A stretch of DNA of 44,693 nucleotides from Betaproteobacteria bacterium (GTDB lineage: Bacteria > Pseudomonadota > Gammaproteobacteria > Burkholderiales > SG8-39). Below, piece after piece: positions 1 through 44,693 of the stretch (positions are counted from its first letter, which is position 1; the number at the start of each line of letters is the position of its first letter). The notes beneath the pieces were generated by a model. The model had not been told where the DNA came from and ran no database searches. It saw nothing but the letters and a program-made list of their open reading frames with translations. The DNA is taken from NCBI GenBank assembly GCA_016189945.1, contig JACPRN010000047.1, forward strand, positions 1 to 44,693, given 5' to 3'. Made by a program: the position numbers and the translations under genes.

Positions 1-396
1 CCCCCCTGACGCCCCCTTCCCCGATCGCCGCGGCACCTTCCAGCTCCGGCAACAGGCGGCATCCGTCAGCTCGCGAAGGCGCAACGGAAGCAGATCCAGC
101 AACGTCGGCCCCTCGGTTTCGTCGCGCGCAAGGAGCGCTAGCCACGCAATCGTCAATTGACCGTCTTCGCGCCCAAGCGTAGGATGCCGCGTGCAAGTTG
201 CAAGCCTCGGGTAACCACGCGGGGAATCGCGCCCGCGCCACGATTCGCCGGAGGCGCCTGCCACCGGCGCGCAGTCAAGGGCGTTCCACGCCGAATCCGG
301 ATCTGCGCCATCGGCGCCGGCGGTTTCGATGTCGCTCTTGGTTATTTCATTGCAGCGCATCCGCGGCGGCGCAATGCGCGACAGGGGGAGCAGGGA

Positions 397-1221
397 GTGG
401 GGGAAGTCAAGCTACGGGCGGCTGACGTCAGCCTCGAGTACGTCAACCAGAGAACCGGCAACCGGCGCCTCGCGCTCGACCGGGTAAGTCTGGAAGTCTC
501 CTCGGGCGAATTCGTGTGCATCGTCGGCCCGAGCGGGTGCGGTAAGACGACTTTCCTCAACTGCGCCGACGGCCTCCTGCCGATCACGAGCGGGACCCTG
601 ACCCTGGACGGGAAGCAGATCGTGGGTCCCGGGCGCGGCCGCTCGATGGTCTTTCAGCACGCGTCGCTCCTGCCCTGGCGCACGGTGCTCGGAAACATCA
701 TCTACGGGCTGGAGATCCAGGGCTCCCGCCGCAGCAAGGCAATCGAGCACGCGCGCGAATTCGTCGAGCTGGTGGGGCTGGCCGGATTCGAGGACGCCTA
801 TCCGTACGAGCTTTCCGGCGGCATGCAGCAGCGGGTGAACCTCGCCCGCGCGCTTGCGACCGACCCGGAGGTGCTGCTCTTGGATGAGCCCTTCGCCGCG
901 CTCGATGCGCAGACGCGCGAATTCATGCAGCTCGAGCTGCTCAAGATCTGGCGCCGCACCCAGAAGACCGCCTTGTTCATCACCCATCAGGTGAGCGAAG
1001 CGATTTACCTCGCCGACCGCGTGATCGTTTTCTCGGCGCGGCCGGGCAGCGTCAAGGAAACCGTGGCGATCGACCTCCCCCGCCCGCGCCCGCTGCGCCT
1101 GAAGCGCGATTCCCGCTTTCTGCGCTACGAGGACGCGATCTGGGACCTGATCGAGGTCGAAGCGCGCAAGACGAGCGAGACTGCCGCCGATGAGGCGCCG
1201 CTGCTCGCGGCGGCCGAATGA
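397..1221 (+). CDS. ABC transporter ATP-binding protein, NitT/TauT (nitrate/sulfonate/bicarbonate) type
   Basis: Frame of ORF 157..1221. Walker A GPSGCGKTT, ABC signature LSGGMQQR, Walker B LLLDEPF. The first 80 codons of the ORF are Arg/Pro-rich with no domain, so the start was moved to GTG 397, preceded by GGGGGAG at 384-390. Exact start uncertain. Confidence 0.85.
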   Translation: MGEVKLRAADVSLEYVNQRTGNRRLALDRVSLEVSSGEFVCIVGPSGCGKTTFLNCADGLLPITSGTLTLDGKQIVGPGRGRSMVFQHASLLPWRTVLGNIIYGLEIQGSRRSKAIEHAREFVELVGLAGFEDAYPYELSGGMQQRVNLARALATDPEVLLLDEPFAALDAQTREFMQLELLKIWRRTQKTALFITHQVSEAIYLADRVIVFSARPGSVKETVAIDLPRPRPLRLKRDSRFLRYEDAIWDLIEVEARKTSETAADEAPLLAAAE

Positions 1222-1243
1222 CGTATCCGATGCGGATCACGCC

Positions 1244-2089
1244 ATGAGCGAGAAAACCGCCGAGCTTGGGCTCGATCCGGTCGGAGGCAAGGCCGATAGC
1301 CGCGCAAAGCGGCGCTGGCGGCTGTATGCCGAGCACGAGAACGCGATCCTCGGCATTCTCGGCGTGGCCGCGTTTCTCGCCGTGTGGGAATGGGCCGGGA
1401 CAACGCTGGAGAACGGGCGGCTTTTTTTCAGCTCGCCCTCGCTCGTCGCGGCCGCGTTCGCCAGGATGATGGCGAGCGGCGAAATCTGGAACGACATCTG
1501 GGTCAGCTTCCAGGAATTCGCCATCGGCTATGCTGCCTCGATCGTGGTCGCGATTCCCCTGGGAATAGGAATGGGCTGGTACCGGCGGCTGAACGCCCTG
1601 CTGGAACCGCTCGTGTCCGCGTTCTACGCCACGCCCCGCGTCGCCCTGGTTCCGCTCATCATCATCTGGTTCGGAATCGGGATCTACTCGAAGATCGCGG
1701 TCGTGTTCCTCGGCGCGTTCTTTCAGATCCTCATCACGACCATCGCCGGCGTCAGGAACCTGGACGAGAGCCTGATCAAGGCCGCGCGCTCCTTCGGCGC
1801 GAACGACCGCCAGATCTTCCTCACCGTTGCCCTGCCCGGCTCGGTGCCCTTCATCCTGACGGGCCTGAAGCTCGCCGTCGGGCGCGCGCTGATCGGCGTG
1901 GTCGTCGGGGAAATGGTCGCCGCCGAGGCCGGCGTGGGCTACATGATGACCAGGGCCGGCGCGACTTTCGATACCAGCGCGGTCATGGTCGGGGTCCTGA
2001 TCATCGCCGCGTTCGGCGTGGTCAGCATGGAGGCGCTGGAGCGGCTCGAGCGACGCTTCCAGGCTTGGCGGCCGCAGCGGGTCGCGTGA
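1244..2089 (+). CDS. ABC transporter permease (binding-protein-dependent inner membrane component)
   Basis: Frame of ORF 1190..2089. Multi-TM hydrophobic protein with an EAA-like loop IKAARSFGANDRQIFLTVALPG. ATG 1244 lies 22 nt after the upstream stop. Confidence 0.85.
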   Translation: MSEKTAELGLDPVGGKADSRAKRRWRLYAEHENAILGILGVAAFLAVWEWAGTTLENGRLFFSSPSLVAAAFARMMASGEIWNDIWVSFQEFAIGYAASIVVAIPLGIGMGWYRRLNALLEPLVSAFYATPRVALVPLIIIWFGIGIYSKIAVVFLGAFFQILITTIAGVRNLDESLIKAARSFGANDRQIFLTVALPGSVPFILTGLKLAVGRALIGVVVGEMVAAEAGVGYMMTRAGATFDTSAVMVGVLIIAAFGVVSMEALERLERRFQAWRPQRVA

Positions 2090-2110
2090 CGGATTCGCAG
2101 GTCTGGCTGT

Positions 2111-2218
2111 TTGACGAAGGTGATGAGAATTTGCTAAAGACGTCTCACGATTTTGCAGTGCAATTGCAAGCAATTGCACTGCAAAATCGTGAGATTGAAT
2201 AAAGACAAAGCGGCATCG
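2111..2218 (-). repeat. Structured intergenic element, copy 1 (reverse orientation)
   Basis: Perfect 25-bp-arm palindrome 2143-2194 (tctcacgattttgcagtgcaattgc aa gcaattgcactgcaaaatcgtgaga). Flanked by TTGACG at 2111-2116 and gagattgaataaagacaaag. Shares its architecture with six other copies. Boundaries +/-10 nt. Confidence 0.9.
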
Positions 2219-2258
2219 ACGTTTATTCCGGCCAGTTCGGTTTAGAAAGGAGAACGCA

Positions 2259-3047
2259 ATGGCATCATCAGTATTGGTCGAAAGCCGCTCGGAATCGACC
2301 GCATGGCTGCGCATCAATCGGCCCGAGAAGCGCAACGCCGTGAGCGGCGAGGTGATCGAAGCGACGATCGCCGCCCTGGCGCGGCTCAAGGACGATGCGG
2401 AAGTCCGCTGCGCGGTCATCACCGGCGCAGGCGACATCTCCTTCAGCGTCGGCCTCGATTTCAAGTACCTGCTGCGCAAGCACGAGACCGGCGAAGGCGC
2501 CGATTTCCTCGACATGCTCAGGGCGATCTACGAGTTTCCGAAAATCGTGATCGCGGCGGTGAACGGCTATTGCCTCGGCGGCGGAATCAACATCCTGTGC
2601 GCCTGCGACCTCGCGATCGCCTCGGAGTGCGCGCTCTTCGGACTGCCGGAAGTGGTCCACGGCGGCCCGCCGGGGCTGGTGGTCGGCCCGGTGATGCGCA
2701 CGGTCGCTAGGAAGCACGCCTTCGAGCTGAACCTGATGGGAAAACGCAACTGGGACGCCGCCACCGCCGAGCGCAGGGGGCTGGTGAACGCGGTGGCGCC
2801 GCACGCGGAACTGGAGGCGGTGGTGCAGCAGTGGGCAGACGAAATCGCCGCCTGCCCGCCCACTTCGGTCGAATACACCAAGCGCATCTGCCAGGAAGTT
2901 CCGGACAAAGTTTCCGGATACATCGACGGCATCGTCTTTACGCGCGAAATCGCCATGGAGCAGCGCCGGCTCTCGCCCGCGTTCGACAACGGGCTGAAAG
3001 CGTTTCTCGGCGGCAGGCGGATCAATTTCACCAAGAGCAAGCCGTGA
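2259..3047 (+). CDS. Enoyl-CoA hydratase/isomerase (crotonase) family protein
   Basis: Motifs RINRPEKRNAV, VITGAGDISFSVGLD, AAVNGYCLGGG. AAGGAG at 2247-2252 precedes ATG 2259. Confidence 0.9.
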   Translation: MASSVLVESRSESTAWLRINRPEKRNAVSGEVIEATIAALARLKDDAEVRCAVITGAGDISFSVGLDFKYLLRKHETGEGADFLDMLRAIYEFPKIVIAAVNGYCLGGGINILCACDLAIASECALFGLPEVVHGGPPGLVVGPVMRTVARKHAFELNLMGKRNWDAATAERRGLVNAVAPHAELEAVVQQWADEIAACPPTSVEYTKRICQEVPDKVSGYIDGIVFTREIAMEQRRLSPAFDNGLKAFLGGRRINFTKSKP

Positions 3048-4255
3048 CAGCGTCTGCGCTGCCGCTTTCGGGCATTCGCGTCCTGGAGTTGGGGACGGTG
3101 ATCGCCGGCCCGGCGGTCGGGCTGTTCCTCGCCGACCTGGGCGCCGATGTCGTTTCGATCGAAAACCCGCGCGCCGATCCGTTTCAGGTCGCTCGCCCGA
3201 GCACCGCTTTCCTCCGGCGCAACAAGCGCAGCCTCACGATCGACCTGGCGAGGCCGGCGGGCAGGGACCTTTTTCTCGACCTCGTGCGCACGGCCGACGT
3301 GGTGGTCGAGAACTACGCTCCCGGCGCGGTCGAGCGCATCGGCGTCGGCTACCAGGCCGCGTCCGCCGTCAATAACCGGATCGTCTACTGTTCCATCAAG
3401 GGGTTCCTGCCCGGCCCCTACAGCACGCGCCTGGCCGCAGACGAGCTGGCGCAGATGATGGGAGGCCTCGCCTACATGACCGGGTTGCCGCGCAAGCCGA
3501 TGCGCGCCGGGGCCTCGATCACCGATCTCGGCGTGGCCTCGTTCGCGACCATGGCGATCCTCGCAGCGCTGGTGCAACGCGAGCGCTCGGGGATCGGGCA
3601 GCACATCCACGGGGGGCTGTTCGAAACCGTCGCCTTCTGGATGAGCCAGCACCTGGCGATCCTGGGCGCGACCGGCACGGCGCCCGAGCCGACCTCGGTG
3701 CGGGGCGTGTGGGAGCAGATGCGCTGGCCGATCTACGACGTGTTCGATGCGGCCGAGGGCCGGCAGGTGTTCGTCGGCATCCTGAACGACAAGCAGTGGG
3801 CTTCATTCTGCGCCGAGTTCGACCTCGGTTCGCTGAAAGACGATCCGGATCTGCAGACCAACGAGCAGCGGCTGCATTCGCGCCAGCGTCTGCTCGACCA
3901 CCTCGGGCCGCTGTTGCGGAATTGCGCGAGCGACGAGCTGATGGGGCGGCTGGAGCGCGCCCAAGTGCTTTTCGCCCCGATCAACAGCCCGGCCGACCTG
4001 CTCGCCGATCCTCATCTGCGCGCGACCGGCCGGTTTCTTCAGACCGAATTCAAGGGAAAGCGCTTCCCGCTGCCGGCGCTTCCGCTGCAGAGCAGCGCCT
4101 ATCGCCTTGGGATCCGCCACCAGCCGCCGCCCCCCGGAAAGGATACCCTGGCGCTGCTCGAGGAGTCCGGCTATGACCGCGAGCGCGTCGCCGAGCTTCG
4201 GCGGCAGGGCGTGATTCAAGTTGCGGGAAATTCGAAACAGGAGGACGAGCGATGA
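3044..4255 (+). CDS. Family III CoA-transferase (CaiB/BaiF-like)
   Basis: Frame of ORF 2831..4255. Typical N-terminus LSGIRVLELGTVIAGPAVGLFLADLGADVVSIENP. GTG 3044 overlaps the upstream stop (GTGA). Start inferred. Confidence 0.85.
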   Translation: MTASALPLSGIRVLELGTVIAGPAVGLFLADLGADVVSIENPRADPFQVARPSTAFLRRNKRSLTIDLARPAGRDLFLDLVRTADVVVENYAPGAVERIGVGYQAASAVNNRIVYCSIKGFLPGPYSTRLAADELAQMMGGLAYMTGLPRKPMRAGASITDLGVASFATMAILAALVQRERSGIGQHIHGGLFETVAFWMSQHLAILGATGTAPEPTSVRGVWEQMRWPIYDVFDAAEGRQVFVGILNDKQWASFCAEFDLGSLKDDPDLQTNEQRLHSRQRLLDHLGPLLRNCASDELMGRLERAQVLFAPINSPADLLADPHLRATGRFLQTEFKGKRFPLPALPLQSSAYRLGIRHQPPPPGKDTLALLEESGYDRERVAELRRQGVIQVAGNSKQEDER

Positions 4256-5289
4256 AACGATCGACGATACGCAATTGCGCGCGGCTTCTCGCCGCACGAG
4301 CCCTGGCCGCAGCAGCGCTCGCGGCCCTGACCGCGGTCTTCTCTCCGATCGCGCACCCGGCGGCGCCGGCGAAGAAAATCGCGCTCAAGACGGCGTTCAC
4401 CAATACCGGGGCGGCGAGCGCGCCGCTGTGGGCGGCGCAGGACGGCGGGTATTTCGCCGAGGAAGGGCTGGAGGTCACGATCGCCCGCATCCAGGCCGGA
4501 GCCCCGGTCATGGCGGCGATCCAGAACGGCGAGGTGCCGATCGGCTACATCGGCGCCAACTCGGTGATCGAGGCCAATCTGCGCGGCGCTTCCTTCGTGA
4601 TCGTCGGCGGATTCATGAGCCGGCTGGGCTACAAGCTCTACACCATCGCCGCGGTCGAGCGCGCCGAGCAGTTGAAAGGCAAGGCCCTGGGGACGAGCAA
4701 TTTCGGCTCCATCACGCACGTCGCTGGGCAGGTCGCGACCGAACATCTGGGGATCAAGGACGCGGTCAAGTACATTCAGACCGGAGGACAGCCCGAGACC
4801 CTGGCGGCAATGAAGGCCGGAATCGTCCAGGGCGGAGCGTTCCAGCCGCCGGAGGACTTGAAGGCGAAGGAAGCGGGGTTCCGCGAGCTGGTCGACGTGG
4901 GCGCGATCGGGGTTGCTTTCCAGACCAGCGCCATCACCAGCACGCGCAAGTGGGCGCGCGAAAACCCGGAGGTGATCGAGCGCTATCTGCGGGCGCTCAT
5001 CAAGGCGACGCATCGCCTGCGCACCGACAAGGAGTTCGCCATCGCGACCATCGCCAAGAACAGCCGCACTGACAATCGACAAATCCTCGAAACCGCTTAT
5101 TCGTACTTCGCCGACAAGTGGACCCCGGACGGCATCCCGTCGACGCCGGGAATGGAGCGCGTTCTGCACTTCATCGCCGCGAAGAATCCCGCCGCTCAAG
5201 CCGCGAAACCGGAACAGTTCATGGACTTGACCATCGCCAACCGGATCAAGCAGAGCGGGCTGGTGGAAAAGCTCTACAAGGGCAAGTGA
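4252..5289 (+). CDS. ABC transporter periplasmic substrate-binding protein (NMT1/THI5-like, NitT/TauT family)
   Basis: N-terminal signal peptide (ARALAAAALAALTAVFSPIAHPA), then an SBP-like sequence KKIALKTAFTNTGAASAPLWAAQDGGYFAEEGLEV. ATG overlaps the upstream stop (ATGA). Confidence 0.8.
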   Translation: MKRSTIRNCARLLAARALAAAALAALTAVFSPIAHPAAPAKKIALKTAFTNTGAASAPLWAAQDGGYFAEEGLEVTIARIQAGAPVMAAIQNGEVPIGYIGANSVIEANLRGASFVIVGGFMSRLGYKLYTIAAVERAEQLKGKALGTSNFGSITHVAGQVATEHLGIKDAVKYIQTGGQPETLAAMKAGIVQGGAFQPPEDLKAKEAGFRELVDVGAIGVAFQTSAITSTRKWARENPEVIERYLRALIKATHRLRTDKEFAIATIAKNSRTDNRQILETAYSYFADKWTPDGIPSTPGMERVLHFIAAKNPAAQAAKPEQFMDLTIANRIKQSGLVEKLYKGK

Positions 5290-5323
5290 TCCGGTCCGAG
5301 GCGGGCATTCGCAGGGAGTTTGA

Positions 5324-6535
5324 ATGAGTTCAAGCATCGAAAAAGACAAGCCGGATCAAGCGGCCTGCGGGAGCTGGGAGCTGCCCGAGGACCTGCGCAT
5401 GATCCGCGACACCGTCAGGCGCTTCATGCAAAACGAGGTGAAGCCGGTCGAGGATACGATCGAGCACGACGCCTACCGGCTGCCGCCGGAGAAGCTCCAG
5501 GCGCTGCGCAAGAAAGCAAGGGTGCTGGGCCTGTGGTGCTATCGCTCGCCCGAGGAGTACGGCGGCGCGGGACTGTCGCTCCTCGGCCAGGCGGTGGTCG
5601 CCGAAGAGATATCGCAGTGCCGGATGGGCGCGTACGTTCCCGCGTGCGGCGCGCTCGGATCGGACCCGCCCAATGCGGTGTTCCTCGGCACGCCGTTTCA
5701 GATCCAGAAATACGCGTTGAGCGCGATTGCGGAAGGATACAAGACCTACGTGGCCATCAGCGAGGCGAGCGGCGGCTCGGACCCTGCGCGCTCGATCCGA
5801 ACGCGCGCCGAGCGCCGCGGCGACCACTACGTCTTGAACGGCAGCAAGATGTGGATCACCGGGGTCGAAGGCGCCGGCTGGGGATTGGTGTTCGCGCGCA
5901 CCGGCGCCGCGGGGGATCGCGGCGGAATCACCTGCTTCATCGTCGACGGCGACGCGAAGGGCCTCACCACGAAGCCGATTCCGGTGATTCGTTCCTATTC
6001 CCCGTATGAGATGCATTTTTCCGATGTCGTCGTCCCGGTCGAGAACCGGCTCGGCGCCGAAGGCGAAGGCTTCGCGCTGTGCGAGAAATGGCTGGTCGAA
6101 GGCCGCATTCCGTACGCCGCGGCCACGCTCGGGATCGCGCAGGCCGCGCTCGGGATCGCCATCGACTGGGCGCGCGAGCGGCGCGCGTTCGGCTCGACGC
6201 TGGCCGAAAAGCAGTCGATCCAGTGGATGATCGCCGACTCGGAAATGGAAATCAGGGCCGCGCGCCTGCTCGTCTATCAGGCGGCCTGGCGCGGCGACCT
6301 TGGCCACAGGCCCAAGCTCGAAGCGTCGATCGCCAAGGTGATGGCGACCGAAACCGCGGGGCGCGTGGTCGACCGCGCGATCCAGATCCTGGGCGGAATG
6401 GGCGTGGCCAAAGAACTTCCGCTTGAGCGCTGGTACCGCGAGCTGCGCATCAAGAGGATCGGCGAAGGGCCCTCCGAAGTGCAGCGCATGGTCGTCGCCA
6501 GGCACCTGCTTGGCACGCCGGGAAGGTCCGGTTAG
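5324..6535 (+). CDS. Acyl-CoA dehydrogenase family protein
   Basis: 403 aa. C-terminal ACAD signature QILGGMGVAKELPLERWYRELRIKRIGEGPSEVQ. GGGAG lies upstream of ATG 5324. Confidence 0.9.
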   Translation: MSSSIEKDKPDQAACGSWELPEDLRMIRDTVRRFMQNEVKPVEDTIEHDAYRLPPEKLQALRKKARVLGLWCYRSPEEYGGAGLSLLGQAVVAEEISQCRMGAYVPACGALGSDPPNAVFLGTPFQIQKYALSAIAEGYKTYVAISEASGGSDPARSIRTRAERRGDHYVLNGSKMWITGVEGAGWGLVFARTGAAGDRGGITCFIVDGDAKGLTTKPIPVIRSYSPYEMHFSDVVVPVENRLGAEGEGFALCEKWLVEGRIPYAAATLGIAQAALGIAIDWARERRAFGSTLAEKQSIQWMIADSEMEIRAARLLVYQAAWRGDLGHRPKLEASIAKVMATETAGRVVDRAIQILGGMGVAKELPLERWYRELRIKRIGEGPSEVQRMVVARHLLGTPGRSG

Positions 6536-6583
6536 GATGTCGGGCCATTCAGGTATTAAACCGAAACCATGGGAGGTGGGCCG

Positions 6584-7090
6584 ATGCAACCGGCACTGAG
6601 CGCCGCAGAGATCATCCGCGAAATCAAACGGGCCGGGATCCGGTTCATCGTCGCGCTTCCGGACCGCACCACGAGCGAGCACCTGCTCAAGCCGATGCTC
6701 GAGGATCCTGATTTCCGGGTGGTGCAGGTGTGCAAGGAAGACGAAGGGCTTTCGATCTGCTGCGGGCTCTACAGCGCAGGGCACCGCGCGTTGCTCCTGA
6801 TGCAGCACACCGGACTCCTCGATTCGATCAATGCGCTGCGCGGATCGGGGGTGGAGGGCCGAAATCCGGTCTGCATGATGGTCGGCCTGCTGCAGTTGGA
6901 ACCCGGCGTCAAGCCGACCGAATCGAAGCGCTACGGCCTGCGCATCGTCGAGCCGGTGCTCGATGCGATGAAGGTCGAGCATCACCTGCTGCAGTCCGAC
7001 GACGACATCGAGAAAATGGCGCCGGCGATCGAAAAAGCCTATGGCACGGAGACGCCGCTCGTCCTGCTGATCGCAACGGAGCCAAGCTGA
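6584..7090 (+). CDS. TPP-dependent decarboxylase, alpha (pyrimidine-binding) subunit, sulfopyruvate/phosphonopyruvate decarboxylase-like
   Basis: Frame of ORF 6569..7090. Sequence IRFIVALPDRTTSEHLL...CKEDEGLSICCGLYSAGHRALLLMQHTGLL resembles the ComD-type half of split TPP enzymes. GGAGG at 6572-6576 favours ATG 6584. Confidence 0.75.
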   Translation: MQPALSAAEIIREIKRAGIRFIVALPDRTTSEHLLKPMLEDPDFRVVQVCKEDEGLSICCGLYSAGHRALLLMQHTGLLDSINALRGSGVEGRNPVCMMVGLLQLEPGVKPTESKRYGLRIVEPVLDAMKVEHHLLQSDDDIEKMAPAIEKAYGTETPLVLLIATEPS

Positions 7091-7662
7091 TGACCATGAA
7101 ACGGGATGATTGCCTGAAGGCCCTCGCGCGCCAGCGCACGGGGGAGATCGTGGTCGCGGTGTACAAAGCAGCGCAGGAATGGATTCAGATCGCCCCGCAC
7201 CCGCTCAATTACACGTTTACCGGCGCCATGGGACAGGGCTCGTCGCACGGGCTGGGGCTCGCCTTGGGGCGGCCCGACAAGCGCGTCGTCGTCCTCGACG
7301 GCGACGGCAGCCTGCTCATGAACCTGGGCACGCTGGTCACGATCGCCAATGCGGCGCCGAAGAATTTCGTCCACTGCGTGTTAGAGAACGGGACTTACGA
7401 GACCAACGGCGCGGTGCCGATTCCCGGCGCCGGGAAAATCAGCTTTAGCGCATTCGCGCGCGCTGCCGGTTATCCGAAAACCTACGCAATCTCGTCCCTG
7501 GAAGAATGGGAGCGCGAACTGGGGACGATCCTGCACGAACCGGGGCCGATTCTCGTCGACCTCAAAGTCGAGCCCGCCGGAAAATACGCGGAGGATTTTC
7601 CCCGGCTCTACGACCTCAAGCACCGCGAAGCTTTCGGCCGCGCCCTGCGCGAGAGCCGCTAG
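7090..7662 (+). CDS. TPP-dependent decarboxylase, beta (diphosphate-binding) subunit
   Basis: Frame of ORF 6730..7662. TPP-binding motif LDGDGSLLMNLGTLVTIANAAPKNFVHCVLENGTYETNG. ATG 7090 overlaps the stop TGA 7088-7090. Confidence 0.8.
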   Translation: MTMKRDDCLKALARQRTGEIVVAVYKAAQEWIQIAPHPLNYTFTGAMGQGSSHGLGLALGRPDKRVVVLDGDGSLLMNLGTLVTIANAAPKNFVHCVLENGTYETNGAVPIPGAGKISFSAFARAAGYPKTYAISSLEEWERELGTILHEPGPILVDLKVEPAGKYAEDFPRLYDLKHREAFGRALRESR

Positions 7663-7717
7663 CGCCGCGCGCCGCCCGGAGCGCTCAGCCGGGCGGGGCG
7701 CGGAATCGGCTGGACCG

Positions 7718-7739
7718 AAAAAACGGGCTTATTGCCCGC
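7718..7739 (-). terminator. Candidate rho-independent terminator for the small lipoprotein gene
   Basis: Minus-strand reading is GCGGGC AATAA GCCCG followed by TTTTTT, starting 6 nt after the stop at 7745. The stem is short (5-6 bp). Confidence 0.5.
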
Positions 7740-7744
7740 TGTTC

Positions 7745-7990
7745 TCACTGGGTCTTCTTCTCCCCTTCTTCGTTCTTCGTCTCCGTCGCGGGAGACGCGC
7801 CTTCTTCTTTCTTCTGTTCCTCCTGGGCGCCGGCTGGGGCCGGCTGCTGGGCTTCGGCCACTTGCGGCTGCGCGGGAGCTCCGCTCGAGGCAGCGCTTCC
7901 CTGCGTGGGATTAGCCGGCGGTGTGACATCGGGGCTGCACCCTGCGAGTCCCATGGCCGCTATTGCGGCCGCGATCAGTCTTGCGTTCAT
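7745..7990 (-). CDS. Small exported acidic lipoprotein (81 aa), paralog of 8069..8281
   Basis: Frame of ORF 7745..8053, start trimmed to ATG 7990, preceded by AGGAG. Lipobox MGLAGC. Pro/Ala/Glu-rich low-complexity body ending NEEGEKKTQ. Confidence 0.65.
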   Translation of the reverse strand: MNARLIAAAIAAMGLAGCSPDVTPPANPTQGSAASSGAPAQPQVAEAQQPAPAGAQEEQKKEEGASPATETKNEEGEKKTQ

Positions 7991-8068
7991 GTCGATACTC
8001 CTGATGAAAAGTCGGGAATTCCGGACGGCCGGATTCGGCCGTCTCGACGGCATCGAGGCTCTCTGCCC

Positions 8069-8281
8069 TCAATCGGCCTTCTTTTCTCCTTCTTCGGTGG
8101 AGCTTTCCGGGGCCGGCGCCGAGCCCTCTTCCGCCGCCGGATTGGTGGCCTCCGCGACCAGCGGCGCGGGCGCGCCGCTCGCCTCCGGGGCGCCCTCGGC
8201 GTCGGTGCTGGCAAGGGTGATGGAACTACCGGCGGCCAGGCCCATCGCCGCCAAGAGAACCGCTATCAGTTTCGTGTTCAT
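8069..8281 (-). CDS. Small exported acidic protein (70 aa), paralog of 7745..7990
   Basis: Frame of ORF 8069..8419, start trimmed to ATG 8281, preceded by AGGAG. Signal peptide MNTKLIAVLLAAMGLAAGS with no Cys. Ends STEEGEKKAD. Confidence 0.6.
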   Translation of the reverse strand: MNTKLIAVLLAAMGLAAGSSITLASTDAEGAPEASGAPAPLVAEATNPAAEEGSAPAPESSTEEGEKKAD

Positions 8282-8448
8282 CGCTCTTACTCCTGTAGAT
8301 GTGAAGGGGGAATCGTCGGCGGGCGGATTTGGCCTCCTCGCCGCCCGGCATTGCACCACGCAAATGTGAACCCTCGATTGCCGATGGCGGGCGTTTGGTA
8401 TCGAACCGAGTGCAAACATTGCCTACTGTTGCGCAGGGGCCGCCTTGT

Positions 8449-8465
8449 TACACTTGGATACACTT
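8449..8465 (+). promoter_or_regulatory. Direct repeat TACACTT x2 with 10-nt period, upstream of the response regulator gene
   Basis: TACACTT at 8449-8455 and 8459-8465, 44 nt upstream of ATG 8509. Flanked by CTTGTTACAC (8444-8453) and CTTGTTCAC (8469-8477). Function not demonstrated. Confidence 0.3.
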
Positions 8466-8508
8466 TCCCTTGTTCACCCCTCTGCGAGCGGTGTTAAATG
8501 GCGCCGAA

Positions 8509-9225
8509 ATGGAAAACCAGGGCCACATACTGGTCGTCGACGACGACGCCGAGATCCGCAGCCTGGTCGCCGAATACCTGACGCAGCACGGCTATCGCGT
8601 GAGCACGGCGCGCGACGGCGCGCAGATGCGCCAGGCGATCGAGACGGGACGCCCGGACCTGATCGTGCTCGATCTGATGCTCCCGGGCGAGGACGGCCTT
8701 GCGTTGTGCCGCGACCTGCGGGCGCGTTCGGACCTTGCCGTGATCATGCTCACCGCCCGGCGCGAAGAGATCGACCGCATCATCGGCATCGAGATGGGGG
8801 CGGACGACTACCTGGGCAAACCCTTCAATCCGCGCGAGCTGCTCGCGCGCATCAAGAGCATCCTGCGCCGCTCGCGCGCGCTGCCGGCCTTCCGCGGCGA
8901 TGCCAAGCGCGTGCGCTTCGCGGGTTGGACCCTGGACCTCACCGCGAGGCACCTGATCGACCGGCAGGGGGTGATCGTGCCGTTGAGCGGCGCCCAGTTC
9001 CGATTGATGGCTGCGTTCGTCAACCATCCGAACCACGTGCTCGACCGGGACAGGCTGATGGATCTGACACAAAGACGCGACGCCCCGCCCTTCGATCGCA
9101 GCATCGACGTCCAAATAAGCCGCCTGCGCCAGCTCCTGCAGGACAACGGGCGGGAGCCGCGCATCATCAAGACGGTGCGAAACGGCGGCTATGTGCTTGC
9201 TGCCGCAGTCGAGCGGCTCGACTGA
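8509..9225 (+). CDS. OmpR/PhoB-family response regulator
   Basis: Frame of ORF 8329..9225. Receiver ILVVDDDAEIRSLV...DLIVLDLMLPGEDG and a winged-helix C-terminus IIKTVRNGGYVL. Start at ATG 8509 (MENQGHILVVDDD). Confidence 0.9.
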   Translation: MENQGHILVVDDDAEIRSLVAEYLTQHGYRVSTARDGAQMRQAIETGRPDLIVLDLMLPGEDGLALCRDLRARSDLAVIMLTARREEIDRIIGIEMGADDYLGKPFNPRELLARIKSILRRSRALPAFRGDAKRVRFAGWTLDLTARHLIDRQGVIVPLSGAQFRLMAAFVNHPNHVLDRDRLMDLTQRRDAPPFDRSIDVQISRLRQLLQDNGREPRIIKTVRNGGYVLAAAVERLD

Positions 9226-10634
9226 TGAACCTGCTGCCCCGCTCGCTTTTCGGCCGCACTCTGCTTGTGCTCTCGGCGGGACTGCTGTTCGCCGAGGTCG
9301 CGAGCCAGGTGCTCAATTTCTTCGACCGCGGAAGCGGCGTGTACCGGCTGGCGGCACAGCAGACCGCCCGGCGGATCGCCCAGTCGGCGCGGATCCTGAA
9401 CCGCCTCGCGCCGGAGCAGCGCGGTGCGGTCATCGACGAGATAATCGGGCCTACCTTCAGCGTGGTTTTGGGTAGGACGCCGATCAGCGTGGGCGAAGGT
9501 TTTGCCGAGCATGACCGCTACGAGCGGGACCTGGCCGCATTGATCAAGTTCTACCTCCGCTCGCAGTGGGACACCTCGGTCGACATCACGGCACTGGGGC
9601 GCGAGCGCCGGCCGAGGAACTACGAGGGCGTCGACACCACGCCGCTGGAGCAGTGGATTGCGCGCCATTTCTATTTCGTCCTGCCCGGCGCATTCTCCGT
9701 CGTGGCGCAGATCACGCTCGAAGACGGCACCAACGCCGTGTTCTACGCGCGCATGCCCCAGGAGCCGCTCAGCCGGCTGGAATCCCTGCTGCCGCGGCTG
9801 CTGCTCAACCTGGCGATTTTCGTCGCCCTCGGAGCGCTCGCCGTCGGCATGATCACGCGATCGCTCGAGCGGCTGGCGCGGGCCGCCGAGGCGTTCGGCG
9901 CCGATCCGGAGGGCGCGCCGTTGCGCGAGTCGGGCCCGAGAGAAGTGCGCAGCGTGATCCACGCGTTCAATCGCATGCGCCTGCAGCTCCGCAATCATCT
10001 GCAGGAACGCGCGCAGATGCTCGGCGCCATTTCGCACGACCTGCAGACGCCAGTCACGCGGCTGCGCCTCAGGGCGGAGATGCTCGATGACGCCGGCCGC
10101 CGCGCCAAATTCCTCCGCGATCTCGACGAGATGGAAGCGCTGGCCGGCTCGGCGCTCGAATTCTGCAAGAGCATCGGCACCGAGCTGGAACGCCATCCGC
10201 TCGACGTTCGCGCCCTGGTCGCGAGCCTGTGCGAGGACTGGTCCGAAGCCGGCCGCGACGTGAGCCTCGAGGGAAACCCGCGCAGCCCCTACAGGGGGCA
10301 TCCTCAGGCGCTGCGCCGCTGCGTCAACAATCTGGTCGAAAACGCGCTCCGCTACGGCGCACGGGCCCGGATCACCATTGACGACGACGACAAGGTGCTG
10401 CGTGTCGCGGTCCGCGACGAAGGTCCGGGCATCCCCGAGCAGGAGCTGGAACGCGTGTTCGAGCCGTTCGTTCGCTTGGAGCAGTCGCGCAACCGCGAAA
10501 GCGGAGGAACGGGCTTGGGGCTGGCCATCGCGCGGAAAGTGGCGCGATGGCACGGAGGCGACATTCACCTGCGCAATGTCCCGGACGGGAAAGGGCTGAT
10601 CGCCGAGCTTGTCCTGCCGCGCTCACCGGCATAG
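9225..10634 (+). CDS. Sensor histidine kinase (EnvZ-like architecture)
   Basis: Frame of ORF 8445..10634. ATG 9225 overlaps the stop of the regulator gene. Two TM segments, H-box ISHDLQTPVTRLRL, G-box GGTGLGLAIARKV. Confidence 0.9.
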   Translation: MNLLPRSLFGRTLLVLSAGLLFAEVASQVLNFFDRGSGVYRLAAQQTARRIAQSARILNRLAPEQRGAVIDEIIGPTFSVVLGRTPISVGEGFAEHDRYERDLAALIKFYLRSQWDTSVDITALGRERRPRNYEGVDTTPLEQWIARHFYFVLPGAFSVVAQITLEDGTNAVFYARMPQEPLSRLESLLPRLLLNLAIFVALGALAVGMITRSLERLARAAEAFGADPEGAPLRESGPREVRSVIHAFNRMRLQLRNHLQERAQMLGAISHDLQTPVTRLRLRAEMLDDAGRRAKFLRDLDEMEALAGSALEFCKSIGTELERHPLDVRALVASLCEDWSEAGRDVSLEGNPRSPYRGHPQALRRCVNNLVENALRYGARARITIDDDDKVLRVAVRDEGPGIPEQELERVFEPFVRLEQSRNRESGGTGLGLAIARKVARWHGGDIHLRNVPDGKGLIAELVLPRSPA

Positions 10635-10681
10635 CGCGATCAGGGCTCTTATCGATTTCCGGCGCGCATCCTCGTCCGGCT

Positions 10682-11881
10682 CTACTCGCTGCGCAGCGCT
10701 TCCACGGGGTCGAGGCGCGCTGCGCGCAGCGCCGGCATGACCCCGGCCGCGAGCCCCACCGCGACCGCGACCAGTTCGGCCAACACCGCGTAGCTCCAGG
10801 GCGTGTGCACCGGCAGCGCCGGCAGCCCGATCTTGAGCGCCAGCGCGATCGCCCAGCCGAGCGCCAATCCGGCCGCGCCGCCCGCCGCGGCAAGCAGCGC
10901 CGCCTCGCCGAGAAACAGGAGCAGTATGCGCCGCTGCGTGGCGCCGATCGCGCGCAGCAGGCCGATCTCGGCGGTGCGCTCGGCCACCGCGATGGTGAGG
11001 ATGGTGAGAATGCCCACGCCGCCCACCACCAGCGAGATGCCGCCGATCGCGGCAACGGCGAAAGTGATCGCGTCGAGCACGGTGCCGAACACCTCGAGCA
11101 TTTTCTGCTGCGGCGTGACCGTGTAGTCCTCGGCGCCGTGGCGGGCGGTGAGGATGCGCTTGATGCCCTCCTCGACCTCGGCGAGCGGCGCGGTCGGCTC
11201 GTAGGTGACGTGGATTTCCTGCAGGCTTTCGCGGTTGAACATGTCCAGCGCGCGCACCACGGGGATGAAGACCGTGTCGTCCAGGTCGAAGCCCAGTATC
11301 TGGCCCTTGGACTGCATGACGCCGACGACGCGGTAGCGCTCCCCGCCCACCCGCACGCGGCCGCCGAGCGGATTGTCGGCGCCGAAAAGCTCTCTTGCGA
11401 CCTTGGAGCCGAGCACGGCAAGAGCCCTTGCGCTGCGCGGGTCCTCCTGGGGCAGGAATTCGCCGACCGCAACCCGCATCTGCAGCGCGCGGGCAAAATC
11501 GGGGCCGACGCCGTAGAGCGTAACGCGGCGGCTCTTGCCCGCGTGCTTGACGTCGGCGTTGCCCTGCACCAGGGGATCGCTCACCAGCACATAGGGGGCG
11601 CGGCGCAGCGCGATGGCATCGTCGATGGAAAGCGGCCGGATGGTGTTCACCGCGCCGAGGGAGGCGCCGTGGGTCTGGGTGCGCCCCGGCGCAACGGTGA
11701 TCAGGTTGGTCCCGAACTGGGTGAATTCGGCGATCACGAAGCGGTGCAGTCCCTCGCCGATGGAAGTGAGCAGGATCACCGCGGTGATGCCGATGGCGAT
11801 CCCGAGCGCGGTGAGGAAGGTGCGCAGGCGATGCGACCTGAGCGAGGCGTAGGTGAACTCGATGGCGTCGCCTAAGCGCAT
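10682..11881 (-). CDS. ABC exporter permease, FtsX/MacB-type (LolC/E-like)
   Basis: 399 aa. N-terminal TM, large periplasmic domain, C-terminal FtsX-type 3-TM bundle ending RAARLDPVEALRSE. Confidence 0.9.
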   Translation of the reverse strand: MRLGDAIEFTYASLRSHRLRTFLTALGIAIGITAVILLTSIGEGLHRFVIAEFTQFGTNLITVAPGRTQTHGASLGAVNTIRPLSIDDAIALRRAPYVLVSDPLVQGNADVKHAGKSRRVTLYGVGPDFARALQMRVAVGEFLPQEDPRSARALAVLGSKVARELFGADNPLGGRVRVGGERYRVVGVMQSKGQILGFDLDDTVFIPVVRALDMFNRESLQEIHVTYEPTAPLAEVEEGIKRILTARHGAEDYTVTPQQKMLEVFGTVLDAITFAVAAIGGISLVVGGVGILTILTIAVAERTAEIGLLRAIGATQRRILLLFLGEAALLAAAGGAAGLALGWAIALALKIGLPALPVHTPWSYAVLAELVAVAVGLAAGVMPALRAARLDPVEALRSE

Positions 11882-11917
11882 TGGTGCTTATTCCAATTCG
11901 AGCCAGTCGGAATCATA

Positions 11918-12030
11918 GGTGTTGTCCTTTTGCCTTTATTCAATCTCCACGCTTTCGCGAAGTTGCTTCCAGCAACTTCGCGAAAGCGTGGAGACGAAGT
12001 TACAAACCCAATTCCCGCCACGTTCGTCAA
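11918..12030 (+). repeat. Structured intergenic element, copy 2 (forward orientation)
   Basis: Perfect 23-bp-arm palindrome 11944-11994 (tctccacgctttcgcgaagttgc ttcca gcaacttcgcgaaagcgtggaga). Left flank cttttgcctttattcaa. Right tail caattcccgccacgttcgtcaa ends at 12030. Confidence 0.9.
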
Positions 12031-12046
12031 TCCTCCCCCGAATCAC

Positions 12047-13255
12047 CTATCTCCTCGACAGCGCCTGCACCGGGTCGAGCCGGGCGGCCCTCCGCGCGGG
12101 CGCGAGCGTGAACAGCACCGCGGTGATGACCGCGGTCGCCGGGGCGGCGAGCATGGCCCACCACGGCGCTTCGAACGGAATGGCCGGATAGAGCTGCGCA
12201 GCGAGCTGGCGCGCGATCTGCCCGACGGCGAGCCCGACAGCGGCGCCCCCGATCGCAAGCAGCACGGCCTCGGTAAGGAACATCAGCCGGACCTGGCGCG
12301 CCGTTGCGCCGAGTGCCTTCAACAGGCCGATTTCGCGCCGGCGCTGCGTCACCGCGATGAGCATCACGTTCATGATCAGGATCCCGGCCACCGCGAGGCT
12401 GATGGCGGCGATTCCCGCCACTGCGAGCGTGAGCGCGCGCAGGATGCGGTCGAAGGTGGCGAGCACCGCGTCCTGGGTGATCACCGTCACGTCGCGCTCG
12501 CCTTCGTGGCGAAGCCGAATGATCTCTTCAACGTCCGACTTGGCCGCGGCGATCTGTTCGCGGCTCTTCGCCTCCACCAGGATGCGGAACAGCGCCTCGG
12601 TGTTGAACAGAGCCTGCGCCGCGGCGATCGGCACGATGACGATCTCGTCGGTGTTGAAGCCGAGCGACTGGCCCTGCTTGGCCGCGACGCCGATGACCCG
12701 AAAACGCCGGTCGCCGATTCGGATCCACTCGCCCAGCGCCTGCCTGGCGCCGAAGAGCTCGGCGGCGACCTTGGCGCCGATCACGCACACCGGCGCGCTC
12801 TGGCGCGGATCGGCCTCGGGAAGGAAACGGCCGAGCGCGACCTCCATGCTGCGCACGTCCTTCATCTCGGCGGTGGAGCCAAGCACGGGCGTCTCGCGCA
12901 CGCGCGCCCCCACGTGCACGTCGCCGGTGCCGACCACGAGCGGCGCTATGCGGCGGATCGCGTGGCTGCGCTTGAGCGCCAGCGCGTCCTCCAGCGTCAG
13001 GTCGCGCGGGGTCTTGCCGATCAGGACGCCGGGCATGGCCCCGGCCGTTTCGCTGCGGCCGGGCAGCACGATGACCAGATTGGTGCCGAGCGACCCGAAC
13101 TGGTTGACCACGTACAGCCGCGCGCCCTCGCCGAGCGAAGTCACCGCCACCACCGCGGCGACGCCGATCCCCATGGCGAGCAGGATCAGCAGCGTTCTCG
13201 CGCGGTAGCCGCGCAAAACCTGCCAGGCGAATTCGAGCAGGTCGGCGCTTCTCAT
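12047..13255 (-). CDS. ABC exporter permease, FtsX/MacB-type, second paralog
   Basis: 402 aa. Same architecture as 10682..11881, ends RAARLDPVQALSRR. A diverged paralog: many substitutions are visible on reading the two proteins side by side (not quantified). Confidence 0.9.
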   Translation of the reverse strand: MRSADLLEFAWQVLRGYRARTLLILLAMGIGVAAVVAVTSLGEGARLYVVNQFGSLGTNLVIVLPGRSETAGAMPGVLIGKTPRDLTLEDALALKRSHAIRRIAPLVVGTGDVHVGARVRETPVLGSTAEMKDVRSMEVALGRFLPEADPRQSAPVCVIGAKVAAELFGARQALGEWIRIGDRRFRVIGVAAKQGQSLGFNTDEIVIVPIAAAQALFNTEALFRILVEAKSREQIAAAKSDVEEIIRLRHEGERDVTVITQDAVLATFDRILRALTLAVAGIAAISLAVAGILIMNVMLIAVTQRRREIGLLKALGATARQVRLMFLTEAVLLAIGGAAVGLAVGQIARQLAAQLYPAIPFEAPWWAMLAAPATAVITAVLFTLAPARRAARLDPVQALSRR

Positions 13256-13292
13256 GCCGGGCTTCCAGCCATAAATGCGATCATGAACCAGT

Positions 13293-13404
13293 GGTGTTGT
13301 TCTTGCCTTTAACCAATCTCACGATGTTGCAGTGCAATTGCTTGCAATTGCACTGCAACATCGTGAGACATAATTAGAAGCAAATTCCCGCCGCCACTGT
13401 CAAC
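13293..13404 (+). repeat. Structured intergenic element, copy 3 (forward orientation)
   Basis: Perfect 25-bp-arm palindrome 13317-13368. Differs from copy 1 by one compensated pair. Left flank cttgcctttaaccaa. Right tail gcaaattcccgccgccactgtcaac ends at 13404. Confidence 0.9.
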
Positions 13405-13430
13405 ACTCCTCCAGTAAATGCCTGCCCCGA

Positions 13431-14108
13431 TCAATCAACACGCTCATCGGACACGATTGCCCCATCGACCATGCGCAGTCGCCGCTTCGCGTGCGATCCG
13501 ATCTCCGGATCGTGGGTGACAAGCAGCACCGTGCCGCCGTCGCGGTGCACCTGCTCGAGCACCGCCATCACCTCCTGGCCGGTGCGCCGGTCGAGGTTCC
13601 CGGTCGGCTCGTCGGCGAGGATCACCGAAGGACCCATCGACATGGCGCGGGCGATGGCCACGCGCTGGCACTGGCCGCCGGAGAGCTGGTCGGGACGGTG
13701 CCCGCCGCGATCGGCCAGGCCGTAGTCCGAAAGCAGCCGCTCGAGCCTCGCCCTGCGCTCGCCCGGATCGATCCCCGCCAGCACCATCGGCAACTCGATG
13801 TTCTGCGCGGCAGTGAGGCGCTGCACGAGATGAAAGAACTGGAAAACGAAGCCCATCATTTCGCGGCGTACGCGCGCCAGTTGATCGTCGTCGAGCGCGG
13901 TGACGTCGTGGCCGTCCAGTTCGTAGGTGCCGGCGTTGGGCCGGTCGAGCAGGCCGATCATGTTCAAGAGCGTCGATTTTCCGGACCCGGAGGGTCCCAT
14001 GATGGACAGGTATTCGCCGCGCGCAACGTGCAGGTCCACGCCGCGCAGGGCGCGGACCATTTCGCCGCCGACGACGAAAGTCCGCTCGATGCCGGTGAGG
14101 CGGATCAT
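13431..14108 (-). CDS. ABC exporter ATP-binding protein (MacB/LolD-type)
   Basis: Walker A GPSGSGKST, signature LSGGQCQR, Walker B ILADEPTGNLD. Confidence 0.95.
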   Translation of the reverse strand: MIRLTGIERTFVVGGEMVRALRGVDLHVARGEYLSIMGPSGSGKSTLLNMIGLLDRPNAGTYELDGHDVTALDDDQLARVRREMMGFVFQFFHLVQRLTAAQNIELPMVLAGIDPGERRARLERLLSDYGLADRGGHRPDQLSGGQCQRVAIARAMSMGPSVILADEPTGNLDRRTGQEVMAVLEQVHRDGGTVLLVTHDPEIGSHAKRRLRMVDGAIVSDERVD

Positions 14109-15311
14109 CTACGGACGCGACTTCGCCGTTCCCTTCTGCTCCGCGAGCGCCCGGGCGCCCGCCTTGACGCCCTCGCGCTCCAGCGACGTTACCACCCGCT
14201 CGCCGCGCTCAAGCCCTGATTTCACCTCGGTGAACTCCCAGTTGGAAAGCCCCGTTTCGATCCTGCGTTCTTCCAGGGCGCCGCTCGCGCCGAGCACCAG
14301 CACCCGGTTTCCCGGCATCAGCGCGTTGGTCGCAATGCGCACGACACCTTCGCGGCTGCTCACCACGATCTCGATATCGGCGCTGTAGCCGACCAGCAGA
14401 TGCCGCGCCTCGCCCGGATCGTCGAACTCGACCTCGACATCGACGGTGCGCGCCTGCTTCTCCACCGCGAGCACGTAGGGCGCGATGCGCCGCACCTTGC
14501 CGGCAAAGAGTTTGCCGCGGTAGGCATCGAGCGTGATGCGTCCGCGCATGCCTTTCCTGAGCTGCGCGGCGTCCACTTCGTCGATTGGCGCGGTCACGTA
14601 AAGGCAGGAGTCGTCGATCAGGTCCACCGCCGGCAGGGTCGGTATTCCCGGCGGCGACGGGGTCAGGTATTCCCCCACCTCGCCGTTGACTTCGGCGACG
14701 ATGCCGGCGAAGGGCGCGCGCAGCACGGTGCGATCGGTGTCGGCGCGCGAGGCCTGGATGCGCGCCTCGGCTTCTTCGATCTGGGCCGAGGCCGAATCGC
14801 AGCCTGCCTGCTTGGCCGCCGCATCGGATGCGGCGCGCTCCACGGCCTCCTGGGAGACGAAATTGCGCGCGCGCAGCTCGCGCGCGCGCGCCGCGTCGCG
14901 CGCCGAGGCCTTGGCCAGCTCGCACGCTTCCCGCACGCGCGCACGCGCGGTCTGCATCTGCTCGCGCGACAGGCGTTCGCGCGCGACGAGGTCGTCGTTC
15001 CAGAGCATGAGCAGCAACTGGCCCGCGCGCACGCGATCGCCTTCGCGCACCTGGAGCTTTTCGATGCGCCCGCCCATGGGCGGCGCGAGCTTGGCGCGCC
15101 GGCACGCCGACACGGAACCCGCGCGCGTGTTCGCGACCGTTTGCTCGACGCGGCCGGCGTCGACCTCGGCCAAGGCCACCGTCACCGGCTTGGGCCGCGT
15201 GGCATACCAAACGGCTCCGGCGGCCATTGCCGCGACGATCAGCAACAAAAAGATGCGCAGCGCGAGGCGACGCCCCCGACCGGAGTTATTGCGGCTACCC
15301 GTTGTGTTCAT
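14109..15311 (-). CDS. Periplasmic adaptor / membrane fusion protein (HlyD/MacA family)
   Basis: 400 aa. N-terminal TM anchor, coiled-coil region (ARERLSREQMQTARARV...AEARIQASRAD), barrel domains. Its stop TAG directly abuts the ATPase ATG (TAGATG at 14106-14111). Confidence 0.9.
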   Translation of the reverse strand: MNTTGSRNNSGRGRRLALRIFLLLIVAAMAAGAVWYATRPKPVTVALAEVDAGRVEQTVANTRAGSVSACRRAKLAPPMGGRIEKLQVREGDRVRAGQLLLMLWNDDLVARERLSREQMQTARARVREACELAKASARDAARARELRARNFVSQEAVERAASDAAAKQAGCDSASAQIEEAEARIQASRADTDRTVLRAPFAGIVAEVNGEVGEYLTPSPPGIPTLPAVDLIDDSCLYVTAPIDEVDAAQLRKGMRGRITLDAYRGKLFAGKVRRIAPYVLAVEKQARTVDVEVEFDDPGEARHLLVGYSADIEIVVSSREGVVRIATNALMPGNRVLVLGASGALEERRIETGLSNWEFTEVKSGLERGERVVTSLEREGVKAGARALAEQKGTAKSRP

Positions 15312-15608
15312 AGGCTGCCATTATGCCGCGCCTTCTGCTGTTGGCCAGTAGTTTGGCGGGGGCGCAACGCCGGCCTTTTGATCTTGCGCAACTCGTCGCT
15401 TACGAGAACAATCCGGTAATCATACCTGCCGCACGGGTCCGGTCTTCGCCGGACATCGAAGATGTCAGCGCACGAGACCTCGAGGTCAAGCGCATCACCA
15501 TGCAGTTCGCGTCGCGGACCCCTCCGGCCGATTGCCGGCAAAGGCGAAAGGGACGATTATGCCGAGCGCGCGTGAACTGATAGATGCGGGTGCAGAGGAG
15601 GAGCGCCG

Positions 15609-17108
15609 ATGATTCAATCCGATATTTTCAACGACCTGCTGGCGCCGGAGCTTGCCGACGACCTGCGCCGGCTCAACCCGCATTGGGTGGGGCTGCCCGG
15701 TCCGGAAATTCCGCGCTTTCACCGGTATCTTTTTTCCCGCGTGTACCGCAACCTCCAAACGGGTCTAACGCCGGCGACTGTTCTGCGCGGCACACGCCGC
15801 GTCGGCAAGACGATCATGGTCCGTCAGATCATGGAGAAGATGCTCATCGAGGGCATCGACGCCAAGCGGATACTGTACGTTCCGTTCGACGAAATTGGCA
15901 GTCTGCGCAGGCTGCGAGATCCGATCCTGACCATCGTGCGATGGTACGAGTCCAGGCTCCTTGGTCGCACCATGAACGAAGCGGCACGCTCAGTTGGCCC
16001 GGCATACCTGCTGTTCGACGAAGTCCAGAATCTGGATGCGTGGGCGCCTCAGATCAAACACCTGGTGGACAACAATACGGTGCGTGTGCTGCTCACGGGA
16101 AGCTCTTCGCTGCGCATCGAGGCCGGCCGCGATAGCCTTGCCGGACGGATCACTACCTTCGATCTTGGACCATTGCTGTTGCGCGAGATTGCCGAGCTTT
16201 CGCTGGGCGGGCACACGCAGGCGCACTGGGTCGATAACGGAGCCGAGAGCCTGACCGAGCCAGCCTTCTGGAGCACAGGTATCGATAAGGCCCGCCGCGA
16301 GGTCGACCTCCGCCTGCGGGCCTTTACGGCATTTTCGGCGCGAGGCGGCTATCCCATCGCGCACGAACGCGGCGATGCGCCGTGGCAGGAAATGGCGGCT
16401 TACCTCAACGAGACCATCGTCAAACGCGCCATCCAGCACGATCTGAGGCTGGGTCCACGCGGCGCGAAGCGCGACGAGAAGCTGCTGGAGGAGGTTTTCC
16501 GGCTGTGCTGCCGCTACGCCGGTCAGGCCGCGGGCCAGAATGCTTTCGTTCCCGAGATTCGGCAGGCCCTCGCCGGAAACATCGGCTGGAGCCGGATTCT
16601 GACGTACATGCGATTCCTCGACGGTACGCTGCTGGTCCGACTAATCCCGGCGATGGAATTGAGGCTCAAGAAGCGCAAAGCGCCGGCGAAAATCTGCCTT
16701 AGCGATCACAGCCTGCGAGCGAGCTGGCTGCAGGAAATGGTTCCCTTGCATCCCGATGGGCTGAATGCGAGTCCCCATCTTACCGATCTCGCCGGACACC
16801 TTGCGGAAAGCGCGCTGGGCTATTTCCTTGCGTCCATCCCAAACCTGGATATTGCGCATTTTCCCGCTCGCGGCGCCGAGCCTGAAGTCGATTTTGTGCT
16901 CACGGTCGGCACGCGCCGGATCCCGGTCGAAGTCAAATATCGAAGACGCGTCGATCCTCACGAGGACACGCGCGGTCTGCGCGCGTTCGTCGAAAAGACG
17001 GTCTATAACGCCCCGTTCGGTCTGCTGGTAACGCTCGATGACAACGTACGCGTTCCGGACCCCAGAATTATTCCTATCTCGCTCTCGGCCCTGCTTTGGA
17101 TGAGGTAG
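15609..17108 (+). CDS. AAA+ ATPase with C-terminal DUF4143-like nuclease-fold module
   Basis: Walker A GTRRVGKT, Walker B YLLFDEVQ. C-terminal PD-(D/E)xK-like EVDFVL...IPVEVKY. GAGGAGGAG precedes ATG 15609. Confidence 0.85.
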   Translation: MIQSDIFNDLLAPELADDLRRLNPHWVGLPGPEIPRFHRYLFSRVYRNLQTGLTPATVLRGTRRVGKTIMVRQIMEKMLIEGIDAKRILYVPFDEIGSLRRLRDPILTIVRWYESRLLGRTMNEAARSVGPAYLLFDEVQNLDAWAPQIKHLVDNNTVRVLLTGSSSLRIEAGRDSLAGRITTFDLGPLLLREIAELSLGGHTQAHWVDNGAESLTEPAFWSTGIDKARREVDLRLRAFTAFSARGGYPIAHERGDAPWQEMAAYLNETIVKRAIQHDLRLGPRGAKRDEKLLEEVFRLCCRYAGQAAGQNAFVPEIRQALAGNIGWSRILTYMRFLDGTLLVRLIPAMELRLKKRKAPAKICLSDHSLRASWLQEMVPLHPDGLNASPHLTDLAGHLAESALGYFLASIPNLDIAHFPARGAEPEVDFVLTVGTRRIPVEVKYRRRVDPHEDTRGLRAFVEKTVYNAPFGLLVTLDDNVRVPDPRIIPISLSALLWMR

Positions 17109-17349
17109 GGAATAACAGTTGACTGATGCGCTCGGGCTTTGCAGGCTCGCACCCGCCGCAAGCGCGGTGGGTGCGAAAAACATGAAAAATTCCACTTTTC
17201 GCGCTGCTCGGCGCACCTGGCCGATTCGAGATCCTGGATAATCGGTAGACCGATCAAAAAGGTCACACCCGCGTGGCAAGTGCGCCCCCGCGGGAATGAC
17301 GCAAACCGGGTTTGGCAGCGCACTCGAAACGAGCGGCGTAAGACCGCGA

Positions 17350-17925
17350 ATGGGGGGATTCGCCATAAGAAGTTTAGTACTTGCCGTTGCGATCCTGATT
17401 GTGTCCTTATTGGGCGCTCAGGCGCGGGCAGCGACATTTGCAGAAAAGACCTTCGCACAGCTCGTCACCGAGGCCGAGCAGATTTTCGTCGGCACGGTGA
17501 CTTCGCTCCAGTCCCGAAGATTACCCAGCGGCGCTATCGTCACCGACGTCAGATTTTCGGAGCCGCAAGTCATCAAGGGTGACGCGGCCGTTGCGGACCT
17601 CGCCCTCCTTGTTTTGGGAGGCGAAGTGGACGGGGCTCGACTGGAAATTCCGGGGCTGCCTCGATTTCAGCGCGATGCCCGCTATCTCGTGTTTTCCCAG
17701 GGCAACGGCAAAAGCATATTTCCCGTGGTGGGCGGGCCCACCGGATTTTTCCGCATCACCGCGGGGGCGGACGCTCCGGTGGTGCTGTCTTGGTCCGGGG
17801 AGCCGCTCGATTCCGAGTTTGCGGCGCAGGTGCTGGGGAATGTCTCGCCGGCCGATCAAGGCGCATCGCCAATCGCGCTGGAACTGATGCTCGGCGCCAT
17901 CAGGACGAGGCTTGGCCTGCGATAG
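17350..17925 (+). CDS. Exported hypothetical protein
   Basis: Frame of ORF 17296..17925. From ATG 17350 there is a clean signal peptide MGGFAIRSLVLAVAILIVSLLGAQARA. No domain recognised. The start could instead be ATG 17296. Confidence 0.55.
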   Translation: MGGFAIRSLVLAVAILIVSLLGAQARAATFAEKTFAQLVTEAEQIFVGTVTSLQSRRLPSGAIVTDVRFSEPQVIKGDAAVADLALLVLGGEVDGARLEIPGLPRFQRDARYLVFSQGNGKSIFPVVGGPTGFFRITAGADAPVVLSWSGEPLDSEFAAQVLGNVSPADQGASPIALELMLGAIRTRLGLR

Positions 17926-17950
17926 CCGTTGCCATGAAGAAAGAACCGGT

Positions 17951-19207
17951 ATGAAACTCTGCAGAAAGCTCCTCGTGCCGGCTTTTCTCCTTTCCCAGCT
18001 CCTGCCGGCGAGCGCACAGGCATTCGTGCTGCTTCCCGAACCGCCCGCCAGCGGGTTTGTCATGAATCTCGATCTCGAGCCGAGCGCGCCTCTTCAGACC
18101 ACCGGTTACGGAGTCACGACCTGGAACAAACTCGCCGAAATGGCCCTGGCGACGTGGAACGCGGCCGGCGTGGGCAGCGGGCCTGATTTCGGTTTTCTCG
18201 GGGTTGCGAATCCGCGCCTCGCGGGCGGCGCCTGCGCGAGAGACGGCGTCAATGAAGTGACGTGGGCATCGGACAACTGCGGATTTTCCTTCGGCGACGC
18301 CATTGCGATCACGAACCGCTGGGTCGTCAACGGATTGCGCGTCGAAGAGGACGTCATTTTCAACAGCAACCTGCCCTTTGACGCCTACCGCGGTCCTTTG
18401 CGCTACTCGAACGGCCGCTACATCAACGACTTCTATCGCATCGCGGTGCACGAATTCGGCCACGTCGTCGGGCTCGACCACCCGAACCTCGCCGGGCAGA
18501 AAGTCGCGGCGATCATGAACTCTTATCTCGGCAACATCGATTCGCTGCAGCCCGATGACATGGCCGGGGCGCGCGCCATCGCCTGGAACGCCGTATCGGC
18601 TTCGCAGCTCTCTACCGTCGCGTTGAACTTTCTCGCCGGATGGAACCTCGCCGGCAACGGTTCCGGCGCCGCGATCGACGTGGCGCGCACTTTCGGCAAT
18701 TCGACCGACATACTCACGGTCTGGAAATGGGTCGCCGCGGAATCGAAATGGGCGTTTTATTCCCCGTCGCTTTCGGCAGAGAAGTTGAGCGACTACGCCA
18801 GCGGCAAAGGCTACGCGTTGCTCGCCACCGTCGATAGCAGCGAAGGCTTCTGGGTGAACGCCAGGAAGACGTTCACCGCGCATTTTCCGGCCGGCACGAC
18901 GGTATCCTCGGCGTCATTCCAGACGGGGCTTGGGACGGGATGGAACCTGCTTGCGATTGGCGACAACAAGACGCCGCGGGAATTCAACGCGGTGCTCGGG
19001 GCACCGCCCGCGTACGGCGATGTCCCGTCCAACCTGACCACCCTGTGGGCTTGGGATGCCGCGAAGGCGAACTGGTATTTCTATGCGCCGAGTCTCGAAG
19101 CCAAGGGCGGCACCGTCCTGAGCGATTACATCTACACCAAGGGATACCTCGAATTCGGTACCAAAACCCTGGACCCCGCGGCGGGGTTCTGGGTGAATAA
19201 ACCCTAA
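17951..19207 (+). CDS. Secreted zinc metalloprotease (metzincin, matrixin-like) with duplicated C-terminal domain
   Basis: Signal peptide MKLCRKLLVPAFLLSQLLPASAQA. Zinc motif HEFGHVVGLDH followed by a Met-turn-like AAIMNSY. Two C-terminal repeats of about 90 aa (GWNL...W.W.A...W.FY.PSL...SDY...KGY...GFWVN). Confidence 0.85.
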   Translation: MKLCRKLLVPAFLLSQLLPASAQAFVLLPEPPASGFVMNLDLEPSAPLQTTGYGVTTWNKLAEMALATWNAAGVGSGPDFGFLGVANPRLAGGACARDGVNEVTWASDNCGFSFGDAIAITNRWVVNGLRVEEDVIFNSNLPFDAYRGPLRYSNGRYINDFYRIAVHEFGHVVGLDHPNLAGQKVAAIMNSYLGNIDSLQPDDMAGARAIAWNAVSASQLSTVALNFLAGWNLAGNGSGAAIDVARTFGNSTDILTVWKWVAAESKWAFYSPSLSAEKLSDYASGKGYALLATVDSSEGFWVNARKTFTAHFPAGTTVSSASFQTGLGTGWNLLAIGDNKTPREFNAVLGAPPAYGDVPSNLTTLWAWDAAKANWYFYAPSLEAKGGTVLSDYIYTKGYLEFGTKTLDPAAGFWVNKP

Positions 19208-19494
19208 GGCGGCGCCTTCGTCGCTCGTACCGCGTTCGCGCGGGATTCGCAGTTTCGCCTTCCTCTCCCAGGCGACTTTTATTACACGCCCCGTAATGCA
19301 TCGACCGGGCGACATCACTCCCGGAGTGTTGACCCGCGCAATTACAAGATATTACAAATTCCCGTGGCTTCGCGGCTTCCCGACGGTGGAATAGGACCGG
19401 AATAGTCCGTGTTAACCGGGCATCGAACGCGCGCCTGTCCGGCGCGTGGGTACTCCCCAAGAGTTCGTGATCCAGCCACCGAAGGAGGATTGAA

Positions 19495-21060
19495 ATGCAC
19501 AGAAAGCCAAGCTTCATCAGTTTCATCATCGCTTGCCTTGCCGCCCTGACTCTGGCTGGCTGCGGCGGTGGAGGAGGAGGAGGAGACGGTACCGTCGCGG
19601 CAGGTCCGATCCCGAGTCCGATCACAACCCCGCCGCCGCCTCAGACCTGGTTCTTCTCCGAGGGCGCTGCCTTGACCCAAGGGCAGATGACCAGCTTTGA
19701 CAACCAGTTGCTCTATTACAACGTGCACAGTGCGGCGAATCCGGTCGGCGAGATCCGCGGGCAGATCATCCCCGAAGCGGCGTCCTTCGCCACCGACAAC
19801 GGCGACCCGGTTGCGAGCAATACGTTCGCTACCCTGATGACGGGCGACCAGGAGGTTCCCGCCAACTTGAGCAAGGCAACCGGTTACGCGGCGGTTTCCT
19901 TCGATCCGCTGACCAGGACCCTGACCGGCGTCGTCGTCACCAGCGGCGTCGTCGGCACGGTGGCGCACCTCCATGCGGGTGCTCCCGGAGTGGTCGCCCC
20001 ACCTCAGATTCCGCTGACCGGCGGTCCGACGGTCTGGAGAGTTCCCGAAGGCACCATCCTGACCGACGCGCAGGTCACAACGCTGCAGACCGGAGGCTAT
20101 TACGTCAACGTGCACAGCACAGCGGCGCCCGGCGGCGAAATCCGTGGCCAGCTTACCGATCGGTTGCGATTTGCAGGCTTGAGCGGCGCCAATGAAGTCC
20201 CGCCCAACAACAGCACGGCCTCAGGCGTTGGTGTGCTGTCATTGACCCCGACGACCAACGCGATCCGCGGTTTCGTCCAGACCACCGGGATCACCGCGAC
20301 CGTGGCCCACATTCACCTGGGAGTGCCGGGGGTCATCGGCGGGGTCATCGTGCCTCTGACTCAAACCCCTGCGGGCAGCGGCCTGTGGGTCGTGCCTGCC
20401 GGCCGAACACTGACGCCAGACCAGGTGGCCGCGTTTGACGCGGGCAACCTCTACTTCAACGTCCACAGCGCGGCGTTTCCCGTCGGCGAGATCCGCGGCC
20501 ATATCCTGGCGGCGAGCGTCAAGATCGGCAATGCGGCGCTCGAAGGCGCCAACGAAGTCCCACCCGTTGTCACCGATGCGGGCGGCACAGGGATCATGAC
20601 CGTGAATACCGTTACGCGGGGGGTTCAGGGCAACGTGTTTACCACCTTGATCGAAGGCACGGTAGCCCATGTCCATGAAGGTCCGCTCGGAGTGATCGGG
20701 CCGGTGATCATCCCGCTCACCCTGACGCCGCCGGCGTCAACCTTCGCGGCGGCGGTTTCGTTCCTCGCGCAGGTCCAGCCGATCTTCACCGCGAGTTGCA
20801 CGACCGCCTGCCACACGCCCGGTGGAATTGCCGCCTTCCTCGACCTGTCGAGCGCCCCGGTGTCCTTCGCAGCCTTGACGGCGCCGAGAACGCCGCCTTT
20901 GCAGGCTTACGTCATAGCGGGAAATTCTGCGGGAAGTCTGCTTTTTGGGCGGATAAACGGCTCGGTGCTGCCGCAGATGCCGCTTTTGGCGCCACCGTTG
21001 AGCGCCGCCGACCAAACTCTGATCAAGAACTGGATCGACCAGGGGGCGGCGAACAACTAG
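19495..21060 (+). CDS. Lipoprotein with CHRD-domain repeats and a C-terminal PSCyt1-like domain
   Basis: Lipobox LTLAGC followed by poly-Gly. Recurring CHRD signatures: NVHSAANPVGEIRGQI, VAHLHAGAPGV...YVNVHSTAAPGGEIRGQL, VAHIHLGVPGV...YFNVHSAAFPVGEIRGHI, VAHVHEGPLGV. C-terminal VQPIFTASCTTACH...LIKNWIDQGA. GAAGGAGGA precedes ATG 19495. Confidence 0.85.
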   Translation: MHRKPSFISFIIACLAALTLAGCGGGGGGGDGTVAAGPIPSPITTPPPPQTWFFSEGAALTQGQMTSFDNQLLYYNVHSAANPVGEIRGQIIPEAASFATDNGDPVASNTFATLMTGDQEVPANLSKATGYAAVSFDPLTRTLTGVVVTSGVVGTVAHLHAGAPGVVAPPQIPLTGGPTVWRVPEGTILTDAQVTTLQTGGYYVNVHSTAAPGGEIRGQLTDRLRFAGLSGANEVPPNNSTASGVGVLSLTPTTNAIRGFVQTTGITATVAHIHLGVPGVIGGVIVPLTQTPAGSGLWVVPAGRTLTPDQVAAFDAGNLYFNVHSAAFPVGEIRGHILAASVKIGNAALEGANEVPPVVTDAGGTGIMTVNTVTRGVQGNVFTTLIEGTVAHVHEGPLGVIGPVIIPLTLTPPASTFAAAVSFLAQVQPIFTASCTTACHTPGGIAAFLDLSSAPVSFAALTAPRTPPLQAYVIAGNSAGSLLFGRINGSVLPQMPLLAPPLSAADQTLIKNWIDQGAANN

Positions 21061-21103
21061 CTTCCGGCAGCTCTGCGGCATGACTACGCATGCCGTGTAA
21101 TTG

Positions 21104-21145
21104 AAAGAGGTGTCAGCCGTTCGCGGCTGACACCTCTTTTTTCTG
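21104..21145. terminator. Strong rho-independent terminator between convergent genes
   Basis: Perfect 16-bp stem aaagaggtgtcagccg / cggctgacacctcttt (21104-21119 and 21124-21139), loop ttcg, then a T-run through 21142. It lies 44 nt after the CHRD gene stop and 15 nt beyond the stop of the convergent UbiD gene. The T-tail is much better on the + strand. Confidence 0.85.
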
Positions 21146-21159
21146 TCCTAAGCTCGTGC

Positions 21160-22602
21160 CTAATTCCCGAACAGCACTTCGCCCCATTTGCGCTTCACCT
21201 GCTGCATGACCTCGGGCGCAGTCTTGGTCGTTTTGGGGAACTGGTCGCGCCAAGCCCAGGGCCTGCAGGCGTCGATCACCGCGGTCGAACAGGTCAGGTC
21301 TCCGGCTTTTCGCTTCTCCGGCTCCAGTCGCGGGTCCGATGCCATCGACAGGCGGTTCGTGAGGATGTCGATTTGGCTCTTCGGATCGCAGCGCGTGCCC
21401 AGGGCCCACAGGACTTCCGACACGTTGGTCGGATCGATGTCGTCGTCGACGATAATGATGAACCTCCCGACGTGCGTTGCGCCCCTGTAGGTTCCGGCAG
21501 CGATCAAGGCGGCCTGTTTGACGTGCCCCGGATACATCTGCTTTAGCGAAACCACCACCATGGTGCGGCGCCTGGCTTCGTTGACGAAAGACACGCCCTT
21601 CACTCCCGGAATCTGGCGGTCGAACTCGTCCCATAATTGCGCCGACAGATCGAGACCGGTGGTCAGGTTGTCGTCGTAGGTGCCGACCAGCATCGGGACT
21701 CCGAGCTGGATCGGGTCGTTTCGGTGCAGGATTGCTTTCACCTTGACGATCGGGTGCGGCGTCCTGCCGCCGGTGTAGTAGCCCTCCCATTCTCCGAAGG
21801 GCCCTTCGATGCCGGTTTCGACCTGCGGCGGCGGCATTTCGCCTTCGAGCACGATCTCGGCTTCGGCGGGAATAGGCAGATCGACCGTCTCGCCTCGCAC
21901 CACTTCGACCGGCCTGTTTCTCAATCCGCCGGCAAAATCGTATTCGCTGATCCCGACGGGAATTGCAGCCACCGAGGAAAGGTAGAGCTGGAGCCCCTGC
22001 CCGCAGGCGATGGCGATCGGGCACGCGAGCCCGCGGTCCCAGTATTTCCTGGCGATGATCGCGCCGTGATGGCCGGGAACGCAGTGAAAGGTGACCGTGT
22101 TGCGGTCGATGATCTGCGAGCGGTAGGTGCCGAGATTGACCCAGCCGGTTTCGGGGTCCTTCTGGATCACCATGCACCCGGTGCCGATGTAGCGTCCGCC
22201 GTCCAATTCATGCCATTGCGGGGTGGGAAACTTGAGCACATCGACCGCGTCGCCCCTGAGCACATTCTCCTTGACCGGTCCCGAGCGCACTTCGACGGGA
22301 GAAATGGGTTTGGTCGCTGCCAGCGTTTCTTTCCACGCCCGCACCAGATCGAGCCCCTTCAACTCCAGGGGCAACCCAAGGGCGAGGCAGATGCGCCGTG
22401 ACGATGTGAACGGATTGGCCGCGACGCGATACCCCGCTGGATACCCCGGCACTTGGTCAAACAGCAGCATCGGCGAATCCGGAACCGAGAGCGCCAATTC
22501 GGCAATGCGTCCGATTTCGACATTCCAATGGGCGCCTTCGATGGTTCTGCATTCGCCCAGTTCTTTGGCCTTGGCCAGGAATTCCCTCAAATCGCCGAAC
22601 AT
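21160..22602 (-). CDS. UbiD-family (prenylated-FMN dependent) decarboxylase, copy 1
   Basis: Frame of ORF 21160..22617. ATG 22602 (MFGDLREFLAKAKELGE) is preceded by GGGAGAG. Full-length UbiD-like sequence of about 480 aa. Confidence 0.9.
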   Translation of the reverse strand: MFGDLREFLAKAKELGECRTIEGAHWNVEIGRIAELALSVPDSPMLLFDQVPGYPAGYRVAANPFTSSRRICLALGLPLELKGLDLVRAWKETLAATKPISPVEVRSGPVKENVLRGDAVDVLKFPTPQWHELDGGRYIGTGCMVIQKDPETGWVNLGTYRSQIIDRNTVTFHCVPGHHGAIIARKYWDRGLACPIAIACGQGLQLYLSSVAAIPVGISEYDFAGGLRNRPVEVVRGETVDLPIPAEAEIVLEGEMPPPQVETGIEGPFGEWEGYYTGGRTPHPIVKVKAILHRNDPIQLGVPMLVGTYDDNLTTGLDLSAQLWDEFDRQIPGVKGVSFVNEARRRTMVVVSLKQMYPGHVKQAALIAAGTYRGATHVGRFIIIVDDDIDPTNVSEVLWALGTRCDPKSQIDILTNRLSMASDPRLEPEKRKAGDLTCSTAVIDACRPWAWRDQFPKTTKTAPEVMQQVKRKWGEVLFGN

Positions 22603-22650
22603 TGACAGCTCTCCCAATGGGGTCAGGCCCCTTTCTTTCCTTTCTTTCTC

Positions 22651-23418
22651 TCAACCCGGCATCGCCGAGCGGATGCGCTCGGCGGCCTGCCGCAGAGGAA
22701 CCAGGAATTTCCGCTTTGCCGCCGCTTCGTCATAGGTCCCCGAAGTGAAGGAGACGCTGATCGCCGCCACGGCCGCGCTGGCGGCGTCGCGCACCGGAAC
22801 GGCGATGCCGCAGATCGCCGGATCGAGCTCGCCATCGACCCAGGCGTAGCCTTGCCGCTGGACGATCTCCAGCGCGCCCTTGAGTGCGCCTGGTTTGGTG
22901 ATCGAGCGCGGCGTACGAGGCTCGAGTTCCGCAACCTCCAGATAGCGGCGCAGCGCCTGCTTGTCCAGATGAGCAAGCAGCACCCGCCCCAGGGACACGA
23001 CGTGCGCCGGCAGGCGGCTGCCGACCGACAGGTTCATAGCGAGGATCCGCCGCGACGGAATTCGCAGCACGTACACGATCTCCTCGCCATCGAGCACCGC
23101 CATCGAGCAGGATTCCTGCGCACCGCTGCGCAGATCTTCGAGCGCCGGCTGGGCATAGCGCCAAAACGGCAGCGAATCGAGATAGGACAGCCCGAGCTTG
23201 AGCGCTCGCGGCGTGAGCGCGAAAAGCCTGCCGTCGCTCTGGGCGTAGCGCTGCGCGCACAGCGTCATCAGCAAGCGGCGCACCACGCTACGCGGCAGTT
23301 TGGTCGCCTCGGCGATCTGCGCGATGGTCTTGCGCGGTGCACCCGCGCCCATCGCCTCGATCACCTCCAGTCCACGCGCGAAAGCGCGCACGAAGTCTTC
23401 GCTTTCCGGAGTCGCCAT
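22651..23418 (-). CDS. IclR-family transcriptional regulator (PcaR-like)
   Basis: N-terminal wHTH DFVRAFARGLEVIEAM...IAQIAEATKLPRSVVRRLLMTL, plus a C-terminal effector domain. No obvious SD sequence before the ATG. Confidence 0.9.
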   Translation of the reverse strand: MATPESEDFVRAFARGLEVIEAMGAGAPRKTIAQIAEATKLPRSVVRRLLMTLCAQRYAQSDGRLFALTPRALKLGLSYLDSLPFWRYAQPALEDLRSGAQESCSMAVLDGEEIVYVLRIPSRRILAMNLSVGSRLPAHVVSLGRVLLAHLDKQALRRYLEVAELEPRTPRSITKPGALKGALEIVQRQGYAWVDGELDPAICGIAVPVRDAASAAVAAISVSFTSGTYDEAAAKRKFLVPLRQAAERIRSAMPG

Positions 23419-23431
23419 GGGAGTGAGCAGC

Positions 23432-23537
23432 GCTGTTGCTCTTGCCCTTAATCAATCTCCACGGTCTGGTGCGGTTGCTTGCAACTGCACCAGACCGTGG
23501 AGACGTATCAAAAAGCGAATTCCCACCGCTTCGCCAG
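23432..23537 (+). repeat. Structured intergenic element, copy 4 (forward orientation)
   Basis: Palindrome 23456-23503, 23-bp arms with a single G:T position (23474 vs 23486). Left flank cttgcccttaatcaa. Right tail gcgaattcccaccgcttcgccag, where the GTCAA end is degenerate. Confidence 0.85.
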
Positions 23538-23549
23538 CATCCCTCGAGG

Positions 23550-23578
23550 TTGACACGATCCGCTCCAAGTTATTAAAT
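23550..23578 (+). promoter_or_regulatory. Candidate sigma70-type promoter for the MaoC/ligase operon
   Basis: TTGACA at 23550-23555, 17-nt spacer, TTAAAT at 23573-23578, about 70 nt upstream of ATG 23648. Followed by the 11-nt palindrome ccgcattgcgg, a possible operator. Prediction by eye only. Confidence 0.35.
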
Positions 23579-23647
23579 GACCGCATTGCGGATATTGAAG
23601 TTCGTCTAGCGGTTATTCTACGCAGACCACAACAAAAGAGCCAGCCC

Positions 23648-24118
23648 ATGCCAGAGAGCTTCGAAACCGACTTCTGGAAGGACGCCGAACGGCGAAAGGT
23701 TTGGGACGACATCGTGCCGGGCGAGCCGCGCAAGACCATTCCCTACACCCTCACGCTGGAGGCCATCCAGAAATACTGCCGCGCGGTCGGCGACCTGCAT
23801 CCACTGTATTTCGACGAAGCCTATGCGAAGGCTACCCCTTGGGGGGGATTGATCGCGCCGCCTTCGATTCACATTCTGCTCATGTTCTCCTGCACGCCGG
23901 CCGACGACTGGATGCGCAGTCCCGGCACCATCAACGCCGGCCAGTCCTGGAGCTACAACATTCCGGCGCGCCCCGGCGATACCATCACGCTTGCCGCGCG
24001 CGCGCTGGACAAATTCATCAAGAAAGACCGCCTGTTCGTCATCCATGACAACGTGTTCTTCAACCAGAACGCCCAGGTGATCTGCTCCGGCCGCGGCTGG
24101 ACCATACGTCCGATCTGA
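23648..24118 (+). CDS. MaoC-like hotdog-fold protein (N-terminal-type hydratase subunit)
   Basis: Frame of ORF 23300..24118. Start at ATG 23648 (MPESFETDFWKD...). Sequence LTLEAIQKYCRAVGDLHPLYFDEAYAKATPWGGLIAPPS. Confidence 0.8.
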   Translation: MPESFETDFWKDAERRKVWDDIVPGEPRKTIPYTLTLEAIQKYCRAVGDLHPLYFDEAYAKATPWGGLIAPPSIHILLMFSCTPADDWMRSPGTINAGQSWSYNIPARPGDTITLAARALDKFIKKDRLFVIHDNVFFNQNAQVICSGRGWTIRPI

Positions 24119-24126
24119 GTACGCCC

Positions 24127-24570
24127 ATGAACGACGCCTACGACGCCCTCAAGCAAGACGACATAGTGAACGGTCCGAAATTCCAGGTATCGCGCGAATC
24201 GATCCGCGCATTCTGCGAGGCATCGCTCGATTTCAATCCCCTGCACTGGGACGACGAGTACATGAAAAGCAGTTTCGGCAGGACCCGGTTCGGGGGCATC
24301 ATCATGCACGGAATGACCAACTTCGGGCTCATCACGCGCATGCTCACCGACTGGCTCTATCCGCTCGGCGGCGTGCACCGGCGGCTGGAGACGCGCTGGA
24401 AAACGCCGGTCAGGCCCGGCGACGTCATCCGGCCCAGCGCGCGCATCACGGGAAAGAAGCGAACCCAGCGAAGCCGCTGGGTGACGCTCGAGATCGAAGT
24501 CAAGAATCAGCGCGGCGAAACCGTCGCCGTCGGCGAAGCGATGGCCGAGTTTCCGCCGCAGGGCAGGTAG
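24127..24570 (+). CDS. MaoC-family (R)-specific enoyl-CoA hydratase/dehydratase subunit
   Basis: Sequence SRESIRAFCEASLDFNPLHWDDEYMKSSFGRTRFGGIIMHGM is a typical MaoC dehydratase signature. Starts 8 nt after the upstream gene. Confidence 0.85.
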   Translation: MNDAYDALKQDDIVNGPKFQVSRESIRAFCEASLDFNPLHWDDEYMKSSFGRTRFGGIIMHGMTNFGLITRMLTDWLYPLGGVHRRLETRWKTPVRPGDVIRPSARITGKKRTQRSRWVTLEIEVKNQRGETVAVGEAMAEFPPQGR

Positions 24571-24580
24571 CAAAAGCGCA

Positions 24581-26116
24581 ATGATTCTGGGACGCTGCCT
24601 GGCGCGCAATGCGCTGCTCTATCCCGACAAGCCCGCCATCGTTTCCGCCGACGGAAGCACGCTCACCCACGCAGCGCTCGCCGAGCGCGTCAATCGCCTG
24701 GCCAATGCGCTCGCCGCGGAAGGCATGGCCAAGGGCGACAAGATCGCCATCCTGGCGCGCAATTCGCCTGAGTACCTGCAGGTCTATTTTGCCGCGGCAA
24801 AAATCGGCGCTCCGATGGTGCCGATCAACTTCCAGCTCAAAGCCCCCGATATTCATTACCGGCTGGAGCACTCCGATGCGCGCGCGCTGGTCGTGGAGAG
24901 CGAATTCCTGGGGCTGCTCGACGGCCTGCCGGATGGCGCGCGCGAGGCGCTCGGCGCGCGCATTTTCGTTCGCGGCGGCGACGGCGCACGCGCGCGAGCG
25001 CTCGACGAGCTGATCGATTCGGCGCCCGCGACCGAGCCCGAGGCGACGCTCTCGCCGGAAGACACGCTCTACATCGGCTATACCTCAGGCACCACCGGCC
25101 CTTCGAAGGGGGCGCTGGTCTCCCACCGGGCGATCGTGGCCGGCTATCTCTACAAGGCGCTCGACTACCGGCTGGGTCGCCGGGACGTCAATCTCGATCC
25201 GGGGCCGTTCTGGCACTCGGCCCCGCGCGATTTTGCTTCGCTCGCAATCTACCTCGGCGGCACCTGCGTGGTCACGCGCGGGTTCGAGGCGCGCGAATTC
25301 TACGAACTGGTCGAGCGCCACAAGGTGAGCAATTCGTTCATGGTGCCGACCATGTACCAGCTTCTAACCGCATTCGAGGACGCGGGCCGCTACGACGCCT
25401 CCAGCCTGCGGGTGCTGATCTCCGGAGGATCGCCGCTCCCGAGCGCGGTGAAGGACCGGGTAGTCGAGCGCTTCGGGCCGATCCTGCACGAGTTCTACGG
25501 CGCGACCGAAACCCGCATCATCACCAACATCACCGCGACGGAACTCTCCGCGCACAAGCGCGCGGTCGGCCGGCCCATCCGCGATGTGGAACTGCGCATC
25601 CTGGACGAGGCCGGGCGCGACGTGTCCGCGGGCGCGGTCGGCGAGGTCTTCGTGCGCGGCCCGGGGCTGTTTTCCGGCTATTACAAGGACCCGGAGCGGA
25701 CCAGGAAAAGCCATCGCGGCGAGTGGTTTTCGCTCGGCGATCTGGGCCGGCTCGACGAACAGGGATATCTCTATCTGGTCGATCGCAAGCAGGACATGAT
25801 CATCAGCGGCGGGGAGAACATCTATCCGAGCGACATCGAGGAAGTGTTGCTCGGGTTCCCGGGGGTGAAGGAAGCGGCGGTGATCGGCACGCCCGACGAA
25901 ACTTGGGGCGAGCTGGTGACCGCGATCGTGGTCCCGCGCGAGGGCGAAGCGGTGCCGGAGCGCGAACTGATCGAGTACTGCGGCGCGCGTCTGCCAAGCT
26001 ATATGAAGCCGCGGCGCGTAGAATTCGTCGCAGCGCTGCCGCGCAATCCGGTGGGCAAAGTCCTGCGGCGCGTGCTGCGCGAACCGTACTGGCAGGGACA
26101 GGAAGCGAGAATATAG
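24581..26116 (+). CDS. AMP-dependent acyl-CoA synthetase/ligase
   Basis: AMP-binding motif YTSGTTGPSKGA and hinge region GDLGRLDEQGYLYLVDRKQDMIISGGENIYP. 511 aa. Confidence 0.95.
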   Translation: MILGRCLARNALLYPDKPAIVSADGSTLTHAALAERVNRLANALAAEGMAKGDKIAILARNSPEYLQVYFAAAKIGAPMVPINFQLKAPDIHYRLEHSDARALVVESEFLGLLDGLPDGAREALGARIFVRGGDGARARALDELIDSAPATEPEATLSPEDTLYIGYTSGTTGPSKGALVSHRAIVAGYLYKALDYRLGRRDVNLDPGPFWHSAPRDFASLAIYLGGTCVVTRGFEAREFYELVERHKVSNSFMVPTMYQLLTAFEDAGRYDASSLRVLISGGSPLPSAVKDRVVERFGPILHEFYGATETRIITNITATELSAHKRAVGRPIRDVELRILDEAGRDVSAGAVGEVFVRGPGLFSGYYKDPERTRKSHRGEWFSLGDLGRLDEQGYLYLVDRKQDMIISGGENIYPSDIEEVLLGFPGVKEAAVIGTPDETWGELVTAIVVPREGEAVPERELIEYCGARLPSYMKPRRVEFVAALPRNPVGKVLRRVLREPYWQGQEARI

Positions 26117-26141
26117 TCACTTACGAGTTACAGGTATATTG

Positions 26142-26242
26142 TTGACGATTCAGGGGAAGAGTTTGCCGTTGTTATGGTCTCGTGTTTTCGCGCAGTTGCA
26201 ACTTCGCAACTGCACGAAAGCACGAGCTTGAAAGAAGGCAAG
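26142..26242 (-). repeat. Structured intergenic element, copy 5 (reverse orientation)
   Basis: TTGACG at 26142-26147. Palindrome 26178-26226 with 21-bp arms and two non-Watson-Crick positions, loop aacttc. Then cttgaaagaaggcaag. Confidence 0.85.
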
Positions 26243-26296
26243 ACCAGTCCCTTTATGCCGGCTTAGCTTGGAAGCAGTTTCATAAGGGAGGGCTCA

Positions 26297-27265
26297 ATGA
26301 TCCGACTGATGAGAGTTGTTGCGGCGTGCTGTGTGCTTTTCGGTTTCGGCGTTGGCAGCCACGCTCAATCGTTTCCCGCCACGGCGGTAAAGATCATCGT
26401 TCCGTTTCCTCCCGGCGCAACCACGGACATCGTTGCGCGAGAGGTCGCCAATCAGCTCGGGCCTCGCTGGCGCGTTCCGGTCATCGTCGAGAACAAGGCG
26501 GGCGCGAGCGGAATCATCGGCTCCGAGCAGATCGCCCGCGCCGTGGGCGATCCGCATCTGCTCATGGTGACGGCAACCCACCACGTCATCAATCCGAGCC
26601 TGTACAAGAAACTGCCCTACGACCCCAGGCGCGACTTCACCTCGCTTGCATTGATCGCCAGCGCTCCCAACGTGCTGATCGTCAATTCGGCTTTCCCGGC
26701 ACAAACAGTCGCCGAACTGATCAAGATCGCGAAGGAAAAGCCGGCGACGATCGGCTTCGGATCGACCGGCATCGGAGGCGCGAACCACCTGGCGGGCGAA
26801 CTGTTCCAGGTGATGTCGGGGGCGAAGCTCTTTCACATCCCCTACAAGGGGTCCGCACCGGCGATGAACGATCTGCTCGCCGGGCACGCGCCCGTCATGT
26901 TCGCCGGGCTCGCCTCGGTCATACCGCACATGCAGTCGGGAAGGCTGCGCGCGCTCGGCGTAACCTCGATGAAGCGCGTGCCGACCGCCCCGGACATCCC
27001 GACCCTGGACGAGGCGGGGGTCAAGGGCTTCGAGGTGCTGTCGTGGTTCGGGCTCTACGGACCGCCGCAACTGCCCGCCGCGGCGGTGGCGAAAATCACC
27101 GCCGATGTCGGCGCGGTGCTCGCCTCGGCGCACATCAAGACGAGCTTCAACCGGCAGGGCGTCGATCCGGGAGCGATGAGCCAGCCGGAGTTCGCGCGTT
27201 ACGTCGAGACCGAAATGGACAAGTGGGGCCGTGTCATCGAGCACGCGAAGATACCGAAGCAATAG
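26297..27265 (+). CDS. Bug-family (TctC-like) tripartite tricarboxylate transporter substrate-binding protein
   Basis: Signal peptide, then the Bug hallmark FPATAVKIIVPFPPGATTDIVAREVANQLG...VENKAGASG. AAGGGAGGG precedes ATG 26297. Confidence 0.95.
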   Translation: MIRLMRVVAACCVLFGFGVGSHAQSFPATAVKIIVPFPPGATTDIVAREVANQLGPRWRVPVIVENKAGASGIIGSEQIARAVGDPHLLMVTATHHVINPSLYKKLPYDPRRDFTSLALIASAPNVLIVNSAFPAQTVAELIKIAKEKPATIGFGSTGIGGANHLAGELFQVMSGAKLFHIPYKGSAPAMNDLLAGHAPVMFAGLASVIPHMQSGRLRALGVTSMKRVPTAPDIPTLDEAGVKGFEVLSWFGLYGPPQLPAAAVAKITADVGAVLASAHIKTSFNRQGVDPGAMSQPEFARYVETEMDKWGRVIEHAKIPKQ

Positions 27266-27313
27266 GGGCGCTGGGCGGTGCTTCCCGGGACAAGCCATAC
27301 GAACTTGAACCAC

Positions 27314-27422
27314 CGATGCCGTTTCTCGCAGTTACTCAATCTCCACGTTTTCGTTCAGTTGCTCGCAACTGAACGAAAACGTGGAGACCTATTTAAAGGC
27401 AAGTTCCCGCCGCTGCCGTCAA
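27314..27422 (+). repeat. Structured intergenic element, copy 6 (forward orientation)
   Basis: Perfect 23-bp-arm palindrome 27340-27387, loop tc. Right tail tttaaaggcaagttcccgccgctgccgtcaa ends at 27422. The left flank shares CGATGCCG with copy 1. Confidence 0.9.
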
Positions 27423-27436
27423 TACGCATCCGATAA

Positions 27437-30016
27437 GTGAAACGCGTGACTGCGACCGACGACGCCTGGATCCCCTCCTCCTGCGCGCTTTGCTACGGAT
27501 CCTGCTCGATCCTCGCTCACCGGGTCGACGGTGTGGTGGTAAAGGTGGAAGGCAATCCCGGGAGCGTGGTTGGCCGTGGCCGCCTGTGCGGCAAAGGCGT
27601 CTCGGGAATCATGACGCACTACGATCCGAACCGGCTGAAAAAACCGCTGCGCCGCACCAACCCCGCGAAGGGGCTCGACGAGGACCCGCGCTGGAAGGAA
27701 ATAAGCTGGGACGAGGCACTGCATGAGATCGCCGCGGTCCTGAAGCGCCTGCGCGCAGACGACGCGCGCAAGCTCATGGTCCAGCGCACTACCACGGTGA
27801 GCGCGAGCCGCATCCCGTTTGCGGCGTTCGCATCGGCTTTCGGCACGCCCAACGTCTCCACCGCAGGCGGCGGGCTGCACTGCGGCAACGGCACGCATTT
27901 CTTTGCCGGGATGATGCACGCCTCCTGGGGAATCGTTCCCGATTTTGCGTACTGCAACTACGCCCTCTATTTCGGCGCCTCCAAGGGCCACGGCGCGGGC
28001 CACGCTTCGAGCTCCAACATGGGACTCGCGGCCGAGGCGCGCGCCCGCGGCATGAAGCTCGTGGTGGTCGATCCGATGTGCAACTTCGCCGCTGCAAAAG
28101 CAAACGAATGGGTGCCGCTGCGCGTCGGTACCGACGGCGCGCTGGCGCTGGCGATGTGCCAGGTCCTGGTCAATTAACACATCCTCATCTACCAGACTTA
28201 ACTGCAGGCGAAGACCAACGCGCCCTACCTGATCGGACCCGACCAGCTCTACGCGCGCGACCCGGCTTCGGGCAAGCCGCTCGTCTGGGACCACGCGGCC
28301 GGCGCGGCGCTCCCCTACGGCGATGCCGATCCCGCCGAGACGGCCCTGGAAGGCGATTTCGCGGCGAACGGCGTCCGCTGCCAGCCCGCTTTCCAGAAGC
28401 TGAAGGAACACCTGGGGAAATTCACTCCGGAGTGGAGCGAGGAAATCACCACGGTTCCGGCAGCCAGAATCCGCCGCCTCGCTGCCGAGTTCGGCCGCGA
28501 AGCGCGCATCGGCAGCACCATCGTGGTCGAAGGGACGACCCTGCCCTACCGGCCGGTCGCCGCGGTCGCCTTCCGCGGCGCGCAGGGCCACATGAATTCG
28601 GTGTACAACTTCTTCGCCATCGATTTGCTCAACCAGTTGGTGGGCGCCTGCGACGTGGTGGGCGGCTGCCTGGGATTCAATCCGGCCTGCAAGGGTTATC
28701 CGGAAACCGGCCGGCTGCGCTACGTTCCCAAGGCGGGACCCGACGGCCTGATGACGGTCGGCATCTGGATGGGACACCACTATCCCTATCCCCTCGCCGA
28801 GCCGCGCCTGCCGCAGAACATGGCCTTGAACGATCTGTTCGTGGCCGCCCGGCACACGCCGTTCCTCGATTCCGACGACCGGGAAGATTTGTGGGAAAGG
28901 CTCGAGCTCGGCTACCGCCCGGAGGTGATGCTCAACTTCGGCGCCAATCTGCTGATGAGCATCGCAAACCGGGAGACGGTGGCGAGGTCGCTTGCGCAAT
29001 ACGAGTTCATGGTGTCGATCGACCTGTTCGAGACCGAAACCACGCGCTTTGCCGATATCGTGCTGCCCGACTGCAGCTACCTCCAGTCGATCGATTCGCG
29101 TTCCAACTATCCCTTCATCTTCAGCCTGCCCGCGGGGATGGGCGAATGGTGCTGGCCGATCCGCCAGCCGGTGCTCGAACCGGAGGGCGAGCAGCGCCGC
29201 TTCCAGGACGTGCTGTTCGAACTGGCGGACCGCATCGGTTTGCGCGCCGACGTGAACGCCGCCCTGAACGCCTCCTTGAATCTCGCCCCTGAATATCGCC
29301 TGCAGGGAGATCGCCGCTACACGTGGGAAGAGGTCTGCGACGCCGATCTGAAAAGCGCTTTCGGCGCGGCGCGCGGGCTCGACTGGTTCAAGGAGCACGG
29401 CGTCATCAAATGGCCCAAGCGGCCCGAAGAAGTGTATTGGCGAGCGTTCGTCGATGTGCGCGTGCCGATCTACCTCGAGTTCATGCGCTCAGCCGGAGAG
29501 AAAATCGCGGCCATCTGCGAGCCGCGCGGGCTGAAGATCCCGCGCGAGTATTACCAGCCGCTGCCCGAATTTCTGCCCTGCCCTTCGCACCTCTGCAAGT
29601 CGCCGGGATTCGACCTGTACGCTTTCTATTATCGCGACACGATTCACACCAACAGCTTTACGATGGAGAACCCCTGGCTCGATGAGGCCGCGCGCCTCGA
29701 TCCCTTTTCCTACACCATCGCCATCAACGCCGACACCGGCAGGCAAAAAGGGCTGCGCGACGGCGCGCTGGTGCAGGTGGAGACCGAGAGGGGGAAAAAG
29801 GTGAAAGGCCGGGCGCATCTCACCCAGGCGATTCATCCCGAAGGGTTGGGAATCGCCGCGTGCGCGGGCCATTGGGGCGACGGCATGCCCGTGGCCAAGG
29901 GCAAAGGCGTATTCTTCAACGAATTGCTGGAACTCGATTGGGATCACGCGAGTCCGGCGAACCTGAGCCTGGACCTGTGCGTGCGGGTGAAAGTCACGCA
30001 GATGGAGGATGCATGA
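27437..30016 (+). pseudogene. Stand-alone molybdopterin (bis-PGD) oxidoreductase, interrupted by two in-frame TAA codons
   Basis: ORFs 27437..28177 and 28523..30016 are in the same frame. Reading through TAA 28175-28177 and TAA 28199-28201 gives one continuous 860-codon protein. It has an N-terminal 4Fe-4S motif CALCYGSCS...CGKG and a C-terminal molybdopterin dinucleotide-binding domain. No Tat signal and no adjacent FeS subunit gene. It could instead be recoded or a sequencing artefact. Confidence 0.8.
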
Positions 30017-30990
30017 TGAGAATTGCACGGAGCTTCTTTCGGACGCTCGCAGCCTTGGCGCTCGCCCTGGCCTGTGTCCAGTCGGCGGCGCAAACCTATC
30101 CCAGCCGGCCGATCAGGATCATCGTCGGCTATCCGCCCGGGGGCGCCAACGACATCCTCGCGCGCATCATCGCGCCTAAACTTGGCGAGCGGCTGGGACA
30201 GCCGGCCATCGTGGAAAACAAGCCCGGGGCCGACGCCATGATCGCCACCGAATACGTCGCCAAGGCAGCCCCCGACGGCCATACGCTGCTGGTTTCGGCG
30301 ATGACTTTCAATCCCGAAATGTACGGCCGTCTGCCCTACGATCCGGCGAAGGACTTCACGCCGATCACGATGCTCGTTTCCGACCCGATGGTGTTCGCCG
30401 TGCACCCATCGGTGCCGGCGACATCGATCAAGGAGCTGATCGCCCTCGCCAATGCCAAACCCGGATCGCTCTCCTACGGAGCGGGCGCGCCGCCCTTTTA
30501 CGTGGCCACCGAGCTGTTCAAGAAACAGACCGGGATCGATATCGTCTACATTCCGTACAAGGGCAGCGGTCCGTCGATCACCGCCGCAATCGCCGGCGAG
30601 GTGCCGCTGGTCGTGGTGACCCTGGGTCCGGCGCTGTCGCAGATCAAGGCCGGAAAGCTGCGCGCGCTCGCGGTCACCGGTGCCAGGCGAGCCGCCGGCG
30701 TTCCCGGCGTTCCGAGCATGTCGGAAGCGGGGGTGGATTTCCAGTTTCTCACCTGGATCGGTCTGTTTGCACCGGCGCAATTACCCGCGCCGATCATCGA
30801 CAGGATCTACGGCGAGTTGTCGCTCGTCTTCAAGTCCGATGGCCTGCACAAGCAATACGCTTCGATCGGCTACGATGCGGGCGAAGCGAGCGGGGTGGGT
30901 ATGCCGCCGGCGAAATTCGGCCCGTTCTTCCAGGCCAGTCTCGCCCGATGGACCAGCGCGGCGAAGGACCTCAAGGGCCGGACCAAGTAG
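30013..30990 (+). CDS. Bug-family (TctC-like) substrate-binding protein, second copy
   Basis: Frame of ORF 29860..30990. Start at ATG 30013 (MMRIARSFFRTLAALALALACVQSAAQ), overlapping the upstream stop. Hallmark YPSRPIRIIVGYPPGGANDILARIIAP...VENKPGA. GGAGGA at 30004-30009. Confidence 0.95.
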   Translation: MMRIARSFFRTLAALALALACVQSAAQTYPSRPIRIIVGYPPGGANDILARIIAPKLGERLGQPAIVENKPGADAMIATEYVAKAAPDGHTLLVSAMTFNPEMYGRLPYDPAKDFTPITMLVSDPMVFAVHPSVPATSIKELIALANAKPGSLSYGAGAPPFYVATELFKKQTGIDIVYIPYKGSGPSITAAIAGEVPLVVVTLGPALSQIKAGKLRALAVTGARRAAGVPGVPSMSEAGVDFQFLTWIGLFAPAQLPAPIIDRIYGELSLVFKSDGLHKQYASIGYDAGEASGVGMPPAKFGPFFQASLARWTSAAKDLKGRTK

Positions 30991-31024
30991 GCGCCGGCCG
31001 GTAGTTTCCACGGAGAAATCCAAA

Positions 31025-32668
31025 TTGGCTTATTACAAAGACATCCGGGAATATCTCGAAGCCCTGGACCGAAACGGCAAGCTGCGCCGGATCAAGCGCC
31101 TGGTGAACAAGGACACGGAACTGGTGCCTTTCGTGAATCTCCAGTTCCGCGGCTTGCCCGAAGCCGAGCGCACCGCCTTCGTTTTCGACAACATCACTGA
31201 CGTCAAAGGCAGGCGCTACCGGGGCAGCGTGCTGCTGGGCGCCCTGGGCGGAAGCGAACAGATCTACGCCCTGGGCCTGATGTGCAGGCCCGAAGAAATC
31301 ATGCACAAGCGGGCCCAGACCGAAGCAAATCCGATCGAGCCCAGGCTGGTGGACAACGCACCGGTGCACGAAGAGGTGCACATGGGCGACAGTCTCCTCG
31401 AACACGGCGGCCTGGAGGAATTTCCGGTTCCGATCTTCACGCCGGGCTATGATCCGGGGCCCGCGCTCACGGCGCCTTTCTGGGTAACCAGGGATCCGGA
31501 GAGCGGCGTCCGCAACGTGGGCACCTACCGCGCGCTGCTCAAGTCGCCGACCAAGACCGGACTTGATTTTTGCAGCCCGCGGCGCGGGATCGCCGTCCAC
31601 TGGAACAAGGCGCGCGAGCGGGGCGAGCCGCTGCAGGCGGCGATCGTGATCGGCGGACCTCCATCCGTCGGCTATTGCTCGTCGGTCGACTATCCCGCCG
31701 ACGTCGACGAATTCACCATGGCCGGCGCCATGGCCGGAGCCCCGCTCGAGATCGTCAAGTGCAAGACGGTGGACCTCGAAGTGCCGGCTCATGCCGAGAT
31801 CGTCATCGAGGGCGAAATCGCCACCGGCGAGCTTGAAAACGAAGGTCCCTTCGGGGAGGCGATCGGCTACATGTCGCTCACCCAGCCGCGGCCCTATTTC
31901 ACCGTCAAGTGCATCACGCACCGCAGGGACCCCGTGCTTCTCGGCATGATCAGCCAGTTCCAGCCCAGCGAAAGCAGCAAGATCAGGTGCCTGGGGAATT
32001 CCGCATCGACCTACAGGCATTTGCGCGATGTGGCCGGGTTCGACGCGGTGCGCAGGTTCTCCATCGTGGAGATGTCCAACGCCATGCAATACGCCGTGGT
32101 CCAGGTGGCCCAGGACACTCCGACCGAGGAGGTGTGGCGAATACTCGAGGCGATACTCAAGCATCGCCCCGACAGCAAGATCATCATTGCGGTGAACGAG
32201 GACATCGATCCGGAGGACTTCGATTCCGTCGTCTGGGCTTTCTCGACGCGCTTTCAGCCGCACCGCGATGCGCGCATCGTCAGCCGGCCCGCGAGCAGGC
32301 TGACCGATGTGTCGCTCGCTCCCATGGAGGTGCTGGAAGCGGCGCGAGAGGATTACGTCCCGGATCCGCCCACGCAATCGTATTTGCTCATGGATGCGAC
32401 CATGAAGTGGCCGCTGCCGCCGGTGTCCCTGCCCAAGCGTGAATTCATGGAGCGGGCAGCGCAAATGTGGCGCGAGGAGGGCCTGCCCGAACTGAAGCTC
32501 AAGGAGCCGTACTTCGGCCGCAATCTCGGCTACTGGCACGAAGAGGACGTGCGCAAGGCCGAATGGGCCTTGCAGGGCGACTACGCGAAGACCGGCGAGC
32601 TTCAGTCAACGCAGATCATTCCGGGCGGCCCGCATTTCTGCGCCTGGGCGAAGGCTGATCGAACGTGA
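31025..32668 (+). CDS. UbiD-family decarboxylase, copy 2 (long form)
   Basis: Frame of ORF 30680..32668. The only plausible start after the Bug gene stop is TTG 31025, with GGAG at 31012-31015, giving (M)AYYKDIREYLEALDRNGKL, a typical UbiD N-terminus. Confidence 0.85.
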   Translation: MAYYKDIREYLEALDRNGKLRRIKRLVNKDTELVPFVNLQFRGLPEAERTAFVFDNITDVKGRRYRGSVLLGALGGSEQIYALGLMCRPEEIMHKRAQTEANPIEPRLVDNAPVHEEVHMGDSLLEHGGLEEFPVPIFTPGYDPGPALTAPFWVTRDPESGVRNVGTYRALLKSPTKTGLDFCSPRRGIAVHWNKARERGEPLQAAIVIGGPPSVGYCSSVDYPADVDEFTMAGAMAGAPLEIVKCKTVDLEVPAHAEIVIEGEIATGELENEGPFGEAIGYMSLTQPRPYFTVKCITHRRDPVLLGMISQFQPSESSKIRCLGNSASTYRHLRDVAGFDAVRRFSIVEMSNAMQYAVVQVAQDTPTEEVWRILEAILKHRPDSKIIIAVNEDIDPEDFDSVVWAFSTRFQPHRDARIVSRPASRLTDVSLAPMEVLEAAREDYVPDPPTQSYLLMDATMKWPLPPVSLPKREFMERAAQMWREEGLPELKLKEPYFGRNLGYWHEEDVRKAEWALQGDYAKTGELQSTQIIPGGPHFCAWAKADRT

Positions 32669-34398
32669 AAAAGTATCTTCACATAGATCTCGCACGGCAT
32701 GCCGTCGAAACGGCGGAACTCCATGGCGAAGCCATCATCGAGTCGGGCCGTTACCTGATCGCGAAGACGCTGCTTGCCGGCGGCATCGCCCGGGTCGATC
32801 CGTGGTCACCCGCCAACCCGCTGATTTTCTCCGCGGGTCCGTTCGCGGGGGTCGGTTTTTCCAATGGCGGACGGATCAGCGTTGGCTGCAGGAGCCCGCT
32901 GACCGGGGGCGTCAAGGAAGCCAACAGCGGGGGTACCTTCGGCACCGCGTTGGGGCATCTTTGCATCGCGGGATTGACGCTGCAAGGCAGGTCCGATGGC
33001 TGGGTGGTCATCCACCTCCTGAAGGACGGGTCGATCAGGTTCGACTCGGCCGAGCCCTTGATGGGCAAGGGCAACAACGAGGCCGCGGCGCTCATTCGGG
33101 AGATCTACGGGAGAAGGACCAGCTTCTCCTTGTGCGGACCGGTAGGCGAATACTGCGGCATCGTCTCGGGAATCGCATTCAGCGACGTGGAAGGCCGCCC
33201 CTCGCGGCTCGCGGCGCGCGGGGGTGTGGGCGCGGTCATGGGCAACAAGCGAGTCAAGGCCATCGTCGCCGACCTGGACAAGATACCCGAACTGCACGAC
33301 AAGAAAAAAGCCTTCGAGAACATTCGCTCCTACGCAGGCAAGATCAACGAGCAGGATGCCGTAAGAACCCTGCGCGAGCTGGGGACGGCGTTCGTGGCGG
33401 ACCTTTTCAACTACACCGGCGGCCTGCCGCTTCGTAATTTCAGCAGCGGCCGCCTGGTCGAGCCAGGCGCGGAGCCGCTGAAGGTCGGCGGCGAATTCAT
33501 CCGGCGGCAAAACATGGGGCGCGGCGGCAAGACCGCGCACACGTGCATGGGCGGCTGTGCAATCCAGTGCGGCAACGTGTACGTGGATCCGGATGGCAAG
33601 GAAGTGGTGTCGCACCTGGATTACGAGAACATCGTGATGCTGGGGACCAACCTGGGTCTGACCGAACCGGATGATATCGCCCGGTTGAACGCCATCGCCA
33701 ACGATCTCGGGGTGGACACGATTGAAACCGGTGCGACCATCGCGATCCTGATGGATGCGGGATACGGTCGATTCGGCGACATCGCCTTCATCGTCGAAGC
33801 GCTGAACGACATCCGCCGGGGAACCGAGCGCGGCCGCATCCTGGCGCGCGGTGCCGAGAAGGTCGGTCTGCATTACGGAGCGAGGCGCGTGCCGGTCATC
33901 AAGCATCAGGCATTGAGCGCCCATGATCCCAGGATCGTCGAGGTAACCGGCATTTCCATGATGACCACCCCGCAGGGCGCAGACCACACCACCGGCAACG
34001 TACCGGCGTTCGACAGCAAGGGAAAGACGTTGCCGGAATTGGCCCTCGTCAGTTTCAATTCGCAGGTCAATACTGCCGTGGCGGACTCGCTGGGATTGTG
34101 CGCTTTCGGACGCTCGGTGACCGATGCCAACCACGAATTGCTTGCCGAAACGATCAACCACATTCATGGTACCGAGATTGAGCCCCGCGCGATTCGAAAA
34201 CTCGGGATTGACGCTCTCCTCATGGAGCGCGAGTTCAATCGAGCGGTGGGATTTGCGCCGGAGGATGACGGCTTGCCCGCATTCTTCTACGAGGAGTCCT
34301 TGGCTCCAACCGGCAGGCGCGCTCGCTTTTCCGGAAAGGAAGTCAACCAAAGCTTGAACGAATTGTTTGCTGCGGAACAGGCCGCGGGAATCACGTGA
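32665..34398 (+). CDS. Aldehyde:ferredoxin oxidoreductase (AOR) family tungsto/molybdopterin enzyme
   Basis: AOR N-terminal domain (LIFSAGPFAGVGFSNGGRISVGCRSPLTGGVKEANSGG), Cys cluster CMGGCAIQCG, pterin-binding DSLGLCAFG. GTG 32665 overlaps the UbiD stop (GTGA). Confidence 0.9.
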   Translation: MKKYLHIDLARHAVETAELHGEAIIESGRYLIAKTLLAGGIARVDPWSPANPLIFSAGPFAGVGFSNGGRISVGCRSPLTGGVKEANSGGTFGTALGHLCIAGLTLQGRSDGWVVIHLLKDGSIRFDSAEPLMGKGNNEAAALIREIYGRRTSFSLCGPVGEYCGIVSGIAFSDVEGRPSRLAARGGVGAVMGNKRVKAIVADLDKIPELHDKKKAFENIRSYAGKINEQDAVRTLRELGTAFVADLFNYTGGLPLRNFSSGRLVEPGAEPLKVGGEFIRRQNMGRGGKTAHTCMGGCAIQCGNVYVDPDGKEVVSHLDYENIVMLGTNLGLTEPDDIARLNAIANDLGVDTIETGATIAILMDAGYGRFGDIAFIVEALNDIRRGTERGRILARGAEKVGLHYGARRVPVIKHQALSAHDPRIVEVTGISMMTTPQGADHTTGNVPAFDSKGKTLPELALVSFNSQVNTAVADSLGLCAFGRSVTDANHELLAETINHIHGTEIEPRAIRKLGIDALLMEREFNRAVGFAPEDDGLPAFFYEESLAPTGRRARFSGKEVNQSLNELFAAEQAAGIT

Positions 34399-34416
34399 TT
34401 CTGGATGATGGGGCCT

Positions 34417-37353
34417 TCAGGTGCCGCCGAAAAGAAGACCTCCCGAGTCCGTTTCATCGCGCAGCGTTCCCCCCCGGCGCGACTTCGCCAGACGAACCGC
34501 GCCCTCGACCCGGGCCACCAGCTCGCGCCTCGCCACCGGCTTGACCAGATAGCCGTCGGCCGCGCGTCCGTCGAGGCGCGAATCTTCGCCGTCCCGGCCG
34601 GAGAGCAGCAGCACGGCGATCGCAGCCGTGCGCGCGTCGGCGCGCAGATGCGAGACGAGCGCGAAGCCATCCAGGCCCGGCATCGACACATCGGACACCA
34701 GCGCATCGGGCGGCTGCGTCCGGCAGGCTGCGAGCGCCGCATTGCCATCCGAGGCCGCCTCGACTTCGAAACCCGCATGTTCCAGCATTTGACTGAGACA
34801 GGAGCGCATGCCGGGGTCGTCGTCGACGATCATGACGCGGCCGCGGCTGCTCATGTGGGCACTCGCGGCGGCACGGCCGGAAGCGCTCGCCTGCGCCTCG
34901 TCCGCATGTCCCTCACCAGATACGCTGCCGGCGCTCCGGCCGAACACCCATCGCCCGAGGACTTGCCGCAGCGCGTCGCGCCGGATGGGCTTGGCGAGAT
35001 AGTCATCCATTCCGGCGGCGATGCACAATTCCCGGTCGCCTTTGATCGCGCTCGCGGTGAGCCCGATGATCGGCAGGCGCACAGGCTCTGCAGCCGCCGC
35101 CAGCTGCCGCGGACGCAGCAGCCGCCGGGCGCGGATTTGCGCCGTCGCATCAAATCCGTCCATCTCCGACATGTGGAGATCCATGAGCACGATGTCGAAC
35201 TGTTCCTTTTCCAAGGCGGCAAGGGTCTTGGCGCCGTTTTCGGCTATATGCACCTCGCAGTCGAGGGACTCGAGCATCGCTCGGGCCACGTCCTGGTTGA
35301 CCGGGTTGTCTTCGGCGAGCAGCACTCGAACGCCGCTAAACGCGCAGGGGCGGTTCGGATCGCCTGGAGTTCGCGCCGGCAGGCGCGCGCGCCGCAACGG
35401 CGGAGCGAGCCGCACCGTGAACCAGAATTCGGACCCCCGCCCCGGTGTGCTGCGCACGCCGATCCGCCCCCCCATTTTTTCGACCAGTTCCTTGGATATG
35501 GCAAGCCCGAGGCCGGTGCCGCCATAGCGCCGCGTGGTCGAGCTGTCGGCCTGCGTGAAGGCGTGAAACACGCGCTCCTGGGCCGACTCGGCGATGCCGA
35601 CGCCGGTGTCCACGACCGAAAAATGAAGCCAGATCGCGCCTTCGGAGGAAGGCCGGTCCAAGGCAGTGTCCGCAGCGTGATCGGCAGCGTCAACCCTTGA
35701 CACCTGGACTGCAACCCTGCCTCGATCGGTGAACTTGATGGCATTGCCGACAAGGTTTGTCAGAACCTGCCGCAATCGGAATGGCGCGCCACGCGCCGCA
35801 GCGGGAACCTCTGGTGCCACCCGGCAGATGAGGTCCAGCCCTTTCTTGTTTGCGCCCTCGGCCATCAACTGCCTCACTTCTTGGGTCAATTCGCGCGGGT
35901 TGAAGTCGATCGATTCCAGTTCGAGCTTGCCCGCTTCGATCTTGGAGAAGTCCAGAATGCGGTCGATGATCTCGAGCAGCGATTCGCCCGAGCGATGAAC
36001 CGTTTCGGCGAGACGCCGCTGCACCGGGGTGAGTTCGGTGTCCAGCAGCATCTCGGCCATCCCAAGCACCCCGTTCATGGGCGTGCGTATCTCGTGGCTC
36101 ACGTTCGCGAGAAACTGCGACTTCGCGCGGTTGGCCGCTTGGGCGGTCTCGGCGACGCGCAGCGCCTCCTCGGCCTTGCGCCGATCACTCATGTCGCGGA
36201 CGATGGCGGTAAAGATGGGCACCGCGCCGACGCTGAGCCTGCTCACCGAAAGCTCAAGGGGAAAATCCGAGCCGTCGCGGCGCTTCCCGACACTGTCGCC
36301 ACCCAGAATGCAGGGACCCGCCGAGTTGCGCCCGAAGAGCTTGCACAAGCGGGGATCTCCGATGCATTGGCTGCCCAGCACGCAGGGAGCACGCACAGGC
36401 GAGCCGCGCTCGCGGCTGGGGCCCGGCAGCCCGAGGCTCTCCGCCAACGCCGTTATCATCGAGCCGATATCCAGGCCGATGGCCTCAGCGGCGTCGTGGC
36501 CGAAAAGCTGTTCGGCGGCCTTGTTGAACGACAGGATCCGGCCGTGCGGATCGAACGTGACGATGCCTTCGGCCGCGGTGTCCAGAATTCCGCGCGTGCG
36601 CGCTTCCGCCTCCTGGAGGGCGTCCAGGTGGCGTTCCCTCTCCTCGGCGTCCGACTGCATCTGGCGCGCGATCTTGTGGCCGTAGAAGGTCGCGCCCAGG
36701 ACCATCAGCAGGATCGAAAAGCCGATGACGTACTCGAATTTCTGGATGTTCGCGGCGGCGGCCGTCTGTTGATTGAAATTCTGCTCCTGGATTGCGCCGA
36801 CCGCGCGGCGAAGCTCGAGCAGCGCCGTGTTCAGGCTAGCGTACTTGTGGTCCATGGTCGCCATGCGCTCGCCCGCCAGGTCCGGACGCCCCTTCTGGAA
36901 ATAATCGAATATCCGTCCGGCCTCGTCGACCATGTCGGCCTTTGCGAAGGCGATGCCATCGAGGCGCGCAAGCAGGGGCACCGCGACCTGCGAATCGAGA
37001 TTGGATTCCAGCTCGCGCCGCTGCTTCGCGAGCGTGAGGTCGAAGATCTGCTCGGCGGCACGCATTTCCGCCGATTCCTTGGCGACGTTTCGGTTATCGA
37101 AAACGTCGTTTCCGGGCCGGTTGACGTCGGCCGCCAGCTCGCCGAGGTTTGAATACGCCGCAACGCGTTCCGCCCAGACGCGATTCACCTCGACCGAGCG
37201 CGTGTAGATGCCCATGATCCGGTGGTTGAGATACAGGCCGGCGGAAACCGTCACTAGGTCGAATGCCGCGAGCACGTAGTAGACGTAACGCCATCTCGGC
37301 GACTTCACGTGCGCCACGGCATTCTGAGCTTGGGTGTGGATCAGTGCGCTCAT
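34417..37353 (-). CDS. Hybrid sensor histidine kinase with PAS domain and two receiver domains
   Basis: Frame of ORF 34417..37488. Start trimmed to ATG 37353 (MSALIHTQ), preceded by GAGAGG. Two TM segments around a helical sensor domain, a PAS domain, H-box VSHEIRTPMNGVLG, G-box GGTGLGLAISKEL, then receivers VLLAEDNPVNQ...MDLHMSEMDG and VMIVDDDPGM...SDVSMPGLDG. Confidence 0.9.
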   Translation of the reverse strand: MSALIHTQAQNAVAHVKSPRWRYVYYVLAAFDLVTVSAGLYLNHRIMGIYTRSVEVNRVWAERVAAYSNLGELAADVNRPGNDVFDNRNVAKESAEMRAAEQIFDLTLAKQRRELESNLDSQVAVPLLARLDGIAFAKADMVDEAGRIFDYFQKGRPDLAGERMATMDHKYASLNTALLELRRAVGAIQEQNFNQQTAAAANIQKFEYVIGFSILLMVLGATFYGHKIARQMQSDAEERERHLDALQEAEARTRGILDTAAEGIVTFDPHGRILSFNKAAEQLFGHDAAEAIGLDIGSMITALAESLGLPGPSRERGSPVRAPCVLGSQCIGDPRLCKLFGRNSAGPCILGGDSVGKRRDGSDFPLELSVSRLSVGAVPIFTAIVRDMSDRRKAEEALRVAETAQAANRAKSQFLANVSHEIRTPMNGVLGMAEMLLDTELTPVQRRLAETVHRSGESLLEIIDRILDFSKIEAGKLELESIDFNPRELTQEVRQLMAEGANKKGLDLICRVAPEVPAAARGAPFRLRQVLTNLVGNAIKFTDRGRVAVQVSRVDAADHAADTALDRPSSEGAIWLHFSVVDTGVGIAESAQERVFHAFTQADSSTTRRYGGTGLGLAISKELVEKMGGRIGVRSTPGRGSEFWFTVRLAPPLRRARLPARTPGDPNRPCAFSGVRVLLAEDNPVNQDVARAMLESLDCEVHIAENGAKTLAALEKEQFDIVLMDLHMSEMDGFDATAQIRARRLLRPRQLAAAAEPVRLPIIGLTASAIKGDRELCIAAGMDDYLAKPIRRDALRQVLGRWVFGRSAGSVSGEGHADEAQASASGRAAASAHMSSRGRVMIVDDDPGMRSCLSQMLEHAGFEVEAASDGNAALAACRTQPPDALVSDVSMPGLDGFALVSHLRADARTAAIAVLLLSGRDGEDSRLDGRAADGYLVKPVARRELVARVEGAVRLAKSRRGGTLRDETDSGGLLFGGT

Positions 37354-37558
37354 CGGCACCTCTCGCGAGGCGGGGAACCCCACGCTTGGTGAGCAATGCC
37401 GCAGTCTAGACAATGCAGCCCCGCCCTCGTAGTAGGGTTTGGCCGCAATGCTCATTAGGGGAGTTGTGTAGAATTGCCGCGAAAACACCCCGGAGATGCA
37501 GGATCACGGCGTCCGACAGCGCTTCTCGGACTTCGGTTGACCTCGCTTAACGACGCTC

Positions 37559-37578
37559 AAAAAGGGGGTCTGACCCCG
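37559..37578 (-). terminator. Weak candidate terminator after the small exported protein gene
   Basis: Minus-strand reading is GGGGT CAG ACCCC followed by CTTTTT, immediately after the stop at 37583. The stem is only 5 bp. Confidence 0.3.
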
Positions 37579-37582
37579 CGTC

Positions 37583-37864
37583 TCACCTGCGCCCTCTTTT
37601 TTCCGAGCCGCCGCGCTCGGGCCGCTCGCGGTAGACCTCGCGCCCGTGCTGAGTCACGTCGCGCCGCAATTGACGGCGTTCCTCGGGCGACATGCGCTCG
37701 TGTTCGCGCGCACGTTCCGGCGCACCGGAGGCGCCGCGCGGCGGGGCGAACCAGCCCGGCGGGGCAGCCTGTCCTCCACGCTGGCCGCCCTGCTGCTGCT
37801 GCGCCTGCACCGGCCAGCACGCCGCCAGCAGAATCGCGAGCATGCCTACGGTCCGGAATTTCAC
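37583..37864 (-). CDS. Small exported Gln/Arg-rich protein (93 aa)
   Basis: Frame of ORF 37583..38077. GTG 37864 lies 4 nt after AAGGAGG. Signal peptide VKFRTVGMLAILLAACWPVQA, then QQQQGGQRGG...RMSPEERRQLRRDV. No family recognised. Confidence 0.6.
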   Translation of the reverse strand: MKFRTVGMLAILLAACWPVQAQQQQGGQRGGQAAPPGWFAPPRGASGAPERAREHERMSPEERRQLRRDVTQHGREVYRERPERGGSEKRGRR

Positions 37865-38126
37865 GGGTCCTCCTTTTCGGGCTCTCAAGCCCGCCGTTGC
37901 CGCCTCGCGGCGGTGACTATCGCCCTGCGGCCTGCCGGTCATTATGCCGCGGATCGCGCCCGCGGCGCCATCGCCCGGCAGACCACCCGCAATAAGATAA
38001 AGTCCACACGTGAATGATCTGTGTAGGCCGGCGTCCTGTCTGTAAGAAATTGTTTCCATTGCGGCCTGGGTAACCAATTGTTACGCCTCGCTTTGAGCGC
38101 GGCGGCTTGCCGGCTACCATAGCGGT

Positions 38127-38858
38127 ATGTCGGAGCACAAACCCAGGATCCTGGTCGTCGATGACGACTTGCGCTTGCGCGACCTGCTGCAGCGCTACTT
38201 GAGCGCGCAGGGCTTTGCCGTGTCGGCCGTGGCCGAGGCGGCGAGCATGGACAAGGTCCTGGCGCGCGAGCGTTTCGACCTCCTGGTACTCGACCTGATG
38301 CTCCCCGGCGAGGACGGACTCTCGGTGTGCCGGCGGCTGCGCGGCGCGAATGACGCGATTCCGATCATCATGCTCACCGCCAAAGGCGAGGAAGTCGACC
38401 GCATCATCGGCCTGGAGATGGGTGCCGACGATTACCTTCCCAAGCCCTTCAATCCGCGCGAACTGGTGGCGCGCATCAACGCCGTGCTGCGGCGGCGCGC
38501 CGCGCCGCTGCCGCCCGGGGCGCCCGCGGCCAGCGCCGAGTCGGTGTCCTTCGGCGGCATGACGGTCAATCTCGCCACGCGAACCCTGGAGCGCGACGGC
38601 AAGACCGTTTCCCTCACCACCGGCGAATTCGCCCTGCTCAAGGTGCTGGTGACCCATCCGCGAACGCCGCTGTCGCGCGACAAGCTGATGGAGCTCGCGC
38701 GCGGCCGCGAATACGACGTGTTCGACCGCTCCATCGACGTGCAGGTGTCGCGTCTGCGCAAGCTCATTGAGCGCGATGCCGCCAGGCCGGCATTCATACA
38801 GACCGTGTGGGGCTTCGGCTACGTCTTCGTCCCCGACGGAGGCAGCCAGGCGAAATGA
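38127..38858 (+). CDS. ompR: Osmolarity response regulator OmpR
   Basis: Near-colinear with enterobacterial OmpR as recalled: ILVVDDDLRLRDLLQRYL, DLMLPGEDGLSVCRRLR, PKPFNPRELVARINAVLRR, SRDKLMELARGREYDVFDRSIDVQVSRLRK, IQTVWGFGYVFVPDG. Confidence 0.95.
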   Translation: MSEHKPRILVVDDDLRLRDLLQRYLSAQGFAVSAVAEAASMDKVLARERFDLLVLDLMLPGEDGLSVCRRLRGANDAIPIIMLTAKGEEVDRIIGLEMGADDYLPKPFNPRELVARINAVLRRRAAPLPPGAPAASAESVSFGGMTVNLATRTLERDGKTVSLTTGEFALLKVLVTHPRTPLSRDKLMELARGREYDVFDRSIDVQVSRLRKLIERDAARPAFIQTVWGFGYVFVPDGGSQAK

Positions 38859-40162
38859 GGCTGCGGCCGCGCTCCCTGCTGTGGCGCACTTTCCTGCTGC
38901 TCGCCGCGCTCGTGGTGCTCACCACCGCGGCATGGTTCGAAATCTTCCGGGCGTACGAAATCGAGCCGCGCGCGCGCCAGGTGGCGCAGAACATGGTCTC
39001 GGTCGTAAACCTCACGCGCGCGGCGCTCGTGACCGCACAGCCCGAGAAGCGCCGCGAGCTGCTGCAGGAACTGGCGCAGCGCGAGGCAATTCAGGTTTAT
39101 CCCTCGGAGGATGGAGAATCAATCGTCGCGCTTTCGGACCGGCCGCTGCTGCGCTTGGTGAGCGAGCGGGTGCGCGAGGAGCTTGGGCAGGAGACGCGCT
39201 TTGCCTCCAGCCGCGAAGGCCTGCGCGGCTTCTGGGTGACCTTTCGCATCGACGACGACGAATACTGGGTGCGCGTGCCGCGCGAGCGGCTGGAGCGCCC
39301 GATCGCGATCCAGTGGCTCGGGTGGGGAACTCTGGCGCTCGCGCTGTCGCTCCTGGCGGCCTATTTCATCGTCACGCGCATCAACCGCCCTTTGCGGGCG
39401 CTCGCTCTGGCCGCGGCGCAGATCGGCAAGGGCAGGCGGCCCGCGCCGCTGCCGGAATCGGGGCCCGATGAGATCCGCACGCTCTCGCGCGCATTCAACC
39501 AGATGTCGAGCGGTCTCGCCCGCCTGGACGAGGACCGCGCGCTGATTCTCGCCGGCGTCTCGCATGATCTGCGCACGCCGCTTGCGCGCCTGCGGCTGGG
39601 CCTGGAGATGAGCGGCGGCGACGAGCAGATGCGCCAGGGGATGAACGCCGATATCGAGGAGATGGACCGCATCATCGAGCAGTTTCTCGATTTTGCGCGC
39701 GCCGACGGCGGCGAGGCTCCCGAGCTGGCGCAGCTTTCCTCGCTCGCCGCGGCGAGCGCCGACCATCACATGAAGCTCGGCCACGCGCTTGCGGCCGACT
39801 GCAACCCCACGCCGCCGATCCCGCTCAAGCCCAAGGCCATGCACCGCGCCATCTCGAACCTCATCGACAATGCGCTGCGTTACGGCGGGGGCGAGGTGAA
39901 GCTGACCACGCGCGAGGAGCGCGGGAATTCGGTGCTCGAAGTGCACGACCGCGGCCCCGGAATCCCGGAGGGAGAAGCCGAGCGTCTGAAGCAGCCGTTC
40001 ACGCGCCTGGAGGCGTCGAGGAGCGGCCACAGCGGCTCCGGGCTCGGGTTGGCGATCGTCGATCGCATCGTGCGCGCCCACGGCGGGCGCTTCGATCTGC
40101 TCGCGCGCTCAGGCGGGGGCTTGACCGCGCGCATCGTGCTGCCGCTTGCGCGGGGAGGGTGA
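38855..40162 (+). CDS. envZ: Osmosensor histidine kinase EnvZ
   Basis: Frame of ORF 38807..40162. ATG 38855 overlaps the ompR stop (ATGA). HAMP region RAFNQMSSGLARLDEDR, H-box AGVSHDLRTPLARLRL, G-box GSGLGLAIVDRIV. Confidence 0.9.
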   Translation: MRLRPRSLLWRTFLLLAALVVLTTAAWFEIFRAYEIEPRARQVAQNMVSVVNLTRAALVTAQPEKRRELLQELAQREAIQVYPSEDGESIVALSDRPLLRLVSERVREELGQETRFASSREGLRGFWVTFRIDDDEYWVRVPRERLERPIAIQWLGWGTLALALSLLAAYFIVTRINRPLRALALAAAQIGKGRRPAPLPESGPDEIRTLSRAFNQMSSGLARLDEDRALILAGVSHDLRTPLARLRLGLEMSGGDEQMRQGMNADIEEMDRIIEQFLDFARADGGEAPELAQLSSLAAASADHHMKLGHALAADCNPTPPIPLKPKAMHRAISNLIDNALRYGGGEVKLTTREERGNSVLEVHDRGPGIPEGEAERLKQPFTRLEASRSGHSGSGLGLAIVDRIVRAHGGRFDLLARSGGGLTARIVLPLARGG

Positions 40163-40192
40163 GCGGCGAATGGCGCCTCAGCGGCTTGCGCG

Positions 40193-40295
40193 GCTGAGGA
40201 TTCCGGCAGAGATTTCGGCGCTGCATTGGTCTCGTGTTTTGGCGCAGTTGCAAAGGCGCAACTGCGCCAAAACACGAGATTGAAGAAAGGCAAAG
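40193..40295 (-). repeat. Structured intergenic element, copy 7 (reverse orientation)
   Basis: Perfect 22-bp-arm palindrome 40230-40279 (tctcgtgttttggcgcagttgc aaaggc gcaactgcgccaaaacacgaga), followed by ttgaagaaaggcaaag. The TTGAC end is degenerate (ctgagg at 40193-40198). Confidence 0.9.
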
Positions 40296-40329
40296 CCGGG
40301 CTTGTCGGTACCGCCTCGCCGGGCTTGCG

Positions 40330-41061
40330 CTACTGCACCGCGCACTCGTTCTCTTTGGCTTTGCCCACGCCGCGGCCGGCGCCGGCATTGCGGCTGATGG
40401 CGACCGGCATGGTCACCTGGATTCCCTGCTGCGGCGGTACGATCACCGGCGCCGTTGTCGCGCTGCGAACAAAGCCGAACTGGCCGCTTGCGATCACCTG
40501 CTGGCCGGCGGGGTTCTGCACCACGATGGCCCCGTCGGTGACATCCACGTGCAGTCCGTTTTCCGGCGGCTTGCCGGTGATGGTGGGCACTCCGAGGCAG
40601 TCGTTCTGGCACAAGAGCGCCCCGAAATGGGTGCCGCGAATGCCGATGGTGGCAGTCGCGGTAGCGAAATTGACCGAGTTGCGGCTGCGCCTGCCGATGA
40701 GGCCTGTGACCGCGCGCAAGCCTCCCTTGAGCATGTTCAGCACCACGTTGTCCGATTCGGGCTTGGCCTGATCAAACGCATAGGCCTCGACCTTGAGCTG
40801 CGTGCCCGGCCGCAGCACCACTTCGCCGTTGTCGGCGAACTTGATCCGCGCATAGGTTTCCTGCTCGGTGGTGAGGGTATCACCCTCGCCCACTTCGGAC
40901 TTCACCGCCAGCACCCTGCTGGTGCCGTCAGGGCGCTTGACCGTGAGAAGTCCCGACAGATGCGTGATCTGGCCCACCGTGCCCGCCGCATGGACGAAGC
41001 CGCCCGGAAAAGCCGTCCCCGCGAGCAGCAGCCCGGCCAGCGTGATCGCGTGTTTGGACAT
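40330..41061 (-). CDS. FecR-domain exported protein
   Basis: Frame of ORF 40330..41085. Start at ATG 41061 (MSKHAITLAGLLLAGTAFPGGFVHA signal peptide). FecR-like beta-rich core GDTLTTEQETYARIKFADNGEVVLRPGTQLKV. Starts 14 nt after the exoprotein stop. Confidence 0.8.
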   Translation of the reverse strand: MSKHAITLAGLLLAGTAFPGGFVHAAGTVGQITHLSGLLTVKRPDGTSRVLAVKSEVGEGDTLTTEQETYARIKFADNGEVVLRPGTQLKVEAYAFDQAKPESDNVVLNMLKGGLRAVTGLIGRRSRNSVNFATATATIGIRGTHFGALLCQNDCLGVPTITGKPPENGLHVDVTDGAIVVQNPAGQQVIASGQFGFVRSATTAPVIVPPQQGIQVTMPVAISRNAGAGRGVGKAKENECAVQ

Positions 41062-41075
41062 CGTCGTTTCTCGGC

Positions 41076-44000
41076 TCAGTTGCATACCGGGGCCTTCTTG
41101 GCTGCGGCCTTCTTGTCTTCTTTCTTCGCCGTGGTTTCCTGTTCTTTCTTCTTCTTCTCGTCGTCTTTCTTGGCCTCGTCTTTCTTCGCCTCTTCCTTCT
41201 TCGCCTCGGCCGCCTTGTCCTCGATGGGCTTGATTGCCGCGGTCTTCTCAACGGCGGGTTTCTCGCCTTCGGCGCTTGGAGCGGGAGCCGCCGCAGCCGG
41301 AGTCAGGCTGCCGCCAAACGTCCCCTCGGTACCGCCGATGGTCATGCCGGTGTCGGTCAGCGTCAGCAGACCGGTTGGGCTAATACTCGACGGCACCGGC
41401 GCAGGCGGCGGCGCTGTTTCCGCGGCTGCCTTGGCCGGTTTCTGCTCCGAGGCTGCCACGATCGTGGTCACGACCTGGCTCGCCACCAGTACAGTCGCCT
41501 TGGGCTGGATCTCCAACACCTCCTCGCCGGTGTTCACCTTGCCGGTAATCACGTCCCGGATGGCGTAATCGCCCTCGATCTTCTCTACCAACGAGGAAAC
41601 CTGCGTGCTCAGGTAGGCGTTGCCGCGCGCCGCAATGAGCGCGCTCTCACCGATCAAATTGGCGCCGTCAAAGCCCGCTGCCACAGTGATGTTGCCGCCG
41701 GCATCCACGCTCACCGCGCCGCTTCCCGCATTCAGGCTGGTCAGGACGATGTTCCCGCTCGGCGCCGCATAAGCGATGGCCCCGCCGTTGGTACTGGTCG
41801 TCGCACCCAGCGCCATCACGATGTCGCCTGCTTGCGCCGTCGCCGTAACGCCGCAGCCCCCGGTGCTAACGTTTGCGCTCTGACTGATGCCGTCCGCGGC
41901 GAACAGCGTGACCGAACCCGTGCTGGCGGTGGTGCTGATGGGTCCTGAGATGGTCAGAAGATCGTTGGAAGCGGAAGTCGCCCCCGCAACAAGCGAGATG
42001 CTGCCGCCGGCAGAAACTCCGCCCGTGCCGATCGCGAGCGGGCTTCCGGCCTGGATCGACACCGAGCCGTTGGGCGCGCTGATCGCGCCCGTCGTGGTCA
42101 CGGCACCGGTGTTGTCCACGGTGATATTGCCGTTCGCGTTGCCGATACCGGCAATCGTGAGCGTTCCGCTGTTGGTGAGCACGACATTGCCGCTGCCGCT
42201 GTTGGTTGCGCTGAAGCTGCCGATCCTGTTGCCCGCGTCGGCGAGCGAAGTCCCGGCGAGCGACTGGGTGATCAGCGACGACGCAACAAGCGGCGCACTC
42301 TGGGTGATCGCCCCGTTCTGCGCCGTGAGCATCACCGCCGGCGCGGAGAGGCTGCCGACCTGCAGGTTGCCCGTCGCTTGCGTGATCGCCGCGGTTCCGC
42401 CAACGGCGATCGTGCCGCCGGTCTGGCTGAAGCTGCCACTGACGTTCAAGGTGCCGTTGCCCGCGAGTGCGCCGCCGCTTTGCGCATACCCGGTGGTGCT
42501 CAAGGCCCCGCCGATGGCGAGCGTTCCGCCGGCCAAGGCGAGAGTCTGCGCGCTGTTGAGATTTTGCAGGTTCGTACTCCCGGCGGTGGCATCGTAGATC
42601 ACCTGGCCGCTGCCCGAAGGAATGGAAACCGCGAGCACGTTCGAGCCGTCGGGGAGGGCATCCCAGTTGGCGGGATTGCTCCAGAGGCTGTTCGCGCTGC
42701 CGGTCCAGGTCGAAAGCGGGCGCACGGTGATGTTCCCTGTCGTGCTCGCGCTGGTGCTCGCCGGCGCGTAATTGCCGGCGTCTGCGCCGCTCAAGGCAAT
42801 GCCGCTCACCGTAACCGCTTTGCCGGTGCCGGCGTTCTTGTCCGCAAACGCCGCAGAGGCGTAGGTCGGTGTTAGCGCGTCGCCGGCAAAGCGGTTATCC
42901 GATAAGTTGGCGCTCGCGATCGTGGTGCCGTCGTAGTTGCGATTGACACCGCTCGCAGTCACGGTCAGCGCTGCCGGCGTGATGTTCGCAGTCGCCGTAG
43001 CCGCAGTGTTGAAGCTGTAGTTGCCCGCGTCGGTGCCCGTCACGGTGATGCCGCTGACGCTGACGGGCTTGCCGGTGCCGGCATTCTTGTCCGCGAATGC
43101 CGCCGAGCCGTAGGCAAGCGCGAGCGCGTCGCCGGCGAAGCGGTTGTCCGCGAGATTGACGGTAGCTCCGGTCGTCGCGTCGTAAGTGCGATTGACCCCC
43201 GCGGCGCTCACCGCGAGCGGGGCCTTGGTGATATCCGCGGAAAGTCCGGTGGGGTTGGCGACCGTGTAATTGCCCGCGTCGGCGCCGGAAAGCGCGGTAC
43301 CTGTGACCGTCACCGGCTTCGCAGTGGCGACATTCTTGTCGGCAAAGCTGCCGCTACCGATGTTGAGCGCGACGGCATCGCCCGCAAACACGCCGACCAG
43401 GGAAGCCGCAGTGGAATCGAGCGGCGCAGCGGTGCTCGCGTCATAGACGCGGTTCTTGGCCGTTACTCCGCTCACGCTCAGGCCGAAAGGCGTGATGCTG
43501 CCGCTCGCGGTCGCCGTGGTAACAGCGTAGTTCGAGCCGGCAGCCACCGGATGGCCGTCGCTGACACTGTAGCCGGAGTTGACGGACAAGGTGCGGGCTC
43601 CGGCGTTTTTCGAATCGAACGCCTGCCCGGCCGAAGTGAAGCTGTCTTCGCCGACGAGGCCGGCGGCAGTGACCGTCCCGGTCGAGTTGGTCGTGGCGTC
43701 GTAGACCTTGCTGTCGGGAGCGGCCGAGAGCAGCAGCGGTCTCGGCGTGATCTCGCCGACCGCGCCGCTTGCGGTGGTGCTCGCGAGCTGGTAGCCGTAG
43801 ACGGTTGCAGCGCCGTTGCTCGCGCCCGTCAGCGCGACCGTTGTGGAGACGCTCTTGCTCGAACCGGTGTGCCGGTCGGCGTAGCTCCCAGTCGTTGGAT
43901 TGTCGAGCGCGATAGTATCGCCGTCGAGCGCGCCCGAGACCGCGAAGTTGCTCGCCGCGAGCGTCGCTGCAGTCGTGCCATCGTACACTTTGCTCACCGT

Positions 44001-44693
44001 TCCCGTGAGGCTGGGCGTGACGCTGGGCGCGACGCTGTAGATGAAGCCGTTGCCGCTGCCTGGGCCGGAATAGGCGCTTCCGCTGTATGCAAGCCCGTAG
44101 TGCTTGAAGTTGTAGGCGAGACCCCCTTTCGTGTCTGCGCTCGGATTGGTCGAATATACGATCCAGCGGCCGTTGGGAGCCGAGAGCGCGGTGGCGCCCG
44201 CGTTGTTGACGAAATTGCCCGAGGCGGCAAGAACCAATGCGTCGCTTGTTCCGGAAGCGGCGAGCGCGGTGCCGCTGTTGAGCGTCACATTGCCGCCGGC
44301 AGCTTTGCCAAATATCGATGTCCCGGAAATCGAATCCAGGGCGAGCGCACCCGCGCTGGCGGTGAGCGACACCGGGCCGTTGACCGCCAGCGCTCCCGGG
44401 GCGAGGTTGCCGCTCGCTTGGGTGATCGACAATCCGCTGAAGGTGCCGCCGATCGTGCCGCCGGTCTTCGCGAAGCTGTTGCTGATAGTCAGATTGCCCG
44501 TTCCGGTCAAGGTACCCCCGGACAGGCTCACGTTGGCGAGGCTCGAGGTCGCTCCGTTGATCGCAAGCGTCCCGCCCTCGACGCTCGCGCTCCCCGTGCC
44601 GCTCAGAGCGCCGTTCAACTGGGTGCTGCCGGTGCCGGAGACGGTGAGCGTGCCGTCCAGCGAGGTGTTTCCTCCGACGGCGAGCGAACCGCC
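41076..44693 (-). CDS. Giant filamentous-haemagglutinin-like exoprotein with YDG-domain repeats (5' end outside window)
   Basis: The frame stays open from stop 41076 to the window edge. The M at 44618 in the track is an internal TTG Leu codon. Contains Gly/Thr/Ser/Ala beta-helix-type repeats, five YDG modules and a Lys/Glu-rich C-terminal tail ending APVCN. Confidence 0.9.
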   Translation of the reverse strand, partial: GGSLAVGGNTSLDGTLTVSGTGSTQLNGALSGTGSASVEGGTLAINGATSSLANVSLSGGTLTGTGNLTISNSFAKTGGTIGGTFSGLSITQASGNLAPGALAVNGPVSLTASAGALALDSISGTSIFGKAAGGNVTLNSGTALAASGTSDALVLAASGNFVNNAGATALSAPNGRWIVYSTNPSADTKGGLAYNFKHYGLAYSGSAYSGPGSGNGFIYSVAPSVTPSLTGTVSKVYDGTTAATLAASNFAVSGALDGDTIALDNPTTGSYADRHTGSSKSVSTTVALTGASNGAATVYGYQLASTTASGAVGEITPRPLLLSAAPDSKVYDATTNSTGTVTAAGLVGEDSFTSAGQAFDSKNAGARTLSVNSGYSVSDGHPVAAGSNYAVTTATASGSITPFGLSVSGVTAKNRVYDASTAAPLDSTAASLVGVFAGDAVALNIGSGSFADKNVATAKPVTVTGTALSGADAGNYTVANPTGLSADITKAPLAVSAAGVNRTYDATTGATVNLADNRFAGDALALAYGSAAFADKNAGTGKPVSVSGITVTGTDAGNYSFNTAATATANITPAALTVTASGVNRNYDGTTIASANLSDNRFAGDALTPTYASAAFADKNAGTGKAVTVSGIALSGADAGNYAPASTSASTTGNITVRPLSTWTGSANSLWSNPANWDALPDGSNVLAVSIPSGSGQVIYDATAGSTNLQNLNSAQTLALAGGTLAIGGALSTTGYAQSGGALAGNGTLNVSGSFSQTGGTIAVGGTAAITQATGNLQVGSLSAPAVMLTAQNGAITQSAPLVASSLITQSLAGTSLADAGNRIGSFSATNSGSGNVVLTNSGTLTIAGIGNANGNITVDNTGAVTTTGAISAPNGSVSIQAGSPLAIGTGGVSAGGSISLVAGATSASNDLLTISGPISTTASTGSVTLFAADGISQSANVSTGGCGVTATAQAGDIVMALGATTSTNGGAIAYAAPSGNIVLTSLNAGSGAVSVDAGGNITVAAGFDGANLIGESALIAARGNAYLSTQVSSLVEKIEGDYAIRDVITGKVNTGEEVLEIQPKATVLVASQVVTTIVAASEQKPAKAAAETAPPPAPVPSSISPTGLLTLTDTGMTIGGTEGTFGGSLTPAAAAPAPSAEGEKPAVEKTAAIKPIEDKAAEAKKEEAKKDEAKKDDEKKKKEQETTAKKEDKKAAAKKAPVCN
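42721..44035 (-). repeat. Five tandem YDG-domain coding modules (85-95 codons each) inside the exoprotein gene
   Basis: Modules centred on KVYDGTT, KVYDATT, NRVYDAST, NRTYDATT and NRNYDGTT, mostly opening with ITPxxL. The last two (about 42721-43270) are also clearly similar at DNA level, e.g. gccggtgccggc(g/a)ttcttgtccgc(a/g)aa(c/t)gccgc. Confidence 0.8.

Follow-up and report, generated by a model that had tools for sequence, protein, structure and literature searches.

Seven copies of an intergenic repeat lie dispersed in the 44,693-nt stretch of DNA that was analysed (hereafter 'the window'), each centred on a palindrome and each placed among the genes listed in Table 1. The palindrome cores that the initial annotation had located are all present, and the complete arm complementarity that it had ascribed to five of the seven holds for copies 1, 2, 3, 6 and 7, whose stems span 22-25 bp around loops of 2-6 nt. 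The single G:T position described for copy 4 was also seen; copy 5 is indeed imperfect, with a mismatch count of two to three, depending on how its loop is drawn, rather than a definite two. The difference between copies 1 and 3 (T/G in one arm, A/C in the other) amounts, as had been proposed, to one compensated pair. Alignment of the seven copies reveals flanking motifs common to them, and a degenerate pattern matched five copies in the window versus 0.00 expected from shuffles. The best identity of these copies to any other copy is merely 62-76%.

Table 1. Copies of the repeat in the window, with their palindromes and genomic settings
Copy	Position	Strand	Palindrome	Setting
1	2111..2245	-	perfect, 25 bp, 2143-2194	ABC permease gene (stop 2089) / enoyl-CoA hydratase gene (start 2259)
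2	11894..12032	+	perfect, 24 bp, 11944-11994	flanked by two minus-strand MacB/FtsX-type permease genes
3	13278..13425	+	perfect, 25 bp, 13317-13368	whole gap between ABC ATPase gene (stop 13431) and permease gene (start 13255)
4	23427..23537	+	23456-23503, one G:T	divergent region beside IclR regulator gene
5	26114..26264	-	26178-26226, 2-3 mismatches	acyl-CoA synthetase gene (TAG stop 26114-26116)
6	27292..27440	+	perfect, 23 bp, 27340-27387	TctC-family gene (stop 27265) / molybdopterin oxidoreductase gene (start 27437)
7	40193..40329	-	perfect, 22 bp, 6-nt loop, 40230-40279	convergent: RisS-like kinase gene (stop 40162) / FecR-like gene (stop 40330)

The extent given for copy 5 combines a match spanning 26125-26264 with an extension to the TAG stop at 26114, and that stop codon of the acyl-CoA synthetase gene comes from the copy's own terminal TTAG. 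A Shine-Dalgarno sequence (AAGGAG) comes immediately after the end of copy 1, and the stop codon of the FecR-like gene touches the left end of copy 7. Both end modules are missing from copy 4, the divergent setting of which was confirmed, and copy 6 is oriented oppositely to copy 5 relative to transcription. The window was correctly stated to be devoid of a transposase.

Unit architecture and placement

The unit had been described as ~100 nt long, which is too short: in relatives it measures ~155 nt and extends from CCTAAG to GACTAA, with sharp borders beyond which conservation falls off. It is asymmetric, consisting of 5'-CCTAAG, a left module of ~45 nt, the 22-25 bp palindrome, a right module of ~55 nt and GACTAA-3'. 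At the left end the tetranucleotide CTAA stands before GCCGG, and CTAA also closes the right end, in an orientation that is constant relative to the element. Within the palindrome, the sequence hardly varies at the top (GTTGC..GCAAC) and the base (TCTC..GAGA) of the stem, the middle 12 pairs display up to four pair types, and the loop is 0-7 nt long, most often 2 nt (95 of 122 hairpins). Differences between copies affect 24-34% of sites in the flanks and 17% in the arms; the asymmetric flanks (45-55 nt) are conserved regardless of which strand is transcribed, and variant ends recur in sister copies, as though passed on together with the element.

The unit possesses no terminal inverted repeats, its left end (CCTAAGCCGGACGAGCC) and its reverse-complemented right end (TTAGTCACTTACAAG) sharing TAG/TAA only. 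Convincing subterminal hairpins are likewise absent from both ends (a 4-bp CCGG stem is predicted for the left and weak stems for the right), and the consensus structure retains the central hairpin only. An exact (100%) match to the left-end 28-mer (CCTAAGCCGGACGAGCCGGAACCAAAC), unaccompanied by the rest of the repeat, is carried by Paraburkholderia and Polaromonas plasmids, and in Polaromonas it adjoins a tyrosine recombinase gene.

Copies are intergenic, as first noted. The fixed polarity relative to transcription that had been claimed for the window is a small-sample effect, since the two orientations number 31 and 29 in co-directional contexts; a further 31 copies lie in convergent and eight in divergent contexts. 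The repeat occupies 25% of the gaps between co-directional genes, 35% of those between convergent genes and 6% of those between divergent genes: it settles beside gene 3' ends, often precisely at a stop codon or Shine-Dalgarno junction, and avoids promoter-only regions. The element's own TAA serves as the stop codon in 12 of 57 left-end contacts and its own TAG in 10 of 35 right-end contacts (about one-quarter of gene-end contacts overall). Either orientation is tolerated between the cistrons of essential operons, and copies are often found inside core operons, for instance between arn, flg, lapB-ugd and MacB cistrons. Tandem, clustered and mosaic copies also occur.

Many copies are flanked by stop codons and by heptamer arrays rich in CTAA or CTGA. 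An intrinsic terminator, which requires a GC-rich stem followed by a U-tract, was considered and rejected because the U-tract is missing, in agreement with the initial annotation; a scan called no terminator-like sites in copies 5 and 6 (tails GACGAATTTAG and ATTGATAAAC) and no promoter-like sites in the copies.

Abundance, gain and loss

A pattern scan of species-representative genomes yielded at least 91 loci; among the matches listed in that scan, ~70 are from the metagenome-assembled genome (MAG) JACQTO01 and three from MEQZ01, the remainder being chance matches in unrelated taxa. About 135 further copies were recovered from these two groundwater Betaproteobacteria MAGs, and an HMM delineated 143 non-overlapping copies in the window and 0.67 Mb of pattern-scan loci. 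Many contigs terminate within a copy, and the repeat breaks MAG assemblies. Genomes of a small, uncultured lineage of Burkholderiales-like Betaproteobacteria from groundwater carry hundreds of copies each, and the element was not found in 2.9 M viral contigs, 72,556 plasmids or 80 metagenome loci. A query of Rfam produced no match at gathering score, returning generic miRNA-hairpin models only, far below threshold; the repeat family is previously uncatalogued.

Orthologous sites in relatives are either filled or empty, and copies have therefore been gained and lost. JACQTO carries a copy in the MaoC/acyl-CoA-synthetase junction, which in the window measures 10 nt. Copy 4 is missing from the orthologous site both in JACQTO (L136) and in a metagenome contig (L158). 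The site of copy 5 is empty in the latter contig (TAA followed directly by GAGGAGG), whereas in JACQTO it contains a copy that is a mosaic of two subfamilies. Since the genomes compared share only ~81-85% DNA identity across aligned blocks, deletion, recombinational replacement and true insertion are inseparable as the cause of these differences. Direct repeats in the flanks resemble those of shuffled pairs (5.71 vs 5.52), corresponding to no detectable target duplication, and the tetramers at the two ends of a copy agree in 14 of 72 cases versus 10.6 expected. The youngest copy pairs are only ~94-95% identical and so give no sign of current movement.

Co-variation of the palindrome arms

The initial annotation had described a dispersed family of hairpins with co-varying arms, and this description is borne out at larger scale: 98% of cells in the stem alignment are paired, 141 cells are compensated versus 19.5 in shuffles, and two-sided changes are found in 15 of 22 stem pairs. 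Among 122 hairpins, 88 are perfect and a further 28 carry one mismatch. The two arms of a copy differ by 0.33 edits, versus 4.4 between copies, a value not reached in any of 1000 permutations. Changes in stem length are matched across both arms, and transversions and indels are compensated. The loops occur in balanced numbers as a sequence and its reverse complement (TT 32 and AA 25, AC 8 and GT 7, AG 4 and CT 3, GA 4 and TC 2), and both loop forms are carried by identical stems.

An RNA fold of great stability is predicted (-58 kcal/mol, z = -7). Mismatches on the transcribed strand comprise nine A:C and five G:U, without an excess of G:U. The earlier suggestion that conserved structure with variable sequence reflects selection on a 'DNA or RNA hairpin' is only half right, as no RNA signature was found. 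Flipping of the loop between a sequence and its reverse complement, combined with the lack of an RNA signature, argues for arm-to-arm copying at the level of DNA as the probable cause of the co-variation. Compensatory hairpin changes have been described as common in REPINs (PMC3116915), so that compensated arms are not in themselves unprecedented.

Origin of the repeat family

The repeats constitute a new REPIN/MITE-like family, and among the candidates originally put forward a 'REP/MITE-like element mobilised in trans' fits best, given the hundreds of copies, the broken assemblies and the presence or absence of copies at orthologous sites. Under this explanation, the copies would be selfish or semi-domesticated non-autonomous repeats that move, or have moved, by means of a structure-specific enzyme supplied in trans; its substrate would be single-stranded DNA, and both the central hairpin and the CTAA-bearing ends would be recognised by it. 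The most likely such enzyme would be of the HUH/Y1 type (IS200/IS605 or RAYT-like) or a similarly oriented, duplication-free recombinase. Co-variation would arise mainly on the DNA, a change in one arm being copied to, or erased from, the other through intra-palindrome template switching or gene conversion (which, judging from the sequences, would also invert the loop), with inter-copy recombination and selection for hairpin-competent copies during spread superimposed. Any effect on mRNA, with the strong, U-tract-less hairpin acting as a barrier to 3'-exonucleases or as an RNase III site, would be secondary; both roles have been shown for E. coli REPs, which protect upstream mRNA. Taken as a whole, this explanation is considered probable.

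The closest known counterparts of the family are the RAYT-mobilised REPINs and REPs (Bertels & Rainey 2011, PMC3116915; Corneloup et al. 2021, PMC8266576), which likewise form hundreds of short intergenic copies, conserve a hairpin with compensatory changes across it, lack terminal inverted repeats and an internal transposase, occur in tandem and in clusters, and include old, diverged, vertically inherited copies; they have no target duplication, and none was detectable in the new family. However, REPs require a GTAG tetranucleotide immediately 5' of the palindrome (PMC8266576), which is absent from the present consensus, where TCTCC is preceded by TTTATCAA on one strand and by AAATTCG on the other. 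A REPIN, moreover, joins two short imperfect REPs through a spacer of tens of nucleotides, whereas the new family has one perfect 22-25 bp palindrome with a loop of 0-7 nt and long, conserved, asymmetric flanks with CTAA ends. In REP systems a RAYT gene resides in the same genome and is typically REP-flanked. A tblastn search with approximate IS200 TnpA and E. coli RAYT queries, a weak test that covered 0.72 Mb (less than one-fifth of one genome), returned nothing at E < 0.7 and thus neither a RAYT nor a TnpA.

The ends of IS200/IS605 elements and of their miniature derivatives (PATEs) are similarly asymmetric, free of inverted repeats and duplication, fixed in orientation to a tetranucleotide that is conserved at the left junction and has a similar counterpart at the right end, and governed by a hairpin-dependent single-strand logic. 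They carry TnpA-recognised subterminal imperfect hairpins at both ends, whereas here the only strong hairpin is central. Correia elements of Neisseria and ERIC/IRU elements of enterobacteria are also intergenic repeats of 100-170 nt, often co-transcribed with their neighbours, with long RNA hairpins and with ends that can bear stop codons or translation signals. Unlike the present family, they are true inverted-repeat MITEs (with a TA duplication in Correia) in which the whole element is an imperfect palindrome; they are not known to exhibit perfect arm maintenance or loop flipping, and they bear no sequence similarity to the new repeats. Finally, identical stems with both loop orientations and the copying of mutations from arm to arm recall the hairpin-associated minute inversions and quasi-palindrome correction by template switching that are familiar from chloroplast non-coding DNA and E. 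coli mutagenesis. To our knowledge, such correction has been described as a single-locus mutation and not as the maintenance of a whole dispersed repeat family.

Other origins have to be weighed against this one. The copies might be host regulatory RNAs, in which an mRNA hairpin is selected as an intercistronic stabiliser, an RNase III site or a terminator without a U-tract, and which spread or persist by tuning the relative expression of neighbouring cistrons. Their placement at gene 3' ends and between operon cistrons, the stability of the fold, the strong arm co-variation and the mRNA protection afforded by E. coli REPs all suit such a role, and random orientation does not count against it, because the hairpin of a palindrome is identical either way. 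It seems unlikely nonetheless: besides the lack of a G:U excess and of a terminator-like tail, stepwise RNA compensation does not invert loops or yield compensated indels and transversions, the asymmetric flanks are kept whichever strand is transcribed, close relatives have no copy at these same conserved operon junctions, and tandem and mosaic copies exist. A quite unlikely extension of the mobile-element reading invokes an undescribed form of mobility, in which a hairpin-centred single-strand element, its recognition palindrome kept perfect by built-in template switching between the arms, would be inserted at CTAA in fixed orientation by an enzyme that is neither a RAYT nor a classical IS200/IS605 TnpA. 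In a GC-rich genome CTAA would mostly coincide with stop codon/Shine-Dalgarno junctions, and the left-end 28-mer, shared between Burkholderiales genera, would serve the enzyme as its binding or target module.

Alternatively, that 28-mer or the palindrome could be a dispersed DNA binding or structural site, recognised by a nucleoid-associated protein, by gyrase or IHF (as at BIMEs) or by a site-specific recombinase. The near-invariant top and base of the stem, and the solitary 28-mers with a tyrosine recombinase gene beside one of them, fit this idea; it is improbable, since a sequence-specific dimer site should conserve its sequence rather than co-vary through its middle 12 pairs, and since copy number, assembly breaks and presence/absence suit a proliferating repeat. 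Were the element a classical MITE of the DDE type (such as an IS5-like one targeting YTAR), the CTAA at its borders would be a 4-bp duplication mistaken for part of it, as CTAA at both ends, the CTAA/CTGA-rich stop codons and heptamer arrays around many copies, and the matching variant ends of some copies (CCAA/CCAA, CTGA/CTGA, TTAA/TTAA) might suggest. Such an origin is very improbable, because there are no inverted repeats inside the CTAA, its orientation relative to the element does not vary, sister copies have the same variant ends, and both the agreement of end tetramers and the flanking direct repeats lie close to the values expected or obtained from shuffled pairs.

If the favoured explanation of a trans-mobilised, REP/REPIN/MITE-like repeat is true, a repeat family can saturate the cistron junctions of essential operons (arn, flagellar and transporter operons among them) with none of them broken, and perfect 'co-variation' can stem from the mechanics of DNA (self-correction and loop inversion) instead of selection on RNA structure. 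This carries a practical warning for the covariation-based discovery of noncoding RNAs in metagenomes, where standard tests would rate such an element as an RNA helix with superb support. The contact with stop codons and the cross-genus 28-mer provide handles for finding the mobilising enzyme.

Seven hairpins in the window and the family to which they belong

All seven hairpin cores described in the initial annotation are present in the window, and the six best pairs of an inverted-repeat scan correspond to the five perfect palindromes plus copy 5. As it had stated, the stems of copies 1 and 3 differ by one compensated pair; its shared flanking motifs are also borne out, in that the flanks of the copies can be aligned and degenerate patterns match five copies, against 0.00 expected in shuffled sequence. 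The window has a G+C content of 65% and, as is typical of Burkholderiales, encodes proteins of the TctC/Bug family and of RisS type; no tRNA or tmRNA was found in it. A check for catalogued families, in which the window and five loci were compared with Rfam at gathering and permissive thresholds, gave no family match, and only generic miRNA-hairpin models appeared for that DNA, far below threshold. The family is uncatalogued in the resources searched, and the feature is real.

Coordinates of the palindromes in the window, of the left-end 28-mer in plasmid loci and of heptamer arrays in sampled loci
Feature	Position	Character	Method
Copy 1 palindrome	2143-2194	perfect arms, 25 nt	inverted-repeat scan
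Copy 2 palindrome	11944-11994	perfect arms, 24 nt	inverted-repeat scan
Copy 3 palindrome	13317-13368	perfect arms, 25 nt	inverted-repeat scan
Copy 4 (seventh) palindrome	23456-23503	one G:T position	
Copy 5 palindrome	about 26175-26222	imperfect	inverted-repeat scan
Copy 6 palindrome	27340-27387	perfect arms, 23 nt	inverted-repeat scan
Copy 7 palindrome	40230-40279	perfect arms, 22 nt	inverted-repeat scan
28-mer plasmid sites	L238 1501-1528; L239 1501-1528; L240 2501-2525		
Heptamer arrays	L122 about 4690-4720 and 7040-7075; L139 about 7500-7535; L081 about 7080-7110		

Two further features of the window deserve mention. Between convergent genes, at 21104-21139, an inverted repeat of 16 bp (AAAGAGGTGTCAGCCG...CGGCTGACACCTCTTT) with perfect arms and a loop of 4 nt has no relation to the family; it resembles the stem of an ordinary bidirectional terminator. 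The frame of a molybdopterin oxidoreductase (27437-30016) is broken: its Fe4S4 and N-terminal domains end at 28177, and beyond a second stop, at about 28199-28201, the remainder continues in that frame; a pseudogene, an assembly error or recoding could account for this.

When species-representative genomes were searched with a pattern that constrained the top of the stem and the left flank and nothing else, at least 91 loci matched. Among the matches listed, most (about 70) fall in the groundwater MAG JACQTO01 ('Betaproteobacteria bacterium NC_groundwater_1413') and three in MEQZ01 (RIFCSPLOWO2_02_FULL_65_20), and the remainder are scattered singles in unrelated taxa, consistent with chance. 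The window does not itself come from JACQTO01; its positions 22649-29814 are about 81-85% identical, as DNA, to one JACQTO contig. Iterated nhmmer searches of the window and 0.67 Mb of loci identified 143 non-overlapping copies; in many cases the contig ends of the sampled loci fall inside a copy, as is expected of a high-copy repeat that breaks assemblies. A similar pattern gave 66 matches in viral contigs, all attributable to chance (one being a weak, unrelated hairpin), where a 23-mer of the left end also had no match, and the family was not found in 80 metagenome loci with genes for relatives of the acyl-CoA synthetase of the window.

Of the consensus, nothing beyond the first 25-31 nt had a counterpart in 72,556 plasmids. 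Three Burkholderiales plasmids contain the 28-mer of the element's left end, CCTAAGCCGGACGAGCCGGAACCAAAC(A), without the rest of the element. Paraburkholderia phytofirmans pOLGA1 and a plasmid of Polaromonas sp. P1-6 match it at 100% identity, and Variovorax WDL1 plasmid 4 at 92%; in the Polaromonas plasmid its position is about 215 nt downstream from a gene for a tyrosine recombinase. This degree of conservation between genera points to a functional site or to a mobile end that they share.

Conservation profiles anchored on the core define a unit of about 155 nt with abrupt borders, and with the consensus CCTAAGCCGGACGAGCCGGAACCAAgGAAGCTGGTTTTGCCGTTTATCAA-TCTCCCCTTTTCGTGCAGTTGC-nn-GCAACTGCACGAAAAGGGGAGA-CGAATTTAGAAACCAAATCTTCGCCAAATTTGTCAACAGTAaACTTGTAAGTGACTAA. 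CTAA is found at both ends in the same orientation, and the ends are not inverted repeats; in the youngest copy pairs, which are about 94-95% identical, similarity stops exactly outside CCTAAG and GACTAA. The search for target-site duplications that the initial annotation had proposed was unrewarding, since flanking direct repeats (5.71) are no better than those of shuffled pairs (5.52). The terminal tetramers match each other in 14 of 72 copies, barely more than the 10.6 expected, and their rare variants are common to sister copies, so that target duplication is not demonstrated; a long duplication at copy 5, suggested by comparison of orthologous sites, is unsupported across the family.

At least three subfamilies can be distinguished: one is a CCCC-type, another is a GTG-type whose loops are longer and whose right flank is distinct, and the window contains the CACG/ACGA types. 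Left-end modules alone or in tandem, head-to-tail copies and a subfamily mosaic all occur, and BIMEs are likewise mosaic. In one locus (L131 6006-6225), about 85 nt of other sequence stands in place of the central hairpin region, with the left part (model positions 4-72) and the right part (94-159) intact; as this sole split copy holds no gene in its 85-nt insert, an autonomous longer version was rejected. A small ORF within the element was also set aside on reading the sequences: its frame changes from copy to copy with the varying lengths of loop and stem, and copy 2 of the window lacks a stop.

Co-variation of the arms and its origin

Of 122 hairpin-bearing copies, 88 are perfect and 28 have one mismatch; 82 distinct left arms are found among 112 copies. 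The arms differ by 0.33 edits within a copy versus 4.4 between copies, and none of 1000 permutations gave so low a value. An unbiased MAFFT alignment of 78 full copies was submitted to RNAalifold, whose consensus keeps the central helix alone, with two-sided changes in 15 of 22 pairs; an extended outer helix (GAAG/CUUC plus UGGUUUU/GAAACCA) that appears in a single-sequence fold is lost in it. The co-variation noted initially in seven copies thus extends to the family, with 98.0% of cells paired versus 88.0% in shuffles, 141 compensated cells versus 19.5, and a covariation score of 0.298 versus 0.103 (none of 500 shuffles was as high, and all slid controls collapse). Pairwise, the flanks differ by 0.24 and 0.34 per site and an arm by 0.17, window copies are at most 62-76% identical to any other copy, and the copies are old. 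Independent decay would, by arithmetic from the arm divergence, leave about 3.7 broken pairs per stem, against 0.33 observed. Flanks and hairpin are correlated (Mantel r = 0.37-0.54), and stem variation is in part inherited with subfamilies.

The initial annotation had attributed this pattern to selection on a DNA or RNA hairpin, and three results point to DNA and not to RNA. Loops and their reverse complements are about equally frequent (TT 32 / AA 25, AC 8 / GT 7, AG 4 / CT 3, GA 4 / TC 2), a balance that holds for every non-palindromic loop, and both forms occur on identical stems; repeated inversion by exchange between the arms would be the simplest reading. Changes in stem length (for example, one more C or T within a run) are mirrored in both arms, and many compensated changes are transversions, without a wobble intermediate. 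Residual mismatches on the transcribed strand, in co-directional contexts, comprise nine A:C and five G:U, with no excess of wobble pairs, and the imbalance on the element's own 'forward' strand (G:T 21 versus A:C 10) is suggestive only. At one orthologous site the hairpin has been exchanged for that of another subfamily, so recombination between copies contributes too. The hairpin co-variation is probably explained by a mutational mechanism, and REPINs, where compensatory changes across the hairpin are described as common (PMC3116915), provide a precedent for such co-variation.

The JACQTO orthologue (L136 3620-3830) of window positions 26114-26264 is a mosaic, its distal flank belonging to the window-like (GTG) subfamily and its proximal flank and hairpin to the CCCC subfamily, an arrangement that implies replacement of one family member by another or nested insertion.

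Placement relative to genes and differences at orthologous sites

The fixed polarity relative to transcription claimed from the window is not general: co-directional copies divide into 31 and 29 between the two orientations, besides 31 copies in convergent and eight in divergent contexts. Among the sampled loci, 6% of divergent, 25% of co-directional and 35% of convergent gaps are occupied, so that occupancy rises with the number of gene 3' ends. Among genes running towards a full-length end, 12 of 57 use the TAA of the left CCTAAG as their stop codon, and 10 of 35 use the TAG read in reverse from the right CTAA; about 40% of the contacts fall within 10 nt. The Shine-Dalgarno sequence of the next gene often follows or straddles the element end (...TTAAGGAG and ...CTTAGGAG). 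Copies lie between consecutive genes of arn-like, flagellar (flgI/flgJ), lapB-ugd and MacB-type operons. In agreement with the statement that these are not classic terminators, no terminator-like site was called in copies 5 and 6, and a scan of the same two copies called no promoter-like site; read-through must therefore be tolerated inside operons. A sigma-70 promoter built on the conserved TTGAC(A/G) was rejected for want of a -10 box at 16-18 nt and on that negative scan, a sigma-54 promoter because its spacing, read from the sequence, is wrong, and a link to TctC/Bug genes or transporters because arn, flg, lapB-ugd and cysK-like contexts also hold copies.

Many JACQTO copies are bordered on one or both sides by degenerate heptamer arrays (GAATCCT / AAATCCT / AGATCCT), with junctions that read AAATCC|TAAG... 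and ...CTAA|ATCCT, as though insertion of the element had taken place within the arrays.

The proposed comparison with relatives, made between the window, JACQTO (L136) and a metagenome contig (L158) with 83% identity in its acyl-CoA synthetase, revealed that three orthologous sites differ in occupancy. The MaoC/acyl-CoA-synthetase junction is an empty 10 nt in the window, contains the element in JACQTO and is taken up by an unrelated repeat in L158; of the three, only the window has copy 4; and the site of copy 5, occupied in both the window and JACQTO, is empty in L158, where it reads TAA-GAGGAGG. At this divergence, insertion, deletion and replacement are inseparable base by base. The unrelated repeat (L158 1945-2130) contains inverted GTCATTCC...GCGGGAATCC / ...GGGAATGAC units.

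A proposed explanation and its relation to known systems

The explanation that we consider somewhat better than an even bet is a non-autonomous, hairpin-centred repeat that would be mobilised in trans by a putative structure-specific single-strand enzyme, with template switching within the palindrome as the presumed main keeper of its perfection, and with mRNA effects, if any, putative and secondary. From the candidates offered at the outset, this adopts the REP/MITE-like element mobilised in trans, and leaves an RNA role secondary at most. The closest known kind is the REP/REPIN class, which the family resembles in its intergenic and clustered copies, its hairpin with compensatory changes, and the lack of inverted repeats or of a demonstrated duplication. 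However, RAYTs require a GTAG motif (PMC8266576), and because that motif is absent from the family and its palindrome has no spacer, it is not REP by definition. IS200/IS605 elements offer a second likeness, in CTAA ends of fixed orientation without inverted repeats or a demonstrated duplication, but the subterminal hairpins of that family are missing here. A tblastn search of the sampled DNA gave no match to Y1 transposases, a weak test that covered less than one fifth of one genome.

The co-variation of the arms is spectacular, yet, given REPINs, not unprecedented. Of greatest interest are the way in which copies meet stop codons, their saturation of the junctions within operons, and the exact match of the left-end 28-mer in plasmids of Paraburkholderia and Polaromonas.

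Follow-up and report, generated by a model that had tools for sequence, protein, structure and literature searches.

Two in-frame TAA codons in a PadB-like molybdenum enzyme gene of a groundwater betaproteobacterial MAG are probably a local consensus error

Results

The locus and its two in-frame stop codons

The window that we analysed is the whole of contig C279 (44,693 nt) from a fragmented assembly of 3.55 Mb in 328 contigs, 80% complete and with 65% GC. It carries the gene for the catalytic subunit of a Mo/W-bisPGD oxidoreductase (Table 1), and the neighbourhood of this gene is a catabolic island with two MaoC-type genes, a CoA ligase, Bug/TctC receptors, a UbiD enzyme and an AOR enzyme. 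The reading frame starts at GTG 27437 and ends at the TGA of 30014-30016, which is directly followed by a second TGA. An earlier note on this DNA, made from the letters alone, had described the frame as open throughout save for two TAA codons, and its coordinates proved correct. It was also right about the surroundings of the stops: both have the context T-TAA-C, five of the seven codons between them end in C, and the next in-frame start past the two TAA, a GTG, lies at 28523. The shared context amounts to a 5-nt direct repeat, TTAAC, present at both stops with 19 nt between its copies.

Table 1. Coordinates of the gene, of the features around its stop codons, and of internal stops on other contigs of the assembly
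Feature	Position	Strand	Basis or comparison
Mo/W-bisPGD oxidoreductase catalytic subunit gene (cytoplasmic), two TAA inside	27437..30016	+	Pfam domains, homologs
Paralog-shared stretch (MKLVVVDPMCN)	28049..28092	+	common to many paralogs and other organisms
Second weakly supported stretch, 6 positions	28090..28104	+	70 nt upstream of the patch
Substitution patch, 27 nt, no indel	28175..28201	+	8 changes vs runs X1-X3; 7 vs X4 and GCA_016183605.1
First in-frame TAA	28175..28177	+	GAA (Glu) in read-derived contigs and independent MAG
Second in-frame TAA	28199..28201	+	TAC (Tyr) in read-derived contigs and independent MAG
TAG in paralog of the same Mo enzyme (..APEYR(stop)QGDRRY..)	C91:3156-3158 (L013 pos 257-259)		X1, X2, X3 = TTG (Leu)
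TAG splitting an ORF of ~600 aa (..PATVGA(stop)PVNVGIQ..)	C24:3365-3367 (L015 pos 266-268)		four runs = TCG (Ser)
TAA in PilT/PilU-like ATPase (..GSGKSTTLAAMIG(stop)RNENSYGHIITIEDP..)	C323:297-299 (L014 pos 248-250)		organism's own run contigs do not cover the spot

The product, ~860 aa in length, has the domain order Fe4S4, Molybdopterin, Molydop_binding: PF04879 (Fe4S4, E 5e-12) and PF00384 are found in its N-terminal half, and PF00384 and PF01568 in its C-terminal half. These domains make it a catalytic subunit of the Mo/W-bisPGD (DMSO reductase) superfamily, and it belongs to the PadB-like clade; among NCBIfam models, the likeness to PhsA, ArrA and related enzymes is sub-threshold only. 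Full-length homologs have 856-876 aa and are 72-86% identical, and those that are named, from Betaproteobacteria MAGs, bear the annotation 'molybdenum enzyme, large subunit, related to phenylacetyl-CoA:acceptor oxidoreductase'. The nearest solved structures are PsrA/thiosulfate reductase (2VPW), ArrA (6CZ7) and acetylene hydratase (2E7Z). Exact-product look-ups with the truncated ORF and two neighbouring genes returned no match.

The PadB-like family is strongly expanded, with about nine close copies in this assembly (complete or truncated at a contig end) and ten or more in genomes of the same genus (G001-G003) and in one from another genus of the same family (G018). A second Mo-enzyme clade, at ~40% identity, also occurs in these genomes.

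The stops belong to a block of substitutions in a conserved motif

To define the residues expected at the stops, we anchored 97 homologs on the following LQAKTNAPY and read the nine columns that correspond to the patch, which gave the family motif E-L-G-x-[Y/I/F]-D-x-[P/A]-[Y/F]. The first three columns hold E (91/97), L (91/97) and G (75/97); the fourth is variable, the fifth is Y, I or F, and the sixth is D in all 97; the seventh is again variable, the eighth is P or A in every homolog, and the ninth, that of the second stop, is Y in 83 and F in 14. Read through, the window patch gives stop-HILIYQT-stop, which leaves none of the six conserved columns intact and retains just the three variable ones, whereas the version found in read-derived contigs, ELGLIDQPY, fits every conserved column. 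Because all six conserved columns are affected, the stops are part of a corrupted block and not isolated point changes. The view that read-through would yield a normal-looking conserved core of the enzyme family therefore fails at the patch, where the L, G, D and P of the motif are changed as well. The motif given in the earlier note (NE.lYD.EF) came close, and its proposal that both stops replace Glu was half right: an alignment with orthologs does give sense codons at both positions, Glu at the first (GAA) and Tyr or Phe at the second (TAC in the reads).

At the DNA level the window patch is TAACACATCCTCATCTACCAGACTTAA and the sense version is GAACTC(G/A)GCCTTATCGACCAGCCTTAC, with a GC content of 37% and 56%, respectively. 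From window letter to read letter the changes are T>G, A>T, A>G, T>G, C>T, T>G, A>C and A>C; at 28181 run X4 has A, as does the window. An alignment of the DNA with five orthologs is ungapped across the patch. Relative to the read-derived contigs there are 8 differences in the 27 nt of the patch, compared with 0 in the 70 nt before it and 0 in ~390 nt after it, so that the clustering of the two stops, noted earlier as unlikely to be random, is indeed far beyond chance.

No donor or templating sequence for the patch was found in the assembly, in 596 Gb of GTDB genomes or in JGI metagenomes. Gene conversion from a paralog and templated mutagenesis were rejected on the basis of blastn-short and repeat searches of the assembly, which gave chance matches of 12 nt or less only, and scans of GTDB and JGI with IUPAC and exact patterns likewise returned nothing but two chance 20-mers with unrelated flanks. 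DGR-like adenine mutagenesis was discarded since the changes are not specific to A.

Read-derived contigs and a sister MAG carry sense codons

Read support was judged on Logan contigs, from which rare variants are dropped, so that a rare supporting read in the MAG's source run may have escaped notice. Four groundwater metagenomes of one study carry the locus, X1 at 49x, X2 at 30x, X3 at 3.7x and X4 at 3.1x. Over 2,000-22,000 the X1 contigs match the window near-perfectly (one contig of 4,336 nt has 0 differences), which indicates that the same population is present in X1. No difference from the window is seen in contigs of the four runs over 28105-28174, nor between 28202 and at least 28500 (in X1 up to 28595), apart from two SNPs in X4. 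Between these flanks X1-X3 read AAT GAA CTC GGC CTT ATC GAC CAG CCT TAC CTG, i.e. N-E-L-G-L-I-D-Q-P-Y-L.

A further copy came to light when the 246-aa truncated product was used as query. It hit a 98%-identical partial protein in another NCBI MAG, which has the same start (MKRVTATDDAW) and continues onward as ...LVNELSLIDQPYLQA. The corresponding contig (GCA_016183605.1, JACPEE010000811.1) is syntenic and aligns without gaps to 22282-28212 at 99.46% identity, ending 11 nt past the patch. Of its 32 differences from the window, 7 are patch positions, where it reads GAA CTC AGC CTT ATC GAC CAG CCT TAC; from this nearest allele to the window the changes are three G>T, two C>A, one T>A and one T>C. 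Five copies, from four runs and one independent MAG, thus carry GAA CTC GGC/AGC CTT ATC GAC CAG CCT TAC (ELG/SLIDQPY) and read N-E-L-G/S-L-I-D-Q-P-Y-L in translation. Sense codons at both sites had been put forward earlier as the sign of an artefact, and GAA and TAC are what the contigs of the four runs and the independent MAG contain.

The divergence between the window and the sister MAG (locus L018) is unevenly spread, being 0.08% over 22282-27396 and ~3% over 27397-28104, a segment that comprises the intergenic region and the first third of the Mo-enzyme gene. This pattern suggests a hot region of recombination or gene conversion within a multi-paralog family.

Contigs with the window's patch letters were found in none of X1-X4, even at a reporting threshold of 1%, and at these positions the depth labelled other_depth equals all_depth; a k-mer index of all served runs contains no run that holds the 31-mers of the patch. 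Just upstream, X3 and X4 hold the window's allele alone, with 0 differences over 27900-28069 and 27900-28026, respectively; despite this window-type upstream allele, both have only the sense version at the patch. A fifth run, X39, has strain-specific words in common with the window at 20235-20340, and its contigs show a gap exactly over 28134-28206, which is what words seen only once would produce. The full stretch 28066-28150 is held by no indexed run. Each of the five runs departs from the window at one or more SNPs, so the sample from which the MAG was truly derived may not be one of them.

The patch lies beside an assembly trouble spot

Directly upstream of the patch is the stretch that encodes MKLVVVDPMCN, over which the summed contig depth reaches 800-1100x compared with ~50x for the genome. 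The read-derived contigs that match the window (records 5, 12 and 17) all end at 28069, and we therefore regard this stretch as an assembly-graph tangle. Read-derived contigs break nearby at 28069, 28133, 28154 and 28207.

In the second weakly supported stretch (28090-28104) the window letter has some X1 depth at 28090 and none at the other five positions, in the runs or in the other MAG. As four of the six differences are synonymous, the stretch may represent a real allele that was not sampled, or may belong to the same faulty path as the patch.

Several other irregularities were seen on the contig. At 2293-2294, 24267-24268 and 28102-28103 all runs with coverage have GG, and the window has a tandem AA that is private to the assembly. 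Towards the 3' end of a CHRD-like gene (20985-21021) there are five substitutions and indels of +1 and -1 relative to X1 and X2, of which X4 shares at least the difference at 20985; either a divergent allele or a further local consensus problem may explain this cluster. A contig that links 30978, where the second Bug/TctC gene ends, back to 25937, at the 3' end of the CoA-ligase gene, through 39 additional letters is present in all four runs, at approximately full genome depth in X1, X2 and X4. It could reflect a tandem duplication or a different arrangement of the Bug / Mo-enzyme / Bug segment, or could belong to a paralogous locus.

Other internal stops and strain variation in the assembly

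The whole assembly was scanned for in-frame stops by GC3 and GC1-GC2. The output consists mostly of ordinary gene boundaries and antisense frames, with true internal stops on C91, C24, C323 and possibly C189; from such a handful there is no evidence of genome-wide recoding, nor can a usable error rate be derived. The stops on C91 and C24 are private single substitutions, each the sole difference from the run contigs over several hundred bases (500 nt for C24). By eye, the product of the C24 ORF looks like a hydantoinase-B/oxoprolinase.

The remaining differences between window and runs amount to ~0.05-0.5%, fall mostly at third codon positions, are common to one run or another and are often clustered in the manner typical of recombination (23740-23767 and 29530-29581, and 27397-28104 relative to the sister MAG). 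Because they resemble genuine strain polymorphism, the assembly is not generally error-ridden; the contig is a mosaic of real strain alleles and not of generally poor quality.

Discussion

A local consensus error

With ordinary Glu and Tyr codons at these sites in the other read-derived copies, the stops most likely stem from an error of local assembly or sequencing, and we consider it probable that the consensus of this MAG is locally wrong at the two TAA codons and that the gene of the organism does not have them. None of the read-derived copies examined contains the patch; all of them encode the conserved motif, which the window version breaks in all six conserved columns. The internal stops of C91 and C24, which are likewise private single substitutions, point the same way, as do the failure to find a template in the genome, GTDB or JGI and the low dN/dS on both sides of the stops. 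Changes that are confined to substitutions and biased towards G>T and C>A fit Illumina-type errors.

The setting is a genome with at least nine paralogs, several strains that coexist in the samples, and a graph tangled by the paralog-shared stretch upstream of the patch. There the assembler may have followed a path through the spot that rested on very few error-laden reads, or on a single one, and lost the correct path, perhaps as a short tip. The outcome would be 7-8 wrong bases, all substitutions, two of which created stops while the others altered the L, G, D and P of the motif. This exact assembler mechanism is our inference. Weighing against a consensus error is that a de Bruijn assembler normally favours the well-covered path, so that a special graph situation must be assumed. 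A minor real allele could also be hidden, given that Logan contigs drop rare variants; moreover, no run of the five matches the window at every SNP, and the other private differences (~0.05-0.5%) look like genuine polymorphism. Unsupported local consensus stretches are a documented error class of short-read MAGs; one report found 13 of them in a genome of 1.13 Mb (PMC7111523).

A real, very recent dead allele

The strongest alternative takes the patch for a genuine dead allele of very recent origin in one strain, produced by one clustered event of 7-8 substitutions, mostly G:C>T:A. The strain would be scarce in the five runs or missing from them, the event would have knocked out one of at least nine paralogs, and the consensus of the MAG would have followed that strain; a possible cause is error-prone repair synthesis on DNA with oxidative damage. 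We regard this as unlikely, although it accounts for several observations. The MAG is a mosaic of real strain alleles in a population where SNP clusters are common, five of the seven changes relative to the nearest allele are G>T or C>A and thus form a coherent spectrum, the loss of one copy would be tolerable given the many paralogs, and Logan contigs can hide minor alleles. The remaining 2.5 kb of the gene contain no frameshifts or further stops, and the comparison of dN/dS upstream and downstream of the stops that had been proposed earlier, now run against five orthologs, gives 0.09-0.17 upstream and 0.13-0.26 downstream, i.e. no relaxed constraint; a recent event would be expected to leave the rest of the gene free of decay.

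Other features of the patch are at odds with a dead allele. Most changes in the other SNP clusters are synonymous, and these clusters have counterparts among alleles of other runs, whereas the patch is 6/7 nonsynonymous (7/8 relative to X1-X3) and matches nothing anywhere. Seen as a pseudogene, the gene has a lesion that is absent from the contigs of four runs and from an independent MAG; the four runs include two that hold only the window's flanking allele. Non-templated substitution clusters of such density are very rare in bacteria. A strand-biased, non-templated hypermutation event that placed 7-8 substitutions in 27 nt and silenced one PadB-like paralog in one strain is an unlikely reading in our estimation; if true, it would amount to kataegis-like clustered mutation observed in a natural population of bacteria, that of an uncultured groundwater betaproteobacterium.

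Recoding, insertion and engineering

That the TAA codons are read through, suppressed or bypassed to give a full-length enzyme was among the possibilities raised earlier, and it has little in its favour beyond a frame that is intact on both sides and the T-TAA-C context at both stops. ARAGORN found no tRNA with a UUA anticodon among the 26 tRNAs of the whole assembly (80% complete), a search that had also been suggested, and TAA is a normal terminator that ends 151 of 1367 long ORFs with high GC3. A stop occurs in the nine patch columns in none of the 97 homologs, and none occurs at these sites among paralog hits from the five genomes with close paralogs (41 genomes searched), where the sole other internal stop is that of C91, at a different site. 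Elsewhere in the scan, an in-frame TAA at a conserved sense position was met once, on C323; the other verified internal stops are TAG. Furthermore, the population's own copies carry GAA and TAC, and the residues between the stops violate the motif, so that even full read-through would give a damaged protein. We also rejected a bypass with take-off at AAT-TAA and landing at AAC 28200-28202, which would resume out of frame and drop nine conserved residues. Functional recoding or read-through is thus effectively excluded. The assembly does contain a gene for tRNA-Sec (anticodon TCA), which makes use of selenocysteine by this organism likely; this is irrelevant to TAA codons.

A mobile-element scar, adapter or primer contamination, or a deliberate edit, suggested by the TTAAC repeats on either side of 19 nt, is about as improbable: the ungapped alignment with orthologs and reads, in which 19-20 of the 27 bases are unchanged, means that nothing was inserted and rules out an insertion scar or target-site duplication, the patch has no second occurrence in the genome and none in public contigs, and the source is an environmental MAG. 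Recoding, read-through, bypass and engineering, even when taken jointly, are very improbable.

Implications and comparison with known systems

The population's gene is intact, and nothing points to recoding of TAA. The case does bear on data quality, since the MAG is a GTDB species representative in which at least three genes are broken by stops without read-derived contig support. Private nonsense codons of this kind in MAGs may be mistaken for pseudogenes, split genes or recoding events. A practical check is to overlay contigs of independent runs, or a sister MAG, on any in-frame stop in a MAG before it is interpreted.

In its domain order, its length of ~860 aa and its setting in a catabolic island, the enzyme resembles the PadB-like Mo-bisPGD enzymes and their relatives of known structure (2VPW, 6CZ7, 2E7Z). 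The C279 protein differs in having no visible Tat signal, and its family name is a database annotation and not the outcome of an assay.

TGA-encoded selenocysteine is well known in this molybdopterin enzyme superfamily. The present gene shares with systems of stop reassignment or programmed read-through (TGA for Sec, TGA for Gly or Trp, TAG for Pyl) the occurrence of in-frame stops in a conserved molybdopterin enzyme. It departs from them in that the codon is TAA and not TGA and that the sites are not the active-site Cys/Sec position, and also in the lack of a cognate tRNA, of conservation of the stops and of a genome-wide signal. A nonsense pseudogene of a redundant paralog would likewise combine premature stops in a gene that is otherwise intact with many paralogs that could cover for it; here, the stops lie in a dense cluster of 7-8 substitutions that is not in the population's reads, with no relaxed constraint downstream. 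The local assembly errors described by Chen, Anantharaman, Shaiber, Eren and Banfield (2020, Genome Res; PMC7111523) are alike in that an unsupported stretch in a strain-variable, repeat-like region leaves a gene broken. In the present case the changes are substitutions only and the frame is kept, and support was judged by Logan contigs together with an independent MAG.
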